Shown piece after piece: positions 1-64,000 of a stretch of 64,000 nt of DNA (within the stretch, counting starts at the first letter, position 1; each line of letters starts with the position of its first letter). The translations under genes were made by a program, and so were the position numbers. The stretch is from an uncultured Aliarcobacter sp. (GTDB lineage: Bacteria; Campylobacterota; Campylobacteria; Campylobacterales; Arcobacteraceae): the NCBI GenBank assembly GCA_963664305.2, contig CAXXLV010000002.1, positions 768,001 through 832,000 of the forward strand, in the 5' to 3' direction. The notes beneath the pieces are model-generated. The model ran no database searches and was not told where the DNA came from. It saw only the letters and a program-made list of their open reading frames with translations.

Positions 1-246
1 ACTGCATGTGTTGCTTTCGCTAACCCTTATGCAAAATGTGCTACATGTCATGGTGCAAACGGTGAGAAAGCTGCTTTAGGTAAATCAAAAGTTATCAAAG
101 ATATGACTAAAGCTGATTTTGTTGCTGCATTAAAAGGTTACCAAGATGGAACTTATGGTGGAGTTCAAAAAGCATTAATGGTTGGTCAAGTTAAAGATAT
201 GACAGAAGCAACTATGAATGAGATTGCTGATTTAATCATCAAATAA
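1..246 (+). CDS. c-type cytochrome (c553-like), 5' partial
   Basis: Frame 1 reads ...AKCATCHGANGEKAALGKS...YGGVQKALMVGQV...IIK*, with a CxxCH haem motif and a distal Met. Confidence 0.85.
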   Translation, partial: TACVAFANPYAKCATCHGANGEKAALGKSKVIKDMTKADFVAALKGYQDGTYGGVQKALMVGQVKDMTEATMNEIADLIIK

Positions 247-271
247 TCCTCATTATTCAAAAACTAGAAGA

Positions 272-670
272 CTAGTTTTTGAATATTTTGCTCTTTTTTA
301 TCTCTTCTAATATATTCATTAGTTCTTTCTTTTCATCTAATAGCTGTTTTATTAATATATCTTTTTCGTCATCAATTTCAGGAATATTTTTTTGTTCTAA
401 TATTTTTCCTAAATGAAATTCAAAAAGACCTTTTTCAATAGAATAATCAACTTTTAAACACTCTATTGTGATTTGTGGTTTATCATTTCCTAAACCATTT
501 GTTATAAAAAGTTTTTTTATTTGTTTAATAGTATATGTTAATTTATCATCTTTTATAATAGGTTCAAGTAGCTCTTTTTTCCAATAATTATTATTTTCTT
601 TTTCTAATATATTGATTTTCTTTAATAAAACTTTATCAAATAACTCTTTATTTATAGAAAGTTTATACAC
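272..670 (-). CDS. hypothetical protein
   Basis: 132-aa ORF with AAGGA RBS; no motif recognised. Confidence 0.6.
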   Translation of the reverse strand: MYKLSINKELFDKVLLKKINILEKENNNYWKKELLEPIIKDDKLTYTIKQIKKLFITNGLGNDKPQITIECLKVDYSIEKGLFEFHLGKILEQKNIPEIDDEKDILIKQLLDEKKELMNILEEIKKSKIFKN

Positions 671-785
671 CCTATTCCTTAAATTTTTTGTTTACTATAA
701 CTATAAATTACTAAATTAAAAATATTACAACTAGCTTTAATTATAAAATGTTACAATCACAAAAAAAATTATTAAGGAAATTTAT

Positions 786-2060
786 ATGTTGAAAAACTAT
801 AAACAATTATCATTTATTTTTTTAATTACGATTTTATTTACTGCTTGTTCAATTAAAGAACCAATTGTTATTCCAAAAGAGAGTGATATAGTTGAACTTT
901 CAAAAAAAGCAAAAGATGATTTTATTAATCAAAATAAAGCTACAAATGATTATTTTATTAAATACTTTAAACCTTGGGATTCATCAAAAGTTTCATATCC
1001 TAAACTTGAAGCTATGTGGGGACAATCATATAAATATAAAAATGTTTATTTAGAAAATCATAAATTAGCAACAAGTGAATGGTTTGATAAACAAATAGCA
1101 AACTCTAATTTTGATGAATATAATGTTGTGCCTAAAAAAGCTATTATGTTAAAAAATGCAAATGTTAGAGTTCTTCCTACAAATTCACCTATGTTTTATG
1201 ACCCAACAAAACCAGGAGAAGGTTTTCCATTTGATTATAATCAAAACTCTTTAATTAAAATAAATACTCCAATTATTGTTTCTCATCTTTCAAAAGATAG
1301 AGCTTGGGCTTATATGGAGTCAAGTACAGTTGGAGGTTGGGTAGAAATAAATAGTATTGCTTTTGTAGATGATAATTTTATAAAAGAGTTCAAAAATTCT
1401 AACTATTATGTAAGTATTAAAGAAAAATTTCCTATTTATGACCCAGTATTTAGAGAATATGTAAAAGTTGCAACAATTTTCCCTAAAAAAGATGATAAAT
1501 ATATAATTGCAAAAACAGATGATAATCAAAAAGCAAAAATCACTTATATTTATTTAAATGAGGATGAAATTGAAGCTATGCCTATAGCTTATACTTCTGA
1601 AAATAGAGTAAAAATTTTAAATCAACTTCTGGATGAGCCTTATGGTTGGGGTGGATTATTAAATAATAGAGATTGTTCAAGTTTTACACAAGATTTTTTT
1701 GTTCCATTTGGAAAATATTTACATAGAAATTCTAAATCACAAACATCAAATGGAAATTATTTAGATATGTCAAAATTGACAATTGATGAAAAAAAAGATT
1801 TTATTAAAAAACATGGTGTACCTTTTTCTACATTAGTTTATTTAAAAGGTCATATTATGTTATATGCAGGTATTAAAGATAAGGAACCATTAGTAATACA
1901 CAATATTTGGAGTGTAAGATTAAAAGATAGTTCAGGAAGAAAATATAGAAATATTATTGGTAAAGCTACAATAACTACACTAGAACCAGGAAAAGAATTA
2001 AAAGATTTTGATGAAGATAACAATATCTTACGAAGAGTTTTAGGTATCACAATTTTATAA
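786..2060 (+). CDS. SH3b/NlpC-P60 lipoprotein (peptidoglycan endopeptidase)
   Basis: Lipobox FTAC; YGWGG...RDCSS catalytic Cys motif and GHIMLY. Confidence 0.9.
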   Translation: MLKNYKQLSFIFLITILFTACSIKEPIVIPKESDIVELSKKAKDDFINQNKATNDYFIKYFKPWDSSKVSYPKLEAMWGQSYKYKNVYLENHKLATSEWFDKQIANSNFDEYNVVPKKAIMLKNANVRVLPTNSPMFYDPTKPGEGFPFDYNQNSLIKINTPIIVSHLSKDRAWAYMESSTVGGWVEINSIAFVDDNFIKEFKNSNYYVSIKEKFPIYDPVFREYVKVATIFPKKDDKYIIAKTDDNQKAKITYIYLNEDEIEAMPIAYTSENRVKILNQLLDEPYGWGGLLNNRDCSSFTQDFFVPFGKYLHRNSKSQTSNGNYLDMSKLTIDEKKDFIKKHGVPFSTLVYLKGHIMLYAGIKDKEPLVIHNIWSVRLKDSSGRKYRNIIGKATITTLEPGKELKDFDEDNNILRRVLGITIL

Positions 2061-2083
2061 GCTTTAGAAAAATCTAAAGCTTA
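2058..2083. terminator. bidirectional intrinsic terminator-like hairpin
   Basis: TAAGCTTTAGA-aaaa-TCTAAAGCTTA perfect inverted repeat between convergent genes. Confidence 0.7.
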
Positions 2084-2086
2084 TTT

Positions 2087-5000
2087 CTAACTTTTTCTTA
2101 AATAAAATATCCTATAAATCATAGGCACAAAATATAGATTTAAAACTGTTGCCCATAAGATTCCAAAACCTAAAGAAACAGCCATTGGTTGAAGTATTAA
2201 AGCTTGTCCAGATGCGAAAAATATCAATGTCCCAAGTCCTAATACAGTTGTAATTGAAGTTAATAAAATTGGTCTTAATCTCATTTTTGCTAAAGATACC
2301 AGCTCTTCAAGATTTTTTGCTTTTTTAATAAAATCCATCATGATAATTCCATCATTTACAATAACACCAGCAAGTCCTACCATTCCAATTAAACTTGGCA
2401 TTGTAATATTTATATTCATGATTAAATGCCCTATTAAAACACCTAAAATTGATAAAGGAATTGTTGTTAATATTATCAAAGGTTTTAAAACTGAATCAAA
2501 CATCCAAATAAGTGCCATAAAAATTAAAACAATTGCAATAATTGCAGCTTGTGCCATCTCTCTTTGCACTTTTTCATTCTCTTCTTGTTCACCTTTTATT
2601 GAAATATTTACATTTTTTCTAAGTTCTATAATTTCATCATTAATTTTTTCAAATAACTCAGCTGATGTTATTTTTGTAAGTGATGCAGTTACACTTATAA
2701 TTTGTTCACTATTTTCTTTAAAAATTTGTGAATAAGAAGGTATTTTTATAAAATCTGCAACTTCTTTTAATAACACTTTTTCATTGTTTGAAGTGTTTAT
2801 TGTAAAACTATCTAGGCTCTCTAAAATATCTTTTTTTGAACTTTCAAAAACAATATCAATTAAACCATCTCTATCAAACATTTTAGAGTAAGAAGCTTTT
2901 AAATAAAAAGGTCTTAGTTGATTTAAAATTGTCTCTTCTGTTATCCCTAAACTATTTCCATAAGAGTTAACTTTAAATTTTAATTCATAATTTCCAACAA
3001 TAGAATCATCTGCAATATTTGAAACACCTTCTACTTGATGTAAACTAGCTTTTAGTTTTTCAACAGCGTTTAAAACTTCTTCTTTTTTTCCAGAAACTGC
3101 TATTTCAACATCATTTTTTACAATTCCAGTTTGAGGAACAAATACTTTTAACTCTTCAAATTTTCCAGATTTTACATCTGTTTCTAAAATCTTTTTCAAT
3201 TCATTTTCAACATCTTGAGCACTTACAGTTCTAATCATATTTGAATCATCATATTTTGGAGATAAATATGGATTTATATACTTTTCAAAGAAATTTTCAG
3301 CAGCACGTTCATGTAAATTTACAAATACATGAAAATAAAACTCTTCATAATGTGGTAAATTTTTTCCATCAAGTTTCATTCCAATAACTGAACTAACAGA
3401 GTTTATACTATTTTTAAAATCCATTGAAGTTAGCATTTTCTTTTCAAGTTCTAAAACTAACTCTTCTGTTTGTTCTATTTTTTTACCAACTCCAACAGAA
3501 CCTGTTATATAAACTTGAGTCGAATCAAATGATGGCATAAATTTAAATTTTTGTGTTTTAAATATCATTATTGAACCAATGATAATTAAAAACACCATTA
3601 AAAATATTGCTATATATTTACCTTTTAATAAAAACTCTAAAATATTTCCATAAAGTTTATAATTAAAATCCCAAATTTTATGAGATTTCTTTTCAGCAGG
3701 ATTTACTTTTAAAATATCTTTTGCATGTAATGGTAAAAAGAAAAAGGCTTCAAATAAAGAACTAAGAAGTAAAATACTAATCATTACAGGAAGAATTTGC
3801 ATAAATTTTCCTACTTCTCCTGTCATTAGTAAAATTGGTAAAAAGGCAAATATTGTCGTTGCCGTTGCTGTTAAAACAGCTGGATACATTTCTAATGCTC
3901 CATCTCTTGCTGCACTAAATTTATCTTTTCCCATTTCAAGATGTCTATAAATATTTTCTCCAACAACAATTGCTTCATCAACTAACATTCCAAGGGCAAT
4001 TAAAGCTCCTAAAAGTGAAAGCATATTTAAGCTATATCCTAAATATTCAGCAAAAATTAGTCCAATCATAAATGATGTTGGAATTCCAATAGCTATAACA
4101 ATAGCTATTCTTAAATTTATGAAATAATATAAAGCTATACACAATAAAATAAGTCCAAAAAGAATATTTGAAACAACTGTATTTAGCCTATTTTTAATCC
4201 AAATAGAAGTATCTATATATGTATCAAATTCTAAATTTTCATATTTTTTTTCAAAATCTTTTGTTATTTGTTTTATTTGTTTAACTAATTCAATTGCATC
4301 ACCTTGAAAACCTTTGTTTATAGAAACTGCAATATTTGTATTACCATTAAAATGAGAGATATTTGAAACATCAGCTAATTCATATTTTATTTCAGCAATA
4401 TCTTTTAAATAAATTGATTTTCCATTGATTTTTATAATTGTATTTTTTATTTTTTCAACATCTTTTTCACCATTAAATGTAGATAAATAATAGTGTGTTG
4501 AACTATCTTTAATCATACCTATTGGAAAAATTGAACTCAATGAAGATAAGGCATTGATTACTGAAACTTTTTCAAAACCATAAGCATTGATTTTTTCATC
4601 ATTTAATATCATCAAAAGTTCTTTATCACTCTCTCCTAATACTTGAACTTGTGATAAATCTTTTAGTTGCATAACTTTAGATTTTACCTCTTTAGCAACT
4701 TCAATTAAATACTCTTTAGAATCATGATTTTTTGAATAAACAGCAACGGTGATTAAAGGGAACGCAAACTCAACAGCTTTTACTGTTGGTTCATCCATAT
4801 CAGAAGGTAAATTTGTTTTTATTTTTGTGATAATATCTTTTACATCATCTAAAATATCTTTTGCTTTATATCCATCTTTTAAATCTACATTTATTGTAAA
4901 ACTTCCATTTTTTATAGTTGATGAAATAGTATCAGCACTACTTAAACTCAATAATTCATCTTCAATTTCTGAAACAGCAATTTTATCAAGTAACTCTGAA

Positions 5001-5170
5001 CTTGCTCCTGAATAAGCTCCATTTATAACTACTGCATCCATAGCAGAAGGTGGAAAAATCTCTTTTGGAATTTTTAAATAAGAAAAAATAGATAAAAGAA
5101 ATATAAAAAAAAGAATAAAATGATTTAAGAGAGGTTTTCGTAAGGAAAACTCAATCATCGCTTTTATCAT
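2087..5170 (-). CDS. RND efflux transporter, AcrB/AcrD/AcrF family
   Basis: 1027 aa with two TM bundles; GMLVDEAIVVGENI and RLRPILLTSITT motifs. Confidence 0.92.
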   Translation of the reverse strand: MIKAMIEFSLRKPLLNHFILFFIFLLSIFSYLKIPKEIFPPSAMDAVVINGAYSGASSELLDKIAVSEIEDELLSLSSADTISSTIKNGSFTINVDLKDGYKAKDILDDVKDIITKIKTNLPSDMDEPTVKAVEFAFPLITVAVYSKNHDSKEYLIEVAKEVKSKVMQLKDLSQVQVLGESDKELLMILNDEKINAYGFEKVSVINALSSLSSIFPIGMIKDSSTHYYLSTFNGEKDVEKIKNTIIKINGKSIYLKDIAEIKYELADVSNISHFNGNTNIAVSINKGFQGDAIELVKQIKQITKDFEKKYENLEFDTYIDTSIWIKNRLNTVVSNILFGLILLCIALYYFINLRIAIVIAIGIPTSFMIGLIFAEYLGYSLNMLSLLGALIALGMLVDEAIVVGENIYRHLEMGKDKFSAARDGALEMYPAVLTATATTIFAFLPILLMTGEVGKFMQILPVMISILLLSSLFEAFFFLPLHAKDILKVNPAEKKSHKIWDFNYKLYGNILEFLLKGKYIAIFLMVFLIIIGSIMIFKTQKFKFMPSFDSTQVYITGSVGVGKKIEQTEELVLELEKKMLTSMDFKNSINSVSSVIGMKLDGKNLPHYEEFYFHVFVNLHERAAENFFEKYINPYLSPKYDDSNMIRTVSAQDVENELKKILETDVKSGKFEELKVFVPQTGIVKNDVEIAVSGKKEEVLNAVEKLKASLHQVEGVSNIADDSIVGNYELKFKVNSYGNSLGITEETILNQLRPFYLKASYSKMFDRDGLIDIVFESSKKDILESLDSFTINTSNNEKVLLKEVADFIKIPSYSQIFKENSEQIISVTASLTKITSAELFEKINDEIIELRKNVNISIKGEQEENEKVQREMAQAAIIAIVLIFMALIWMFDSVLKPLIILTTIPLSILGVLIGHLIMNINITMPSLIGMVGLAGVIVNDGIIMMDFIKKAKNLEELVSLAKMRLRPILLTSITTVLGLGTLIFFASGQALILQPMAVSLGFGILWATVLNLYFVPMIYRIFYLRKS

Positions 5171-5450
5171 CAGTCTTTTCCAAGTTTAAATTTTTATTAT
5201 TTAGTTTATCTAATGGATTAAATAGTAAAGAATCCATAATTTGATTTTTAAATTTCATATCTTCCAATTGTTGAGCAAGGAAAGTATTTTCCTCTTGAAG
5301 TGAAATATAATGGGCATATAATTTATTGATATCTTTACTTGTGTAATAAATATTATTTCTTATATATATTTTTGGAAAATATATAAACAATGCTAAAAAT
5401 AATATTCCAAATACTATATTTAAAGCGCTTCTTGCTGTTAATTTAGTCAA
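5151..5450 (-). CDS. ftsL: FtsL-like cell division protein
   Basis: Single TM plus coiled coil, directly downstream of rsmH (conserved synteny). Confidence 0.6.
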   Translation of the reverse strand: MTKLTARSALNIVFGILFLALFIYFPKIYIRNNIYYTSKDINKLYAHYISLQEENTFLAQQLEDMKFKNQIMDSLLFNPLDKLNNKNLNLEKTDDKSDD

Positions 5451-6345
5451 ATTTGAAAATCCTTAATTTAGAACTTCTACTTCGTGGGTTTTGTTTGATT
5501 TCTTTTGCAGTTGGAATTATAGGTTTTTTTGTAATAATTTTCCCTAAAGCGTGATTATTTCCACATTCACATCTAAAAACACCTTCAGGACAAATACAAG
5601 ATTTACTCCATTTTTTAAAATAGTTTTTAACTATTCTATCTTCTAAAGAGTGAAAAGAGATAATTGCTACTATACAATTTCTAAATTTTGCTTTTTCCAA
5701 AGAATCAAAAAGCCTTTCAAGAACACCTAATTCATCATTTACTTCTATTCTAATTCCCTGAAAAGGAAGAGTTGCTGGATGAAGTTTTCCTTTTGACATC
5801 TTTTTAGAAAGAAGTTCAGAAATCTCTTTTGCACTATTAAAAGGTCTATTATTTACTATTAATGAAGCAACTTTTTTATACTCTTTTACTTCACCATACT
5901 CTTTAAATATTCTTTCTAATTCTGTTTGAGAGTATGTATTTACAACAGTTGCTGCATCTAAACTTTGATTTTGATTCATTCTCATATCAAGTGTTTCACT
6001 CTCAAATCCAAAACCACGGTCAAGTTTATCAAGTTGTAAAGAAGATACTCCAATATCAGCTAAAACTCCTCTAATATCATAATCTTTAAAAGTTTCTATA
6101 ACGTGTTCAAAATTTCCTTTATTAAAAATCACCCTATTTTCAAAATTTTCTAGTCTTTTTTTACTAAAAGCCAAAGCTTCATCATCTTGGTCATTACAAA
6201 TTAATTTTATATTATTATTTTGATTTAACAAACCATTACTATGACCTGCAAAACCTGTTGTACAATCTATTATATAACCTTCATTTATATCTTTAAAAGC
6301 TTCTAAAGTTTCATGATATAAAACAGGTATATGGGGAATATTCAT
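5443..6345 (-). CDS. rsmH: 16S rRNA m4C1402 methyltransferase
   Basis: HIPVL, DIGVSSLQLD, LDMRM, ISFHSLEDRIVK and NPRSRSSKLR motifs. Confidence 0.97.
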   Translation of the reverse strand: MNIPHIPVLYHETLEAFKDINEGYIIDCTTGFAGHSNGLLNQNNNIKLICNDQDDEALAFSKKRLENFENRVIFNKGNFEHVIETFKDYDIRGVLADIGVSSLQLDKLDRGFGFESETLDMRMNQNQSLDAATVVNTYSQTELERIFKEYGEVKEYKKVASLIVNNRPFNSAKEISELLSKKMSKGKLHPATLPFQGIRIEVNDELGVLERLFDSLEKAKFRNCIVAIISFHSLEDRIVKNYFKKWSKSCICPEGVFRCECGNNHALGKIITKKPIIPTAKEIKQNPRSRSSKLRIFKFD

Positions 6346-6406
6346 TAAAATGGTCCTTATTTAAATTAGTATATAATACCTAAAAATATATTCAAGGGCT
6401 TTTAAA

Positions 6407-6985
6407 ATGATTGAAAAAGATACTATAAAATTACTCTCTGATTTATCTTTAACAATGTTTAGTAAAAACTTTTTTGGTATCTATCATGGTGCTATATCTA
6501 CAAAGATTGATCAATATAATTTTATAATAAATACTAGCGATGCAATTTTTGATAAAATGGATGAAAAATCATTTTGTGCTTTAAATATAAATAAACAAGA
6601 TTATAGATGGAATATTGCAAGTATGGAATCAGATATTCATGCAACAATTTATGCAAATATCCATGAAGCAAAATATATAGCATTTGGAATGCCAATTTAT
6701 ACAACTGCTTATACTTTTGAACATGATAAAATCGTTTTTGAAGATTTTTTTGGAAAAACAATTTTTGGAGAGATTGATATATATAATCCTGGTGATTTTT
6801 CAACATGGTATAAAAGAAACGCTCTTGAAATTACTAAATATTTAAAAGAATCAAATAATAATATTATGGTAATAAAAGGTATAGGTACTTATGTATATGA
6901 TAGAGACGTTCATGAACTAGTAAAAAAGATTGCAATTCTTGAAAATTCATGCAGACTTTTAAGTATAAAAAGCTCTTTCCAATAA
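6407..6985 (+). CDS. class II aldolase/adducin-family protein
   Basis: HGAIS...ASMESDIHATIY pattern. Confidence 0.75.
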   Translation: MIEKDTIKLLSDLSLTMFSKNFFGIYHGAISTKIDQYNFIINTSDAIFDKMDEKSFCALNINKQDYRWNIASMESDIHATIYANIHEAKYIAFGMPIYTTAYTFEHDKIVFEDFFGKTIFGEIDIYNPGDFSTWYKRNALEITKYLKESNNNIMVIKGIGTYVYDRDVHELVKKIAILENSCRLLSIKSSFQ

Positions 6986-7106
6986 AAAAAAGTAAATCTT
7001 GATTATTTTTCTTGTAATTTCAGCTTTAAACCCCGAAATTTTAGCTATTTCAAAGCTTAAATACTATAAAGTTTTCACAATTTAATTTTATACAAGGAGT
7101 TCATCC

Positions 7107-7385
7107 ATGAACAAGGCAGAATTTATCGATGCAGTAGCTGCAAAAGCTGGTTTATCTAAAAAAGATGCAAAAGGTGCTGTTGATGCTGTTTTAGACACAA
7201 TTACTGAATCTTTAGTAAAAAAAGAATCTGTAAGCTTTATTGGATTCGGTACATTTGCAGTTGCAGATAGAGCTGCAAGAACAGCAAAAGTTCCAGGTAC
7301 TGATAAAACTGTTGAAGTACCAGCTACAACTGTTGCAAAATTTAAAGTTGGAAAAGCTCTTAAAGAAGCTGTATCAGCAAAATAA
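7107..7385 (+). CDS. hup: DNA-binding protein HU
   Basis: MNKAEFIDAVA...GFGTF...FKVGKALKEAV. Confidence 0.97.
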   Translation: MNKAEFIDAVAAKAGLSKKDAKGAVDAVLDTITESLVKKESVSFIGFGTFAVADRAARTAKVPGTDKTVEVPATTVAKFKVGKALKEAVSAK

Positions 7386-7396
7386 TCTCTTCTTCT

Positions 7397-7431
7397 AAAA
7401 AGAATCCATTTTTTAATGGGTTCTTTTTTTT
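7397..7431 (+). terminator. intrinsic terminator after hup
   Basis: AAAAAGAATCCATT...AATGGGTTCTTTTTTT hairpin with U tract. Confidence 0.75.
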
Positions 7432-7445
7432 ATTCTCTAAAAAAT

Positions 7446-7486
7446 GCCGCTATGGTGAAATTGGTAGACACAAGGGATTCAAAATC
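7446..7486 (+). pseudogene. 5' half of host tRNA-Leu(CAA), left attachment site
   Basis: GCCGCTA-TGGTGAAATTGGTAGACAC-A-AGGGA-TTCAAAA-TC, then non-tRNA sequence; the 5' acceptor strand GCCGCTA pairs with TAGCGGT at 62066-62072. Confidence 0.93.
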
Positions 7487-7568
7487 GCAAGAGAAAGTAA
7501 TTTAAAAGCCTATAAATAGGTTTTAATTTGTTTTAGGTACGTAAAAAAGGTACACAATTTATTTATAT

Positions 7569-7652
7569 GGCTCTGTGGCGGAATTGGTAGACGCGTACGA
7601 TTCAAAATCGTATTCCACTGGAGTGCCGGTTCGATCCCGGCCAGGGCTACCA
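7569..7652 (+). tRNA. tRNA-Leu(CAA), intact, island-borne
   Basis: Acceptor GGCTCTG/CAGGGCT, anticodon arm TACGA-TTCAAAA-TCGTA, long variable arm, T arm GCCGG-TTCGATC-CCGGC, encoded ACCA. Confidence 0.95.
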
Positions 7653-7659
7653 TAATTAA

Positions 7660-7845
7660 TTATGATAGATTATCCTCGATATAATTGAGTACATCATCTC
7701 TAAGTATAAAATGTTTTACACCCACTTTAAATGATCTTAACTTTTTAAGTTTAATTAATTTTTTTGCAGTTGTTACTTTTATAAAACCTAATTCATCTAA
7801 TTCTTTCAATGAAAAAGAAATTCTTCTTGGTAATAATTCTTCCAT
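7660..7845 (-). CDS. excisionase-like HTH protein
   Basis: 61 aa basic protein with KLRSFKVGVKHFILRDDVLNY, typical of Xis/HTH_17; located at the island end. Confidence 0.75.
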   Translation of the reverse strand: MEELLPRRISFSLKELDELGFIKVTTAKKLIKLKKLRSFKVGVKHFILRDDVLNYIEDNLS

Positions 7846-7846
7846 T

Positions 7847-9040
7847 TTATACTCCTACTTTATCATCGTTTAGCACTTTTGCAAGTTTTTCTGTTTCTTT
7901 TTCAATCCAATAAAAAATTGAATTTTTCTCACTTGCAACTTTTTCATAATTCCATTTTCCTTTATTTCCCCAGATTTGTAGCCATTTTATAGCCCTTTTA
8001 TCTCCAAGTCCAATAGATTCTCTTACAATTTTAGTTTCCTTCATCAAATCACTCTGATTAATTTTTTCATTAAGATCTTTTAAAATATCACTTACAATTT
8101 TTATAAAAAAATATTCTTGCTGACTGATATTTGATTCTTCAAAATCTACTTCAATCAAAGAAATCGTTTCCTCCTCATATTGAAAAGCCTTCGATTGAAT
8201 TAAATTATCTCGATCTTTTTTAACATGAAATAGCCAAGTATTACTTTGATCATTCTTAGTGATCAAAATTTGATAATCAAGATCTCTTTTCCATTCAAAA
8301 CTTCCGTGATAATCCGCAGTTTGTCCATCTCTAACACGATGTGAATGATGGATTATTATTGGTGTTGAACCTTGACTTCTAAGAATTCTAATTACATCAA
8401 ATAATTCTTTTAATTTTACTCTTTCTTTTCTACTTCCATCATATACAAAATGAGAGCCACTATCTATCACAATCATTTTACCTTTATTTTTATCTCCATC
8501 TAAAACAAGTTCTTTTAAAGCGTCTATTGCTTCCATTTCTTGTATAATTTCATTGCCAAGTAGGTAATCAAATTTTCCATCTCCCCATTTTTCTGCAAGT
8601 TGATCATATCTTCGTTTTTTTAAACTACTTAAACAATTATCAAAATCAAAGAAAATTGCACCACTTATATTCTTATTTTCTAATCCATAATTTGCAAAAG
8701 CAGTGCACATTAATGTTTTTCCTATTCCAGTGTCTCCAAATAACATAATATTTTTTCCTGATTCAAGTAAATTAGGATAAATAAATTGTGGATTTTCCTC
8801 TATCTTAGAAGTTTTTTCCAAACTTAATCTAAATTTTTTAAGTTTTTCAATCCCTTGTATTTTACTGTTTTGATTTTCAATGTTTAATTCTTCAATTTTT
8901 TTCTGAATTATTTGCCTTTGATTTTCATTTACATGAGAACTTCTTTTCAATTCTTCTAAATCTTTAATTTTTTTACTTTGAATTCTTTTTTTTATAACTT
9001 CATATTCAATTTTTTCAATTTCAATATTTAAATTTTCCAT
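7847..9040 (-). CDS. RecA-like AAA ATPase (RepA/AAA_25-type helicase)
   Basis: Walker A GDTGIGKT, VIDS, IIHH...R and HGSFEW motifs. Confidence 0.7.
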   Translation of the reverse strand: MENLNIEIEKIEYEVIKKRIQSKKIKDLEELKRSSHVNENQRQIIQKKIEELNIENQNSKIQGIEKLKKFRLSLEKTSKIEENPQFIYPNLLESGKNIMLFGDTGIGKTLMCTAFANYGLENKNISGAIFFDFDNCLSSLKKRRYDQLAEKWGDGKFDYLLGNEIIQEMEAIDALKELVLDGDKNKGKMIVIDSGSHFVYDGSRKERVKLKELFDVIRILRSQGSTPIIIHHSHRVRDGQTADYHGSFEWKRDLDYQILITKNDQSNTWLFHVKKDRDNLIQSKAFQYEEETISLIEVDFEESNISQQEYFFIKIVSDILKDLNEKINQSDLMKETKIVRESIGLGDKRAIKWLQIWGNKGKWNYEKVASEKNSIFYWIEKETEKLAKVLNDDKVGV

Positions 9041-9042
9041 CT

Positions 9043-9732
9043 TTAGGCAATCTCTTCTTTTATATAAAAATATAAGTAAAGCTGATTATTTATTCTTTTT
9101 CTTAGATTCTTAAATTGTGATGATAATTCTGATTCAATAAAATAAGAAAGATTTATATCTAATTTTTCACTAAGTTCTTTTATCTCTTCGAATGTAAGTT
9201 CAAATTTACTTTCTAAAGTTTTGATATGTTCAATAATAAGATTTGGCTCATCTTTTGCTAATTTTTTTAAATCTCTCACTGTAAAATCAATTTCATGATT
9301 TTCATATATGTCAGCCATAATCCAAATTTGAAAATTTAAAAGATTAATTTTTCTCTTTGAATCGAAAAGATTCTTAATATTATTTAGTAAACGCTGTTTA
9401 ATTTTATTAAAAACTTTAATATTACTATCTTCCTTATTTTCAAAAAAGCATTTTTTATTTTTTGTAATACTTTTTTTTATCTGTCTCAATGTTGCTTCAA
9501 TAGCCAACTTATAGCATAATTCAAAATCTATTTGATTTAAATATCCTCCTGTTTTATAAAAAAATTCTTCAACTTCTTCTTTCATTAACATATAAGTTAT
9601 TGAATCAACATTTGTTAATTCTTCTATCCAATCACTTTTTGTGAATGCATTAAATAGAAATGAAAATTGATTTTTATTTCTTTTTTTGCTATTATCGTTA
9701 GAAAAAGATTTTAATTGTGCATTTTTTCTCAT
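9043..9732 (-). CDS. hypothetical protein, first gene of the leftward operon
   Basis: 229-aa ORF with AAGGA RBS, 2 bp from the next gene. Confidence 0.6.
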   Translation of the reverse strand: MRKNAQLKSFSNDNSKKRNKNQFSFLFNAFTKSDWIEELTNVDSITYMLMKEEVEEFFYKTGGYLNQIDFELCYKLAIEATLRQIKKSITKNKKCFFENKEDSNIKVFNKIKQRLLNNIKNLFDSKRKINLLNFQIWIMADIYENHEIDFTVRDLKKLAKDEPNLIIEHIKTLESKFELTFEEIKELSEKLDINLSYFIESELSSQFKNLRKRINNQLYLYFYIKEEIA

Positions 9733-9960
9733 TTTTAATCCTTTTTATTTTTGATTAGAGTGTAATTTAGAATTAAGTTTGCAGACCCTATTTATAAATT
9801 ACACTCTTTATTTATATTTTTATTACTTTTAATACTACATATCACCCTCTCCAAACAAAATCTATAAACTATTATTGACTTTCTATTTTTTTAATCTCAT
9901 TTTAATGTGAATTAATCGTAAAATCACTATAATCATTTATTGAGTATATATTTCAATATA

Positions 9961-9976
9961 ATACTCATATGAGTAT
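9961..9976. promoter_or_regulatory. palindromic operator candidate for the XRE repressor
   Basis: Perfect 16-bp palindrome ATACTCATATGAGTAT between divergent genes, overlapping a TATAAT. Confidence 0.55.
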
Positions 9977-9996
9977 AATATTATATAACGATTAAT

Positions 9997-10707
9997 TTGT
10001 CAAGGGGTACAAATATGGATTTTGCAAATAAATTTGAATCAATTCAAAAAAAATTAAATCTTTCACAAAAAGATTTATCAATTAAATTAGGATTATCAAC
10101 AAACGCTATTTCACAATATATCACTGGAAAAAGGAAACCCGATTACACAACCATACAAAAATTAATAAATTTAGGAGTTTCTCCATACTTTTTATTTTCT
10201 GATGGGAAAGAACCTTTTGATCCAAATTTTCAATTATTTGCAGAAGCAGTTAAATATATTAATAGTGAAAATGAAAAAGAATTAATAGAACCTATTAGTG
10301 AATTTGTAAATAAACATAAATTAATTAACTTAATCAAATCAAAAATTGAAAAACTAAAAGGGCAAAGTTTTTTTGAAAAAGTAATTGAAGAATTTTCGAA
10401 TAAAGGTGAAAAAACTCTTAAGTTTTTATATTACTTTATTCTCTATATTGAAAGAACTCAAAAAAATTTTGATTTTTTAAATATTAAAAAATCATTCATT
10501 GATGAACTTGAAAAATTTGAACTTTCAAAAAAGGATAGAATTATATCATTTGAATTAAAAGAAAATGATAGAAAAAGGTTAATTGAATGGATTGAAAATG
10601 AATTGGATGATTCTTCAATTTTTGAAATAATTTCAAACATTGAACAATTAAAAAAAATAATAAAAGAAGAATTAAATATTTTCAACAAATATTTAATTCA
10701 GCTTTAA
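9997..10707 (+). CDS. XRE-family HTH repressor (start probably ATG at 10015)
   Basis: LSQKDLSIKLGLSTNAISQYITGKRKP HTH_3 motif; divergent from the Xis/helicase operon. Confidence 0.85.
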   Translation: MSRGTNMDFANKFESIQKKLNLSQKDLSIKLGLSTNAISQYITGKRKPDYTTIQKLINLGVSPYFLFSDGKEPFDPNFQLFAEAVKYINSENEKELIEPISEFVNKHKLINLIKSKIEKLKGQSFFEKVIEEFSNKGEKTLKFLYYFILYIERTQKNFDFLNIKKSFIDELEKFELSKKDRIISFELKENDRKRLIEWIENELDDSSIFEIISNIEQLKKIIKEELNIFNKYLIQL

Positions 10708-10820
10708 ATATTACCTTACAACTGTGTTTCCTTTTCTACTCTTCGAAGGTTTTATATATCCCATTTCAGTAATTAGAAATAGCTGTATCTGAATAAGCTA
10801 TAAGCCCAAGTCCATAAGAG

Positions 10821-10852
10821 AAGGTAAAAGCTTTATAGCTTTTACCTTTTTT
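10821..10852 (+). terminator. intrinsic terminator
   Basis: AAGGTAAAAGCT-ttat-AGCTTTTACCTT followed by a T tract. Confidence 0.75.
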
Positions 10853-10947
10853 TATTTTTGTTGATTATTTGTTAATAGCATATTAATTTATTAAAAATTA
10901 TTCTATTTAACTGTTTTTAGAATCAAATCACTTATAATTTAAATATC

Positions 10948-11298
10948 TTATTTAGTAGTTAATTTATTTGTTATTTCTTCTGATATTTTTTTCATTTTTT
11001 CATCAAATTCTTTACCAAATATTTCATCTTTTATGTATGTTGGTTTTATATAACACTTCTTTTTAAACTCTTCCATATTGTATAAATAATTCAAATATAT
11101 ATCTATAGTTTCTACTGGAGTAGTACTTCGTTTCAAATGTCCTTTGAATTTTTCATTAAAATTTTCAATTTCTTCTTCATTATCATTGTCATAAACATAA
11201 TCATCAATAAAAAATTGTCTAGCAAAATATTTTTGAGTCATTCCAAGTTTTTTAATCCATTTTTTCAATTCTTTTATTTTTTCTTCTGTTTCATTCAT
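10948..11298 (-). CDS. hypothetical, possible DNA-binding protein
   Basis: 116 aa; LKKWIKKLGMTQKYFAR resembles the start of an HTH; divergent from the small-peptide pair. Confidence 0.5.
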   Translation of the reverse strand: MNETEEKIKELKKWIKKLGMTQKYFARQFFIDDYVYDNDNEEEIENFNEKFKGHLKRSTTPVETIDIYLNYLYNMEEFKKKCYIKPTYIKDEIFGKEFDEKMKKISEEITNKLTTK

Positions 11299-11381
11299 AT
11301 CCGTGTCCCCTATTGTCCCCTACTACTATTCTATAATTTCATTATCCTAATTTTAGGAAATATATTTAAAAGGAGCCTATT

Positions 11382-11531
11382 ATGGCAAAACAAACTCCAA
11401 TGACAAAAGCTGCATCAAAAAGAATTCAATCTGCAACAGCTAAACAAAATGAAGGGCAAACTCCAAAAGGTAGCTTTGCTCAGAGAGCACAAAGTACTGC
11501 AGATAAAAGTTCATCAAAAGAAGGTAAATAA
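11382..11531 (+). CDS. 49-aa small basic protein (missed by ORF track)
   Basis: AAGGAG RBS; MAKQTPMTKAASKRIQSATAKQNEGQTPKGSFAQRAQSTADKSSSKEGK*. Confidence 0.75.
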   Translation: MAKQTPMTKAASKRIQSATAKQNEGQTPKGSFAQRAQSTADKSSSKEGK

Positions 11532-11532
11532 A

Positions 11533-11631
11533 ATGGCTAAAACATCAAATTGTAAACCAAATATGCCAAGTACTACAGGTAATCCATCTGGAAAAGGTCG
11601 TAGTAACTGTACTCCTTCTCAAAGAAAATAA
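11533..11631 (+). CDS. 32-aa small peptide
   Basis: MAKTSNCKPNMPSTTGNPSGKGRSNCTPSQRK*; starts 1 bp after the previous stop and is followed by the hairpin GATAGGCT-ttt-AGCCTATC. Confidence 0.65.
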   Translation: MAKTSNCKPNMPSTTGNPSGKGRSNCTPSQRK

Positions 11632-11654
11632 GCTAGATAGGCTTTTAGCCTATC

Positions 11655-11990
11655 TTACATACACTCTCTTGCTTTAGTCTCAAATATATTTAAAAACCTA
11701 TTGTTATCCTCTCTAAATAGTTCGTAAGGATAGTTTATTTCTGTTTTTTCTAACGCACATATGCATATTTTTCTTTTATCTATATGTACTTTTTCATTTA
11801 TTGGCTCATTATAATTAAATATGCATTTCTCAATAATAGTATATTCAACATTTATAGGATATCTATCAGTTTGTAAATTATACTTTTCTATTAAATCATC
11901 AACATAATGTCCTGATACTCCACCAACAGTTAAAGCCATTAAAATTGATGCAACTTTTTTCTTATTGTCCATTTTCACTCCATAAGTCAT
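11655..11990 (-). CDS. hypothetical exported protein
   Basis: N-terminal hydrophobic segment and several Cys residues. Confidence 0.55.
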   Translation of the reverse strand: MTYGVKMDNKKKVASILMALTVGGVSGHYVDDLIEKYNLQTDRYPINVEYTIIEKCIFNYNEPINEKVHIDKRKICICALEKTEINYPYELFREDNNRFLNIFETKARECM

Positions 11991-12348
11991 TCATTTTAAA
12001 AGCATACTTATATAAGGCAATATAAAAAGGTATACATATTATAAAAAACCAAATATATGCCTCCTGCCACTCTAATAATGAATAGCCAACTGTATCTATA
12101 ATTGAAAGAATAAAAATAAAAATCCAGAAATCTTTATAAAATATTTTTTTTCGATATACAAAACCATATAATCCAATAAAAGAAACTAAAAATAATACAA
12201 ATTCAAAAATTTCATAAAAAACTTCAGATTTATATAATCCATCAAATATTTCATTATTATCAAATAATAAAATATACATATAAAATAAAGTTAAACCTAA
12301 AAATATATAAAAATATATTTTCCACCAAATACTACGTTTTTCAACCAA
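11962..12348 (-). CDS. 4-TM membrane protein
   Basis: Four hydrophobic stretches; AAGGAG RBS. Confidence 0.65.
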   Translation of the reverse strand: MVEKRSIWWKIYFYIFLGLTLFYMYILLFDNNEIFDGLYKSEVFYEIFEFVLFLVSFIGLYGFVYRKKIFYKDFWIFIFILSIIDTVGYSLLEWQEAYIWFFIICIPFYIALYKYAFKMNDLWSENGQ

Positions 12349-12359
12349 ACTAATCTCCT

Positions 12360-15065
12360 TTAAACCAAATTAATCAAACTCTCTCTTAATTTTTTACTTT
12401 CTTGACTTTCATTAGTTGCAAATCTAACTATTGGAATATTATATTTTTCTAATATTTCATCCTTTAATTTATCCCGCTTTAATTGAGTTGGATTATTTTC
12501 ATGGTACTCATAACCATCAACTTCAATAGCTAACACTATCTGTTTATCGATTTTGCTATATATTATAAAGTCTATATGAGTATTTTCATTATTTACAAAT
12601 TTAATTTCTTTTTCATTCAATAAACTATAATCTTTAACTATTCTATATAATTGCATATGTAATACAACATCTAAGTGAAGAAAACTTTCATCTTCTAATA
12701 CTTCATCAATTACAAGACACATTAAATTTTCAGATTTATGTTCAGATACATTTTTATACTTTTTTTGATATTTATTTAAATGTGAAGAATAACTTTTATA
12801 AAGTAAATCAAATATTGAGTAAATTTTACTTTCTAGAACATCACAGTTATAATATTTAATATAACCTATTAAATCTTTCATATTTTTATTTTTTTCTCTA
12901 TCTGAAACTACAACATAAAGCTTATCTACAGCTCTAGAGATTGCAACATTCAATAAGTTCTTATCATCAGCAAATTCATCTTCATCATTTACTACAGTAC
13001 TTAAAATAATTATATTTTTTTCACGACCTTGATATTTATGTACAGTATCAACTTCTATTTCTTTATTATTATTCTTATACTCTTCATTTATTTTATCTAC
13101 TTGTTTTCTAAATGGAGAGATTATTCCTATACTAGTATCTTTTAAATCAGGTAATATCTCATTAGTAATTACATCAATTTGACGTTGATTGTATTTTCCT
13201 CTTGCATGATTTCCTTCTACAGTATTAAATAAAACTAAAGATGATTCATTTTCATTTTCAAATTTTGTTAAAACTATTAGCTCATTATTATAAAATTTCT
13301 TATTACAAAAACCTATAATTTTTGGATTACATCTATAATGCTCTCTTAAAAGAGTTTTAGGAACATCTTTAAAAAGTTTAGTAATTGATAGTAACAAATT
13401 ATTATCATAATGATATGATTCATTAACTTTATATTGATTATAAACAATTTGAATTAAATCTTTTGTTTCCTTTGTAACTACATGAGGTAGTTGTTTTAAA
13501 TCACCAACAATAACTACATTTTTTGCACAAGATAAAGCTAAAGAACCTGCAACCACATCAACTTGTGAAGATTCATCTATTATCAAATAATCATATAAAT
13601 AGCTATTTCCTGTAGAGTTTCTTAATGAATGAGTTGTACTTAAAACAATAGGATATTCTTCAATAAAACTTCCAAAATCTTTCCATAAGACATCACTATT
13701 AAAACTTGTTCTCTTATTTGCAAATTTATATTTATTTGATATAAACCTTTTTAATAAAAACATTGACTTTTGAGTATATAACTTCATTTTATTTTCAAAA
13801 TCAAAGTTTGATAACTTACTTTCAAAAGTATTTATTTGTTTAGTTATTTCAATCTCTTTATTTTCATAAAATAAACTTTGAAGATATTCAATTATAGAGT
13901 TTATTGGATATTTGTAAATTGAAAAAGAAAAGAGCCTATATTTTATGAGATTCTTTATTTTAAACAAAAGCGTTATCTTTTTATTTAAAAGTTGAATATT
14001 CTCAAACTCTGCCCATAAAGAAAGTATAGAATCAATATCGTACTTGTTGAAACTTTTAAAATATTCTATATTTTTATCTTTTTTATCATAGTAATCTAAA
14101 AAATGTTTTTTTTCTACTTTAAATTCTTCATATAGTTGTTTTTGTAATGCTAATTCATTCTGAGTAGATAACATCTCTTTAAGAGATTTACTATCTTGAC
14201 TTACTTCTTTATATAGTTTATTAAAATCAACCTCAGTTTTTTCACTTACAAAGTTAGGATAACTGCTATCTTGATTATTAAAAAACTCTTCTTGATTATC
14301 TTTATTACCTAAAAATGCTGATATAAAAGACAAATCGTGACTACTTAATTTATCATATACATTTTTTGTTGCCGCATTATTATTTGACACAATAGCAACT
14401 GTTTTTTCTTGCATTATAATATTTGATAAAATATTTAATATAGTTTGTGTTTTACCAGTACCTGGAGGTCCTTCAATAATACTTATTTGATTTGTTAGTG
14501 CATTTTCTACAGCTTTTTCTTGACTTAAATTAAAACCAAAAGGAAAGATAATTGTAGATCTATTTTCAAAAGTATCAATACTACTAGAAGCTAAATATTT
14601 AGATAAGACACTATCTTCACTTATGAAAGTCATTTTTTTATATTGTTTATCTAAAAATCCAACTTCTTCTTTATCATCCGTATTATTTAATCTTTCTGCT
14701 AAACTTTTTAAATACTCTAATACACTATTTACCCTATTATCATTTAAACAGTTTTTTTCTATTTTAATACGCTTTTTATCATATAATTTATTAGTACCAT
14801 TTTCATAAAAAATCTTTAAATGACTTTTAAAATCAAGAATTCTAACTATTTTGAATAATAGTTTTCCATCTAAAAAAACAATACAACTATTTAAGTTTAT
14901 CTCTATGGGATTTTCCATTATCTTAACTTTCTCTAAACTATATGAATATTTAGTATCATTACTTTTAAAAACTACATCAACTTTATTTTTATTAATATCA
15001 AAACTTTCAATCTCTTCTGTTTTATCAACATCATTTATTAGAATTAAATACTTATTTATATCCAT
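12360..15065 (-). CDS. SF1 (UPF1/DNA2-like) helicase with C-terminal DUF2726-like nuclease domain
   Basis: GPPGTGKT, IIDESSQ, VGDLKQL, TVHKYQGRE and NVAISRA; C-terminal HIDF...AIEVDGYEYH...RDKLKD. Confidence 0.88.
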   Translation of the reverse strand: MDINKYLILINDVDKTEEIESFDINKNKVDVVFKSNDTKYSYSLEKVKIMENPIEINLNSCIVFLDGKLLFKIVRILDFKSHLKIFYENGTNKLYDKKRIKIEKNCLNDNRVNSVLEYLKSLAERLNNTDDKEEVGFLDKQYKKMTFISEDSVLSKYLASSSIDTFENRSTIIFPFGFNLSQEKAVENALTNQISIIEGPPGTGKTQTILNILSNIIMQEKTVAIVSNNNAATKNVYDKLSSHDLSFISAFLGNKDNQEEFFNNQDSSYPNFVSEKTEVDFNKLYKEVSQDSKSLKEMLSTQNELALQKQLYEEFKVEKKHFLDYYDKKDKNIEYFKSFNKYDIDSILSLWAEFENIQLLNKKITLLFKIKNLIKYRLFSFSIYKYPINSIIEYLQSLFYENKEIEITKQINTFESKLSNFDFENKMKLYTQKSMFLLKRFISNKYKFANKRTSFNSDVLWKDFGSFIEEYPIVLSTTHSLRNSTGNSYLYDYLIIDESSQVDVVAGSLALSCAKNVVIVGDLKQLPHVVTKETKDLIQIVYNQYKVNESYHYDNNLLLSITKLFKDVPKTLLREHYRCNPKIIGFCNKKFYNNELIVLTKFENENESSLVLFNTVEGNHARGKYNQRQIDVITNEILPDLKDTSIGIISPFRKQVDKINEEYKNNNKEIEVDTVHKYQGREKNIIILSTVVNDEDEFADDKNLLNVAISRAVDKLYVVVSDREKNKNMKDLIGYIKYYNCDVLESKIYSIFDLLYKSYSSHLNKYQKKYKNVSEHKSENLMCLVIDEVLEDESFLHLDVVLHMQLYRIVKDYSLLNEKEIKFVNNENTHIDFIIYSKIDKQIVLAIEVDGYEYHENNPTQLKRDKLKDEILEKYNIPIVRFATNESQESKKLRESLINLV

Positions 15066-15071
15066 ATAACT

Positions 15072-16550
15072 TTACTTTATCTTTCTTAAGTTCTCTAATA
15101 TCTTCACCATTGCCAAAGTATCCAGTTTGCAATACTCTAAAAGTGAGTTTCTTAGTTTTAGTTTCTCTTTTTCATCTAGTGAACCTAGTCTTGAAAAAGC
15201 ATTCATAGCTTGGCTTCCATTTTGAACACCATCAAGTTCTTTGTAGGCTTTCTCAAACTCTGGAACAAGTGCTGGAAGTACATATTTGATAGAGTAACTT
15301 CCTTGCATAGCTGGAGTTACATACCACTTTTTTTGAAAAGGTACCATGAGGTCTTGCATATTTTCATTTATAGCCAATAAGTGTCCACTAAACTCTTCAA
15401 ATAATGTTGCCAATCTTTTTATAACACCTTTTTCAAAACTCATGTTATAAGCTAATACAGTTACATCACTTGGAATATCTTCACATAGTCTAAGAGCGAG
15501 TTCATATCTACTATCAACACTATCTTGTGCTAAATACTCTTTGTGTTCTAATGTTCCATCTTCATATTCAATATGAAGTGAGTATTGAAATGGTATTTGC
15601 TCAAAAGGTTTTATACCTTTAAACTGTGGTATTGCTTGTTGATAGGTTTCAAAGTCTAAATGATATATTGGGTAAGTAAGACTTTGTAAAAATGATTTAA
15701 TATTTTCTATATCTATATATGTGATTTTTGATTTATAGTTTTCAACAGCTTGTGCTTGAATAGAAGTCATATCAAAGTCATGTGGTACATCATCTATATT
15801 TATAATACCTCTTTTATAAAGTTCAATTTGTTTTTTACTTCCAAGATTAAAAATATTAAATATAGAATAATCAGGTATTTGTCTTTGAACTTTCCAACAA
15901 TACTCTTTTCCATCACATTCATAAGGACTATTACAATGTTTACCTATATCTATATTTGGTTCGTTTTCTTTATCATTTAAATATGTTTCAAACTCTTTTA
16001 AAATATTTGGAATATTTGATTGCATTGATATAACATCATTTGTAACATCAACTATTTTAAAAAGTTGATGTATATCTAAGTCATCACCTCTTATATATTC
16101 ATTATTTATATAAATTACATTTGCACTTTTTATTTTTAAACCTAAATTTTTAAGTACATAATACTGAATAGATACATCATGTAAATATATATCTTTTACT
16201 TCAGTAGAACTTTTAACTTCATAAATAGAGACTTCACCATTAGAAATAGTTAAAATATCTACCATAATTAAAATACCTGAAAAGTTAAAAGTAGCTTCAT
16301 AGATATTCTCTATTCCCTCATCAAGTAACTGTTTTGTAGTAGCTATCATCTCATCATAGTTTTTTGAATATGGCACTTCTTTTCCATCAGGGAAAAGCTG
16401 ACAAGCAAAATCTCCAACTATGTTTCCAGTTTCAAATATAGCTTGGGCTGATTCATCTGGTGGTGTTAATACACTTGGCTTATATTTTTTAAGCCAAAGT
16501 GCTTTGGGGCATTGAATGCCTTTTGTGTAGAGGGATTTAGATAGGTTCAT
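15072..16550 (-). CDS. DUF2779-family protein (RecB/Cas4-like nuclease plus RNase H-like domain)
   Basis: LSKS..QCPKALWL, VDIL...EVKSS, C..PYEC...YC, LDFET, YNMSFEK and YCKLDTLAM. Confidence 0.8.
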   Translation of the reverse strand: MNLSKSLYTKGIQCPKALWLKKYKPSVLTPPDESAQAIFETGNIVGDFACQLFPDGKEVPYSKNYDEMIATTKQLLDEGIENIYEATFNFSGILIMVDILTISNGEVSIYEVKSSTEVKDIYLHDVSIQYYVLKNLGLKIKSANVIYINNEYIRGDDLDIHQLFKIVDVTNDVISMQSNIPNILKEFETYLNDKENEPNIDIGKHCNSPYECDGKEYCWKVQRQIPDYSIFNIFNLGSKKQIELYKRGIINIDDVPHDFDMTSIQAQAVENYKSKITYIDIENIKSFLQSLTYPIYHLDFETYQQAIPQFKGIKPFEQIPFQYSLHIEYEDGTLEHKEYLAQDSVDSRYELALRLCEDIPSDVTVLAYNMSFEKGVIKRLATLFEEFSGHLLAINENMQDLMVPFQKKWYVTPAMQGSYSIKYVLPALVPEFEKAYKELDGVQNGSQAMNAFSRLGSLDEKEKLKLRNSLLEYCKLDTLAMVKILENLRKIK

Positions 16551-19063
16551 TAATTAATCTTATTATTAATTTCATCAATTAATATTGTAGACATTTCAAA
16601 AGATTCTAAATCTTGTTTTTTTAACCATTCTTTACATTCTGCTCTTGTCATACTTGAGGTAGGTGTATATTCTGATAATAATATAGCCGTATTTCGACTA
16701 AGTCCTAGTTCAATAAATGATAGTTGAGTTTTCTGTGAAACACCAAATTCTAACCAAATAGTTAATTCAGGAATTTCTTCTAATAATTTTTCTTTTCCTT
16801 TTTCTTTCAAAACCAATCTTAAAATATCCATATAGCAAGATGAATATTTAGCAAATTTAAATCTAGCATATGTTTCTATATCTGCCATTACATCTCTAAT
16901 AACACTATCTCTTTTTTTTCTTTTACCCCAGTATTTTAAGCTTTTTTGTATCATAAAAGATAACTTATAACCTCTTATCCATCTAACAATTAAAGAAGCA
17001 TGATAATAAGATACTCCATTAAAATCTCCAGAAAGATGAGTATTTACTATTTCCACAATTTTTTGAAATGACTCTACAGCGTTATCAGAGTGAATATCAT
17101 CAGGAATAAATTTTTTAAACTTTGTTTCACTATTTAAAAACAGATATAATTCCTGTTGAGCAATAGGACTAATACCTACATGTTTTTTTAATAATGCATC
17201 AGGAATAGTTATGTTTTCTTTCAATTTCGAGAAAGTAGATTCAAGCTGTTTTTCTTTTTTTTCATCTTTTATAAGATTACTTAACTTATTATCTAGCCAC
17301 CTTGTATAATAAAAATTAAATGCATACTCGAATGACATATTATTATTTTTTGATAACTCTTCTCTTGGTGTTCCCTTATCTATAAAAGCTAAAAATTCAT
17401 CAAAATTATTATTAATAATTGTTGTCGCTTTAATGATTTCATTTTTCTTATTTTGTAAAGAAGGTATAGTATTCCATTTATTCGTATCTATACAAATAAT
17501 ATTACCTTGAAATTCTTTACCTAATCTTCCTGCTCGCCCTGCTAAGTTCCAAAAATCAGTTTGTGTCATATCTAATTTTGTTGCCCTTTTAGGTTTTCTA
17601 ATAAAAATATTTTTTGCTGGTAAATTAACTCCTTCTAGTAATGTTGAAGTGCAAAAAATATATTTTATTTCACCTTGTTCAAATAGCTTTTCTATTTCTT
17701 GTCGAATTATTAATGGCATATTTCCATAATGAAAAGCAATTCTCTTTCCTAAAACTTTTACTAAATTATAATTTGGATGAATACTATCTTTTACTAGTTT
17801 AATCAATTCGTTAATTTTCTTATTATCTGTAACAATATCATCTATTAAAATATTGAAAAGCTTAATTGCATGTTCTTCCGTATAAGAAGGTTTATATTGA
17901 TATATTAAATTACCTCCTTCTTTATTAGCAAGTTTTTGAATAATTTTTACTAATCTTTGAGCTTCTTGAATACTTTCATCAAAACTAAAATTAGCAATTT
18001 TAAACTGTCCAAAATTACTAACTAAATCTATTTTCCAGTTTTTAGTACTGCCAGATTCCGAAGATACAAATAATAGATTTTGATTAACTGCTATATAATC
18101 TTTATTAACTTTATCATGTTTTTTATTTTCAATATTAGGCAAATTTTCAAATAATATTTCTGGATTTTTAGTAAAAGGTGAAGCAAATATAGTTTGAATA
18201 TTTTCATTATTTTCAATTACTTCTATAAGTTTTTCTTCAACTAATATACCTCTATGTCCTTGTTCTACTTGTTGTGCTTCATCAACAATAAGTGTATCAA
18301 TCTTAGTTTGATTATCAACTAAAAACCAATGTAATCTTTCTTGAGTAAACACAAAAATTTTTTTTGAAAAAGTTTCTTCAGGAATCTTTGGTACTGTAGA
18401 TAAATATATATTTTCAAGATTTTCTTTTTTTAATAGTTTTCTTATATCATTTTCAACTTGATTTATTAAAGCTCTTGTTGGCACTAAATATATAATAGTC
18501 TCATCATTACTATTTATTATTTTATCTAAAAGAATCTGACTTAGAATAAATGATTTTCCAGAAGAAGTAGGTGAAGATATACTAATAAATTGATTACTTT
18601 TAACTTTTGAATATACTTCACTTTGAAAACTATTCAAAGAAAGAACTTTACCATTTATTAGGATAGTATTGTGTAAATTGTTATTAATAATCTTCAATTG
18701 TAAAATTGAAGATAACTTTTCAAAATAATTTTTTTCAATTAAATTTTTATCTATAGCTAACTCAATTGTTCTATTGTTTGTTAAATTATTTAAAATTACA
18801 GCACAGGACTCTTTCTGTACAATATTTGAATCTTCATAGTTAATTATGGTTTGTGCAATTCTTAAAGCAGTTTCCATATGTAATGTTTCATTAGACTTTG
18901 ATAAAATACTTGCTATTGAAATTACATTATTAATATCTATTGTTTCATGTAAATTATTTTGAAGTTTAGTAAATTGACTAAGAACTGAATATCGTAAAAG
19001 TTTCTTATATTGGTCTTGAAAACTGTCAAGAGAATAAAGCTTTGTTGAAATATTTTCATTCAT
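16550..19063 (-). CDS. hamB: Hachiman helicase (Ski2-like DEAD/DEAH)
   Basis: SPTSSGKS, VDEAQ, CTSTLLEGVNLPA and NLAGRAGR; directly downstream of a DUF1837 gene. Confidence 0.85.
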   Translation of the reverse strand: MNENISTKLYSLDSFQDQYKKLLRYSVLSQFTKLQNNLHETIDINNVISIASILSKSNETLHMETALRIAQTIINYEDSNIVQKESCAVILNNLTNNRTIELAIDKNLIEKNYFEKLSSILQLKIINNNLHNTILINGKVLSLNSFQSEVYSKVKSNQFISISSPTSSGKSFILSQILLDKIINSNDETIIYLVPTRALINQVENDIRKLLKKENLENIYLSTVPKIPEETFSKKIFVFTQERLHWFLVDNQTKIDTLIVDEAQQVEQGHRGILVEEKLIEVIENNENIQTIFASPFTKNPEILFENLPNIENKKHDKVNKDYIAVNQNLLFVSSESGSTKNWKIDLVSNFGQFKIANFSFDESIQEAQRLVKIIQKLANKEGGNLIYQYKPSYTEEHAIKLFNILIDDIVTDNKKINELIKLVKDSIHPNYNLVKVLGKRIAFHYGNMPLIIRQEIEKLFEQGEIKYIFCTSTLLEGVNLPAKNIFIRKPKRATKLDMTQTDFWNLAGRAGRLGKEFQGNIICIDTNKWNTIPSLQNKKNEIIKATTIINNNFDEFLAFIDKGTPREELSKNNNMSFEYAFNFYYTRWLDNKLSNLIKDEKKEKQLESTFSKLKENITIPDALLKKHVGISPIAQQELYLFLNSETKFKKFIPDDIHSDNAVESFQKIVEIVNTHLSGDFNGVSYYHASLIVRWIRGYKLSFMIQKSLKYWGKRKKRDSVIRDVMADIETYARFKFAKYSSCYMDILRLVLKEKGKEKLLEEIPELTIWLEFGVSQKTQLSFIELGLSRNTAILLSEYTPTSSMTRAECKEWLKKQDLESFEMSTILIDEINNKIN

Positions 19064-19066
19064 TAT

Positions 19067-19993
19067 CTAAACTCCTAATTCTGCTAAGAAATTATCTCTA
19101 AACTCTTGAACACTTGGAAATGGTAAAATAAACATATGTATTATAAAACTATCCAAATAAATATGTTCATTAATTTGCTCTTTAACCTTAGCTTTCCAAT
19201 CTGATATTTTTAAATTAACTTCATCAATAACATCTTGAATAATTTTTGAATTAGGAGTATTAGGATATTTATTAAAATCAAATCCTACTAAAGCAACACC
19301 TCTATAATTTACACTATTATAATTTGGGTGATTTTTATCAAAATAGTTTACAAGTGCATTTTGGAATTCTTCATCTCTAACATCAATATTGTCATGTATT
19401 AATTCTATATCTCTATCTGTAGATGAATTATTTTGTAAGAAATTATTTAAACTTTCAAAACATTCTTTTATTGCAGTTCCATAAGTTTGATGAAGCTTAG
19501 ATTCACCCCAATATACTTCTAATTGACCATTTTCTCCTAATGTACAATGTATTCCATCTACACCATGATAATGAACATGTTGACTAGTTTTAAGTGGCAT
19601 TTTACAAATCAATTGTGGTATTTTTAAAAATTCTTCTACTAAAATATACAATAATAATTCACCACCTTCACCTGAAGTTTTTAAATGTGTAAAAAGGTTA
19701 ACAGCTTTTTCTCTAAGTTCAAGAGCATGTGCAAATCCACCTTCATCAGCATCTTTTTTTTGTGCAGCCATTATTTCACTTTTAGGTATTGCATAGTTTA
19801 TTACTCGATGAGATAAATATTTTGCAAAATCTTTAACCCTTGGTAATCCATTACCATTTAATTCTAAACAATGAACACAAGTAGTAGTTTTTGTATCATC
19901 AATTTCAGAATGAAGTTCTATAGTTTTTATATGTGCATTTATATTATCAGATTGACTACTTATTAATTCATCAAATTTTTCTCTTGTTAACAT
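19067..19993 (-). CDS. hamA: Hachiman nuclease (DUF1837)
   Basis: SGEGGELLLY...KMPLKT...HGVDGIH...WGESK, the DUF1837 signature. Confidence 0.88.
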   Translation of the reverse strand: MLTREKFDELISSQSDNINAHIKTIELHSEIDDTKTTTCVHCLELNGNGLPRVKDFAKYLSHRVINYAIPKSEIMAAQKKDADEGGFAHALELREKAVNLFTHLKTSGEGGELLLYILVEEFLKIPQLICKMPLKTSQHVHYHGVDGIHCTLGENGQLEVYWGESKLHQTYGTAIKECFESLNNFLQNNSSTDRDIELIHDNIDVRDEEFQNALVNYFDKNHPNYNSVNYRGVALVGFDFNKYPNTPNSKIIQDVIDEVNLKISDWKAKVKEQINEHIYLDSFIIHMFILPFPSVQEFRDNFLAELGV

Positions 19994-19997
19994 TCAT

Positions 19998-21818
19998 TTA
20001 ATCCTTACATAAAATATATGGCTCTATACCATAGTCTTGACATGAAGATATAAAACTACTTAATAACCAAACTAATTGAATCAAATGTGAATTAGGAATA
20101 GAACTTGTCAGCATTCTTTGTAATTTATTATCTAAAGAATTTTTACTAAAAAATGGTGTTGCAAGATAAATACGTTTTTTCGAATTAGTTTTAGAATAAA
20201 CTCTTTCCAACGAATCTTTAATTTCACTAAATGAATTAAAAACATTTCCATCTTTTCTTAAACGACAAATATTTGTTGACTCATAATTTTTACACCATTT
20301 GTCATTATACTTTATTTCATAATCTTTAATTGAAGCATTAACTCTACCAATATTTTTTAAAGCTTGAGAAACTACTTCATGCATTACACTTGCACTATAT
20401 TTATCTTTCTTCACAAATTTAGAATGAATAAATGATATACTATTTTCATCAATGTATATATGATCTGCCCATTCATTACCCATATCATCACAAATTAATA
20501 TTCCATTATTAAAGTTTTCTTCAACTCTATAAAACAATGAATTGGAAGGAAATCTGTTTAATAAATTAAAATGATTTTTCTGAGCTAAAGTTGCATTTTT
20601 TCCAGGTTTACACTTTTCGGAATCTATATCTCCTCCATTAAGTAAATTATTATTAGTTTCACAAATTGATAATATTTTATTAATATTCATTTGTGTTAAC
20701 AACTGTTTATCAGAAAAAGCATATTTACCTATATATGCATACTTTGGTTTATCAAAAATGATTGTGTAATTTTTATTTTCATTTATAAATTTTAAAATAG
20801 ATTCTTGCCCTTGGTCATCTAAATAAACCTTTTCAATTTGACTATTTTTTAAAGATATTGATTTATTATTTATTTTAAGTTCTCCAAATTTTTTCCCTTT
20901 TAATTGTATTTTATAAATACTATCACTAACATGTTCAATATGAAATATTTTTCTTAATGTAATAAATAATTTCTTTAAATCATCATTCTCTAATTTATGA
21001 GGTTGAGAATTTTGATCAAAATAGTACAAATCTCTAATACCATTTTCAATTTCATTTTCTAACTTATAAAAATGAAATAATATTCCAATTGGAGAAGAAT
21101 CATCCATAATATCTTTTAAATTTATTGGATTTGCAAAACCATTTATGAATTCACTTTCCACATCACTTTCCACATCAGAAATAATGCTTAGACACCAAGA
21201 AATATAATCATCTAATTTTGCCTTTGTAGATCGTTGACCAATTCGTGATGAATTTGGAGTTATTGAAAAAGTATCTCCTTGTTGATTTATTCTAATATTT
21301 CGAGGAACGGATCTACTTGAAGAAGTTAATGGCATAATTCCATTTAAATTATCTGCTTCATAACTTCTTGATCGTATAACCGCATCTGAAATTGTCATAT
21401 TTCCCATAGAAATCTTTTCATATTTTGTATTATCTGAAGCTTTAAAATGTACAAATTTATCATAATCAAAATAATCTATATAATTTTCTAATTCTTTTTC
21501 AATACCCGTTATATTTTTCTTACTGATAAATATATAGTTATCATTCTCAATAATTACTAAATATGCATATTTTATCTCATTTTCTTCAGTACCACATAAG
21601 AAAGAAGGTTCTTCATCGAATTTAAAAGACATTATTGAAAAAGAAATGTTTTCATTTATATCTGATTGTTTTTTTATTTCTTTAATTACATAATTTCCTT
21701 TTTTTTTGGTTGATAAATTTATAAATACTCTTGTTATCTTATTTTCTGACAGACTTTTTAATTTTTTATATATTTGTACACTTTTTGATAACTCAACATT
21801 TTGTAATTCTATTGACAT
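19998..21818 (-). CDS. uncharacterised 606-aa protein, possible C-terminal PD-(D/E)xK-like nuclease
   Basis: ICDDMGNEWADHI...FIHSK...HEVVSQALKN; 4 bp upstream of hamA. Confidence 0.55.
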   Translation of the reverse strand: MSIELQNVELSKSVQIYKKLKSLSENKITRVFINLSTKKKGNYVIKEIKKQSDINENISFSIMSFKFDEEPSFLCGTEENEIKYAYLVIIENDNYIFISKKNITGIEKELENYIDYFDYDKFVHFKASDNTKYEKISMGNMTISDAVIRSRSYEADNLNGIMPLTSSSRSVPRNIRINQQGDTFSITPNSSRIGQRSTKAKLDDYISWCLSIISDVESDVESEFINGFANPINLKDIMDDSSPIGILFHFYKLENEIENGIRDLYYFDQNSQPHKLENDDLKKLFITLRKIFHIEHVSDSIYKIQLKGKKFGELKINNKSISLKNSQIEKVYLDDQGQESILKFINENKNYTIIFDKPKYAYIGKYAFSDKQLLTQMNINKILSICETNNNLLNGGDIDSEKCKPGKNATLAQKNHFNLLNRFPSNSLFYRVEENFNNGILICDDMGNEWADHIYIDENSISFIHSKFVKKDKYSASVMHEVVSQALKNIGRVNASIKDYEIKYNDKWCKNYESTNICRLRKDGNVFNSFSEIKDSLERVYSKTNSKKRIYLATPFFSKNSLDNKLQRMLTSSIPNSHLIQLVWLLSSFISSCQDYGIEPYILCKD

Positions 21819-21830
21819 AATTTTTATCCT

Positions 21831-22667
21831 CTAAATAATTTCCAAAACACTCGTCCCATCACCCTTATGTTCAACCTTTATCTGCAATGGAATTCGCTCT
21901 TTTAGTGCTTCCACATGGGAAATCACACCTACCATCTTTCCTGAACTTTGTAGTTGATTTAGTGCTAGTTCTAAACTATCAGCATCTAGTGTCCCAAACC
22001 CTTCATATAAGAAAAGTGAATCTATACTTATCTTTTGACTTGCAAGGGCTGAAAGTCCAAGAGCAAGTGAAAGACTTACTATAAAACTTTCCCCTCCTGA
22101 GAGTGTACTTACAGGTCTTAATACATCCCCTTGAAAACCATCAATTATTTCTATTTCAAATAATTTATTTGAATCACTACTTCTTTGAAGTTCATATCTT
22201 GGACTTAGTATTTGTAAATGTTTATTTGATATATAGATAAGTTGGTCTAAAGTAATACCTTGGGCAAATTTAGCAAATTTATCTCCACTTGCTAAACCTA
22301 CCATTTCATTTAGTTTTATCCATACTTTAAATGCTTCTTTTTTCTTCTCTAACTCTTTGATTTTATCTTCATGTTTTTTCATATTTGAAGCATTGATTTC
22401 AAGCTCTTTTTCTAAACTACCTATTGATTTTTGAAGTTCGTCAATAGCTGTTTGTAACTCTTTTGATTCAACATAATAGATAATTTGTGGAGTTCCAGTA
22501 TCAAAAATATCTCCTGATATAACTAAAACTTCAACTTGTTTTTCTTTTATAATTTCTAAAAGCCAAGAAAGAAAAGCTTCATGCTCTTCAGCTCTACTTT
22601 TCCCCATAAAATTTTGACCAAGATGCCAATCAGATGTATGTAATAAACGCATAAATATCCTATACAA
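21831..22667 (-). pseudogene. SbcD N-terminus fused in frame to SbcC C-terminus (deletion remnant)
   Basis: LHTSDWHLG...SGDIFD (Mre11/SbcD) joined to LSGGESF...IDSLFLYEGFGTLD...ISHV (SbcC, Walker B D to Y). Confidence 0.85.
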
Positions 22668-23094
22668 ACTTTATACATTTATTATAACTATCAAATAACT
22701 CTTTTTTGACTCTTTTTTATTATTAGATTATTTTAAAACTTAAAATAGAAAAAAAATTATATGTTTATACTATTTTTAGCTAGAAAATAAATTATTAGAA
22801 ATTTAAAAGTTAATTGGAGAAAATACATATAAACTTAATATTTTTTTATTCATTTATATTATTAAATTAACTAACTATCTTTTAATAATAACTATTTTGA
22901 ATAAAACTAAAGAAACAATAATCTAATATTTAACACAAGTAAAAGTGTTGTACAATCACATAATTTTTCTTCTCCCTTATATCATATTTTCTAAATTTTA
23001 AACCATTATTATGCTAATAAAATACTATTAAACTAATAGTAAATTAATATCACTTTATATATAATTTAATACTAATAATATAAAAGGAATTTGA

Positions 23095-23757
23095 ATGATA
23101 ATTTCAGTGTGTAATGAAAAAGGTGGTAGTGGAAAAACTACAATTGCCTTAAATATTGCAGTTAAACTTGGTCTTTTAAAAGAAGATACTTTATTAATTG
23201 ATGCAGACCCTCAAAGAAGTATTGAAGTATTTACTAATATTAGAGCTAATGAAAATATTGATCTTATTTTTAATACTGTTTCAAAATTTGGAAGCAGTCT
23301 TGGTAAAGAAGTTAAAAGCTTACAAAATAAATATTCTTCAATTGTAATTGATACAGGTGGTAGAGATAGTGAAGAAATGAGACAAGCATTAGCAATTAGT
23401 GATTTAGTAATTATTCCAACACTTCCAAGTGATTTAGATATTGCTGTTTTAAATAAAATGATAAATCTTTTTAATCAAGCTAAAGCTTTTAACCCAAATG
23501 CTAAAGCATTAATTACTATTTCTAAAGCTAGCCCAAATCCTTTTCTAACTAAAAAAATTAAAGATTTAAAAGAATATATTAAAGATAAAAATCTTGAAGA
23601 TATAAAACTTTGTGAAAGTGTAATATTTGAAAGAGAAGCATATAAAAACTCTTTTTCAAATGGTTTAGGTATCTTAGAATTCCTTGATGAAAAAGCTAAA
23701 GCTTATCAAGATTTTAATAACTTCTTTGATGAATTAGTTGAATATGTAAATAATTAG
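23095..23757 (+). CDS. parA: ParA-family ATPase (short, type Ib)
   Basis: NEKGGSGKTT, IDADPQ and VIDTGG motifs. Confidence 0.9.
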   Translation: MIISVCNEKGGSGKTTIALNIAVKLGLLKEDTLLIDADPQRSIEVFTNIRANENIDLIFNTVSKFGSSLGKEVKSLQNKYSSIVIDTGGRDSEEMRQALAISDLVIIPTLPSDLDIAVLNKMINLFNQAKAFNPNAKALITISKASPNPFLTKKIKDLKEYIKDKNLEDIKLCESVIFEREAYKNSFSNGLGILEFLDEKAKAYQDFNNFFDELVEYVNN

Positions 23758-23825
23758 TTAGTATTTATTTACTAATAAAATAATATTAATATATAAATAA
23801 ATAATAATTAAAATAAAGGTTTAAA

Positions 23826-24119
23826 ATGAAAGAATCAATATTTAAAAAGAATGAAAAAAAATCATTCGCTTTTGTAGAAGATGATAGTTTAGATAATGAA
23901 GTAAAACAATTAGATGAGTTTGTAAGCTCTGCAAGAGGTGAGTCTAAAAAGGTCTTAAACCCTAAAGGTAGACCTAAATTAAATAATGATGAATTAAAAC
24001 AAGAACAAATAGTGATTTATCTTACAAAAGAGCAAAAAGATGAAATCACTAAAAAAGCAAAACAATCATCTTTAAGTGTTTCAAAATATGTAATGCTAAA
24101 GGTTTTTGGGATAAGTTAA
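23826..24119 (+). CDS. ribbon-helix-helix ParA partner
   Basis: GRPK...IVIYLTKEQKDEITKKAKQSSLSVSKYV; follows parA. Confidence 0.65.
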   Translation: MKESIFKKNEKKSFAFVEDDSLDNEVKQLDEFVSSARGESKKVLNPKGRPKLNNDELKQEQIVIYLTKEQKDEITKKAKQSSLSVSKYVMLKVFGIS

Positions 24120-24485
24120 TATAAAAAAGAAGAATTGAACCTAAAAAAAGAATAGATTTAAAAAGAGATATTTTAACAAAAAACTTTATTGAACTAAAAA
24201 TTAGTCACTAAAATAGTCACTGTTTCTCTTATGAATTTATTAATATTTAAGTTTATAAATTTTACAATTAATCATCTCTTTGAGATTCGCTGCTGATTAA
24301 TGCGAGAGTTAATGTGTGATAGGATTATCCCTTTAACTTGACAATCCATAAATACTCTGTAATTTATGTTATAACAAGTTGTTAATAACATAGTAAATTA
24401 CAAAGATTTAGTATTCATATACCCACTTGACGATCACTATTTTATTTAATAACTTGTTTCAAATAATATTAAAACAAGGATTATT

Positions 24486-25151
24486 ATGAAAGATAATAAA
24501 ATAGCAGTTTTTTTTGACTGTGAGAATATAAGTTCAAGATATGTTGATGAAATCATTGATGAATTAGCAAAAGTTGGTGAAGTAATTATTAAAAAAGCTT
24601 ATCATAATTGGAGAGAAAATTCTTCAACTCATTGGGATGATAAACTTAAAGAGTTTGCAATTGATGCAATTCAAGTTTTTCCAAATATAACAGGTAAAAA
24701 TGCAGCTGATAGTAAATTAATAATTGATGTAATGAATACTATTTATCAGTCAGGAATTAATACTATATGTATTGTATCTAGTGATAGTGATTTTACTGTC
24801 CTTGCATCAGAAATTAAGTCTAAAAGTATAGCTAGTATTGGATTTGGAGAAAAAAAGACTCCAGAAAGTTTAAGAAAAGCCTACACTACATTTTATGAAT
24901 TACCAGTAAAAAAGAAAAATAAAGATATAGTAAGTTTATTATTAGATGCAATAAATGATCTAAAAGATGAAGATGATTATGTGAATATTTCTACTATTAC
25001 AAAATATTTGTTAAACAAAGATTCTTCTTATATTCCACAAAATTATGGATATAAAAAATGGAGCGACTTAATAAAAGAAAAAAAATCATATTTTATTTAT
25101 GAATATAGAAATAATAACAGTTCTTTTATGGTAAAAGTAAATAGTAATTAA
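24486..25151 (+). CDS. NYN (PIN-fold) RNase with OST-HTH/LOTUS domain
   Basis: FFDCENI, GKNAADSKLIID, VSSDSDF and C-terminal YGYKKWSDLI. Confidence 0.88.
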   Translation: MKDNKIAVFFDCENISSRYVDEIIDELAKVGEVIIKKAYHNWRENSSTHWDDKLKEFAIDAIQVFPNITGKNAADSKLIIDVMNTIYQSGINTICIVSSDSDFTVLASEIKSKSIASIGFGEKKTPESLRKAYTTFYELPVKKKNKDIVSLLLDAINDLKDEDDYVNISTITKYLLNKDSSYIPQNYGYKKWSDLIKEKKSYFIYEYRNNNSSFMVKVNSN

Positions 25152-25254
25152 ATTAATACAAAATATAATTAAAAATTGATTTATGATAAATTTTTTTATA
25201 AGATGTTTATTGTTGTTCAAAGTTTAATTATATTTTATAAATTTAGGATTATAG

Positions 25255-25285
25255 TTTCTAAGTATGTTTTAGGGTTTACAGATCA
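25255..25285 (+). repeat. orphan IS3-like terminal repeat, copy 1 (copy 2 at 37294-37324)
   Basis: TTTCT(A/G)AGTATGTTTTAGGGTT(T/G)ACAGATCA direct repeat ending in CA. Confidence 0.6.
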
Positions 25286-25332
25286 ACAGATCAATTTTAA
25301 ATGTACTTCTAAAACATTACTTTTGTAATAAA

Positions 25333-25941
25333 TCATCTAATCAAAGCCTCCCTAATCTGCTCATCAGTAGGCTTTATATATCCCATTGTTGTACTTACAT
25401 TTTTATGTCCAACAAATTGGGATATGATTTTTATGTTTATTGATTTACTTCCCATTTCTGTAATTAATCCTTGTCTAAAGCTATGAGAAGAATATCCTTC
25501 TCCTAAAATTTCTTTAATGGTTTTATTTACTTGTTGTATAAACACTATATTATTAATAGAAGTTCTTTTATTTTTATCACTACCTTTTGAAATAATTTTA
25601 TTATCATCAAGTTCATTTTTAAAATCAAATAGTTTTACAAGTTCTTTTTGAAAAGAGTTAGTTAGATATAGTTTTCTTTGAGTAGATGTTTTTGAAATAT
25701 CTAATTTTACATTTCCATCTTGTAATAAATTTTTTATATCTTTTATTTTTAGTTCTTGAACTTCATTTAATCTAAGACCTGTAAAAAATAAAATAGTAAA
25801 AGTTCTAAGAAGATTTTGTTTTGTATTAAATCTAAGATTTTCATCTCCTCTTATAAATGACATTAGTTTTTTATATTCAACTTCAGTGATATTTTCTTTA
25901 ATTCTTTTTATCTCTTTTTTTTCATCAACTTTTTTACTCAT
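25333..25941 (-). CDS. short tyrosine recombinase (catalytic domain only)
   Basis: TGLRLNE, HSFRQG and VGHKNVSTTMGY (R-H-R-H-Y). Confidence 0.9.
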   Translation of the reverse strand: MSKKVDEKKEIKRIKENITEVEYKKLMSFIRGDENLRFNTKQNLLRTFTILFFTGLRLNEVQELKIKDIKNLLQDGNVKLDISKTSTQRKLYLTNSFQKELVKLFDFKNELDDNKIISKGSDKNKRTSINNIVFIQQVNKTIKEILGEGYSSHSFRQGLITEMGSKSINIKIISQFVGHKNVSTTMGYIKPTDEQIREALIR

Positions 25942-26092
25942 TTTTTTAAACCTTATAATTTATTATAAATATTGAGCTTTTATAATGTTTTTAAAATCCT
26001 TTAAAATAAAAAAACTCTGTATATGCCTAGAATTAGGTAAACCTAATAAATTGAAGTATTTTATTAGGTTTTGATTTTATTAAAAATGCATT

Positions 26093-26476
26093 TTAAATTT
26101 TCATTATAAAAATGAATTTTTTAAATTCTTCCAAATCACTATTATTTAATAATGGATATAAAATTAACCAATTATCCTCATAATCACCAAAAAATTCTTC
26201 AATCAATTCTTCCATTTTGTAATAAGAATATTTATAATCAGTTGTTCCTTTAATAATCAGAAGAATTAAATATAAAAATTGATCAAAGTCAATTTTTTCC
26301 TTTGCATTATTAAAATGTACGATAAGAGCTAAATTTTTTAATACTTTATGATTATCAATTTTTTCAAGCATATTTTTAATAACTGTTTTTTCTTTAGAAA
26401 GTTTATTTATATCCATATGATTTATTAAAATTTGCAATATAAATTTTCTTAATTTGTCTAATCTCTTAATATACAT
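26093..26476 (-). CDS. hypothetical protein
   Basis: 127 aa, coupled to the upstream ORF. Confidence 0.5.
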   Translation of the reverse strand: MYIKRLDKLRKFILQILINHMDINKLSKEKTVIKNMLEKIDNHKVLKNLALIVHFNNAKEKIDFDQFLYLILLIIKGTTDYKYSYYKMEELIEEFFGDYEDNWLILYPLLNNSDLEEFKKFIFIMKI

Positions 26477-27024
26477 TATATTGTCCCCTTTTCTTCAACT
26501 TCTATCCAGACTCTATGAATCAATGAATATGAAACTTTAAACTTATGATTTTTTTCAAAATATTCAGCCATATCCCTAAAACTCATATCCTCTGCTACTA
26601 ACTCTTTTACTATTGACCAATAAGATAATAGTTTTTGAGTTTTAAACTTTTTGTGAGGTTTTCTATTTCTGAATTCTAAAACTTTTAATTTTGTGCCACT
26701 TAAAGAATTTATAAAATCATCAATTGCAATAATTAGTGCTACTAAAGTTAATGTATCTTTATCAACACCCTTATTATTTAGACTTTTTAACTTATGGAAA
26801 GTATCACGTTGCCTATTCAATACTCTTTTCTGTTGAGATGCATTGAGTTTTGCAAAGTGTTTTAACAATGCTTTTTGATCATCTATTGGTTTTCTTGTAA
26901 GAAGTTCTAATTCTTTTTCTTCATTTATTGCCATTTTTTTCCTTTTTTGTAAATCTATACTTACATTCACAATTTTTTGATTTTTAAAAAATTTAAAAAA
27001 ATAAGAATGCAAAATTTCAAACAA
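26476..27024 (-). CDS. hypothetical, C-terminal HTH-like segment
   Basis: MSFRDMAEYFEKNHKFKVSYSLIHRVW; the true start is probably the later MAINEE. Confidence 0.5.
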   Translation of the reverse strand: MFEILHSYFFKFFKNQKIVNVSIDLQKRKKMAINEEKELELLTRKPIDDQKALLKHFAKLNASQQKRVLNRQRDTFHKLKSLNNKGVDKDTLTLVALIIAIDDFINSLSGTKLKVLEFRNRKPHKKFKTQKLLSYWSIVKELVAEDMSFRDMAEYFEKNHKFKVSYSLIHRVWIEVEEKGTI

Positions 27025-27030
27025 AAATTT

Positions 27031-27780
27031 TTAATTAAATAACACCATTTTTTTCTTATTCTTCAAATAAGCCAGAATCTCTTTCAAAATCCCTATGAGA
27101 AAGTTCTTTTTTGGAATTTCTTTAAATGTGTTAGTATCTTTTATTTCTGGATTAATTTTTGAAAAGAATTCATAAAATTTTTGTTTCTCAAATTGATTTA
27201 ATGAATGATAGATAAATCTAAAAATGTCAATATTTTTAATTTTAATTTCTTCTATATCTTTTAGTGAATAATCATTTTGTAAATAAAGTTTTATAACTTT
27301 TTTTTCATTTATAAAACTCTCATCAAGATAAGTTAGAACAGAGAGTAAAATCTTTTTAGAATCAAATGTTCTATAGTATTTAAAAAGTTGATTATCAGTT
27401 AGATTAAAATCAATTTTTTTTGTTAATTGTTTTAGATTTATTCTTGCTATTTCATCTACATTACTTAAAAAATCTCTAGGAAGCCAAAGAAACTGAAATG
27501 AAAAAAATTTATGACTCTTTTTGCAATATTCCTTAAGAGAAGTGGTGTTTAAACTTTGACAATCATATACAAACACTACATTTTTATATTTATTTTTTAT
27601 TGCAATCTTTATTGAAAAAAGTAGTGCTAAAAATTCTGCTTCAATTGAATTTACACCTTCTAAATTTTTACTATAAAATTTATTATCATAAGTATCAAGA
27701 ACTGTGATATTTGCAACTTTATTTTTATGACAAGTACTTGCATCACTTTGTAAAAATACTATATCTCTTTTTGATTTCAT
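27031..27780 (-). CDS. RNase H-like domain protein
   Basis: SDAS...NSIEAEFLAL...YDCQ...LPR...VDEIAR. Confidence 0.65.
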   Translation of the reverse strand: MKSKRDIVFLQSDASTCHKNKVANITVLDTYDNKFYSKNLEGVNSIEAEFLALLFSIKIAIKNKYKNVVFVYDCQSLNTTSLKEYCKKSHKFFSFQFLWLPRDFLSNVDEIARINLKQLTKKIDFNLTDNQLFKYYRTFDSKKILLSVLTYLDESFINEKKVIKLYLQNDYSLKDIEEIKIKNIDIFRFIYHSLNQFEKQKFYEFFSKINPEIKDTNTFKEIPKKNFLIGILKEILAYLKNKKKMVLFN

Positions 27781-27782
27781 TT

Positions 27783-27986
27783 TTAATATTCTTCTTTTAA
27801 ATCTCTAAATATTTGAGCATATATTTCACTTGCGAATTCACTCTCATTAGAATAATTTCTTGCTTGATAAATCTCTATATCTTTTTCTTCAATATCAAAG
27901 TTTTCATTCATGATTTTTAAAAACTTTTTTTTATTTTCTTCAGTAAAATAAGTATCAAGTTCTATAATTGTTGTTGGGTATTGCAT
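27783..27986 (-). CDS. hypothetical protein
   Basis: 67-aa ORF with AAGGA RBS, in an operon. Confidence 0.5.
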   Translation of the reverse strand: MQYPTTIIELDTYFTEENKKKFLKIMNENFDIEEKDIEIYQARNYSNESEFASEIYAQIFRDLKEEY

Positions 27987-28002
27987 AAGATTTTTTCCTT
28001 TT

Positions 28003-28299
28003 TTAGTTTTTTTCTTTTATATTTATTTCTAAACTATTTTTATTTTTACTATTTTTTGGAAAGCCATGTTTTTCATATTTATTAGTAATTGAAATACCTG
28101 TAAACAAAGTTATTAGACAATATGCAATATAGTAAGATACAGAATCATCTAACTTATTATTGATTTCATTTTCAGAATAAATAATTACCATTAGAAAAAC
28201 ATAAACTAAGCCACCAAACAATACTAATACTCCAAGAAGAATTAATATTTTTCCAAACTCATAAAGATTTTCATTCATTGATTTATAAAATTGATACAT
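28003..28299 (-). CDS. 2-TM membrane protein
   Basis: Two hydrophobic segments; AGGAG RBS. Confidence 0.55.
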   Translation of the reverse strand: MYQFYKSMNENLYEFGKILILLGVLVLFGGLVYVFLMVIIYSENEINNKLDDSVSYYIAYCLITLFTGISITNKYEKHGFPKNSKNKNSLEINIKEKN

Positions 28300-28340
28300 A
28301 GTAAACTCCTTTATTTTTTTGTTTTATTAAAATCAATTCT

Positions 28341-28673
28341 CTATTTGAAACTACATCTTGATATTTTAAAAATATCAATACCATTTGTAATAAAATTTTT
28401 TCTGTTTTCATCAAACTTAAATCCATTTGCTAAAGAAACTACTTTTGAAGAGCAAACAAGTTCAGCATTTGAATTAAATGCTTTTATTAGTTCTTCTTTT
28501 TCTGTTTTATCTTTTTGTTGTAAGAAAAAAATAAACAATACACACAAAGATGCAAAGGAAATTCGAATTAATATAGAATAAAACAATTTTTTTTCTCTTA
28601 ACTCTAACTTTGTATTTTTTAAATTTACATTTACTTGATTATCTTCTATATTATTGTTTATAGAACTATCCAT
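28341..28673 (-). CDS. single-TM hypothetical protein
   Basis: TM segment followed by a domain with two Cys. Confidence 0.55.
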   Translation of the reverse strand: MDSSINNNIEDNQVNVNLKNTKLELREKKLFYSILIRISFASLCVLFIFFLQQKDKTEKEELIKAFNSNAELVCSSKVVSLANGFKFDENRKNFITNGIDIFKISRCSFK

Positions 28674-28847
28674 ATATAAATCCTTTCTATTTTAATTTTT
28701 CATATATAAATTTATTAAAAACTATTTTTCATAGTCTATACAATGGGTAACTAATAAAATCAATTACAACAACTAAAATCCCTAAAGATTTTTTACTTCT
28801 AGAATTTTGCATATTTTTCTCCTTTTAAATTTAAATACTTCCATATT

Positions 28848-28930
28848 TATCTATATTAGATAAATATAATATAATTATAATCTAAAATGGAATAATTTGT
28901 CAATATAACTTTAACTATATTAGATTTTAT
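28848..28930 (-). promoter_or_regulatory. sigma70 promoter with TATCTA-N3-TAGATA operators (copy 1; copy 2 at 31315-31395)
   Basis: Minus-strand TTGACA...TATAAT flanked by the palindrome TATCTATATTAGATA. Confidence 0.6.
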
Positions 28931-29191
28931 CTAGTTCTTATTTATCTATATTAGTTATACTTGTAAGTCTAAACAATATATTTTCATACAATTTTAAAAA
29001 CATGGAATCAATATAAATTATTTAATACACTAATTACTGTTTAATTAATTGGCTAAAAATGTTACTTTTTAGAAAAGACTTTAGAAAAATAGTTATTTTT
29101 TTTCATATATCCCTAAAAAAGAGTTTTTTATGAGTAATTTATTTTTTAAAATATAATGATTAAATTATTAAATAAAAAAGGGGAAACATAA

Positions 29192-29461
29192 ATGAAAAAT
29201 ATTCTAAAGATTGGATTTGGAATAGCTCTTGGGACTATTTTATTTACTGGTTGTGGAGGACCAGATGATAAAGTTGTAAAAAATATTGCATCACAATATA
29301 GAATTAAATCAGCTACAGAATCTGATGTTAAAATTGTTAAATCATATGAAGAACATGGAAAAACAGTATTTATATTGGAAATAAAAGGAAGCATTTGTGA
29401 AATGCCAATGATTGAAATTAACAAAGAATGGTCTGCAACAGGAATAAGTTGTAGAGGATAA
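29192..29461 (+). CDS. small lipoprotein
   Basis: Lipobox FTGC. Confidence 0.75.
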   Translation: MKNILKIGFGIALGTILFTGCGGPDDKVVKNIASQYRIKSATESDVKIVKSYEEHGKTVFILEIKGSICEMPMIEINKEWSATGISCRG

Positions 29462-29489
29462 ATATTTAATTATATACAAGGAGAAAATT

Positions 29490-29702
29490 ATGGGTATGCC
29501 AGGTGGATTTGAATGGTTATTAATGATGATCATTATGTTAGGAATTTTAGCTATTTTTATTTATGCAATAGTTGATGTAATAAAAAGTGAATTTGAGAAT
29601 AGCATTAATAAAGTGATTTGGTTATTATTAATCTTATTTTTAGGACCTATTGGGATAATTTTATATTTCATAATTGGAAGAAAACAAAAAATAAAAAACT
29701 AA
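29490..29702 (+). CDS. PLDc_N-domain membrane protein
   Basis: AIVDVIK...KVIWLLLILFLGPIGIILYFIIGR. Confidence 0.8.
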   Translation: MGMPGGFEWLLMMIIMLGILAIFIYAIVDVIKSEFENSINKVIWLLLILFLGPIGIILYFIIGRKQKIKN

Positions 29703-29743
29703 AAAACATCAGCATAAAGCTGATGTTAAAAACCTTTTAAGGT

Positions 29744-30853
29744 TTAATCTAAAGGAATTAATTTCCATCTATCATCATCGTCTCTTTCATTATATGCTCT
29801 TAGATTTGCAAAATAGTTTTCTCCATTATGAAATAAAGAATATCTACTTTGTGAAATTATATTTTTATTTTGATAAGCAGTAAATGTTGTTGAAGGTATA
29901 TATAAATAAGATTTATTGTCTTTCACATATGAAATTTTAAATGTAGGAATAGCAATATTTTTATCATTGAACATATCAATTATTGAAAATAAGATACCTG
30001 CACCAATTCCAACACCTGCTGCAGTTCCACTTGAATTTCCAGACATACTTGAAAAATTCATAGCAGTTTCCATTTTATTAATTTGATTTGTTGAAGTATT
30101 AAGTACTCCAAAATTTAAGTTTTTACCTTCTTTTTGTAATTTCTTAATTTCACTTTGATAATAGTCTCTAGAAAACTCAAAAACTACAATTTTATCAGCA
30201 TCACTTGGATTTTCAACTACAGTATAACCTGCTTTTTTAAAAGCTGTTTCTGTTCTTTTTGAATATACTTGTCTTAAAAGTTCTTTTTTTGTATAGATTT
30301 TTAAAATACCTTTATCTAATGCATACTCATCTGGATAAATTTCCCATGTAGTACCAATTTTATCTGCAAAATCAGAATCTCCAACAATTGAAGGAGCATT
30401 CTTTCTATTATCAGAAATTTTCTCAAACAGAGTTTGTTTTATATTATAAAAATCTTGATATGCTTCATTTCTTGAAGTATATTTTTTATTTGCAACAAGA
30501 CCAATTGTTTTTTCATCTGATTCAAGAGTTAACTTTATATTTAAAACTTTGTTTTCAGTATTTGCTCCTCCGACATAGTCAAATCTATCGTAAAAACTTG
30601 CATCGGAAACATTTTTAGCATCATACCAATATCTTGGTTTGATTTCTGTATTATTTATAAAATCAGCAATGTTTTTTAAGTCTTTTTCAACTGCTTCTTT
30701 ATTGTTGTCTTTATAATAAAGTTTAACTGATTTATTCTCTTCAACTTTACTGCTTCCAGGAATTTCAACTCCACCATCTAAAGTTTGAACACAACCAGTT
30801 GTACTTAATGCTATTGCAATTAAAATAATTGCATTGTAAATGAATTTTTTCAT
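29744..30853 (-). CDS. lipoprotein of unknown function
   Basis: Signal peptide ending TTGC; glycine-zipper-like GTAAGVGIGAG. Confidence 0.7.
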   Translation of the reverse strand: MKKFIYNAIILIAIALSTTGCVQTLDGGVEIPGSSKVEENKSVKLYYKDNNKEAVEKDLKNIADFINNTEIKPRYWYDAKNVSDASFYDRFDYVGGANTENKVLNIKLTLESDEKTIGLVANKKYTSRNEAYQDFYNIKQTLFEKISDNRKNAPSIVGDSDFADKIGTTWEIYPDEYALDKGILKIYTKKELLRQVYSKRTETAFKKAGYTVVENPSDADKIVVFEFSRDYYQSEIKKLQKEGKNLNFGVLNTSTNQINKMETAMNFSSMSGNSSGTAAGVGIGAGILFSIIDMFNDKNIAIPTFKISYVKDNKSYLYIPSTTFTAYQNKNIISQSRYSLFHNGENYFANLRAYNERDDDDRWKLIPLD

Positions 30854-31035
30854 TTTTTTTCCCTTGTATTTTTGTAATTTTTATTTTAATTATTTTTTCT
30901 TAATTATTTTGAAATAGTTATTATTTAATTAAACTTTTTAATTATTTTATTTCAAGAATACACATTTACAGGAATTTATTTAAGTATATATAAATAGTAA
31001 ATTATTATTTATTATACTTTTTAAAAAAAGAAATA

Positions 31036-31287
31036 TCAACTTCTATACAAATGCAATCCACAATGATTACAAATATGAATTCTATAAAAACTATCAGGAC
31101 CATATTCTCCCCAGTTTCTAATTGACTTTGAACCACAGTTAACACATTTAATTCCACTTCCTGTTTTACATTGAGGATTATCTTTTAAATATTCATCTAA
31201 AGTTGGCATATCAAGATGTGAACGATGTATTTTAGAAATAAAAAATAGTATTCCTATTATTACAATAAACATGAAAAAATTATCCAT
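31036..31287 (-). CDS. membrane-anchored zinc-ribbon protein
   Basis: N-terminal TM; CVNCGS and CNHCG. Confidence 0.7.
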   Translation of the reverse strand: MDNFFMFIVIIGILFFISKIHRSHLDMPTLDEYLKDNPQCKTGSGIKCVNCGSKSIRNWGEYGPDSFYRIHICNHCGLHLYRS

Positions 31288-31520
31288 TTAAAATCCTTTC
31301 TAATCTAGTTATATTATCTATATTAGATAATATTTTATTAATTATAATCTAATATAAATATATTTGTCAATACCAAATAAACTATTTTAGATAAATAATT
31401 AATATTTAATTACTATTTTAGATATATTAGTAAGAATATAGAATTTAAATGAAAAGCTTATCTAATATAGATATCCTATGTTATAATTATAATTAATATA
31501 AGACTAATAGGTATTTTTAA

Positions 31521-31760
31521 ATGACAAAAGAAGAATTTAATACAAGATTAAAAGAATTAAATATATCAATAAAAGATTTTTCACAAATAGCAGATATTCC
31601 ATATTCAACAATCAACAATTGGGGTTTTACAAAAGATGAAAAAACAATACCTGTTCCAAAATGGGTAACTCCATTTTTAGAGCATTATGAAAAATCAAAA
31701 AAATATGATTATTTAATAAGTGAAGTATCTAAAGCTGTAAAAACTTTAGAAAAAAAATAA
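31521..31760 (+). CDS. small HTH regulator
   Basis: ISIKDFSQIADIPYSTINNWG...VPKWV. Confidence 0.75.
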   Translation: MTKEEFNTRLKELNISIKDFSQIADIPYSTINNWGFTKDEKTIPVPKWVTPFLEHYEKSKKYDYLISEVSKAVKTLEKK

Positions 31761-31791
31761 ATATAATAAATTTAAATAAAAAGGATAATTT

Positions 31792-31890
31792 ATGTCAACA
31801 ACTTTAATTGCAAGTTTTATTTTAGCTTTTCCTTTAATTTTTGGACTAATAGGAATTGCTATATTTTCAGCTAAGAAAAAAGAGAATTAA
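31792..31890 (+). CDS. 32-aa single-TM peptide
   Basis: AAGGA RBS; MSTTLIASFILAFPLIFGLIGIAIFSAKKKEN*. Confidence 0.55.
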   Translation: MSTTLIASFILAFPLIFGLIGIAIFSAKKKEN

Positions 31891-32357
31891 TAAAATTTTA
31901 AATTATTTGGAAAAATAGAGATAAAGGTATGTTATTTTTAACACTATTCTAAATGGTTAATTTTTTAAATTCATTTTTACAAGACTATTATAAGTCTTAT
32001 TAATTGAAAATCCTCTAGAAGTTTATATTAAAGATTAGGAAACACAAAATTTAATAAATATTCATCTTTCTAAATTATGAGTTAATAATTAGTGAAAATA
32101 AAGCATAGATATTTTCCTTATTTTCTAAGAAATTTTTTCAGTTTCCATTTTCTTTAATAAATTCAAAAAGTTGTTTATAATCATTAGCTCTTTTACTTTG
32201 AATATGTTTCCAAGTATTTAATTAGAATTACTAATAATTATTTATTAATAATCAAAAAACATCTGAAATATTTAAGTTATTAAATTATTTAAATAAAATT
32301 TAATAAAGAATAACTATACTTCTAAAAATTATAAATATTTAAATAGGAGGAAATATT

Positions 32358-33542
32358 TTGAAGTTTTTACTAAAGATATGTTTTATCAATTCTTTGATAA
32401 TTTTACTTTTAATTGGTTGTGCTGGTAGTTTAAAAGATGTTGGACCTATAAATGTAGGGAATTCAAATTTAACTAATGATGAACAAGGTGAACTATTAAG
32501 TGAAATGATGATTGAAAATTATGGATTTGATATCCCACATAAATATACTTATTATAATTGTCCAGGGAAAAGAAGTTGTGATGTAAAGTTAGCTATGAAT
32601 TTTGACATAAAAAATAATGAGTTGATTACAAAAGATGTAAGTTATTGTAGTTTACCTGATGTAAAAAAAGCTTCTGAGTGCTTAACTGGAGATAATTATT
32701 CTGATTATGTAAAATTTTTTAATAAAAAAATGGAAATAAAAAAGAACTTAGCTAAAAAATTTCCTGAATATCAAAATGAATATTCAAATGTAAAAATGAA
32801 AATAACTAATTGGTTAAATAATGCAAAAAACAAAGATTGTAAATTTGCTTTTAAATATCAAATACCTTTAAATGATGAAATTTTAAATAATATGATTAAA
32901 ACGGTTCAGTGTTTAAAAAATGAAGAAATAGAAAATTCATCTCCAATAAAAATTTTTATGGAATATAAACAATCGCTTAAGAATTTAGATGATTTCCTAA
33001 ATAATTATTCAATTGCTAGAAGTAATTATTCTAAAAAGCTAGAGTATGGGCATTATCAATTAGTAGGAGAATTGTCTAATAATAATTATATTGAATTAAC
33101 AAGTAGAGATTTGGATAAAATAATTTTATTAGAACAAAAAGTGCTTGGATATAATTTAACACCTATAGAATTTATTATCAAGGATAAAAATATCATTGCA
33201 AAATTTTTCCGTGGACATGAATCTTTTCGAGTAGAAATAACTAATTTAACAAATGATATTATTGATATTGATTCCTTAGCATATTATCATGATAGTATGG
33301 TGTATGATGATTTTTCTCTTTACACTAATAAATCTGTACCTCCACATTCAACTAAAAATGTAGGAACTATTAAAATTTATGAGTTTGAACATTATCATTT
33401 TTTTATTAAATCAATGGAACATGAAGAAATGTTTGGAGGTGCCATAGGTTATACTACTAAAAATATTAAAAATACATTGTATAAAAAAGAAAAAATAAAA
33501 ATTGGTGATTATGAAAAAAATGCTATAGAATTTGCTAAATAA
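32358..33542 (+). CDS. lipoprotein of unknown function
   Basis: AGGAGG RBS, TTG start, lipobox LIGC. Confidence 0.7.
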   Translation: MKFLLKICFINSLIILLLIGCAGSLKDVGPINVGNSNLTNDEQGELLSEMMIENYGFDIPHKYTYYNCPGKRSCDVKLAMNFDIKNNELITKDVSYCSLPDVKKASECLTGDNYSDYVKFFNKKMEIKKNLAKKFPEYQNEYSNVKMKITNWLNNAKNKDCKFAFKYQIPLNDEILNNMIKTVQCLKNEEIENSSPIKIFMEYKQSLKNLDDFLNNYSIARSNYSKKLEYGHYQLVGELSNNNYIELTSRDLDKIILLEQKVLGYNLTPIEFIIKDKNIIAKFFRGHESFRVEITNLTNDIIDIDSLAYYHDSMVYDDFSLYTNKSVPPHSTKNVGTIKIYEFEHYHFFIKSMEHEEMFGGAIGYTTKNIKNTLYKKEKIKIGDYEKNAIEFAK

Positions 33543-33847
33543 TATAAAGTAAACTTAGTTGTTAAAAATTTTTCAAAAAAGATATATAGAGAAAACTACT
33601 TCTCTATATACTTAAAATAATAGATTACTTTTTATATTTTTAATATATACCAAAATTAATTACAGTTTCTATCTTTAAATCTTGAACTTTTCTTTTTATA
33701 TCTCAAATTAATATTTTTATCTTAAAACATATTCTTAAGAGATATTCTGATTTGTTAGCATTCCACAACTTCCACAGTCAACAATGAGTCTTAAGTTCAA
33801 TTACTTCTCTTTGAATAAAATGGTCTTCTGCTTCTTCGTTGTTATCT

Positions 33848-34768
33848 TCATTGAATTAAATAATGTTGTGTAATAGAAGCACGATTATGCTTCATTTCAT
33901 AACTTACTTCTTGCAAACACTCTTCGTATGAATATCCAACTTTGCCATATTCAAACATTCTTCTTTTTGCAAAGTTCCATCTAAGACCATGTGATGCTTC
34001 TGGATTCTCATTTGAAAGAAAGCTAGCTTGTTTTAAATCATTATAGTAAGCTTGTCTATTTATTTTAAATACTTTAAATTCTTCTAGATAATTTTCTAAT
34101 TTTTTATATGTATCTAGACTAATTAAAACATCACCCACTTTTCCACCTTTTTCTTTTGTAACAAGTATTCCAACTTCTTTTTGTGTAATAGAATCAATTT
34201 TTCTTCCTTTTAGTTGTTCATATCTTATTAAAGCTATTCCTTCAATTCTTGCTCCTCCTTCAAGTTGAATAGAAGCAGCTAATTGATGTAAAGAATCTTT
34301 TAAATTAGAGATTAAAAGTTCAGGATTTGAATAAGTTCTATTGTGGTAATTATTAGCAACTAGTTTTAAATCTCTTGCATTATCTAAAATAGTTTGTCTA
34401 ATTGAGAAATCATACTCTTTTTCATGTTTACTAATATTTTTAGAAAAAAGTTTTAGAGCAATTTCTAGTTTACCAAGAGATGCAGATATTTTTTCTAAAT
34501 ATTGTTTTGAGGGATAATATTCTACTTTGTATTCCATATATGCTTGTACATGTTCAGATTCAATTTTTTCAAAATCTTTTATGTTCCAATGTTCTAAAAG
34601 ATAGTTAAAAAAATTGTTCCAAATATTTCTATATGATTCCATTGTTTTGAAACTAGCAACTTTTTGATAGTGCTCATGATTTGGATTTATTCTATCTTCT
34701 TTTTTAGCACCAGATTCAAAGATTTGTTTTACTAATTGACTAGATTGATAATATACACTTCCACGCAT
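33848..34768 (-). CDS. tyrosine recombinase-like protein
   Basis: GGARIEG, KGGK, HGLRWNFA and MKHNRASITQHY. Confidence 0.82.
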   Translation of the reverse strand: MRGSVYYQSSQLVKQIFESGAKKEDRINPNHEHYQKVASFKTMESYRNIWNNFFNYLLEHWNIKDFEKIESEHVQAYMEYKVEYYPSKQYLEKISASLGKLEIALKLFSKNISKHEKEYDFSIRQTILDNARDLKLVANNYHNRTYSNPELLISNLKDSLHQLAASIQLEGGARIEGIALIRYEQLKGRKIDSITQKEVGILVTKEKGGKVGDVLISLDTYKKLENYLEEFKVFKINRQAYYNDLKQASFLSNENPEASHGLRWNFAKRRMFEYGKVGYSYEECLQEVSYEMKHNRASITQHYLIQ

Positions 34769-34780
34769 ATTTTAATACTT

Positions 34781-35533
34781 TTACAGATTTGAATAAATTT
34801 CATTTTCAATTAAAATATATTCATTCTCTGATAATTCATAGTTTATATCATAAGATGCACATATATTTTCTAATAAATTTTTTAAATAAACAATTGTATT
34901 TTTTGCTAAAAAATCATATTTAATATTTGGATTCATCTGTTTTATTTCATGTAAATATAACTCTTTTAATTCTTCTGAATTTGAAATATTTACAAGAGTG
35001 TTATTTAAAGCAATGATTTTTTCTTTTTTTAAAATCATTTTTGAAAATATTACTGGGTCTTCATGGATTGCAATAGCTATATCAAACAAATCTCTAGAGT
35101 TTCCAATATCTCCTCTATAATAAATTTTTTTAGCAATAATTTCTTCAATAGTATCAATTTGTATATCTTTATTCCATATATTAACTTTACAAAATGGTTC
35201 TTTTGATTTTTTCACTACATCAAAAAATTGAATTTTTGAGTCTTTATCGATAACAATTTCAGTATAAATATCGTTATGCCTAAAATTACCAGTAAAACCA
35301 ATAGAACCCATTTTAGATTTAATATTTTCACTCCAATTTGATGGTTTTAGCAAATGAGTTTTATTTTCATTTCCATAAATAAAAATATCAATATCAGTTG
35401 AATATCTATGATTCCAATAATATCCTGCTAATACAGTTCCACCACCTAAGCTTGAAATTTCTAATAGATTATTTTCTTTTAATAGTTCTAATGTAACATC
35501 TAGCATAGCTTTTTGTTTTGAAAAATCATACAT
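34781..35533 (-). CDS. AbiEii-family nucleotidyltransferase toxin
   Basis: GGGT...HRYSTDIDIF, IIAKK and RDLFD. Confidence 0.85.
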   Translation of the reverse strand: MYDFSKQKAMLDVTLELLKENNLLEISSLGGGTVLAGYYWNHRYSTDIDIFIYGNENKTHLLKPSNWSENIKSKMGSIGFTGNFRHNDIYTEIVIDKDSKIQFFDVVKKSKEPFCKVNIWNKDIQIDTIEEIIAKKIYYRGDIGNSRDLFDIAIAIHEDPVIFSKMILKKEKIIALNNTLVNISNSEELKELYLHEIKQMNPNIKYDFLAKNTIVYLKNLLENICASYDINYELSENEYILIENEIYSNL

Positions 35534-36044
35534 TTAAACTCTTTTTATTTAAAATATTTTGTAAAGCTGATGGAATAGATTTATTTAAATTATTTGTATT
35601 TGATTCAAAGTGTTTTAATCTAAATCTTTTATCCCATTTTTTTGCAATACCATCAATAGTTCTAAATGGACTTGTTATATAAATATTTTTAATATTACGT
35701 TTTGAAAGAGTGAATGTTGAAATAAAATCTTCTAATTCATCAATTTCTATTTCTTTAAAAAATTTCGAGTAAATAGTTTGTTCTTTAATATTTCCATCAT
35801 GATAATCTTGTTTTGAGAAAGCTTTTTTTATATCTTCATAAGTAAACTTTTCATTTTCAATATTTCTATTTAGAATATGAAAAAATCTATGATTTTCTTT
35901 TTTATTTAATATTTTTTCTACAAAATCAATTTCAAGATTTGATAATAATTCATAAAGTTTATTTCTATTACTACTTTCTTGTTTCCAATCATTTAATGTT
36001 GCAAATGGAATATCTAAATATTTACTAATTTCTATTTGTGTCAT
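35526..36044 (-). CDS. HTH protein, putative antitoxin partner of AbiEii
   Basis: MTQIEISKYLDIPFATLNDWK HTH; overlaps the toxin start. Confidence 0.65.
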   Translation of the reverse strand: MTQIEISKYLDIPFATLNDWKQESSNRNKLYELLSNLEIDFVEKILNKKENHRFFHILNRNIENEKFTYEDIKKAFSKQDYHDGNIKEQTIYSKFFKEIEIDELEDFISTFTLSKRNIKNIYITSPFRTIDGIAKKWDKRFRLKHFESNTNNLNKSIPSALQNILNKKSLNV

Positions 36045-36485
36045 TGCAACTCCTTTTTATTTACATTATATATGATAATCGTAATAATGTCAATTAATTT
36101 AGATTTATTATTTTGATAGTTTTAGCCTCTATCTTAGGCAAAATTTGTTAAGTCATTCTGCATTTAATTTATAACTTTTGCATTTAAGTTACTCATTTTT
36201 TGTTTTTAGATATCAAAAAAATCTCTTAAGATTTACACAAAAAATAAGAATACAAAGATTTAGTCTTTGTTAATTGTTAGTTCAAAATTAAAAACTTGTG
36301 AAAATATAACATAGATTTTTGTTTAATTTTTCAAAGAAATTTTTTTATATGGTTTCAAAAATTTTTTCAGTTTCCATTTTTTTAAGGAAAGCCTTTTAGA
36401 AACTAGTAAATAAAGGATTATTATAGTTGTTTACAAATTATGAATAAACATAAAAATAAACAATTTTTAAACATTGAATTAAATA

Positions 36486-37040
36486 TTAATTTCTATTCAA
36501 ACTATCAATTAAAGTACTTCTTTTAACTCCAAATGTTTTACAAACAGCAGCTTTACTCATTCCATCTTCTAAAGCTTTTTTAATAGCAATCATTTTTTCA
36601 TCATCAATGGCTCTAGGACGTCCTCCTCTAATACCTCTTAGTTTTGCAGATTCAAGTCCAGCTTTTACTCTTTCTTGAATTAGACTTCTTTCAAATTGAG
36701 CTAATGCTCCAAAGATATGAAAGAATAATTCACCAGATGCTGTTGTTGTATCCATACCTTCTGTAATAGATACAAAAGAAATATTTCTATTTTTTAAATC
36801 TGTAATAATATTTATTAAATGAGCTAAACTTCTTCCAAGTCTATCTAGTTTCCAAACAACTAAAGTATCACCATCTTTTAAAAACTCTATTGCTTTATCA
36901 AGCCCTACTCTTTTATCTTTTGCACCAGATGTTTTATCTGAAAATATATTTCTTTCATCTACTCCATATTTTATTAATGCATCTTTTTGTAAATTTAGAT
37001 TTTGTTCATCAGTTGAAACTCTAACGTAACCTATTAACAT
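36486..37040 (-). CDS. serine resolvase/invertase
   Basis: GYVRVST, KLDRLGRS, GGRP and a C-terminal HTH. Confidence 0.95.
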   Translation of the reverse strand: MLIGYVRVSTDEQNLNLQKDALIKYGVDERNIFSDKTSGAKDKRVGLDKAIEFLKDGDTLVVWKLDRLGRSLAHLINIITDLKNRNISFVSITEGMDTTTASGELFFHIFGALAQFERSLIQERVKAGLESAKLRGIRGGRPRAIDDEKMIAIKKALEDGMSKAAVCKTFGVKRSTLIDSLNRN

Positions 37041-37362
37041 ACGGAAAACCTCTTAGATAAAATTTCCGTATTATATCACAATCCGATAGTATTTATCGTA
37101 TATTTATTTTATGGTATCTTGTGCTTTTTCTATGCTTTTTTGATTTAAAGCTAGGGTGTCGGAAAACAGATGTTATAAATAATTTCTTTTTGGAATGCAA
37201 AATAAGAATAAATTTTATAGATTTAAATATTTGAAATATCATATTTTTTATGAATTTTTACCAATTATGTAGTTCATTTAAAAGGGATATTTATTTCTGA
37301 GTATGTTTTAGGGTTGACAGATCATTCGTGCCAGTCAACTTTTTTCTAGACTCAATTTTTAC

Positions 37363-37800
37363 CTATTTCACTTTTAGATAATCATATTTATTTGGATTAT
37401 TCAACAAATTTGGATTAATTTCTTTTGTGTAACTTTGAGGTTCTTTTTTTGGGAAACCTCCATTAATGTCTTTAATTATGAGGTATGTTAAGCCCATACT
37501 AGAAATAATCATTCCAAATAAAAATAGAATAAGAATAAAAACACTTCTATTACTATTAAAAAAAATTTTGTATTTAATTTCAACATAAACATGTAATATT
37601 CGTCCTAAAGGAATTGATAATCCAATTAACATAAAATGTGAATATGATACATTATAATTGAATATAAAATAAAAAATACTATAATTCAAGATTATAAATG
37701 GAATAATACATAAGAATAATGCATACCAACTTTTAAGATTTGTATCACTATATTTTATGATTAATTTTTCATACCACTTCCATAATTTACTTAGACTCAT
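37363..37800 (-). CDS. membrane protein
   Basis: Three hydrophobic segments. Confidence 0.55.
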   Translation of the reverse strand: MSLSKLWKWYEKLIIKYSDTNLKSWYALFLCIIPFIILNYSIFYFIFNYNVSYSHFMLIGLSIPLGRILHVYVEIKYKIFFNSNRSVFILILFLFGMIISSMGLTYLIIKDINGGFPKKEPQSYTKEINPNLLNNPNKYDYLKVK

Positions 37801-38051
37801 ATTTTATATCCCCTATTTTTATAAGATTTAAATTTAATCCACTATTCTCTATTGTCCATATCGGTCTAGGTTTTATAATATTATTTCGATTAAATATTTT
37901 TATATCTTTTATATTATTATTTTCATAAGATGGTAAATCATTTGATATATTTACTATTTCATTACTATTTGCACTATCTCTTTGTATCTCCAATATTTTT
38001 GCATTTGTATTAAATGTATTTATACTTTGCATTCCTATTTTTTACATTTTT

Positions 38052-38582
38052 CTATATAACTTGAAACTCTATATTTTCTTCCTCTAAAAAATCTTCTGGA
38101 AAAGCATTTGTTTGAATCTCATTTTTAACTAACTTTTCTAAAAAAGTACTCATATTCATCTCAAAAACATCTTCTTTATTGTAATCATTATCATATATCC
38201 CTACTTTCCAATTATTTGGATTTTTATTTTTTTCATAAATCCAAAACAAGTAGTCTCCATTATCAGTAGCCCCCCAAATAATTAGTGAATGGTTCTCAGG
38301 AAAAGGAGGTCTAAGATAATTTTCAGGAAAATCTTTTTTTAATTCATTATAAGCCAAATAAAAGAACTTCATATCATCTAAAAGATTCCCATTTTTTGAG
38401 AATGGATTTAAAACCCATAAAAAATTTCCTATACGACCCATTCCATATCTCATAATAAATTCTTTATAATCAGCAGGAAGTGTTGTACCCATTTTTTCTT
38501 CTACATTTTCCCACTCTTTTGGGTCTCCAGTTTCAACAGGATTCATTGGTGGTTTCATTACTTTTATCAAATTTTCTATCAT
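38052..38582 (-). CDS. SMI1/KNR4 (SUKH) immunity protein
   Basis: WENVEEKMGTTLPADYKEFI...YG and WGATDNGD. Confidence 0.88.
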   Translation of the reverse strand: MIENLIKVMKPPMNPVETGDPKEWENVEEKMGTTLPADYKEFIMRYGMGRIGNFLWVLNPFSKNGNLLDDMKFFYLAYNELKKDFPENYLRPPFPENHSLIIWGATDNGDYLFWIYEKNKNPNNWKVGIYDNDYNKEDVFEMNMSTFLEKLVKNEIQTNAFPEDFLEEENIEFQVI

Positions 38583-38830
38583 TATTTTTTTCCATTTACA
38601 TTTGGTATAGATACATCTAATTTAAAGCCATTGGAACCTGTTGCGCTCATGGTACCTGTTGGCATTGGATTATTGTCAATATATATTGGAACAACTCTAT
38701 AGTTTACTGTTTCTCCATTTTTTACTGCTTGTTGTACTTTAGTTTCAAATGAACGCATTGTTGCTGTATTTACACTTTGTTGATATAAAGTAACAAGGTT
38801 TTTATTATCATTTCCAGAACCACCAAGCCG
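38582..38830 (-). pseudogene. orphan DNA/RNA non-specific endonuclease toxin C-terminal fragment
   Basis: Minus strand reads RLGGSGNDNKNLVTLYQQSVNTATMRSFETKVQQAVKNGETVNYRVVPIY...NGKK*; its stop overlaps the SMI1 start (TAATG). Confidence 0.75.
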
Positions 38831-38849
38831 GTATTTTTAATATGATAAT

Positions 38850-39338
38850 CTACTCCTCTGTATACTCATATAAAGAATCCATAAATTCTTCAAAGTTATT
38901 GCCTAAAAATGAAATTATTAAATTACCATTTTCATCATCTGCATCATGATGAACCAGTACAATTTTTGGATTATCACTTTTTAAATCATCTCTATAATCA
39001 AAGCATATGTAATCTCCATTTGGTGTCCCTCCAAATGGAATGATTCCTTCTTGAAAATCTTCGTTATCCATTAAAAAGTACACCATAGAACTACTACTAT
39101 CATCTAATTCATACTTATTATTTTCTTTAAAAAAATAAAAATAAATAAAATTACCTTCATTTTTTTGAATAACTTCATCATAATAATCAAATGCACTTTT
39201 TTTAAATCTTAATCCATTATGTTTAGATAATAACTCTTTATATTCTAATGGAAAATTATAATTTACAAGTTTTTCATATTCTTCAATAATTTGACTTCTA
39301 AGTTTTCCACTTTCTCTATAAATTTTTAAATCTTGCAT
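38850..39338 (-). CDS. SMI1/KNR4 (SUKH) immunity protein
   Basis: IEEYEKLVNYNFPLEYKELLSKHNG and IPFGGTPNGDYICFDY. Confidence 0.9.
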   Translation of the reverse strand: MQDLKIYRESGKLRSQIIEEYEKLVNYNFPLEYKELLSKHNGLRFKKSAFDYYDEVIQKNEGNFIYFYFFKENNKYELDDSSSSMVYFLMDNEDFQEGIIPFGGTPNGDYICFDYRDDLKSDNPKIVLVHHDADDENGNLIISFLGNNFEEFMDSLYEYTEE

Positions 39339-39339
39339 T

Positions 39340-39480
39340 TTAATTTCCTTTCTTCATTGTATTTTCACCTATATGAAGAGTATTTTTATGTACTTGTTCT
39401 GGAACTAACTGCATATTATTACTATCTGCATTATGATGCCAAGTATACCCCTCAATTTTATAATCACCAGCGGCTGTCAT
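39340..39480 (-). pseudogene. orphan WHH-type HNH nuclease toxin tip
   Basis: MTAAGDYKIEGYTWHHNADSNNMQLVPEQVHKNTLHIGENTMKKGN*. Confidence 0.8.
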
Positions 39481-39844
39481 ACGAACAACATATTTTATTT
39501 AACAAAGCTCCAAAATAAAGAATTTCTTATAACTTTATTACCAATTTTTAAACTTCGTTTGACAGGCATCACCCAGTTTCTCTTTTTATGTTGTTTTATC
39601 ATAATAAATAAAAAAGTGCCTATTCCCTTTACTTAATTGGAAATTTACTACAATTATCCATTATCCATTCTTGAAATTTATTATCTATTCCATCTTCATC
39701 TGGTGTTGCACTTATAAGTTTTGTTTTTTGTCCTGTTTCTTCATTAACTGCCGTAAGTTCAAAATTTATTCGCTCTCCTATTTCTATATTTTCTCCTTCT
39801 TCTAATCGTTTAAAAAAGTATAGAAAAGCAGTTGATACACTATC

Positions 39845-40069
39845 TTATATTATTCGTTTTATTAAGTTAATATTCTCTTCATCCATTTGAGAAATTTTTA
39901 ATAAATCATCATATTGTTGCTTATCCCATTTTTTTAATGCCTGAAATGGCTTATCATTATTCTTAGCACCTAGTATTTCTTTATCGAAAATCCATACTCC
40001 TCCATCAATTTCAATTTTTAGAACTCGTTGAAAAAACTCTATAACTTCCTCATATGATCTTTCCTTCAT
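39845..40069 (-). CDS. hypothetical protein or fragment
   Basis: 74-aa ORF; a further open fragment follows in another frame down to about 39630. Confidence 0.4.
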   Translation of the reverse strand: MKERSYEEVIEFFQRVLKIEIDGGVWIFDKEILGAKNNDKPFQALKKWDKQQYDDLLKISQMDEENINLIKRII

Positions 40070-40220
40070 ATTACCTATTCTCCTTTTTTAAATCCATACT
40101 TTTGTTTATTTAACTATTAATTTAAATTTTTATATAGCCCTTAAAAGTTTGTTTTCATAGGTTATAAATGACTAATTTTCTTTTTCATTTAACACCATTA
40201 ATCAACCCCAATTATTTTAA

Positions 40221-40301
40221 TCAAAAAATCAAATATAATAAAACAAATGCTAAAAGTATGAAAAAAAGCCAATCAATTGTTTCAAATTTAGTTAAATTCA
40301 T
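40221..40301 (-). CDS. 26-aa hydrophobic peptide, copy 1
   Basis: MNLTKFETIDWLFFILLAFVLLYLIF*; near-identical copy at 60312-60392. Confidence 0.55.
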   Translation of the reverse strand: MNLTKFETIDWLFFILLAFVLLYLIF

Positions 40302-40483
40302 ATTTAACCTTATTATATTTTTTAATAAAATTAAATATTATCAGATAAAATACTCACAAATTACTTTTTTTATCGCTCTTCAAATAAAAAGTTTTATATA
40401 TCAATAAAAAAAGTCATTTATGAGTAAATTATTCATTATAATTTTTTAAAAAAAATTTCAATTTAAATGAGAAAATAAATTAT

Positions 40484-41035
40484 ATGAAGTTTGATAAAAA
40501 AAATATTATTTCAATTACTCTTTCAATAATATTTGTAATAGTTTTATTTTGGAGTATGTTTAGTAAAATAATTATAAATGAAGAATTATTCATATATGGG
40601 TGGAATAATTTTTTAGCAGTAATTCTAACAATATTAGCTCTAATATTTTTTAGATATAAATATAAAACTGATGAAAAATTTATAGAGCGTTTAAAAAACC
40701 AAAATCAATCTATTTTAAAAGTATATATTGCCATATTAATTGGTATACCATTGTTCACTAAAATGTTAACAGAAAAAGTATTGTTTACAATTTTACATAA
40801 TATATATAATCAACCTTCAGAAAAAACAGTATTTATTGATAAAGCAATTTCACAAAAACATTGTCGTCATGGAATAAAACTAATTGGTTACAAAAACTTA
40901 GGTAATGGTAAGATATGTGGTATTCCTCAAAATATACTTGATAAATTAAAACATAATCAGAAAATTACATTATATGGTGAAGAATCAATCTTTGGATTTA
41001 TTCCAGAAAGCTTTAGTTATGAAGATGATAAATAA
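40484..41035 (+). CDS. 3-TM membrane protein
   Basis: Three hydrophobic segments plus a soluble C-terminal domain. Confidence 0.65.
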   Translation: MKFDKKNIISITLSIIFVIVLFWSMFSKIIINEELFIYGWNNFLAVILTILALIFFRYKYKTDEKFIERLKNQNQSILKVYIAILIGIPLFTKMLTEKVLFTILHNIYNQPSEKTVFIDKAISQKHCRHGIKLIGYKNLGNGKICGIPQNILDKLKHNQKITLYGEESIFGFIPESFSYEDDK

Positions 41036-41323
41036 TGTTTTTAATTTTTATCAAATTTAAAAATGAAAATAATTTAAAATATTATTGTTATTACCAGCTC
41101 TCTCTTTTAAAGTTGAAAATATAAGGGGAAATATCTTATTTTAGCTCAAACTCATCTGTACCTATTTTTCGTATGTTGTTAAAGAAGCCACTTACTGCTT
41201 CATTGGTACACTCTCCACCTATATTGAATCCTTCTGAAATATTATAATTATCATACGAACAGCATATTTTATTTAACAAAGCTCCAAAATAAAGAATTTC
41301 TTATAATTTTAATGCCAATTCTT

Positions 41324-41433
41324 AGACTTCGTTTGACAAGTCCAAATGAATTTGAGAAAAGTACAGTGAAAGTATTAATAAGTCTAAGGTATTAACTGAA
41401 TAAAAATCTGTCTACATTCTAGGGGTCATTCCA
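41324..41433 (-). repeat. 110-bp IS-end remnant, inverted copy of 52822-52931
   Basis: Ends ...CTGTCTACATTCTAGGGGTCATTCCA; the reverse complement closely matches TGGAATGACCCGGAGAAGGTAGACAG... at 52822. Confidence 0.75.
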
Positions 41434-41538
41434 AACAAGAAATAAGACACAAAATTTTGAACAGCTTTATCCAAAGCTACAGGTTGTTGAACTTGTTTTT
41501 ATAACTCATATTTTGTCTTATTTAGTATGGACAGATCA
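41434..41538 (+). mobile_element. IS3-like miniature element copy A (left end truncated)
   Basis: AACAAGAAATAAGACACAAAATT...TACAGGTTGTTGAAC...GTCTTATTTAGTATGGACAGATCA. Confidence 0.65.
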
Positions 41539-41688
41539 GCCTATAGTTTTACCTGCTATACCACCAAATTGTTCTGATATTTCACCAACAAACCCTAAAT
41601 ATCCACCAAATGATGATAATGCGATGTCACTTGATTTATTTTCTGAAACTGTAACCTCATAATCTTCAATTTTAATTAATCCACTCAT
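41539..41688 (-). pseudogene. truncated N-terminus of a Gly-rich putative toxin
   Basis: AAGGAG RBS; MSGLIKIEDYEVTVSENKSSDIALSSFGGYLGFVGEISEQFGGIAGKTIG, cut exactly at element A. Confidence 0.5.
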
Positions 41689-42178
41689 ATTCATCTCCTT
41701 TTAGTATTTTTTTATTTATTAAATATTTTTTTAATTGTTCAATAGTTTCATTTGAAATACATAACATATCTATTTTTTCAAATATATTTAAATGTTTTTT
41801 TTCTTTATTGTAAAATGATATTGAACCACCTCCAAATATTGTTCCATTTGATTTAGTTACTTTAAATGATTTATAATCAAAAAATTTGCTCTTTAAAAAA
41901 TATTTATATATTAGACAAGCCCTATCATTTGTAAAAACTAATCTTTCAAATAAAAATATTCCTAGAAAATCTAATATGAAAAATACTATTACAATCATTG
42001 AAATTATTTTTACTATATAATTTTGGAACATTAAAACGAAAAATAATCCTATTAAAATACCAAATATTCTAAAGCCTAAAGCAAATATTCTTCCATAGAA
42101 ACCATATTCAATTTCAAGTAAAATTTCTTTTCCATCTATATATTTTTTTCCATCTTTCTCTTCTATATTTAATGCCAT
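41672..42178 (-). CDS. 2-TM membrane protein, putative immunity
   Basis: Two TMs; overlaps the start of the downstream truncated ORF. Confidence 0.55.
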   Translation of the reverse strand: MALNIEEKDGKKYIDGKEILLEIEYGFYGRIFALGFRIFGILIGLFFVLMFQNYIVKIISMIVIVFFILDFLGIFLFERLVFTNDRACLIYKYFLKSKFFDYKSFKVTKSNGTIFGGGSISFYNKEKKHLNIFEKIDMLCISNETIEQLKKYLINKKILKGDEYEWIN

Positions 42179-42333
42179 ACAATTACCTCTCTAAATCTAT
42201 TCTTCATATTAAATCTTCTCTTATTCATTTCATAACTTTTTTTCTAATTTTTTTATTCTACCAATTAAATATCACATTTTATGTCACAAAAATATCTTTT
42301 TTTTGTTTTTTATTATTTTGTTGTTTTTTCATT

Positions 42334-42434
42334 TTAAGCTACTGATTTTTCAAATTCAAAAATAATATCATCTCCATTTCCAGAAGTTATAACATCATCA
42401 AAGTATGTTCCTGTTATATCATCTGCGTTTATTG
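42334..42434 (-). pseudogene. RTX-type Ca-binding repeat fragment
   Basis: INADDITGTYFDDVITSGNGDDIIFEFEKSVA*, cut by element B. Confidence 0.6.
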
Positions 42435-42600
42435 TGATCTGTCAACATTAACTAGGACACAAAATTCTGAATAATATTTTCCTAAATCTCTTATATTTGA
42501 AACTCGACTTTATGTTTTGGTTAAAAGTTCCAAAACTACAGGTTATTGAACTTGTTTTTATAATTCATATTTTTGTGTCTTATTTTCTGTTGACAGATTA
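42435..42600 (+). mobile_element. IS3-like miniature element copy B (166 bp)
   Basis: Terminal inverted repeats TGATCTGTCAACATTAACTAGGACAC and GTGTCTTATTTTCTGTTGACAGATTA; no transposase. Confidence 0.75.
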
Positions 42601-42938
42601 AACCTTTAATTTCATTCACATATATAGAGTTCCACTTGTCAGTGAATTCTATCTGAATAAATAAGTTTACCAATTGCATATAATTATAAAACAGATTATG
42701 AATTTCAAAACTTTAATAATTTGAACACAATTAATGTAAAAAGATAATTAAAATATTTCGTTGTTTATATTTAATATAAATTGAGTTATTTATAAGTTAT
42801 AATTAAATAACTCAAATAAATATATTGTTTAATGAGTATCTTGGTATGAATTCTAAATAAGATTTATTGATGATAGAACAAGTATTTTGAGTTATAAGAT
42901 TTTTTAAAAAAGTTATAAAATATGTCAAAAAAACTAAA

Positions 42939-45900
42939 ATGTTTATAAGAAGAAAATTTCAGAATATTGAAGATGTTAATAATCAAGTTACTTTTGATAT
43001 TATAATTCAGAACACTATATCAGTAATATTAGGTGAACCTGCATCAGGTAAAACATTTCAATTAAAAAACTATTCCTTTGGTAAAGAAAACATTCTTTTT
43101 AAAGAACTTGTTAATATAGAATTAGAAGAAATTAATATAGATAGTATAGAATTAATCTTTTTAGATTCTATAGATGAAGCATTAAGGGATACTTCTTCAA
43201 TATCTATGAAACAACTTCAAGATAAATTAACTAAATATATCAATAAATGTAAAGAAATAAATCCAAGTATTAAATTTGTTCTTACTTGTAGACAACTTGA
43301 ATGGAATGCATATTTTGCAAATAGTATTAAAGAAATTGATAATTCATTAAAAGTTTATAAAATTCTTGATTTAGAAAAAGCACAAATAGATCTTATATTA
43401 ACAGAAAAGCAAATTGATAATTCTGAATTTTGGAGTTTTATTTCATCTAACTATTTAGATTTTTTACTCAAAAATATTCTAGTGATTTTTAGAATTATTA
43501 ATAACTATAATGAATATAAAACAAAAACTGTTAACTATACAGATATTTATATTGATATTATAAAAGAACATTTAACAGTTAAAGGTGATGATAGAGATGA
43601 ATTAGTTACACAAAAGTCATTAACTGAATTAATAGATATATCATCTTCTTTAGCTACTTATATGATTTTAAATAGACAATCAACAATATCGACTGATGAT
43701 AATTTAAGTATATTAACAGATAAATTATATATGGTTAATATGAGTCTTATTAGCATTGATGATTTAAAAATAATACTTAATTCTTCACTATTTGATAAGG
43801 AAGGAAATAGTTTTAGTTTTTTTCATAAATCAATGCAAGAGTTTCTTATGGCTTACTTTATCAATAAAAAAAGTCTTAATTTAGAAACAATAAAAAAAGT
43901 TTTTTCTCATGAAATGAGATTTTATGAAGAATTTGAAGAAATTATTATTTACTTGACAAATTTAAATAACTCTTTTTTTAATGAAATTGTTAACTTTGAT
44001 CCGTTGATTTTTAGAAGACATCCAAATTTAAATGCAGAGCAGCAAGAAAAACTATTAGAAACTATGCTTAATAAACTTAAAATAGAAAAATCAATTATAT
44101 ATGGGAAATGGAATTATTTTGATAATAATTCACTTTTAAATTTTAACAAGCTTTCTAATATATCTCATATTGTAAAAGAAAATATTAATGAAAATCATCT
44201 TGACAAAGTTTTATATACTTATTTAATTAAACTTTTACATTACAACTATCATCAAGAGTTAGAAGAAGTAATATTCAAAATCTTAGAGGACTATAATAAA
44301 TCGCAGAATAATCAGCAGAAAAAAGAACCATCAGAAGATAGTGATGTTATTAAAGGCAATGTAAAAACTCGTGAACTTATAGTTGATACATTTGTCGATA
44401 ACTTTAATATAAATTGTAGATTATATGATTTTATGAATAAAAATGGTTTATTGAATGAAAATATTCATAAAATCTCTATGGTAAGTTTTGAAGCAAAACT
44501 TTTTGAATCACTTTACGGTATAAAATATAGTAATAGATATTCAAATCCTAAAAAAGTAACTGTCAATTCTACAAACTATTCTTTTGAAGAACTTTTACAG
44601 TTATTATTAAGTATTCCATATAGAGATTTACAATATATTGTTCCATTTTTAAAACAAAAGGATAGTCTAAAATGGTTTGAGTTTGTAAAAAGCCAAAAAA
44701 AAGTAAATTATGAAATTAATCTTTGGGCTATTTATGGGTTACTATTACACAATAATTCAAAAGAAGCAGTAAAGTTAGTCTTTGAATATTTATCAAGACC
44801 TATGGTATATCTACACATAGAAAAACAGGATATTGAAGATATGCCTTTTGAATTTAAAAAACTTGCAGATGATTTTTGGGAAGTTTATTTTCAAATGCAT
44901 GTAGATAATGTCTATTCTTTTACTGGTATATTTAAAATACTTCATATTTCTTTAGATGATATAATAAAGGCTACTGAAAAATATCCAATTGAAAAATATA
45001 CTAAATATTATGTACCACTTAGATTAAGTGAGAATATTGATGAATTTTTGATGTCAAATAGTATATTTGAATTATATATTCAGCAGTTAAAAAAAGAGCA
45101 AAAAGAAAGACAAAAAAAATGGGATGAGGAGTATAAAAAGAAAAAAAAAGAGATTGAACCAACTGAGCCCTCTGAATCTTTAAAAAGTATAATAGCAGCT
45201 AAAGAAATATATGATGAAAGTAAAAAATCATTAGAAACATTTCAAGATATTTTTAATGTTTTTTTATATGAAAGAATGTATGAAGAAAAAAATGAGCACT
45301 TAATAGATGAAACATTTAATAAAGAACAAAAAGAACAATTATTCTCTTATGCCCATAATAATTTTAAACAAGATATAGATTATTTGAAATTTAAAGAAAA
45401 TGTTTATTCACATAGAGTAGATTTAACATGTCTTTATATTTGTTATTTAAAAAGACTTGATAATGAAAGCTTATTAAAATATGTAAATACAAAAGAAACA
45501 TACGAAAAAGTATATTGGCATGTATTTAGACTTTCAAAAATGGATGAATCTTTTTTTATATATTTAACTCAAAAATATTTTGATTTTTTTATAGAGTTAT
45601 TTACTGAAACATTTAAGCTTTCACTAGAACAAAGTAATAATACAAGGGCTGTTTCATTACAAGGATTTTTTAACCTAGTAGAAAAATGTGAGAAATTTAA
45701 TAAAAATACTTTATCTGAAGTAATCAAATTAATTAGTTCTCTTGATCCTCACATTTTTATTAATATAGAAACATACAATCAAAATGAACTTTTAAAAGTA
45801 TTAGTATTAGATCAAAGTATGTATGATTATATAGAATCTTTAATGAAGTATGACAATTTTAAGTCAAAAAAATATTTAGATACTTTATTAAAATTAGATA

Positions 45901-46493
45901 CTAAAAAAGCAATTGGCAACTATATGAATTTATATTTAGATGAAGAAAAATATATTAAAAAGTCGTTTTGGGAAAAAATTAAAAGTTTTTTTAAAAAAGA
46001 AGAAATTATAGAAGTGCATAAATATAATAACCCTTTAATTAATCCTATTAAGATTAACTTATTAATGAATCTACTTTTTTCAATAAGTTCATCAAAAAAA
46101 ATAGATTTAATTTCAGATGAATACTTAAATATAATTATTCAAGATTATTATGAATTTTTTAAAGAATATGAATTTCAAGAAGGAATAGTTCAATATCCTG
46201 ATTATGATAGTATGAATAATATTATCTATACTATTTGGTCGATACTTAGTGCTAGTAGTGACCATATCTTGTTATTAAAAGAATTATCATCAAATGAAAA
46301 TGACAGAATATCAAATGCAGCTAAGTTTTATTTGGATAAAGCATATAATCAACAACAAAAAGATAGAACTTTACCAAATAGTTATTATAAAGCAATATTT
46401 GATAGTGAAAAAAAGAATACAAAAAAAGTAGTTAATCAGGGAATATATATAGCAGGTAATGTTCAAGGTAATGTTACTCTTACAAAAAATTAG
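42939..46493 (+). CDS. NACHT/STAND-type NTPase without N-terminal effector
   Basis: GEPASGKT at residue ~32, FLDSIDE, LTCR, and winged-helix motif FSFFHKSMQEFLMA; long helical C-terminal region. Confidence 0.85.
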   Translation: MFIRRKFQNIEDVNNQVTFDIIIQNTISVILGEPASGKTFQLKNYSFGKENILFKELVNIELEEINIDSIELIFLDSIDEALRDTSSISMKQLQDKLTKYINKCKEINPSIKFVLTCRQLEWNAYFANSIKEIDNSLKVYKILDLEKAQIDLILTEKQIDNSEFWSFISSNYLDFLLKNILVIFRIINNYNEYKTKTVNYTDIYIDIIKEHLTVKGDDRDELVTQKSLTELIDISSSLATYMILNRQSTISTDDNLSILTDKLYMVNMSLISIDDLKIILNSSLFDKEGNSFSFFHKSMQEFLMAYFINKKSLNLETIKKVFSHEMRFYEEFEEIIIYLTNLNNSFFNEIVNFDPLIFRRHPNLNAEQQEKLLETMLNKLKIEKSIIYGKWNYFDNNSLLNFNKLSNISHIVKENINENHLDKVLYTYLIKLLHYNYHQELEEVIFKILEDYNKSQNNQQKKEPSEDSDVIKGNVKTRELIVDTFVDNFNINCRLYDFMNKNGLLNENIHKISMVSFEAKLFESLYGIKYSNRYSNPKKVTVNSTNYSFEELLQLLLSIPYRDLQYIVPFLKQKDSLKWFEFVKSQKKVNYEINLWAIYGLLLHNNSKEAVKLVFEYLSRPMVYLHIEKQDIEDMPFEFKKLADDFWEVYFQMHVDNVYSFTGIFKILHISLDDIIKATEKYPIEKYTKYYVPLRLSENIDEFLMSNSIFELYIQQLKKEQKERQKKWDEEYKKKKKEIEPTEPSESLKSIIAAKEIYDESKKSLETFQDIFNVFLYERMYEEKNEHLIDETFNKEQKEQLFSYAHNNFKQDIDYLKFKENVYSHRVDLTCLYICYLKRLDNESLLKYVNTKETYEKVYWHVFRLSKMDESFFIYLTQKYFDFFIELFTETFKLSLEQSNNTRAVSLQGFFNLVEKCEKFNKNTLSEVIKLISSLDPHIFINIETYNQNELLKVLVLDQSMYDYIESLMKYDNFKSKKYLDTLLKLDTKKAIGNYMNLYLDEEKYIKKSFWEKIKSFFKKEEIIEVHKYNNPLINPIKINLLMNLLFSISSSKKIDLISDEYLNIIIQDYYEFFKEYEFQEGIVQYPDYDSMNNIIYTIWSILSASSDHILLLKELSSNENDRISNAAKFYLDKAYNQQQKDRTLPNSYYKAIFDSEKKNTKKVVNQGIYIAGNVQGNVTLTKN

Positions 46494-46517
46494 AACTTAA
46501 ATTATGGAGAATAAAGT

Positions 46518-47402
46518 TTGGCAAAAAAAGTAGAAAATGATGGTATTTATGTAGGGGGTGATGTCTATGGTGATGTATCTATGAATAAAGGGAATAATGA
46601 TAAACCTATCTGGAATACAATTGGAAAATGGGCTTCTATTGCTACACTAATAGGTTTCCTTTTATCTATTTATTTTTATTTAAATCCTATAGATATTAAT
46701 ACACAAAACAATGATAAGAAAGAAAGTGATTTACAAAGTCAAAATATTCAATCTCAACAAAACATTCATGGAGAGACTATAGTAGTAAATAATAATTATA
46801 AAGAGAATGTTATATCTGAAGAAACAATAACTGTTAATAAAGAAAAAAATCTTGAAAAAATTTTTATTGGAAGTGGACGTAAATTTATAGAAAGTTTATT
46901 TGGTATACCTATTATTGAAATTGATCATAAAGAACTTAATGTGATTGAAGTAAATTATTCATTTGAAAATTTCTATTTACAGTTTCTTTATAATACGATG
47001 GGTGAAGTTCAGTTTTACTCTGTAACATCAAAAAATGTTAACTTTAAACCTACTATACCATTATTTGATATCAAATTAGGCAATTATTCTTTTTATGAAT
47101 TTGGAAAAGATTCAACTTACCTTTATAGTTATTTAACTTCAAAACATTATGGATATGCAGAGTATATTTATGGAGGTAATAGTGGAAATTATCATAATTA
47201 TTACTTTGGCTATAATTCTGCAGGAGTAGATTATGGTGAAATATATCCTTTTACTAATCATGAAAATAAAAATGAATTAGAAAAGTTTCGTAAAACTTGT
47301 ATACCGAATACATTTGGAGTTGGGGATATAGGAAAGATTTCTGATGATAAATTATATTATGAGATGGGTATTGAATATTATACTTCAAGAGATATAAATT
47401 AA
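46518..47402 (+). CDS. single-TM protein with N-terminal G-x3-G motif and soluble C-terminal domain (ETEC_3214-like by recollection)
   Basis: GGAG RBS, TTG start; TM WASIATLIGFLLSIYFYL; YIYGGNSGNYHNYYFG...PNTF. Confidence 0.65.
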   Translation: MAKKVENDGIYVGGDVYGDVSMNKGNNDKPIWNTIGKWASIATLIGFLLSIYFYLNPIDINTQNNDKKESDLQSQNIQSQQNIHGETIVVNNNYKENVISEETITVNKEKNLEKIFIGSGRKFIESLFGIPIIEIDHKELNVIEVNYSFENFYLQFLYNTMGEVQFYSVTSKNVNFKPTIPLFDIKLGNYSFYEFGKDSTYLYSYLTSKHYGYAEYIYGGNSGNYHNYYFGYNSAGVDYGEIYPFTNHENKNELEKFRKTCIPNTFGVGDIGKISDDKLYYEMGIEYYTSRDIN

Positions 47403-47758
47403 ATGAGTAAAAGTATTTTCAATTTATTTCAAAATAAGTATCTAATACTTTAATAACTTTGTCTAGAAAGTATAAATTTAAGTTTTCTAATTCAATTTGA
47501 TGAGTATATTTAGCTAATCATTTATTTCTTCATTGAAAATAAAGTGGAATATACTGTAATGTAGACAAGGATAGTTAATTATAAGAGACATTAATTTAAT
47601 TTTTATAAATTTTTCGCTCATTTTACACTTCATTTAAAAAATTTCATTTTTTTAAGATTTAAAATTATAAATTGTTATCAATTTGTTTAAAATGACAAAT
47701 CATATAATTAATACTATTATTTAGGAGATTCAAACAATAAATAATATATTTGTAATAG

Positions 47759-47951
47759 TAATCTGTTAACAAGTAATAGGACGCAAAATTCTGAACAGTC
47801 TTTGCATCAACCTCTTACTTTTTGAGCAGTTTTTGCTAACAAAAAGTTTTTCTCAAAAAGAGTTGACTTATTGAACATGTTCAATAAGTACAGGTTGTGG
47901 AACAAGCATCTTGATAACTCATTTTTTGTCCTATTTAGTGTTGATAAATCA
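47759..47951 (+). mobile_element. IS3-like miniature element copy C (193 bp)
   Basis: TAATCTGTTAACAAGTAATAGGACGC...TACAGGTTGTGGAAC...GTCCTATTTAGTGTTGATAAATCA. Confidence 0.7.
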
Positions 47952-48115
47952 TATCAAGTTTTCGTATATATTTATAAATGATTGAAAATACATAAGATTA
48001 ATTTTAAATAAAAAATTATAATTTAATTTCTGAATTATAAAAAGAGTAATTTGTGAGTTTTTTATTTGATAATATTATTTCATCTTAAATTCATAGTTGA
48101 ATTAAAAGGAAATAA

Positions 48116-49150
48116 GTGAAATTTCTATTTAGAGAATTATTTAAAAGATTAAAATTTAGATATGTAATATTAATTTTAGTATTGTCAATTCCTCTTAGTT
48201 ATGCTTTTCAATATGTAGTAAATGTAACTTTAATCTCAAAAAATGAATTTCCTTTAGATAAATCTCCAAATCCACAAGCAACAGAACATTTTATAAAAGC
48301 AATGGAATATAGAAATTATATTGCACATGTACATAACTTTGTAGATTATGATAATTTTTTAATCAAACCACTATTAACTAAAATGAATGAAGAATATGAA
48401 AAGGGAAAATCATTGCTTCCAAAAACTTCGGCAGAAGATGTATATTGGTATGTGATACTTTATAGAGGGATATATGGAATAGGAGGAATTCCAGATGATT
48501 ATGATATGTCAATGGCATATAAAACAACCTTGACAAAAGAAGAATATAAAAAACATTATGAAGAAATAGTTGATAAAATAAAAAGATTTGCAATAAATGA
48601 TTTTAATTATGATGTACCAAGAGTAACAAACTATAAATTTGAATTCATGAGTGATTTAGTAAATGAATATGATAAAACAGTAGGTTTATTAAGCAAAGAA
48701 TTTTTTGTTTCAAATAAGTATACACAAGATTTAAATGAGATATATATTTATTATAAGCAATTTAGAGATAAATACTTACCTTTGGCAAATAAACAAGATA
48801 AAAATAATCTTGTAGCACTTCATGACGAAATTTTATTTTTTTTAAAATTTATTACATATAAAGAATATCTTCAAAAAAGACAAATATATTGTAATGATGA
48901 AAAATATAAATTATTACTAACAAAAATGAAAGAACTAAAAAACTTAAAAACAAAAGAAAAACAAATGCTAGATGATTATATAGTAAATGTATTTGAAAAG
49001 AGTATTTGGCTTTATCAATTAACTTTAATGTTACAAGAATGCAAAAATTTAGAAAAAGAACCAAAAGAAATATTAGAGTATTTTCATCCAAAAATAAAAC
49101 AGAGATATGAAGAAGAGTTAAATAATTTTAAAAATAAATTAAAAGGCTAA
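48116..49150 (+). CDS. membrane-anchored hypothetical protein, putative immunity
   Basis: N-terminal TM; 3 bp upstream of the LysM protein. Confidence 0.55.
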   Translation: MKFLFRELFKRLKFRYVILILVLSIPLSYAFQYVVNVTLISKNEFPLDKSPNPQATEHFIKAMEYRNYIAHVHNFVDYDNFLIKPLLTKMNEEYEKGKSLLPKTSAEDVYWYVILYRGIYGIGGIPDDYDMSMAYKTTLTKEEYKKHYEEIVDKIKRFAINDFNYDVPRVTNYKFEFMSDLVNEYDKTVGLLSKEFFVSNKYTQDLNEIYIYYKQFRDKYLPLANKQDKNNLVALHDEILFFLKFITYKEYLQKRQIYCNDEKYKLLLTKMKELKNLKTKEKQMLDDYIVNVFEKSIWLYQLTLMLQECKNLEKEPKEILEYFHPKIKQRYEEELNNFKNKLKG

Positions 49151-49153
49151 AAC

Positions 49154-50626
49154 ATGGATACACAAGAATATCAAATTGGTACAAAAGCTTTTAGTAGTAA
49201 AGAAGAGTATGATAAATACCTCGAAATCTCTAATATGATTGATAAAATTTGTACAGTAGCAGATATCGTAAATACAGTAGCAAGTACAAATAAATATGTA
49301 AAATTGGCAATGAATTTTTGTGATGATAATGGCGAAATTTTAGATGTTATTGAAATTTTTTCTCCTGTTTTAGAAGAAGGACAAACAGAAAGAGAAATAT
49401 TTGCAAGTATTGGTTCAAAAATTGTTAAACTTGAAGTAGAAACAGCTTTTGAATCTATTGGAGAAACAGCAGGAATAAGTGTAGGTACAGGGTTAGTTTC
49501 TATTGGAGTTATAGGTACAGCAGGAATTGGAACTGTTCCTGCATATATAATGGGAGCTGCTACTGGTGGTGCAACATATTTAGGATATAAATTTGTAGGA
49601 GTAGGAGTTGGACATTATGCAGAAAAATACTCTTATGGAGAATTTTTAGAATTATATGATAAATATGTAAAAAATACTGAAGAAAATAATAAACATGCAG
49701 AAAGTGCAGTATTTCTTGATAGTTCAACAAACGAAAAAACTACATTTGAAATAAATCAAGAAACAGTAGTATTAGAACCAATTATTGTACAAGACTTAAC
49801 AACTGGCTCAATAGTTTCTTTAAAATCAGGACAAACAATTTCCCATATAGCAGCAAATACAGAATTTACAACAATGGATTTACTGAAATATAATAATCTT
49901 ACCCTAGAACAAGCAAAAAATTTTCCAATAGGTTTTGAAATACAAATTCCAAAAAGTATAGAGAATTTTGATGGTGGATATGGAAATATAAAATTATATA
50001 CATCATACGATGGAACTCTTACATATTATATTCCAGATGAAAAAGGTAATGTAAATGTAATAAAAATTAATAGTGATGGAGAAATTTTACAGAACGATTT
50101 TGATACAAATGGAACATTGTTAGATGAAATAGTAGTAAATCCAAATGATAATCAATCATATAATGATGCAAAAACAATGGAAGAATTGTTGAAAGACCCA
50201 AATAATCTAGTAAAAATAGATGATGGGATATTGTATGCAGATAGTGGACAAATAAAAACTGATGTAAATTATGATAAAGATAGCCAAACCTTGTTTTATG
50301 AAGATGAAAATGGAAATCTTCAACAAATAACATATGAAGAGAATAGTGACTTACTAATCTATGGAGATACTAGTAACCCAGATAAAATAACCTTCACAGA
50401 TGAAAATGGAGATTATCAAGTATGGGAGAAAGATAATGAGGGTAACTTTGTACAAACAAATAAAGTAGATTATTCAGGAACTCTAAATACAGCAATAAAT
50501 CAAATAGGAAGCTTGATTATAATGAATAATCAAGATTTCTCTAATATAGAGAAAATTGCTGTAAGTACAACAGTATCAACTATCGCTGATTTTGCAACAT
50601 ATAAAACAAAAAGGAAGATATTATGA
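49154..50626 (+). CDS. putative toxin: Gly-rich hydrophobic N-domain, LysM and conserved acidic block
   Basis: GISVGTGLVSIGVIGTAGIG...GAATGG; LysM LKSGQTISHIA...LLKYNNL...IGFEIQIP; ADSGQIKTDVNYDKD block. Confidence 0.6.
   Translation: MDTQEYQIGTKAFSSKEEYDKYLEISNMIDKICTVADIVNTVASTNKYVKLAMNFCDDNGEILDVIEIFSPVLEEGQTEREIFASIGSKIVKLEVETAFESIGETAGISVGTGLVSIGVIGTAGIGTVPAYIMGAATGGATYLGYKFVGVGVGHYAEKYSYGEFLELYDKYVKNTEENNKHAESAVFLDSSTNEKTTFEINQETVVLEPIIVQDLTTGSIVSLKSGQTISHIAANTEFTTMDLLKYNNLTLEQAKNFPIGFEIQIPKSIENFDGGYGNIKLYTSYDGTLTYYIPDEKGNVNVIKINSDGEILQNDFDTNGTLLDEIVVNPNDNQSYNDAKTMEELLKDPNNLVKIDDGILYADSGQIKTDVNYDKDSQTLFYEDENGNLQQITYEENSDLLIYGDTSNPDKITFTDENGDYQVWEKDNEGNFVQTNKVDYSGTLNTAINQIGSLIIMNNQDFSNIEKIAVSTTVSTIADFATYKTKRKIL
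50237..50317 (+). repeat. 81-bp identical direct repeat (copy 2 at 51927-52007)
   Basis: GCAGATAGTGGACAAATAAAAACTGATG...GAAGATGAAAATGGAAAT is identical in both ORFs. Confidence 0.95.
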
Positions 50627-51297
50627 AAAAAATATTTTTAATTTTACTATTCTTTAATATATATTTAAATGCAGATGAAAATATAAAGTTTTATAATCCA
50701 AGTTTTAGTTGTGATAAAGTTAAAAAAGATAGTGTGGAATATGAAATTTGTATTGACGAAATACTATCCTTGCAAGATTTAATTTTGACAAATAACTATA
50801 ATTCTTTAATTAAATTAACAAAACTTAATACAAATAAAATAAAAGATGAACAAAAAACTTGGTTAATAAATAGAAAACAGTGTAAAGATTATAAATGTAT
50901 AAAAATATCTTATGAAGAAAGAATAAAACAGCTCAATTATATTTATGAACTATTTATAAAAAATGATTTTCTTCCATTGGAAAAAATAAATATAGCTAAT
51001 CCAGATGAAGAACAAAATAATATTACTTTAAAATATAATTTTGTTTGTAAACCTAATAAAGATTTACCCATAATTGCAAGAGATAAAGACTTTTATTTTA
51101 TAGAAAACTTAAGTAATTATCAAGATAGAAATTTTATTTTTTTTGTAAAAAGTACTTTTATTGATGAAATATCAAATGAACAAATATTAAAAGGAACTCT
51201 TATATTTGATGGTGGACAAACTTACCAACCAACAGCAATAGATTTTTTTACTTATAGTAAAAATTGGGATTGTGAATTAAATACTTCTAAATATTAA
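50623..51297 (+). CDS. LprI/DUF1311-type lysozyme inhibitor
   Basis: Signal peptide; PSFSCDK...EYEIC...LQD...EQKTWLINRKQC...C...YEERIKQL. Confidence 0.82.
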   Translation: MKKIFLILLFFNIYLNADENIKFYNPSFSCDKVKKDSVEYEICIDEILSLQDLILTNNYNSLIKLTKLNTNKIKDEQKTWLINRKQCKDYKCIKISYEERIKQLNYIYELFIKNDFLPLEKINIANPDEEQNNITLKYNFVCKPNKDLPIIARDKDFYFIENLSNYQDRNFIFFVKSTFIDEISNEQILKGTLIFDGGQTYQPTAIDFFTYSKNWDCELNTSKY

Positions 51298-51302
51298 AGG
51301 AA

Positions 51303-52037
51303 TTGATTATGGATAATATGAAAGTATCAGAGCAACTTAAAGATTTTATAAAAAATTATGAGAAATTAGAACTAAAGACATATCAAGATGAAGCTGGAGT
51401 TTGGACAGTAGGATATGGGCATACTGGTAAAAATATTGTTAAGAATATGACAATAACACAAAGCCAAGCGGATAGTTTCTTATCTAATGATTTAAGTAAA
51501 TTTGAAAGTACAGTTAATCAATATGTGAAAGTTCCACTTTCACAAAATCAATTTGATGCTCTAGTCGCTTTTTCTTATAATATAGGTATGGGTGGATTTA
51601 AAAATTCTACATTATTAAAACTATTAAATAATAGTGATTACGAAGGTGCTAGTTTAGAATTCCAGAAGTGGAATAAAATAACAATTAATGGTGAAAAAAA
51701 AACTTCTGATGGTTTATCTGTTAGAAGATATGATGAAGAAAATATTTTTAAAGATAATATTTATAATAGAACAGATATTGAAACTTATAGGCAAGAATTA
51801 TCTAAAGAAAATAATAATGAATCATCTACTGATACAGGAAATAATGACCAAGCTAATAATGATACAGAATATATGAAAGACCAAGATGGGAAAGATATAC
51901 CAGATATAAAAGATGGGACCTTAGTAGCAGATAGTGGACAAATAAAAACTGATGTAAATTATGATAAAGATAGCCAAACCTTGTTTTATGAAGATGAAAA
52001 TGGAAATTATCAAGTTTGGGAAAAAAAGGTTGCATAA
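51303..52037 (+). CDS. GH24 (phage-type) lysozyme with C-terminal conserved block
   Basis: YEKL...YQDEAGVWTVGYGHT, QNQFDALVAFSYNIG and GLSVRRYDE, then ADSGQIKTDVNY... Confidence 0.88.
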   Translation: MIMDNMKVSEQLKDFIKNYEKLELKTYQDEAGVWTVGYGHTGKNIVKNMTITQSQADSFLSNDLSKFESTVNQYVKVPLSQNQFDALVAFSYNIGMGGFKNSTLLKLLNNSDYEGASLEFQKWNKITINGEKKTSDGLSVRRYDEENIFKDNIYNRTDIETYRQELSKENNNESSTDTGNNDQANNDTEYMKDQDGKDIPDIKDGTLVADSGQIKTDVNYDKDSQTLFYEDENGNYQVWEKKVA

Positions 52038-52738
52038 TGGAAGTAAATGATAAAAAGAATATTGAATTAGTACCAGATAAAGATGGATTTTTATTTGAAA
52101 TTGAGGACTATAACTATTTATTAAATAGAATTTGTGGATGGATTGGAGTTGTTGTCGGAAGTCTTTTTATTTTATTTTATTATAAAAATGGAGATATTTT
52201 AGCATTAAGAAATGACGGTCATAGAGGATACTTAATAGTAACAATAGGAGGGACATATATTATCTTTGAAGCCATAAAAGTGCTTATGTATGTTTTAAAA
52301 GATAAAAAGGAAAAAATAAAATTTTATATAGACTATATTTATAGAACAAACAATAATCTAAAAGTTCCTCTTACAAATATTGAAGAAGGATATATCGCAA
52401 AATATAATACATTTTCAAATAAAATTCCATGGAGAATTAGTGTTTTATCAACAATCATAGCTTTTGTATTAGGAGGGTGTATCGTTTTATTTCTTTTTTT
52501 AATAGGTCGATTTATTTACTCTATATTTAAAGGAAAAAAATATACTTTAGAGACCAATAATTTAATTTTGCTTCAAGATAATTATAATAGATATTGTATC
52601 TCTATTTCATTAAATATTGCTACACAAGATGAAATAGAAAAATTAAATCAATATCTCAATCAATATCTTCACACAGATATAAATAAAATGGAAAAGATTC
52701 TTTATAAAATACCTGAATTTAAAAGGAGTAACTTATGA
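52037..52738 (+). CDS. 3-TM membrane protein, putative immunity
   Basis: ATG overlaps the lysozyme stop (TAATG); three hydrophobic segments. Confidence 0.6.
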   Translation: MEVNDKKNIELVPDKDGFLFEIEDYNYLLNRICGWIGVVVGSLFILFYYKNGDILALRNDGHRGYLIVTIGGTYIIFEAIKVLMYVLKDKKEKIKFYIDYIYRTNNNLKVPLTNIEEGYIAKYNTFSNKIPWRISVLSTIIAFVLGGCIVLFLFLIGRFIYSIFKGKKYTLETNNLILLQDNYNRYCISISLNIATQDEIEKLNQYLNQYLHTDINKMEKILYKIPEFKRSNL

Positions 52739-52821
52739 GTAGTGTACAAGACAATAATTCACAAGAAGTTTTAAATCAAACATATAGTTCAAAAGATTTT
52801 GTAAAAGATGCAATAGAATTA
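52735..52821 (+). pseudogene. truncated N-terminus of the next cassette ORF
   Basis: AAGGAG RBS, ATGA overlap; MSSVQDNNSQEVLNQTYSSKDFVKDAIEL, interrupted by the IS end at 52822. Confidence 0.55.
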
Positions 52822-53068
52822 TGGAATGACCCGGAGAAGGTAGACAGATTTTTATTAAGTTAATACCTTAGACTTATTAACACTTTCACTGTACTTTTCT
52901 CAAATTCATTTGGACTTGTTAAACGAAGTCTTACTTTTGGAGCAGTTTTTACTAACGGAAAGTTTGTTTCAAATAAAGTTGAATTGGTGAACATATTCCC
53001 ATAAGGTACAGGTTGTTGAACTTATATTTTTAAAGCTCATATGTGTCTTATTTTATGTTGACAAATCA
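52822..53068 (+). mobile_element. IS-end remnant (52822-52931) abutting miniature element copy D (to 53068)
   Basis: TGGAATGACCCGGAGAAGGTAGACAG..., then sequence homologous to copy C ending GTGTCTTATTTTATGTTGACAAATCA. Confidence 0.7.
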
Positions 53069-53098
53069 ACTATCTTAAATAAACTGAAATTATTTTCA

Positions 53099-56000
53099 TT
53101 AATCATGAATTATTTTATAATAATTTCTATATTCAGTTTTTTCACGTTCACCACTATAACTTAATTTTTTTACGCCATTTGGAAAATATCTTTTTTCAGT
53201 CCATACTAACCAAATTAATCGTTTGTTTTTTTCTTCAAGGTACTTTTCTAAATAATCTTTTCTGATATAAGTAAATGTAGATTTGTTATCAAAATCTTCT
53301 CCAAATTTAAAAGATGTTGATATTATTCCTCCATTTTGATTATATAAATTTGAACTTTGAGGTTTTAAATATATTCCAAGATTATTAGAAATATTTTTTG
53401 AAGGAACAATTGTCTCTCCTCTTGAAATAATTTCACTATGATAACTTTCCCAAGAATTTTTAAAAATTGTTGTTTCTAAATTTATTTCAATACTATCATT
53501 TTCTCGTTCAAAATATGTAATATCAATATATTTAGTTCTAAAACCCATTGATTCTGCAATTTTTTTTGTTCGTTCCTCATCATTATTATGTAGAAGAGAA
53601 ATATTTAATTTAAAATCATCGTTATTGATTTTATCCCAAACATCTTCTAAATATTCTTTTTCTTTTTTTTCTAATTCAACAAACTCAACTTCCGATAATT
53701 CTATGCCATTATTGAAAATTTTCAATTCTTTTTTTATTCTTTCCACATCATGATGATTATAAGAAATTTGAAAATTTTTTGAATAATTATAAGGTATTAA
53801 ATCACACCAAGGGATTTCACCGTCATATATATAATGTTCTTCTAAATTTTCTAAATAATCAAAACTATAATCATTATATGTAGCTGTTAAGTTTTTGATT
53901 TTTTTATATTCTTCTTCGTCCAGCAAAACTGCATTTATAGAAATATGAACATCTCTAGTTTGGTCTTCTTTATCCTTTTGAGATATAGAACCCTTTAAAA
54001 GAAGCCAATCATTTTTTTCGTTAGTTCCTAAATGACTATTTAATTTAATATAATCACTAATATCTAAGTCCTTATCATTTGAATACCATGTTACAGCTTC
54101 TTTTTCTAAATCTCCTAAAAAGTTATTCTTATTTATTTCTTCAAATAAATTATATTTTCTTAATTCAATAGGAAAACTCGGGTCAATATCTGTATCTGAG
54201 ATTCTTAATTCATCTTCATTTTCCCACTTTTTTAGTAAACCTAAATCACTTCTATATCCTGCCATTTCATAAAATGCAATCCAAGAATATTTTTTGCCAT
54301 ATCTATCTATTTTACCAGCACTTTCATTATTTGAATAACGCCAACTATCATCTCCAATTTGTTTATCAATTTTTCCAAATTTTGTAAATAAATATCCTAA
54401 ATTATACATTTTCCAATAAATTTGAGATAACATGAGTTTATATTCTTTATGTCCACTATCATAATTACTTCTTCCCTCTATCAATCTACCAATAGTATAA
54501 TTTTCAAAATCCATATGAATAGGTGTACCAAATCTATATTTTAATTCTTTGTAGTTTGGTATTATCCCCCATTCTTTGTGATAGTAGTTCTTTAAAGGAT
54601 ATTTAATTAACTCCTTTTCTGAATCAGTTAATAAACTAGAATGATGAATTAGTGCTATATCTATAGTTCTTTTTGCATAATCTCTAGTTAAAATATGTGT
54701 TGTAGGATATTTTGCTTTACTTGAAAACATATTATCAAAAAGAAAATTCCCATATAATGGTAAATATTCTTTTCTATATCTTTCATCATCGAAATCATTT
54801 TGTCTAGCCATTGCTAGCCCATAAGTTACAGCTAACATTCTTTCAACTACATAAGGGTCATTAATATCAATTGAATATTTTAATAAGTCTAAAAATTCTT
54901 TTGGGTATTTTCTTGCATAATAATATAATCCTCTTGTTGCTTCATCTCTAAGTCTTCTTATATTTGTAGTAAAAACCCACATAACTTTTTTAGCACCTAT
55001 GTGAATTCTATTAGATATTTGTTCTTGTTCTCTACATGCCTTTTCAAAATTATTAATAAATCCTGTAAAATATGAATTATCATACCAAGAATGATTTTTT
55101 CTTATATATTCACTCCAAAACAAATCTCTTTCCAACATTGATAAGTTTTTAAGTAAATTAGACCAGAAATTAAAATTTAAAGGATGATTAATATCAAATT
55201 CTACATTTGTAGACAGACTAAATAAATGATTTTTATTAGATAAAAATTCATTTTCTAAAAAGTTTTTTATTAACTTTTCATTTTTTTTAATAAACTTAGA
55301 GTTGATTTCAAAAAGAGACTCAATTGAATATTTTTTTGCTCTTTCATTCTCTAGTGTGTTAAATAAAAAAATATTAGCCTTTTTTATAATTAAAATAGTA
55401 ATCGTCCTAAGAATATCATCGTACAAAGGATGTTCTGTATTTTTTTCTAAAAGTTTTTTTCTAAAATCTTTTGATTTTACAAATTTTAATAAAGGTTCTT
55501 TTTTCCCTATTCTTTTATTTATATTATTTAGCCCATTTTCAATTAGCTCAGTCCCTCTCTCTGGTATGAAGAATTCAAGCCCTGTTTTTATTGAGTTAAT
55601 AAACCAATTATTTGATTTATATTTTAAGTATGGATAATATTCTTCATATGCTTGAATAAGATACTTAGAAATGAGATAACCACCTAATAAATCGTAGGTA
55701 AATTGTATTTCCTCTTTATCGTTCTTTGTATTCCAATCTCTATAGATAAGTAGGTTTTCTCCTTCAAAAACTCTTAACTCATCATCACTAAACAGTTTTT
55801 TAGAACGAGGCATTCCTCTAGTATTATTTTCCCAAAAATATTTAGAAAGTTGCAATAACTTGCTTTGTGTAAAGTCATTATTATACTTTGGGTCAAGTTC
55901 TTTTAATAAAGTTGTTATATTTTCATTACTTAATTGGATATATTCATCAAAAACATCAAATAAATCTTCCTTCTGAAATGATACTTTAACTACTTTATTA

Positions 56001-57739
56001 CGATTAGGATTTTTTGTTTCACAAAAGATTTTTAAGTGTAATGGATGTTTAAAATAACCTATTGCATTTGAACGATTTTCTAATTTTATTTTATAAAATT
56101 TAAAATAAGTTTCTATAGCTTTCCAATTTAACCCCTCAAAACCGTGAATAAACTCTTTTAATCTCCATCTATCATCATAGTTAAAATATTTCTTTGGAAA
56201 TAATTGGTCTTCATAAGAGTTACGATATGTTGTTATTAAAACTATATGGGGATATTGTTTTAATTTTAAAATAAATTTTTCTAAACCATTTTTCCATACA
56301 GAATTCCAATGTGTAGATTCATTTAATCCATCTATAATAATTGGTATTTTTACTTTATATACTCTTGCACTAATTTCTAAAGCACCTAAAAAATCATCAA
56401 ATGTCCAATCAACTGGTATAGAAAAGTTATCTTTTAATTGATTTTCTAAATTTTGGTCTGTATATATTTCCTTAGCTAAAATAAAAATAGCAGGCTCTTT
56501 TTGATTTAGAATTTGATTTTCAAAAATATTAAAAGAGACATGAGTTTTTCCCATACCAGCTTCACCTGAAATATGAAGTTCATTTTGCTCTAATAAATCA
56601 AATACTCTAAAAACTCCTTCTAGTGAAGAAATTGCATATTCACTTAAATCATATAAAGGAGAAAAAAGAATATCCCTAATTTTTTTTCTTTTTCTATTTT
56701 CAGTTTCAATTTTATCTTTTTCTTTTTTTTCTAAATCTGCACTATTTTCTTTTTCTACCCTAAGATGTTTAATAGGTTCACATAAGTCTGATTCTGATAA
56801 ATCATCATATTTTTTATAAAATTCTTTTAAAGAATTTATATATTTGTCAAGTTCTTTTATTTTAAGTTTTAGTTTTTGTTCATCTTTTATTAAAATGATT
56901 TGTTTTATTTCTTCTATCTTATTGATTGCAATATCAATAATATTCTCTTTTTCTTCTAAAAACTTCCTAAAATATGTTTGTATATCTTTATATTCATCTT
57001 TTACATCTTCAGAAAACAGTTTTATTAAAGATTGTTTATATTCCTCGGCATAAATTAATACTTGATGTTGTTCCATTTCTTTTTCAATAACTTCTATAAA
57101 TTTATTTCCACCTAGTATTTTGTAAATTGTCATATCAATATTTGTTTGAATATGAATTTCAGATATATATTTAGTTTTTATTTGTGTTTTAGCAATATCT
57201 ATTTTATACCTATTTTCAAACCATTCCTGTGTAAGGAATTTTTCTGAAAAGAAAAATCTATGGATTGATGGATAATCTTTCAAATAATTAAGTAATTCAC
57301 TTTCTCCCCAATGTATAAGCTCTACATTATGATTAGTTGGTAAAACGGTTCTTCCATTTTTAGTTGAGTTTGCTAAATCATCGTCAAACCAGTTTTTTTC
57401 ATCAGGTGTAAAGTTACATTTACTACAAAGAAACCATTTTTTTATGTTAGGATGTTTATCATATGTAGTTTGTAGAGATTTTTTAATTTGCTCTTTTCTT
57501 CCTCCCTCATTTAAACGACAAAAATATTTAGCTTGCCAACCATAAACATCACCATTTTCATAAGTTAGATAAAATTCAACTCCATCTCCACCACCACTAT
57601 CATCAATAGAAGTTAAAATTGCACCATTTAAAATATCATCTTTAAGTTTTTCTGATACTATTTGATAGCATAATTCCTCAAAACTTTTTTTAGTATCACC
57701 TGAATATGGTTGTAACTTATCCCAATTTATATTTTGCAT
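53099..57739 (-). CDS. Avs/AVAST-type antiviral STAND NTPase with N-terminal Mrr-like nuclease
   Basis: FEELC...GGGDGVEFY...GWQAKYF; GEAGMGKT; IIDGLNE; DPYVVERM; RYGKKYSWIA. Confidence 0.82.
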   Translation of the reverse strand: MQNINWDKLQPYSGDTKKSFEELCYQIVSEKLKDDILNGAILTSIDDSGGGDGVEFYLTYENGDVYGWQAKYFCRLNEGGRKEQIKKSLQTTYDKHPNIKKWFLCSKCNFTPDEKNWFDDDLANSTKNGRTVLPTNHNVELIHWGESELLNYLKDYPSIHRFFFSEKFLTQEWFENRYKIDIAKTQIKTKYISEIHIQTNIDMTIYKILGGNKFIEVIEKEMEQHQVLIYAEEYKQSLIKLFSEDVKDEYKDIQTYFRKFLEEKENIIDIAINKIEEIKQIILIKDEQKLKLKIKELDKYINSLKEFYKKYDDLSESDLCEPIKHLRVEKENSADLEKKEKDKIETENRKRKKIRDILFSPLYDLSEYAISSLEGVFRVFDLLEQNELHISGEAGMGKTHVSFNIFENQILNQKEPAIFILAKEIYTDQNLENQLKDNFSIPVDWTFDDFLGALEISARVYKVKIPIIIDGLNESTHWNSVWKNGLEKFILKLKQYPHIVLITTYRNSYEDQLFPKKYFNYDDRWRLKEFIHGFEGLNWKAIETYFKFYKIKLENRSNAIGYFKHPLHLKIFCETKNPNRNKVVKVSFQKEDLFDVFDEYIQLSNENITTLLKELDPKYNNDFTQSKLLQLSKYFWENNTRGMPRSKKLFSDDELRVFEGENLLIYRDWNTKNDKEEIQFTYDLLGGYLISKYLIQAYEEYYPYLKYKSNNWFINSIKTGLEFFIPERGTELIENGLNNINKRIGKKEPLLKFVKSKDFRKKLLEKNTEHPLYDDILRTITILIIKKANIFLFNTLENERAKKYSIESLFEINSKFIKKNEKLIKNFLENEFLSNKNHLFSLSTNVEFDINHPLNFNFWSNLLKNLSMLERDLFWSEYIRKNHSWYDNSYFTGFINNFEKACREQEQISNRIHIGAKKVMWVFTTNIRRLRDEATRGLYYYARKYPKEFLDLLKYSIDINDPYVVERMLAVTYGLAMARQNDFDDERYRKEYLPLYGNFLFDNMFSSKAKYPTTHILTRDYAKRTIDIALIHHSSLLTDSEKELIKYPLKNYYHKEWGIIPNYKELKYRFGTPIHMDFENYTIGRLIEGRSNYDSGHKEYKLMLSQIYWKMYNLGYLFTKFGKIDKQIGDDSWRYSNNESAGKIDRYGKKYSWIAFYEMAGYRSDLGLLKKWENEDELRISDTDIDPSFPIELRKYNLFEEINKNNFLGDLEKEAVTWYSNDKDLDISDYIKLNSHLGTNEKNDWLLLKGSISQKDKEDQTRDVHISINAVLLDEEEYKKIKNLTATYNDYSFDYLENLEEHYIYDGEIPWCDLIPYNYSKNFQISYNHHDVERIKKELKIFNNGIELSEVEFVELEKKEKEYLEDVWDKINNDDFKLNISLLHNNDEERTKKIAESMGFRTKYIDITYFERENDSIEINLETTIFKNSWESYHSEIISRGETIVPSKNISNNLGIYLKPQSSNLYNQNGGIISTSFKFGEDFDNKSTFTYIRKDYLEKYLEEKNKRLIWLVWTEKRYFPNGVKKLSYSGEREKTEYRNYYKIIHD

Positions 57740-58354
57740 TAAAAATCTTTTTATTGTAATTTTATTTATTATACAAAAATAATGATTTAATAAAAAAATA
57801 CTTAAAGTTCTATCTAACTTTTGAAACTAAAACAGTTTACTATAAATTTTTAAAGCATATAATTTTATGTGCTTTATTATATCTAAGTAATCAAATTCAT
57901 TATAATATCTTTATCAGTTGGCTAAATATAAGAAAAGACAACAGTTTAACTATATCCTTGTCCACAACCTCTAGGTTTTAGAACACGAAACATTCAAATT
58001 GGTTTTACGTGTTCCATAAAGTGCTCAAAAAGTATAAACTGTAAAGTTCCACAAACCTTAAGGGATTATTGAACGAAAAAAGTGAATTTTTAAATTATAA
58101 ATTTAAAGCTTCATTTAATTTTCCTAAAAAAATGTTAAACTCCAATTCTAAATAGTCATTGAGTACTTTTAACTTGTGTTTTCGATATATATGTAGAGAG
58201 ATTTTACTGAATTTTAAACTCTTATTTTCTGTAAATTTATTACCAAATTTTACACTTCGTTTGACAAAAATGAAGACAAAAAGTAAAAATTAATAAAAAG
58301 AGTCATTTATGAGACATTTATTTTGTAAAATAAAAATAAATAAGGAAAATTAAA

Positions 58355-58762
58355 TTGACAAGAATAAATCCATCAAATTACGGAAATACTCCATTTGAAA
58401 AGTTAATTGGACATAATAAAAATATCTTAGATAAATGGAATGAATTAGAAGTCACATTATTTCAAAATAGCTCTTTAGATAATAATTTGTTAGAACAAGT
58501 TAGAAGAGCTTTAGCTTTTAAGAATGAATGTGAATATTGTATGACAAAAGCAGGTAATGTAGATAAATATATTGATGAAAAAACAAAAATTGCTGTTGCA
58601 TTTGCACAATTTTTTGCAATGGATTATAAAAGTATTAATGATGAACATTTTGATTTATTGAAAAAAGAATTTAGTGAAAATGAGATTTCTGAACTTTGTT
58701 CATTTATAGCATTTATAACTTCTTGCCAAAAACTTGGAAAAATCTATAATTTAAGTATATAA
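58355..58762 (+). CDS. AhpD/carboxymuconolactone decarboxylase-like protein
   Basis: LEQVRRALAFKNECEYC (CxxC) and FSENEISEL. Confidence 0.75.
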   Translation: MTRINPSNYGNTPFEKLIGHNKNILDKWNELEVTLFQNSSLDNNLLEQVRRALAFKNECEYCMTKAGNVDKYIDEKTKIAVAFAQFFAMDYKSINDEHFDLLKKEFSENEISELCSFIAFITSCQKLGKIYNLSI

Positions 58763-59200
58763 TTAAAAAAGCTCAGGGGACAACTATAATATCAATTCTC
58801 TTTTTCTTTCAACTTATCAGGGTATTTTTAGATAATATTGTTCTCTTTTTTTAATACTTAAAATCTATTTCTTAAGTTTTTGTCTTTTCTTCCATTCCTC
58901 TCCAGGAATATTATATTTCTTAGTCTCATCAAGTTGATCCGGCTACACTCGTATAATAACATCAGAGATATATTGTAATATATTTCAAAGAGTTTGTTGT
59001 TGATATATCGGTGCTACACAAAGCAGTAAATCTACTAGCTTGTTATTTAGTCAGATAGTTATACTTCAAATTTGAGTGGCGACAAGATAAGTTTAAAACT
59101 ATTTCGAATTCACGAGTAAAAGTTATGTATAACCATTCAGCTAGGAGTAAATACTCCTAACCTAACGAACTCTTCATGCTTTAATACGGAGGTTCTTTAA

Positions 59201-60141
59201 ATGTATTCTATCGGATTAGATGTAAGCAAGTCAACAATTAATTGTTATATTCCCAATGGAGAAATTAATTTAGTAATAGATAATAATGAAAAATCATTAA
59301 ATCAATTTTATTTAAAACTTAAAAAGATTTATAAAAAAGATATTAATAAAATAGTTTTTATTTTTGAACCTACAGGAAGCTATTCTAGTTTATTAAAAAG
59401 TTTTTGTACCAAAAAAAGTATCAAAGCTTTTATCGTAAATCCAAAACAAAGTCATAACTTTGCAAAAGCTATAGCTCAAAGAAATAAATCAGATAAAATT
59501 GATGCACAAGTTTTATCAAAGATGATTTCTATTGCAACAAATAGTGATATTAAAGTTCCTGTATATGATGAAAATATAGAAAATATAAAAGATTATATGA
59601 GTTATTATAAGTTTGTTGTAAAGGAACTTGTACAAGCAAAAAATGTTCTTGAAGCAATGAGTAATAGCCAAACAAATAAGTATATTTTAAATTCACTAGA
59701 AAAGAAAATTGATGCTTTGCAAAAAGAGTCTTTGAAAATAATTGAAAAAATAAAAGAAATCATTTCACAAGATCCTTTTTTATTACAATCTTTTAATAAT
59801 ATTAAAACTATTAAAGGTGTTGGAGATATAACTGCTATTGTACTTTTACATCTATTTTTAAAGCAAATAATATCTTTAACAGGATTAGAACCAATAGCAA
59901 AATCTTCGGATAGTTCTATTAAATCAAAACCTAAAATATCAAAAGCTGGTTTAAATTATATAGAGGAACCATATTTATGAGTGCATTAAGTATAATAAGA
60001 TTTAATCCTAAGATTAAAGAATTTTATAATCGTTTAAAAGAGAATGGTAAACAATCAACCTTGGCTCAAGTTGTAGTTATGAGAAAATTAATTATTATTG
60101 CCCATTCCTTGTATAAAAATAATCAGGAATATATTAATTAA
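59201..60141 (+). pseudogene. IS110-family transposase, frameshifted
   Basis: IGLDVSK, FEPTGSY and KSDKIDA; frame breaks after ISKAG, and the tail FMSALSIIRFNP...MRKLIIIAHSL continues in another frame to 60141. Confidence 0.88.
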
Positions 60142-60311
60142 AATCATCAATAAAAGATTTTAATTTTTAAGGTGGCGACTAAATAGATCTTAGAAACAAA
60201 ACAACCTCTTGACTCAATATTAAAACTAACACCTTTTAGACCATAATACTAGATAATATTTTTACTAATTTTCTAAATCTTAATGTCATATATTAACTCC
60301 AATTATTTTAA

Positions 60312-60392
60312 TTAAAAAATCAAATATAATAAAATAAATGCTAAAAGTATTAAAAAAAGCCAATCAATTATTTCAAATTTAGTTTGATTCAT
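60312..60392 (-). CDS. 26-aa hydrophobic peptide, copy 2
   Basis: MNQTKFEIIDWLFLILLAFILLYLIF*. Confidence 0.55.
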   Translation of the reverse strand: MNQTKFEIIDWLFLILLAFILLYLIF

Positions 60393-60578
60393 AATTAACC
60401 TTATCAAATTTTTTTATAAGATTAAATATTATCAGATAAAATACTCACTATTTACTTTTTTTATTAATTAAAAAATAAATATAATTTTCTACAACTTACA
60501 AAACTGCAAAACTTATCAAAGATTGATATCGAAGAGCTTTCTTAATTATTTTGAAGAAAATTTAATAATCTCTTTAAA

Positions 60579-61871
60579 TTAATCTAAAATATTTAAAACT
60601 TCAAGAAGCTCTTTTTCTGTTTTAGTTGGAAATAAAATCTTTAATTGATTTAATTTTTCACTATCAATAGGCTTAGTTATTTGTTCATCAAAAATTTCAT
60701 CAAGCATAGCATCAATTACTTTACCAAAAGAATAATAATTAATTTTTCCATACCTAGTAGTAATAGTTTTATTTTGCTTATGTCCTAAAATTGCGCCAGT
60801 AATATCATCTCCTATTCCCATCCCATTTTTTAAATATGTTGCTATGCAATTTCTTATCTGATGTATTACTATTGATTTATAATTCCAATGATTTCTAATT
60901 GTTCCAATACTATAAGGTTCATTTTTATTATTAATTTTTGTAAAAATATATCCATTATCTTTAATTCCTATTGATTCTAAAACTTCTTTTAATCTATTAG
61001 ATAAATAATAAATCATATCAATTCTTGCTTTATTATTTATGGCTCTTACAGTATAAGTGTTTTCCTCAAAATTTATATCATTCCACTCTAAAGTTACAAT
61101 TTCACCGAATCTTCTACCATGCATCAAAAACATAAAAATTTCTCTAACAGGAGATAATGGATAATTTTTTAATTCTTTGAAAAGTTCTTTTATTTCATTT
61201 AAAGATAATGCTAAACCTCTTTCATTATTTAACGGTGGTAAATCTTTTTGAAGTGCAGGAGATGGAATATTAATTCCAAATTTTGCAGCTTTCATGTTAA
61301 AATATTTAAAAACTGGATTAACTGATTGATAAACACTTCGAGAAGTTCTCTCGGATAATCCTTCTTTTTTAATATTTAATACGATTTTATGTATGTCTTC
61401 TTCATCTATCATAGCAATAGGTTTATTCATTATTGATTTCAACCATTTATTGTGAAATTGTTCCAATCTTTTTTTGGGAAATTCTTTTTTATCATCTCTA
61501 GCTTGATATTGAGATACTTTATATTCTAAATAAAGCTCGAAAACTTTTGCATAAATCATATCTAATGTAAATTCTTGTTTTGAATATCTATTAATACTTA
61601 ATTCATTCATTAACATCTCATATTCTTTTGAAGCTTTCTTAATCGCATCTAATAATGTAATATCAGGATCAAAAATCATAGTCTTTTTACTTTGTATTCT
61701 TTTACCATTTATCATTTTTGATGCTCTTACTTGTATCTTGTAAGGCTTTGAAAATGTTATATTTGAATTTATTATAGTATTATCTTTAATTTTACTAGAT
61801 GGAATTTGTCCATCATCTTTATATGTTAAACCACTTGTATTAACTTTTTTTAAATCAAATTTTAAAAACAT
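60579..61871 (-). CDS. island tyrosine integrase
   Basis: HGRRFGE, HQIRN and LGHKQNKTITTRY; AGGAG RBS supports ATG at 61871; adjacent to the right att site. Confidence 0.92.
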   Translation of the reverse strand: MFLKFDLKKVNTSGLTYKDDGQIPSSKIKDNTIINSNITFSKPYKIQVRASKMINGKRIQSKKTMIFDPDITLLDAIKKASKEYEMLMNELSINRYSKQEFTLDMIYAKVFELYLEYKVSQYQARDDKKEFPKKRLEQFHNKWLKSIMNKPIAMIDEEDIHKIVLNIKKEGLSERTSRSVYQSVNPVFKYFNMKAAKFGINIPSPALQKDLPPLNNERGLALSLNEIKELFKELKNYPLSPVREIFMFLMHGRRFGEIVTLEWNDINFEENTYTVRAINNKARIDMIYYLSNRLKEVLESIGIKDNGYIFTKINNKNEPYSIGTIRNHWNYKSIVIHQIRNCIATYLKNGMGIGDDITGAILGHKQNKTITTRYGKINYYSFGKVIDAMLDEIFDEQITKPIDSEKLNQLKILFPTKTEKELLEVLNILD

Positions 61872-62023
61872 TATAAATACTCCTAAGAACACAAAATAGT
61901 ACACAAATAACTGTGTATTTATATATTCTATTGTATCTATTTATAGTTTACAAATCTTATAAGAACATCTATTTATTGGTATTTTTATAATATTTATATT
62001 CAGTTATATCTTTTTATAAATGT

Positions 62024-62076
62024 GATTCAAAATCCCTCGCTTCGGCGTGTCGGTTCGACTCCGACTAGCGGTACCA
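62024..62076 (+). pseudogene. 3' half of host tRNA-Leu(CAA), right attachment site
   Basis: GATTCAAAA-TCCCT-CGCTTCGGCG-T-GTCGG-TTCGACT-CCGAC-TAGCGGT-ACCA; no tRNA 5' half upstream. Confidence 0.93.
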
Positions 62077-62085
62077 TTTTAGTTA

Positions 62086-62676
62086 TTATTCAAATATCTT
62101 TTTTATTTCATTTAAACTTTTTTCAAGTTCATCATTTGATAAACCTTTTTCAAGTGCTCCTTCTTTAACACTACCTTCAAATGTTTTTCTAATTTCTCCA
62201 TTTGCAAATAACTTATAAACAAAATATTTATTTTGTTTGTTATCATTTATTCCTAACATGTTTATAAAAGCGCCATCAGAATCATTGATTAGAGGTATTT
62301 TAGAATCTTTATACATTTTTTCTAATTCACCATTTACAGCTATTTGTTTTATTATCCAAGGAGTATTTGATATATTTGCAATTAAAACTATATTATTTTT
62401 ATCAATTTTTTTATAAAGTTCTTTAAATACAGCCAAAGAATCATGATTTAGAACAACTAAATACTTTTCTTCTCCTTCTTTAAACAAATCTTGCATTTTT
62501 GTATATGGATTTTTTCCAAGTACATCAAAATATCTAGGAATTGATTCTATTGTCATATTTTGATTTTCATTAATTCTATTTACATTTTTTGGAGCAGTTA
62601 AATAAACTAAAATTCCAAATCCAACTATTCCTAAAATAACAATTTTTACTATATTTTTCATATTTCCTCTTATCAT
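62086..62676 (-). CDS. membrane-anchored hypothetical protein
   Basis: N-terminal TM; coupled to the upstream gene. Confidence 0.6.
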   Translation of the reverse strand: MIRGNMKNIVKIVILGIVGFGILVYLTAPKNVNRINENQNMTIESIPRYFDVLGKNPYTKMQDLFKEGEEKYLVVLNHDSLAVFKELYKKIDKNNIVLIANISNTPWIIKQIAVNGELEKMYKDSKIPLINDSDGAFINMLGINDNKQNKYFVYKLFANGEIRKTFEGSVKEGALEKGLSNDELEKSLNEIKKIFE

Positions 62677-63833
62677 TTTTGTTTCTTAGCCCATCTTGAA
62701 AAAAGTCGATAATTTGTAATCTCATCATCCAACTTTTTATCTTTAAATATATTTTCTACTAATTCATTTGCTAGATATAAAGATAAAACAAATCCTCTTC
62801 CACCAACACCATTTAAAACAAAAAAATTATCTTTCATTATTAAATTCTCATTTTTTATATGTGTTCCATTTTTTATATGTGGAAATTTTTCTATACTTTT
62901 ATTTGAATCAACTAACTTTCCAACCATTGGAAAATAATCAACACTTGAAGCACGTGCACCAATTTTCACATCAATAACTTCAATATCTTTTAATTCTTTA
63001 ATATCATTTGCTTTTTTTAATAACTTTTCTATATCAGCTTCAATAATAATTTTTGTTTCATCATTATGTTCAATTTTATTTATATTTGCTAATTCTAAAT
63101 TGTAACTACTATTTTTCATATCTTTATCAAATCGATTATGAGTAGCACCAATTGAGACTAAATATCTTTTTTCATCAATTTTTTTACTTTTTGATAATGA
63201 ACACTCTTTATGATAATTTATATCTATTTTAGAAGAAGTTAAAATATCTATTTTTTGTCCCCAAACTGCTCTTATATCGAAATATTTTTCATCTATTAAA
63301 GATATATTTGCACCTGTTGTTAAAAAAAGATTTTTTGTTTTTATTTCATTATTTATAAACCAAAAATCTTCAATTCTTTCAATTTTTGTAACATTAAAAT
63401 TAAAAAGTTTATCTACATTTTCAGACAATCTTTTACAAACTTCATAAGGTTTTACTACACTTCCTATTGGAAAAAAATAACCTTCTTCAAATTTTTCATA
63501 TTCAAAATCCATATAAGGAACATAACTTTGAAACTTATCATCATCTTCTTTATTTTTTGGAATTCTACAAGTCCCACAATTTATCAATGTATCAGGAAAT
63601 TCTTTTTTATAATAATCTACAGAAAAGTTTAAAGCTTTTGTTACTAAATCTTTAAATTTATTTGGTTTTCCTAAAAGTGGAGATAAAAATGCTCCAGCAG
63701 CACCACTTGCACCAAATGCTACATCTTCATTTTTATCAATCAACAAAATCGAATTTGAATAATTTTTTAAAAAATGAACTAAAGAACAACCAGCAATTCC
63801 AGCACCTATAACTACATTATCAAATACTTTCAC
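62673..63833 (-). CDS. FAD-dependent oxidoreductase (MnmC C-terminal/DAO-like)
   Basis: VIGAGIAG, ASGAAG and GVGGRGF. Confidence 0.85.
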   Translation of the reverse strand: MKVFDNVVIGAGIAGCSLVHFLKNYSNSILLIDKNEDVAFGASGAAGAFLSPLLGKPNKFKDLVTKALNFSVDYYKKEFPDTLINCGTCRIPKNKEDDDKFQSYVPYMDFEYEKFEEGYFFPIGSVVKPYEVCKRLSENVDKLFNFNVTKIERIEDFWFINNEIKTKNLFLTTGANISLIDEKYFDIRAVWGQKIDILTSSKIDINYHKECSLSKSKKIDEKRYLVSIGATHNRFDKDMKNSSYNLELANINKIEHNDETKIIIEADIEKLLKKANDIKELKDIEVIDVKIGARASSVDYFPMVGKLVDSNKSIEKFPHIKNGTHIKNENLIMKDNFFVLNGVGGRGFVLSLYLANELVENIFKDKKLDDEITNYRLFSRWAKKQK

Positions 63834-64000
63834 TTGTCATCCAAAAGTTGGTAGTTTGGTCGAAAATATGCTCTTCCACCTTTTAAGCTAATACATCTAT
63901 ATTTTGGAAACTTTTTTTTATAATACTCTAATCTCTCTTTTGTAGACTTTCCCGTATCACAATAAAAGACAAAAACAGTACCCTCTTCGTATAAATCCAT
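63830..64000 (-). CDS. rhodanese-like protein, 5' partial
   Basis: ...VFYCDTGKST...CISLKGGRAYF...*. Confidence 0.65.
   Translation of the reverse strand: MDLYEEGTVFVFYCDTGKSTKERLEYYKKKFPKYRCISLKGGRAYFRPNYQLLDDK

Follow-up and report, generated by a model that had tools for sequence, protein, structure and literature searches.

A 54.5-kb defence island splits a host tRNA-Leu(CAA) gene and carries a complete tRNA-Leu(CAA) gene of its own

The inspection of a 64,000-nt window (the whole stretch of DNA analysed) from an uncultured Aliarcobacter sp. showed that the host's gene for tRNA-Leu(CAA) is split by a 54.5-kb island that brings with it a complete tRNA-Leu(CAA) gene (Table 1). Very probably, the island integrated at an 11-bp core, splitting the gene, and compensates for this with its own complete gene. 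This supports as a whole the original prediction, in which the island swaps one tRNA for another: the gene is split, it is not restored, and the island tRNA is the sole Leu(CAA) found.

Table 1. Features of the island and its ends, with their positions in the window
Feature	Position	Strand	Evidence or remark
5′ half of split tRNA-Leu(CAA)	7446-7486	+	final 11 nt (7476-7486) form the attL core
attL copy of 11-bp crossover core GATTCAAAATC	7476-7486	+	repeat count
P′ arm, 82 bp	7487-7568	+	alignment of six islands
Complete island tRNA-Leu(CAA) (‘type I’), CCA encoded	7569-7652	+	ARAGORN, Rfam
AAA_24/AAA_25-type ATPase	7847-9040	-	maintenance/regulation module (7847-10707)
Unknown ORF	9043-9732	-	maintenance/regulation module
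HTH_3 repressor-like protein	9997-10707	+	maintenance/regulation module
Mokosh-like AAA_11/AAA_12 helicase with DUF2726	12360-15065	-	defence block (12360-22667)
DUF2779	15072-16550	-	defence block
Hachiman HamB	16550-19063	-	E=2.5e-261
Hachiman HamA	19067-19993	-	E=2.8e-116
PDC-S71	19998-21818	-	E=4.6e-180
Fused SbcD-N/SbcC-C remnant	21831-22667	-	defence block
ParA-type ATPase	23095-23757	+	
NikA-like ribbon-helix-helix protein	23826-24119	+	
AbiEii-family nucleotidyltransferase toxin	34781-35533	-	
1184-aa protein, EruA-like NACHT N-terminus	42939-46493	+	under curated cut-off
Avs2-type STAND NTPase defence protein, 1546 aa	53099-57739	-	E=8.5e-132
IS110-family transposase, apparently split in two frames	59201-60141 (59201-59980, 59977-60141)	+	
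Tyrosine integrase, 441-aa ORF	60579-61904	-	Pfam Phage_integrase, residues 234-389; phrog_1 integrase, E=2.5e-25
P arm, direct repeats AGAACACAAA and AGTACACAAA	61886-61907	+	repeat family D4
attR copy of 11-bp core	62024-62034	+	repeat count
3′ half of split tRNA-Leu(CAA)	62035-62076	+	identical to 3′ half in G046 and G050

The host gene is split within its anticodon loop

When the two halves were sliced from the window and joined, ARAGORN called an 83-nt tRNA-Leu(CAA) with a regular cloverleaf, confirming that a complete gene can be rebuilt from the sequences at the two ends. In the window these halves are set 54,537 bp apart by the island (7487-62023). The island is bounded by an 11-bp direct repeat, GATTCAAAATC, that spans the anticodon loop (7 nt) and, on each side, 2 bp of the stem; the crossover point lies inside the anticodon loop of tRNA-Leu(CAA), and both junctions fall there. 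Three copies of GATTCAAAATC were found in the window (at 7476, at 7599 within the island tRNA, and at 62024) versus 0.17 expected by chance, a number reached in none of 100 shuffles. Beyond this core, attL and attR showed no similarity on either side, and neither ARAGORN nor Rfam called a tRNA at either junction. Nor did any tRNA-like sequence follow the attL core, so that there is no regenerated gene at attL. The duplication is thus of 11 bp only and restores the gene at neither junction, as had been proposed, and the host tRNA-Leu(CAA) is truly split.

Island-free relatives showed what the site looks like when unoccupied. The exact rebuilt gene is present without interruption at the same locus in genomes G046 and G050 (83/83 identical), and G001 provides a clean empty site, its left flank aligning to position 7486 of the window and its right flank from 62024 on. 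The 5′ half is identical to that of the contiguous genes in G019, G001, G008, G046 and G050. That both halves are undecayed might suggest that they are still used, as separate transcripts joined or paired in trans in the manner of archaeal split tRNA genes. This is extremely improbable, since the sequences following the 5′ half and preceding the 3′ half showed no significant complementarity (longest exact match, 8 nt). The predicted duplex of -15.4 kcal/mol falls within the range of shuffled sequences (-13.2 ± 3.1 kcal/mol; 41 of 200 shuffles equal or better), so that the complementary flanks of archaeal-type split genes are absent here. Further, no promoter was evident for the 3′ half, and trans-splicing of tRNA halves has no known bacterial example. 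The undecayed state of the halves fits a recent insertion.

The island carries the only tRNA-Leu(CAA) gene found

The island tRNA was the sole tRNA called in the window by ARAGORN, and its Rfam score was 54.6 bits (gathering score, 29). It lies where the original prediction placed it, separated from the attL core by an 82-bp spacer, the P′ arm. Among the 54 tRNA genes that ARAGORN found in the genome minus 8000 bases of contig C1, it was the only Leu(CAA). Judged by gene content, the decoding of UUG by a CAA tRNA would thus depend on the island. Since the island and host tRNAs share their anticodon, they are isodecoders, and the word isoacceptor, used of them at first, is wrong. Their sequences are 69% identical. 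Much closer to the island tRNA are the native genes at the syntenic locus of G009 (98%) and of G002 and G017 (93%). The replacement tRNA is therefore not exotic: it is native at this locus to distant species of the genus, an occurrence named beforehand as one that would refute the original prediction, but not to the near, island-free relatives. This match with distant species leaves the split of the host gene intact.

Alternatively, the island tRNA might not be compensatory. The host might be viable without tRNA-Leu(CAA), with tRNA-Leu(UAA) reading UUG, and the island gene might be a hitch-hiker or serve another purpose: it could have been captured by aberrant excision from a type-I host, offer further islands a spare landing pad, or act as a decoy or replacement against anticodon nucleases. 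tRNA-Leu(UAA) may also read UUG by wobble; two genes for it were found in the genome by ARAGORN, and UUG is rare (6.6% of the leucine codons, 6.5 per 1000 codons). That the island tRNA nearly duplicates the gene native to a sister clade would also suit this explanation, as would the tandem arrays and relics of G003 and G059 (see below), which show that att-like sites inside islands are reused. However, 42 of the 44 genomes in this genus retain a full tRNA-Leu(CAA), and both exceptions are incomplete genomes (65% and 74%), which indicates that the gene is under selection. In addition, wherever an orphan 5′ half is present (six genomes), a full tRNA lies 123-147 bp downstream of the start of that half, and the spacer and tRNA move with the island end across different hosts. 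As for capture, the regions upstream of five native type-I genes were, by eye, unlike the island spacer, so that capture together with the promoter is not supported. A counter-defence role is an idea raised in work on phages (PMC10865867). Taken together, an island tRNA without a compensatory role is unlikely.

The layout recurs in the genus, and its integrase end in metagenomes

The arrangement of an orphan 5′ half, a spacer and a full tRNA was detected in six of the 44 genomes of the genus: the one analysed here (G000) and G003, G014, G015, G016 and G059. Both host halves and the integrase were found for G000, G015 and G016, the G000 integrase being 81% identical to its intact homologues in the other two. 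The integrase/attR modules of G015 and G016 are 99.94% identical over 3524 bp, and this similarity stops at the core; at GATTCAAAATC, host-specific sequence gives way to shared island sequence in both. The split host gene is of type H in G016 and of type I in G015. Such near-identical modules in different host types indicate recent interspecies transfer and insertion that is independent of the tRNA stems. In G014, the spacer and tRNA are continuous with shared island sequence, at about 90% identity, up to window position 7960, and blocks of similarity resume at 9073. The same contiguity was seen in G015 and G016.

A survey of integrase homologues, proposed along with the original prediction, revealed the attR side of this arrangement elsewhere. 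Homologues with 63-84% identity, in genome and metagenome contigs, adjoin the core and then a tRNA 3′ half. This order was present at five of the six metagenome loci with an upstream core, with at least four different 3′-half sequences; at one metagenome locus (L068) the core is followed by non-tRNA sequence.

Decayed forms were also found. The right ends in G003 and G059 are chimeric tandem relics, with a P arm, a degenerate core, a spacer and a tRNA 5′ half, and both genomes contain a 13-kb integrase-less island that holds the only intact tRNA between stranded or chimeric host halves. With the core present in three direct copies, alternative recombination products are possible, and the chimeric right ends show that these, or rearrangements of another kind, do occur. 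These tandem relics at a hotspot, and the mosaic make-up of the G000 island (a second partial recombinase, a resolvase and an IS110 element), could point to a composite, in which 7487-7652 was left by an earlier, separate element, and a 54-kb classical island landed beside it. However, a classical island restores the tRNA at one junction, and neither is restored here. The spacer and tRNA are contiguous with shared island sequence in G014, G015 and G016, the only three cores in the window lie at the two ends and within the tRNA, and the stretch in which similarity to the G003-type island ceases (22668-23095) shows no relic junction. A composite origin is therefore very improbable.

Arms, integrase and cargo of the island

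In the P′ arm, a conserved hairpin (7504-7524) precedes a T-rich run, and a sequence of the form AGGTAC(R)(Y)AA is directly repeated at 7535-7544 and 7548-7557. Both repeat blocks are kept in all six aligned islands; the hairpin shows mostly one-sided changes among them, with weak covariation. The repeats are putative arm-type integrase sites and/or part of the tRNA promoter region. Close upstream of the integrase start, the P arm holds similar repeats, which are likewise candidate arm-type sites. The motif GTACRYAA occurs eight times on both strands of the window, three of them within the att arms, a count that is circular because the motif was derived from these same sites. The integrase ORF is intact and lies 120 bp from the attR core. 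Since its homologues align from residue 12, its true start is probably near 61871.

Much of the cargo is related to defence (Table 1). The 1184-aa EruA-like protein is encoded first in an operon of unknown ORFs, the last of which specifies a phage-type lysozyme (51303-52037). Comparison of the island ORFs of at least 80 aa with Pfam, and of 33 of these with PHROGs, revealed no capsid, portal, terminase or tail families. Phage-like matches were limited to an endolysin, a repressor-like HTH protein, the integrase, a remnant of an SbcC/SbcD-like nuclease and an ATPase weakly resembling Sak4. The island yielded no excisionase candidate, and neither an empty-site nor a circle junction was found in the contigs of public runs. 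Given its defence cargo and the absence of phage structural genes among the proteins scanned, the element is not a prophage, although it works like the phage system of tRNA-dependent lysogeny (see below).

Proposed mechanism

The circular form of the island would run from the integrase (pointing away) through the P arm, core and P′ arm to the tRNA (pointing away). As attP shares only 11 bp with the target gene, integration leaves the 5′ half at attL and the 3′ half at attR, neither being a tRNA. The loss of the gene would be offset by the island tRNA-Leu(CAA), 82 bp from the crossover point, and in the integrated state the cell's sole CAA-anticodon leucine tRNA would be that of the island. Were the island to excise precisely, by recombination of the two outer cores, the host gene would be returned exactly as it is in G046 and G050. 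Loss of the island by other routes would leave no tRNA-Leu(CAA), so the island tRNA could also act as a stabiliser. Carrying a whole gene would allow hosts with differing tRNA-Leu(CAA) stems to be used, since only the anticodon loop region must match. We infer that the integrase catalyses the reaction, that the island tRNA is expressed, charged and needed, and that excision continues to occur.

Relation to known systems

Sublocation classes of tRNA-gene integration, anticodon-loop crossover among them, were reportedly set out by Williams in 2002. P4-type integrase islands use the 3′ end of tRNA-Leu(CAA), as P4 does at leuX in E. coli. They share their target gene with the island analysed here, but leave the tRNA intact and use the 3′ end of the gene rather than the anticodon loop. 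In G046, the intact tRNA-Leu(CAA) is followed directly downstream by the gene for a 427-aa integrase (Arm-DNA-bind_3, Phage_int_M, Phage_integrase), which shares 25% identity with the window integrase over 350 aa. Classical genomic islands and prophages that target tRNA genes (see the Islander database paper, PMC4383910) resemble the present island in having a tyrosine integrase, an anticodon-loop crossover and direct-repeat bounds in a tRNA gene. In those, however, attP includes the tRNA's 3′ part, so the gene is regenerated at one junction and a displaced fragment is left at the opposite end, while here only 11 bp are shared and the gene stays split.

The split-and-replace mechanism itself is not new. 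It matches the tRNA-dependent lysogeny described by Guerrero-Bustamante and Hatfull (mBio 2024, PMC10865867) for the temperate phages Fionnbharth (K4), cluster L, Cain (K6), BrutonGaster/OneUp, Mollymur and Gaia (X). The original prediction held that most tRNA-targeting integrases restore the gene and that splitting is known best from archaea or regulatory systems; it thereby missed these phages, whose strategy is the same. According to that paper, the phages have a tyrosine integrase (whose catalysis is presumed here), an attB inside a tRNA gene, cores of 8-17 bp (11 bp here) and no tRNA rebuilt at attL or attR. They also encode a cognate tRNA with the same anticodon, and their cores are flanked by putative arm-type sites. 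One case among them involves tRNA-Leu-CAA and a core of 8 bp, and Gaia uses tRNA-Leu-CAA, the isotype of the island. They differ in being actinobacterial temperate phages, not a 54.5-kb defence island lacking phage structural genes, and in that the tRNA was proven by genetics to be required for lysogeny, whereas the island is known from its sequence. The integrases are related at least in the tyrosine-recombinase fold. The island family, unlike the phage cases described, is seen in host tRNA genes that clearly differ in sequence. The same paper reports that prophage Lj965 of Lactobacillus johnsonii encodes a cognate tRNA and that the tRNA is not rebuilt at its junction; this, however, is a prophage of a Firmicute. 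What is new here is a non-phage element with this layout in an Arcobacter-like genus (Campylobacterota), a replacement tRNA that matches the gene native to a sister clade at 98% identity, decayed tandem forms of the layout, and an unusually diverse tRNA-Leu(CAA) locus.

Diversity of tRNA-Leu(CAA) in the genus

At the syntenic locus, at least five tRNA-Leu(CAA) sequence types were found that are mutually only 65-79% identical, whereas the tRNA-Leu(TAG) genes of these genomes share 91-100% identity. One tentative explanation, which we consider possible but doubtful, is that split-and-replace islands drive a permanent turnover of tRNA-Leu(CAA). An island would split the resident gene, bring another allele and then lose its integrase or rearrange, as in G003 and G059, so that the tRNA of the lineage would finally be the island's allele. 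If true, this would account for the diversity of tRNA-Leu(CAA) types versus the uniformity of tRNA-Leu(TAG), and for the need for a whole gene, since a 3′ half alone would not pair with divergent host 5′ halves. Replacement of host tRNA genes by those of integrated, phage-related elements has been described in Sinorhizobium meliloti, where it was proposed to diversify tRNA genes (PMC11476347), although the phylum and the elements are others. At tRNA-Leu(TAG), classical-looking displaced 3′ fragments of 56 nt were detected in four genomes of the genus.

Structure of the split gene

A single tRNA was called in the window by ARAGORN, a complete tRNA-Leu(CAA) inside the left end of the insert (Rfam score 54.6 bits; gathering score 29), and no other RNA family was found in the window at Rfam gathering thresholds. 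Two pieces of a second tRNA-Leu(CAA) gene flank the insert (see the table of coordinates). When these were joined, ARAGORN called an 83-nt tRNA-Leu(CAA) with a regular cloverleaf. The 11-mer GATTCAAAATC closes the left piece, precedes the right piece and occurs a third time in the island tRNA. Three copies in the window compare with 0.17 expected, and none of 100 shuffles reached three. The similarity between attL and attR is confined to these 11 bp, with none beyond them on either side. The original prediction had described two host halves that rebuild one tRNA, a duplication of only 11 bp, a full tRNA within the island and an 82-bp spacer in front of it, and was correct in every particular. 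Pairing of the two tRNA halves in trans was also tried as an explanation, and was rejected.

Coordinates of the features of the insert, of the split gene and of related loci (window positions unless a genome or locus is named; G numbers denote genomes among 44 of the genus, L numbers individual loci)
Feature	Position	Strand	Remarks
HU-family gene	7107–7385		Upstream of the split gene
Terminator of the HU-family gene	7397–7428
Left piece of the host tRNA gene	7446–7486		Acceptor strand, D arm, 5′ anticodon stem, anticodon loop
attL core	7476–7486		11-mer
Insert	7487–62023		54,537 bp
Hairpin followed by T-rich stretch	7504–7524		In the spacer
Direct repeats AGGTAC(R)(Y)AA	7535–7544, 7548–7557		In the spacer
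Island tRNA-Leu(CAA)	7569–7652		Complete gene
Third copy of the 11-mer	7599–7609		In the island tRNA
SbcD/SbcC fused ORF	21831–22667	minus	278 aa; first ~56 residues SbcD-like nuclease, last ~200 residues SbcC-like ATPase
Two tandem SUKH/SMI1-KNR4 proteins	38052–39338	minus	Immunity type
IS110-family transposase	59201–60141	plus	Two overlapping frames; between the Avs2 gene and the integrase gene
Tyrosine recombinase	60579–61904	minus	441 aa; right end, start 120 bp from the attR core
Repeats similar to those of the spacer	61886–61907		Directly upstream of the integrase start
attR core	62024–62034		11-mer
Right piece of the host tRNA gene	62035–62076		3′ anticodon stem, long variable arm, T arm, acceptor strand, CCA
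Right end of the 13-kb island, G003	L038 ~6340–6720		P-arm-like repeat, degenerate core (first base changed), second spacer, second type-I tRNA 5′ half
Right end of the 13-kb island, G059	L060 ~13600–13990		Same order as in G003
P4-type integrase, G046	L058 43–1326	minus	Arm-DNA-bind_3, Phage_int_M, Phage_integrase
tRNA-Leu(TAG) pair, G046	G046:C1:236781–236865 and 271322–271377		~34.5 kb apart

The island-side flanks of the core are referred to here as the P arm (right end) and the P′ arm (the spacer ahead of the island tRNA). An alignment of the spacers of six islands showed a conserved hairpin followed by a T-rich stretch, with mostly one-sided changes and weak covariation, and two conserved direct repeats. 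Similar repeats precede the integrase start. The repeats are putative arm-type integrase sites on both attP arms; the motif has eight matches across the window, three of them in the att arms, a count that is circular since the motif was derived from these sites. Transcription of the orphan 5′ half may be terminated by the hairpin. A consensus scan of positions 7300–7900, with a consensus not tuned to this phylum, found no sigma-70-type promoter ahead of either tRNA; its one find was the terminator belonging to the HU-family gene upstream.

The insert is a defence island

Defence systems dominate the cargo of the insert: Hachiman HamA and HamB, PDC-S71, a Mokosh-like helicase with DUF2726, DUF2779, an AbiEii toxin, the STAND NTPase Avs2 (1546 aa) and an EruA-like NACHT protein (a weak match). 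It also encodes a ParA ATPase, a NikA-like protein, a repressor-like HTH protein, an AAA ATPase, a resolvase, a partial second recombinase and an IS110 element. Capsid, portal, terminase and tail families were not detected in ORFs of at least 80 aa with Pfam, or in the 33 of these scanned with PHROGs; the insert is therefore an integrative defence island, not a prophage. Since G+C is about 22–27% throughout the window, the island is not marked by composition. The fused SbcD/SbcC ORF is the remnant of an internal deletion, because the related islands of G003 and G059 keep an intact SbcCD-like pair (397 and 1193 aa). No relic att junction was seen at 22668–23095, where the likeness to the 13-kb island of G003 stops. 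The two tandem SUKH/SMI1-KNR4 immunity-type proteins have no recognisable toxin gene beside them.

Empty sites and the need for tRNA-Leu(CAA)

As the original prediction anticipated for island-free relatives, the exact 83-nt rebuilt gene is found uninterrupted in G046 and G050, right behind the same HU-family gene (left flanks 93% and 86% identical to that of the window, respectively). G019, G001 and G008 have an identical 5′ half and a slightly different 3′ half. The empty site of G001 is clean: its left flank can be aligned with the window as far as 7486 and its right flank starting at 62024, the two alignments overlapping by the 11-bp core. Given these uninterrupted genes and this empty site, the island is an insertion into a once-whole gene. 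Contigs of four public sequencing runs contained no empty-site or circle junction, most matches being tRNA 5′ halves from other organisms. A contig of 1544 nt from run X3 covers 7457–8100 with two differences, and the attL junction is thus present in a metagenome, possibly one related to the source.

The genome of the window (2.78 Mb, two contigs) contains 54 tRNA genes according to ARAGORN, outside 8000 bases of contig C1. Within the same scope, its leucine set comprises two genes for Leu(UAA), one for Leu(UAG), one for Leu(GAG) and a single Leu(CAA) gene, that of the island. The interpretation first put forward, that the island exchanges the isoacceptor, makes UUG decoding by a CAA tRNA dependent on the island while it is integrated and restores the host tRNA on excision, is supported. 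Of the 44 genomes, 42 have a full tRNA-Leu(CAA): in 38 the core is exact, and in four, which ARAGORN confirmed, the loop begins with C. Because so many genomes keep the gene, and the two exceptions are only 65% and 74% complete, the comparison argues for selection on tRNA-Leu(CAA). In host ORFs only 6.6% of leucine codons are UUG, and in island ORFs 7.4%; tRNA-Leu(UAA) may also read UUG by wobble. Since UUG is rare and could be read in this way, dependence on the island may be a matter of fitness rather than of survival.

The four genomes with C in place of T at the first anticodon-loop position (G013, G052, G055 and G048; loci L052, L053, L055 and L056) have no exact 11-bp core. None of them carries an island-type tRNA, versus six of the 38 genomes with the exact core, numbers too small to test; the C-bearing allele could be a resistant target allele.

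Relation to tRNA-dependent lysogeny

Guerrero-Bustamante and Hatfull (2024; PMC10865867) described temperate actinobacteriophages whose attP shares 8–17 bp with an attB inside a tRNA gene. In these phages the host tRNA is not restored, and lysogeny requires a cognate tRNA encoded by the phage; phage Gaia targets tRNA-Leu-CAA with an 8-bp core, and the strategy is considered possibly wider, the Lj965 prophage being cited. The island shares three of the defining features given there for tRNA-dependent lysogeny, and differs in not being a temperate phage. Its mechanism is the split-and-replace strategy already published, in this case used by a family of non-phage defence islands in an Arcobacter-like genus; the tmRNA tag of the genome fits Campylobacterota. 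Among the papers listed under tRNA-dependent lysogeny, judged by title and abstract opening, none dealt with non-phage islands or with this phylum. Searches of open-access full text likewise gave no account of non-phage islands with replacement tRNAs beyond PMC10865867 and PMC11476347. The latter, on Sinorhizobium, reports that integrated phage-related sequences bring genes that substitute for host tRNA genes, and mentions tRNA diversification; a suggestion similar to island-driven tRNA turnover is already in print. The experiments of 2024 had demonstrated the strategy for temperate actinobacteriophages alone, and this non-phage defence island family uses it as well. The case widens the breadth and detail of a known mechanism, adds no new principle, and offers a lead on tRNA gene turnover. 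For annotation, island finders that expect a regenerated tRNA and a displaced fragment would miss such islands or misplace their boundaries.

Related islands in other genomes

The 44 genomes of the genus were searched with two patterns (5′ half plus core, and core plus T loop) and the resulting loci were read. Six genomes (that of the window, G003, G014, G015, G016 and G059) contain an orphan 5′ half upstream of a complete tRNA-Leu(CAA), the two starts lying 123–147 bp apart. The sequence type of the split host gene of the window is named type H, and that of the island-borne copy type I. In G016 the island is about 22.4 kb long, both host halves are of type H as in the window, and the integrase is 81% identical to that of the window. 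The integrase/attR modules of G015 and G016 are 99.94% identical over 3524 bp, a likeness that ends at the core; the split host gene of G015 is of type I, unlike the type H of G016. Because these near-identical modules sit in different host tRNA types, the element has moved recently between species, and does not require matching stems in the host gene. The left end present in G014 has about 90% identity to that of the window, and its cargo, over at least 20 kb, is a mosaic of stretches that are shared and stretches that differ. Neither the right end of the island nor an orphan 3′ half was found in this 30-contig assembly, in which the left junction is present twice.

On one MAG contig (also one of the metagenome loci) and on metagenome contigs, integrase homologues with 63–84% identity adjoin the 11-mer, behind which lies a tRNA 3′ half. 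The core is followed by a tRNA 3′ half in five of the six metagenome loci with a core in the upstream sequence that the contig offers, and at least four different 3′-half sequences are represented. The 11-bp anticodon-loop core lets one integrase family enter host tRNA genes with widely differing stems. A full tRNA was present in none of the 12 close metagenome loci, whose attL ends lie off the contigs. In the sixth locus (L068), whose integrase is 75% identical to that of the window, the usual P arm and the 11-bp core are followed by non-tRNA sequence until the contig stops about 190 nt past the core; this locus may represent a secondary site of insertion or some other arrangement. The element was not found in phage or plasmid form: IMG/VR viral contigs gave a single integrase match (25% identity), and all plasmid matches were below 60% identity (best, about 25%).

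Decayed and tandem forms were also present. G003 and G059 share a 13-kb island (93–95% identical) that has the usual left end and tRNA, lacks an integrase, and carries AbiE, DUF2779, an HNH protein, an OLD-family ATPase and the SbcCD-like pair. At its right end, a second type-I 5′ half runs directly into the host 3′ half; the point of fusion is the core in G059 and lies in the T arm in G003. Neither chimeric tRNA was called by ARAGORN. Most simply, this arrangement can be read as two islands that once stood in tandem; the second would have been lost when its own tRNA recombined with the terminal host fragment. Whatever the sequence of steps, the anticodon loop that an island carries can join rearrangements, and such events can strand host halves for good.

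Origin of the replacement tRNA and turnover at the locus

The island tRNA is 69% identical to the gene that it replaces, 98% identical to the native tRNA-Leu(CAA) of G009 and 93% identical to those of G002 and G017. At the syntenic locus, with the same flanking genes, G023 and G017 carry an island-type tRNA (91% and 93% identical, respectively, over the aligned stretch). The original prediction had called the island tRNA foreign and required that island-free relatives not carry it at this locus; this holds for the near relatives and fails for these distant species. Since native near-copies sit in G009, G002, G017 and G023, 'foreign' here means an allele from another clade of the same genus. 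By eye, no likeness to the island spacers was seen in the 150 nt that precede five native type-I genes (G002, G023, G017, G024 and G009); the idea that the tRNA was captured along with its native upstream region is thus unsupported.

At least five tRNA-Leu(CAA) sequence types, only 65–79% identical to one another, occur at the syntenic locus 3′ of the HU-family gene (L002–L020 and L052–L056). As a control, tRNA-Leu(TAG), of the same class, is 91–100% identical over its full length in all 38 of the 44 genomes where it was found. A left-flank tree (about 1.9 kb from 19 genomes; a single locus, partially sampled) has type H genomes in each of its two major clades, and G003 (type H, split) falls within a group of type-I species. 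Islands might repeatedly have replaced the resident tRNA-Leu(CAA) gene, a history compatible with the type diversity, the tree and the integrase-less forms; these do not prove it, as no spacer-like relic was seen upstream of native type-I genes, and we consider it less likely than not. If it were true, mobile islands would directly drive the replacement and diversification of tRNA genes within the genus.

A P4-type integrase gene lies right downstream of the intact tRNA-Leu(CAA) of G046; its product is 25% identical to the integrase of the window. The G046 sequence past the tRNA is not syntenic with the right flank of the window, and is similar to the downstream sequence of G008 and G050. tRNA-Leu(CAA) is therefore also a hotspot for a classical family of islands that use the 3′ end. 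In G046, G009, G043 and G050, a full tRNA-Leu(TAG) is accompanied by a second, partial copy (positions 30–85 or 32–85; 91–100% identical). These partial copies have the apparent signature of classical tRNA-regenerating islands with an anticodon-loop crossover.

Follow-up and report, generated by a model that had tools for sequence, protein, structure and literature searches.

A tail-to-head motif pair in an Aliarcobacter defence island suggests an amyloid-like plug between a STAND NTPase and a membrane partner

How could a STAND NTPase pass its signal on to the small membrane protein encoded next to it? The question is raised by a gene pair in the window, the 64,000-nucleotide stretch of DNA from an uncultured Aliarcobacter sp. 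analysed here, where the end of a large NTPase resembles the beginning of its neighbour (Table 1). A previous sequence-only reading took the pair for a two-gene defence or cell-death module. We suggest, judging from the genes, that the shared motif is an amyloid-like plug which attaches membrane effectors in the opposite orientation to the described amyloid signalling pairs.

Table 1. Positions in the window of the two genes, their motifs and the junction between them
Feature	Position	Strand	Remark
STAND (NACHT-type) NTPase, 1,184 aa, long helical sensor region	42939..46493	+	distant kin of EruA/HyoA (Avs10 clade)
Walker A GEPASGKT (aa 32-39) of NTPase	43032..43055	+	invariant in 28 aligned homologues
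Walker B LIFLDSIDE (aa 72-80) of NTPase	43152..43178	+	fits NACHT D[GAS]hDE signature
YYKAIFD, end of NTPase conserved core	46383..46403	+	C-terminal module swapped beyond it in homologues
NTPase C-terminal G/N/V/I-rich beta-type motif (sensor-side tag)	46422..46487	+	pair scores; low pLDDT aa 1159-1184
24-nt spacer	46494..46517	+	Shine-Dalgarno GGAG 46506-46509; second in-frame stop 46512
Partner, 294 aa, TTG start: motif, TM helix, Q/N segment, ETEC_3214 domain	46518..47402	+	
N-terminal matching motif of partner (effector-side tag)	46524..46589	+	only in closest relatives P0003-P0005
Single TM helix, N-in/C-out inferred from charge	46620..46691	+	AlphaFold helix 35-55; hydropathy
Second Q/N-rich segment, after TM helix	46734..46796	+	by eye like post-TM segment of fused "TM + N/Q" homologues; no statistics
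ETEC_3214 domain, probably periplasmic	46839..47324	+	NF043066 131.6 bits, E 2e-38

The NTPase (ORF 42939-46493) ends in KKVVNQGIYIAGNVQGNVTLTKN, and the partner (ORF 46518-47402) begins with MAKKVENDGIYVGGDVYGDVSMNK. The tags are 22 aa long with several Lys flanking the motif, and 12/22 residues and 46/66 nt are identical. The match was already noted in the sequence-only reading, as were its synonymous differences, and both hold: codons differ at 4 of the 12 identical residues, and the tail/head score of 67, reached by 0/5,000 shuffles, is the highest in the genome when all 1,496 adjacent ORF pairs on one strand are scored (runner-up 37, mean 18.7, sd 4.6). Thus, the pair ranking and the shuffles rule out chance or composition as its source. 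Among the genome's 7,161 open frames there is no further close copy of either tag (next best score 47). Residues G, N, Q, V and I make up 62% and 52% of the tags vs 28% of the core. The sensor-side tag is conserved, with 11-16 of 21-22 residues identical in five kin tails, and its region (aa 1159-1184) has low pLDDT and is disordered in the monomer model. The effector-side tag is absent from partner relatives P0006-P0013, among which P0007 looks N-terminally truncated. Neither tag has a Pfam match at E<=1, including the BASS, RHIM and EAD10 profiles, or matches any EAD model in Pfam (catalogued EAD1-11); one related cyanobacterial tail weakly matches the Gp5_C beta-helix repeat (Pfam, E 0.034). 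Short stretches of the tags, such as GDVYGDV, resemble set C02 entries in a word search of part of the PMC8086366 supplement file.

The two ORFs lie in one frame with two stops between them (TAG 46491, TAA 46512). Contigs from three DNA runs of three studies span the junction with stops and spacer unchanged, and the sole change in either motif across these runs is synonymous (46559 T>C). An assembly error or one fused ORF is ruled out by the two stops and by the junction being intact in three other studies. The GGAG of the partner forms an anti-SD duplex of -6.4 kcal/mol. A promoter scan was at chance level (59 vs 51 +/- 6.5), a terminator was not found, and in RNA run X17 one 92-nt piece lies over the junction with 7/30 bins covered, which is too little to show expression.

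The upstream protein is a STAND NTPase of the NACHT type, in which a Walker A motif and a D[GAS]hDE Walker B (signature as in the text of 10.1101/2022.07.19.500537) are followed by a helical and winged-helix region. The P-loop lies near residue 32, where it had been placed before, and DSIDE is invariant in 28 aligned homologues. Its AlphaFold model (pLDDT 83) has Avs4 as top Foldseek match (8dgf, E 1e-8), followed by NLRs, the range for Avs4, NLRP and NOD2 being E 1e-8 to 1e-6. The match to NF058535 is confined to residues 13-314 and reaches 70 bits at a curated cut-off of 1000; the protein has no PADLOC match and does not qualify as a full-length EruA/HyoA (Avs10). With whole proteins searched, neither the NTPase nor the partner has a Pfam match, and apart from the tag no recognisable output domain was seen in the NTPase with Pfam or in the model. 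Among its kin the C-terminal slot is swappable, holding a nuclease, a CHAT-like domain, a TM segment or a 4TM domain. Since the relatives carry swappable C-terminal effectors, the tag alone fills the effector slot of this NTPase. The sequence-only reading called the NTPase effector-less, and this is misleading because effectors in this clade are placed C-terminally and the motif replaces one. The protein is a probable anti-phage sensor. The remote kinship with EruA/HyoA and the surrounding defence island, with Avs2-like and Hachiman-like genes, bear out the defence context of the module proposed earlier, and the coupling of its two proteins is partly supported.

The earlier description of the partner, a TM helix after the motif and then a Q/N segment, agrees with hydropathy and the AlphaFold helix; the ETEC_3214 domain had gone unnamed. 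The hydropathy peak of the TM helix is modest (1.59), with a net charge of +2 before it and -2 after it. The AlphaFold model is of low confidence (pLDDT 39) and has no Foldseek match at E<=0.001, hints of a BLIP/BamE-like fold being weak and non-significant. In the ESM Atlas, the search returned unnamed clusters only for ETEC_3214 and no usable feature match for the 4TM protein. The ETEC_3214 domain has no known function in the text of PMC5554520, and two relatives carry ETEC_3214 genes without tag or NTPase. The combination of TM helix and ETEC_3214 domain in the partner corresponds to no known effector.

Four further tail-to-head pairs (L011, L023, L165 and L166), each with its own motif, show that a tag resembles that of its partner and not those of other pairs: within-pair scores are 67-80 and cross-pair scores 15-38, with 0/5,000 shuffles each. 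Homologous gene pairs thus exist and are syntenic, as the earlier proposal required. In all five pairs the polarity is the same (upstream tail, downstream head), the upstream protein ends 1-12 residues past the tag, and the copies are 70-79% identical in DNA. L165 and L166 were detected starting from the effector side, and their upstream genes are non-STAND; three unrelated upstream gene kinds, with differing tags, occur across the pairs. Since the same tail-to-head arrangement appears in related bacteria with different tags and unrelated upstream proteins, an amyloid-like plug is suggested. A matching upstream tail was found for 4/4 distinct stand-alone 4TM genes examined (those of the four further pairs), and a matched downstream partner for 3/3 motif-only family NTPases with visible context (window, L011, L023), a count that leaves aside the neighbours of P0015-P0020 and P0050; these loci are kin, and the counts overstate independence. 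L163 was left out as a separate pair, since it appears to repeat one already counted. Pooled over the pairs, synonymous change between the copies exceeds replacement (pS 0.41, pN 0.21, dN/dS about 0.43, Fisher p 0.002), where local alignment biases dN/dS downwards; L166 alone has no synonymous excess (pS 0.22, pN 0.25). On the tree, the motif-only state requires 4 changes, each forced by starred branches.

The fused homologues carry a single tag each, so the internal tandem repeat that would have spoken against the earlier proposal was not seen in them. The 4TM fusions L055 and P0060 have no tag. The 4TM family also substitutes for nuclease tails in fusions, and 3/4 of the 4TM partners weakly match a TIR-labelled effector model of PADLOC (E 2e-4 to 2e-3). 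Among distant relatives, a matching downstream head was found in 0/63 (best score 33) and a match to any neighbour in 2/48 loci, both to the N-terminus of another NLR and not to an effector; L093 and L140 are loci where the tag connects one NLR-like protein to another, and the motif-only tail of L139 lacks a partner nearby in the locus. Single-protein scans of genome contigs with either protein gave nothing, and plasmids and viral contigs gave no match.

An in-frame start with a Shine-Dalgarno sequence (+4 codons position, SD <= -4.9) precedes the tail in 13/17 membrane-tailed fused genes and in 0/9 nuclease-tailed ones, counts that come from a tally separate from the hydropathy cut-off, which put four TM-tailed proteins in the "soluble" class. 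It is absent from split (0/3) and other (0/2) loci, and at the +4 position split forms have codons close to a start codon (GTT and ATT among them). For comparison, 2.1% of 375 internal ATGs have an SD as strong as -4. Val at the internal start is GTG in 4/4 (usage 9.6%), and the SD-forming Lys is AAG in 10/10 (usage 14.8%). Because of this start and its Shine-Dalgarno sequence, a free effector is probably a second product of the membrane-tailed fused genes. In the Roc-COR-4TM fusions, the G/N-rich linker is not preceded by any convincing internal start. The replacement of a C-terminal effector, the internal starts and the reuse by non-STAND systems go beyond the sequence-only reading.

Probably, then, activation of the sensor brings its C-terminal beta motifs together, and the cluster recruits or templates the membrane effector via the effector's N-terminal copy. 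The helical region would bind a phage protein, as Avs10 kin sense the phage major capsid protein (text of 10.64898/2026.01.04.697583). The NTPase would oligomerise, and a cross-beta or beta-solenoid seed would form as its clustered tags stack. Many partner molecules would be recruited to this seed through their cytoplasmic N-terminal tags, and the resulting cluster of TM helices would damage the inner membrane and abort the infection. In the fused relatives, one gene could reach the same outcome via a second, short product of tag and TM helix made from the internal start. Counting against this main reading are the moderately hydrophobic single TM helix of the partner, its ETEC_3214 domain of no known function, the relatives in which such a gene lacks both tag and NTPase, the lack of a tag match in Pfam, the tagless 4TM fusions, the partnerless tail of L139 and the sparse matches in distant relatives. 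More tentatively, there may be a portable reverse-polarity amyloid plug in Campylobacterota, where a ~22-residue C-terminal tag would give any defence protein (STAND NTPase, partner of a Menshen-like ABC ATPase, receiver-like protein) a membrane-killing output by templating a tag-headed TM effector. Fused genes would then translate the effector twice, as seed and polymerising subunit from one gene, and some relatives would have a periplasmic-side tag.

The pairs could also be relics left by a gene fission. In this view, a short tandem duplication of tag DNA would have broken up a fused sensor-tag-TM gene, the upstream copy and the internal starts (from whole-gene capture) would be leftovers, and any interaction would run via other surfaces. 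The DNA identity of the copies makes a duplication origin likely, one-tag fused forms exist in the same family, and split forms have GTT or ATT at +4. We nevertheless consider a relic unlikely, as the upstream copy stops shortly past the tag in 5/5 pairs, is kept (11-16 of 21-22) across kin that are 53-87% identical over whole proteins, and differs from its counterpart by a pooled excess of synonymous change. The outcome also recurs behind three unrelated upstream gene kinds with different tags, rare codons preserving SD and start are retained, and the window has an effector of another type as partner (ETEC_3214), with its remaining relatives tagless.

The tags could instead couple the two proteins by a defined, stoichiometric beta-strand or beta-helix contact, an EAD-like adaptor with no self-propagating amyloid. 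All the genomic pairing evidence fits such a contact as well, the EAD principle covers either terminus (text of PMC7159879), and a related tail has the weak match to the Gp5_C beta-helix repeat. Still, some 22 residues disordered in the monomer model are short for a folded adaptor, the tags match BASS in composition and length, and internal starts that supply free effector would favour templated amplification, which makes this contact quite improbable. It is highly improbable that the coupling is real and this partner no killer, acting as a BLIP/BamE-like sensor or regulator in the periplasm that signals inwards to the NTPase or keeps it inactive. No other output domain is recognisable in the NTPase, the TM helix and N/Q segment resemble by eye the fused effector tails of the closest relatives, and the partners of three of the other four pairs, and that of L011, belong to the 4TM family; for a regulator speak the ETEC_3214 domain, which stands alone elsewhere with no known toxicity and is weakly BLIP/BamE-like, and the tag that joins two NLR-like proteins in L093 and L140.

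If the templating reading is true, amyloid signalling extends to unicellular Campylobacterota and to TM effectors, and it explains how a STAND protein with a C-terminal effector slot hands its signal over to a separate protein. It also suggests that many "fused" defence genes may make two products. The five natural, mutually distinct tag pairs are a ready specificity matrix. BASS screens, in the text of 10.1101/2020.01.06.895854 and as restated in PMC12261475, covered solely NLR N-termini and effector C-termini, and a mirror-image class would escape amyloid-signalling screens so confined. Tail-to-head coupling is a variant of BASS and EAD coupling that we did not find in the literature searched; the supplements and figures of the BASS11 and Avs10 papers could already show C-terminal cases.

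The BASS motifs are described in the text of 10.1101/2020.01.06.895854 as about 25 aa long, enriched in G, N, Q, V and I, depleted in K, and found mainly in multicellular Actinobacteria and Cyanobacteria. The comparison with BASS and RHIM that had been proposed gave no profile match within Pfam, and length and composition fit this description, apart from the several Lys that flank the motif. Like the BASS1-10 NLR/Bell pairs and fungal NWD2/HET-S, the tags are pair-specific and lie on adjacent collinear products with "all-in-one" fused relatives. Unlike them, the locus is a mirror image in Campylobacterota: the placement on NLR N-terminus and effector C-terminus is reversed in all five pairs, and there is no Bell/HeLo, TIR, CHAT or hydrolase effector. 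Bab/Agp BASS11 (text of 10.1101/2024.11.07.622273) is likewise encoded by adjacent defence-island genes for a large sensor and a small membrane-acting partner, with a common G/N-rich motif of ~20 residues and proposed templating. In that system, which has proven amyloid function, the sensor carries the motif at its N-terminus and the Bell-type effector at its C-terminus; here the polarity is reversed, the sensor is a STAND, the putative effectors are TM+ETEC_3214 or 4TM proteins, and the amyloid coupling is a proposed one. Erebus EruA, Hypnos HyoA and bNACHT64, together Avs10 (10.64898/2026.01.04.697583, in whose main text the word amyloid does not occur), share the N-terminal NTPase homology, and nuclease-tailed relatives match the HyoA C-terminal region; our NTPase differs in its score (70 bits vs 1000) and in having no nuclease, the homology being seen up to about residue 455. 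The EADs (text of PMC7159879) are small, mostly helical domains for which internal starts are not mentioned. As in our pairs, the same tag is duplicated on a core protein and an adjacent effector, at either terminus, neighbouring tags are the most similar, and the same effectors also occur directly fused. GAP1 carries a C-terminal EAD1, and coupling through a C-terminal tag of a core protein thus has a precedent in principle among the EAD adaptors.

The tail of the STAND NTPase and the head of its partner carry matching short tags. The ORFs and motifs are as the sequence-only reading placed and spelled them, and its count of 12/22 identities is confirmed, with an alignment score (67) that 0 of 5,000 shuffles reached. 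Of 1,496 adjacent ORF pairs genome-wide, this tail/head pair ranks first. The two ORFs share a frame, with TAG and TAA between them, and homologues back the partner's TTG start. The junction is retained in contigs of three DNA runs from three studies; a single synonymous change falls in the second motif.

Homologous pairs with paired motifs, expected from that reading, do exist: in the NTPase family, all three tag-only loci with context (the window, L011 from Halarcobacter, and L023) precede a gene headed by the matching tag. At L011 and L023 the partner is a four-TM (4TM) domain, the one that other relatives carry as a fusion. A search that started from this domain gave matches in 2/401 phylum and 4/184 family genomes, and two new stand-alone 4TM genes. 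At L165, a 191-aa protein (receiver-like by sequence reading; family match none) lies behind a 1,815-aa protein without annotation and ends in the tag that begins the 4TM gene; the three genes are possibly an undescribed defence system. At L166, the protein that likewise ends in the tag of the following 4TM gene has 148 aa and lies behind an ABC-type ATPase whose best PADLOC match is NsnB (E 5e-60). In a 5x5 matrix, tags of one pair score 67-80 against each other and tags of different pairs 15-38. On the partner the tag begins at residue 1-3; on the upstream protein it ends 1-12 residues before the stop. Pairing, specificity, conservation and context of the tags are established. The proposal that synonymous differences reflect selection on the protein is in line with the pooled pairs (pS 0.41 vs pN 0.21, p 0.002, local alignment favouring low pN), but L166 has no such excess.

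The NTPase model (AlphaFold, pLDDT 83) shows a P-loop domain at the N-terminus, a long helical region and a disordered tail (1159-1184); its best Foldseek matches are Avs4 and NLRs. Its sole family match is EruA (Erebus), with 70 bits where the cut-off is 1000, and 18/18 tested relatives match EruA, all below the cut-off. Erebus, Hypnos and bNACHT64 form Avs10, which senses the major capsid protein (10.64898/2026.01.04.697583). Profile searching at E<=0.001 recovered 651 representatives, 150 of them listed, and the Campylobacterota family aligns with a wider multi-phylum group over ~450 residues (probability 99.6).

In these relatives a slot with variable contents begins after a conserved YYKxIFD. 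It holds nuclease-like tails (called PD-(D/E)XK from reading of the sequence), tag plus 4TM, TM plus N/Q segment plus helical tail, tag plus one TM, tag plus nuclease (L026), or the tag alone. In the TM-N/Q tails a tag-like segment follows the TM, that of L004 scoring 45 against the window tail. Since the tag occupies the position of the relatives' effector, calling the NTPase effector-less was wrong in the family sense. On a 49-row tree the tag-only state requires 4 changes, of either possible direction, each of them forced by branches with good support. NACHT proteins with C-terminal effectors are known but infrequent; folding back is predicted to bring such effectors to their usual position (10.1101/2022.07.19.500537).

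Among 31 loci, an ATG, GTG or TTG lies four codons past the core, behind an anti-SD duplex of -4.9 or stronger, in 13/17 TM-tailed fused genes and in 0/9 nuclease-tailed, 0/3 split and 0/2 other loci; these loci are kin and the counts not independent. For comparison, a duplex of -4 or stronger is seen at 2.1% of 375 internal ATGs. The four TM-tailed genes lacking this start are L024 and L049 (ATG at +0), L055 and L057. Val at the start site is GTG in 4/4 (usage 9.6%), and Lys within TAAGGA is AAG in 10/10 (usage 14.8%). In cyanobacterial tag+TM tails, picked by eye, ATG occupies one position in 8/8, with a good SD in 3. We infer that fused genes additionally yield a free tag-TM protein, and fused and split forms would then be alike in function.

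The tag occurs in only the three closest of 11 relatives of the partner's ETEC_3214 domain, which has no known function (PMC5554520). The domain is present in 3/184 family genomes including that of the window; the other two copies have no tag and no NTPase within 9-11 kb upstream. The partner therefore looks like a recruited protein that acquired its tag.

Among distant loci (80 kept of 314), 0/63 complete NTPases have a downstream head match, and 2/48 scored loci have a tag match to any neighbour. In Scytonema (L093, score 72) the tail matches the N-terminus of a downstream NB-ARC-TPR protein, and in Calothrix (L140, score 49) that of an upstream nSTAND1-WD40 protein. Both link C-terminal tags to the BASS-type N-terminal NLR motif, but neither joins a sensor to an effector. 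At L139 the tail is tag-only and the locus contains no partner. Distant P0151 has a tag-like tail, GGAYVAGNVDTGGGDF.

The window has ~21-29% GC. Named homologues come from Campylobacterota, among them Aliarcobacter and Malaciobacter, and the host is therefore probably one of the Arcobacteraceae. Around the pair is an island that is mobile and rich in defence genes, with integrases and IS110 besides the genes tabulated.

Coordinates of the pair and of features around it and in relatives
Locus	Position (strand)	Feature
Window	42939-46493 (+)	NTPase; tag 46422-46487
Window	46518-47402 (+)	Partner; tag 46524-46589
Window	46504-46533 (+)	9-codon mini-ORF, out of frame, overlapping partner's SD and start
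Window	53099-57739 (-)	Avs2-like STAND gene, second NLR-like sensor of the island (PADLOC E 8.5e-132; NCBIfam 298 bits, below cut-off 1000)
Window	12360-19993 (-)	HamA and DEAD-box helicase (Hachiman-like), DUF2779, superfamily-1 helicase with DUF2726/REase matches
Window	34781-39338 (-)	AbiEii-type gene and upstream partner, resolvase, two SUKH immunity genes
Window	49154-52037 (+)	490-aa ORF, LprI-like gene, phage-lysozyme ORF; near-identical ~30-residue ADSGQIKTDVNYDKDSQTLFYEDENGN in first and last; may be a polymorphic toxin/immunity remnant
L026	1915-5991	Tag, then nuclease-like domain
L072	219-2327	Roc-COR GTPase fused to 4TM
L073	3709-6366	Same, G/N-rich beta-type linker before 4TM
L074	3631-6456	Same, with such a linker
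L158	6328-7974 (-)	548-aa protein, N/G-rich N-terminus, 3 kb upstream of tag-less ETEC_3214 gene
L165	1551-8002 (-)	1,815-aa, receiver-like 191-aa and tag-coupled 4TM genes
L166	4670-7184 (+)	ATPase, 148-aa protein and 4TM genes inserted among nitrogen-fixation-like genes (by sequence)

We favor, as rather probable, a mechanism in which a phage protein would make the NTPase oligomerise, its clustered tails would seed a stack of cross-beta or beta-solenoid type, and membrane proteins headed by the tag would join the stack and cluster, aborting infection. Its trigger, amyloid state and killing step are modelled on Avs and Bab/Agp biology. The tags could instead be a relic of gene fission, which we consider unlikely, or act as a non-amyloid adaptor, which is less likely still; that the partner is a sensor or a brake seems distinctly improbable. 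Whichever holds, each pair probably arose by duplication of tag DNA.

Unlike the window pair, Bab/Agp (10.1101/2024.11.07.622273) and BASS pairs (10.1101/2020.01.06.895854) carry the motif N-terminally on the sensor and C-terminally on the effector; PMC12261475 restates this placement, and even the 'reverse approach' of PMC9815663 searches effector C-termini. A literature search, thin on subscription journals and bioRxiv supplements, returned no account of short beta tags in tail-to-head orientation or of internal starts in such tag-bearing genes. EAD adaptors may sit at either terminus (PMC7159879; PMC8195603), and therefore the coupling principle is already known. Within this search, the suggestion that the arrangement had not been described applies to the orientation with short beta tags, but not to the principle. 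By the tests run, the window pair seems to lie outside BASS1-11 and lies outside EruA; by analogy, it would work like a BASS or EAD pair.
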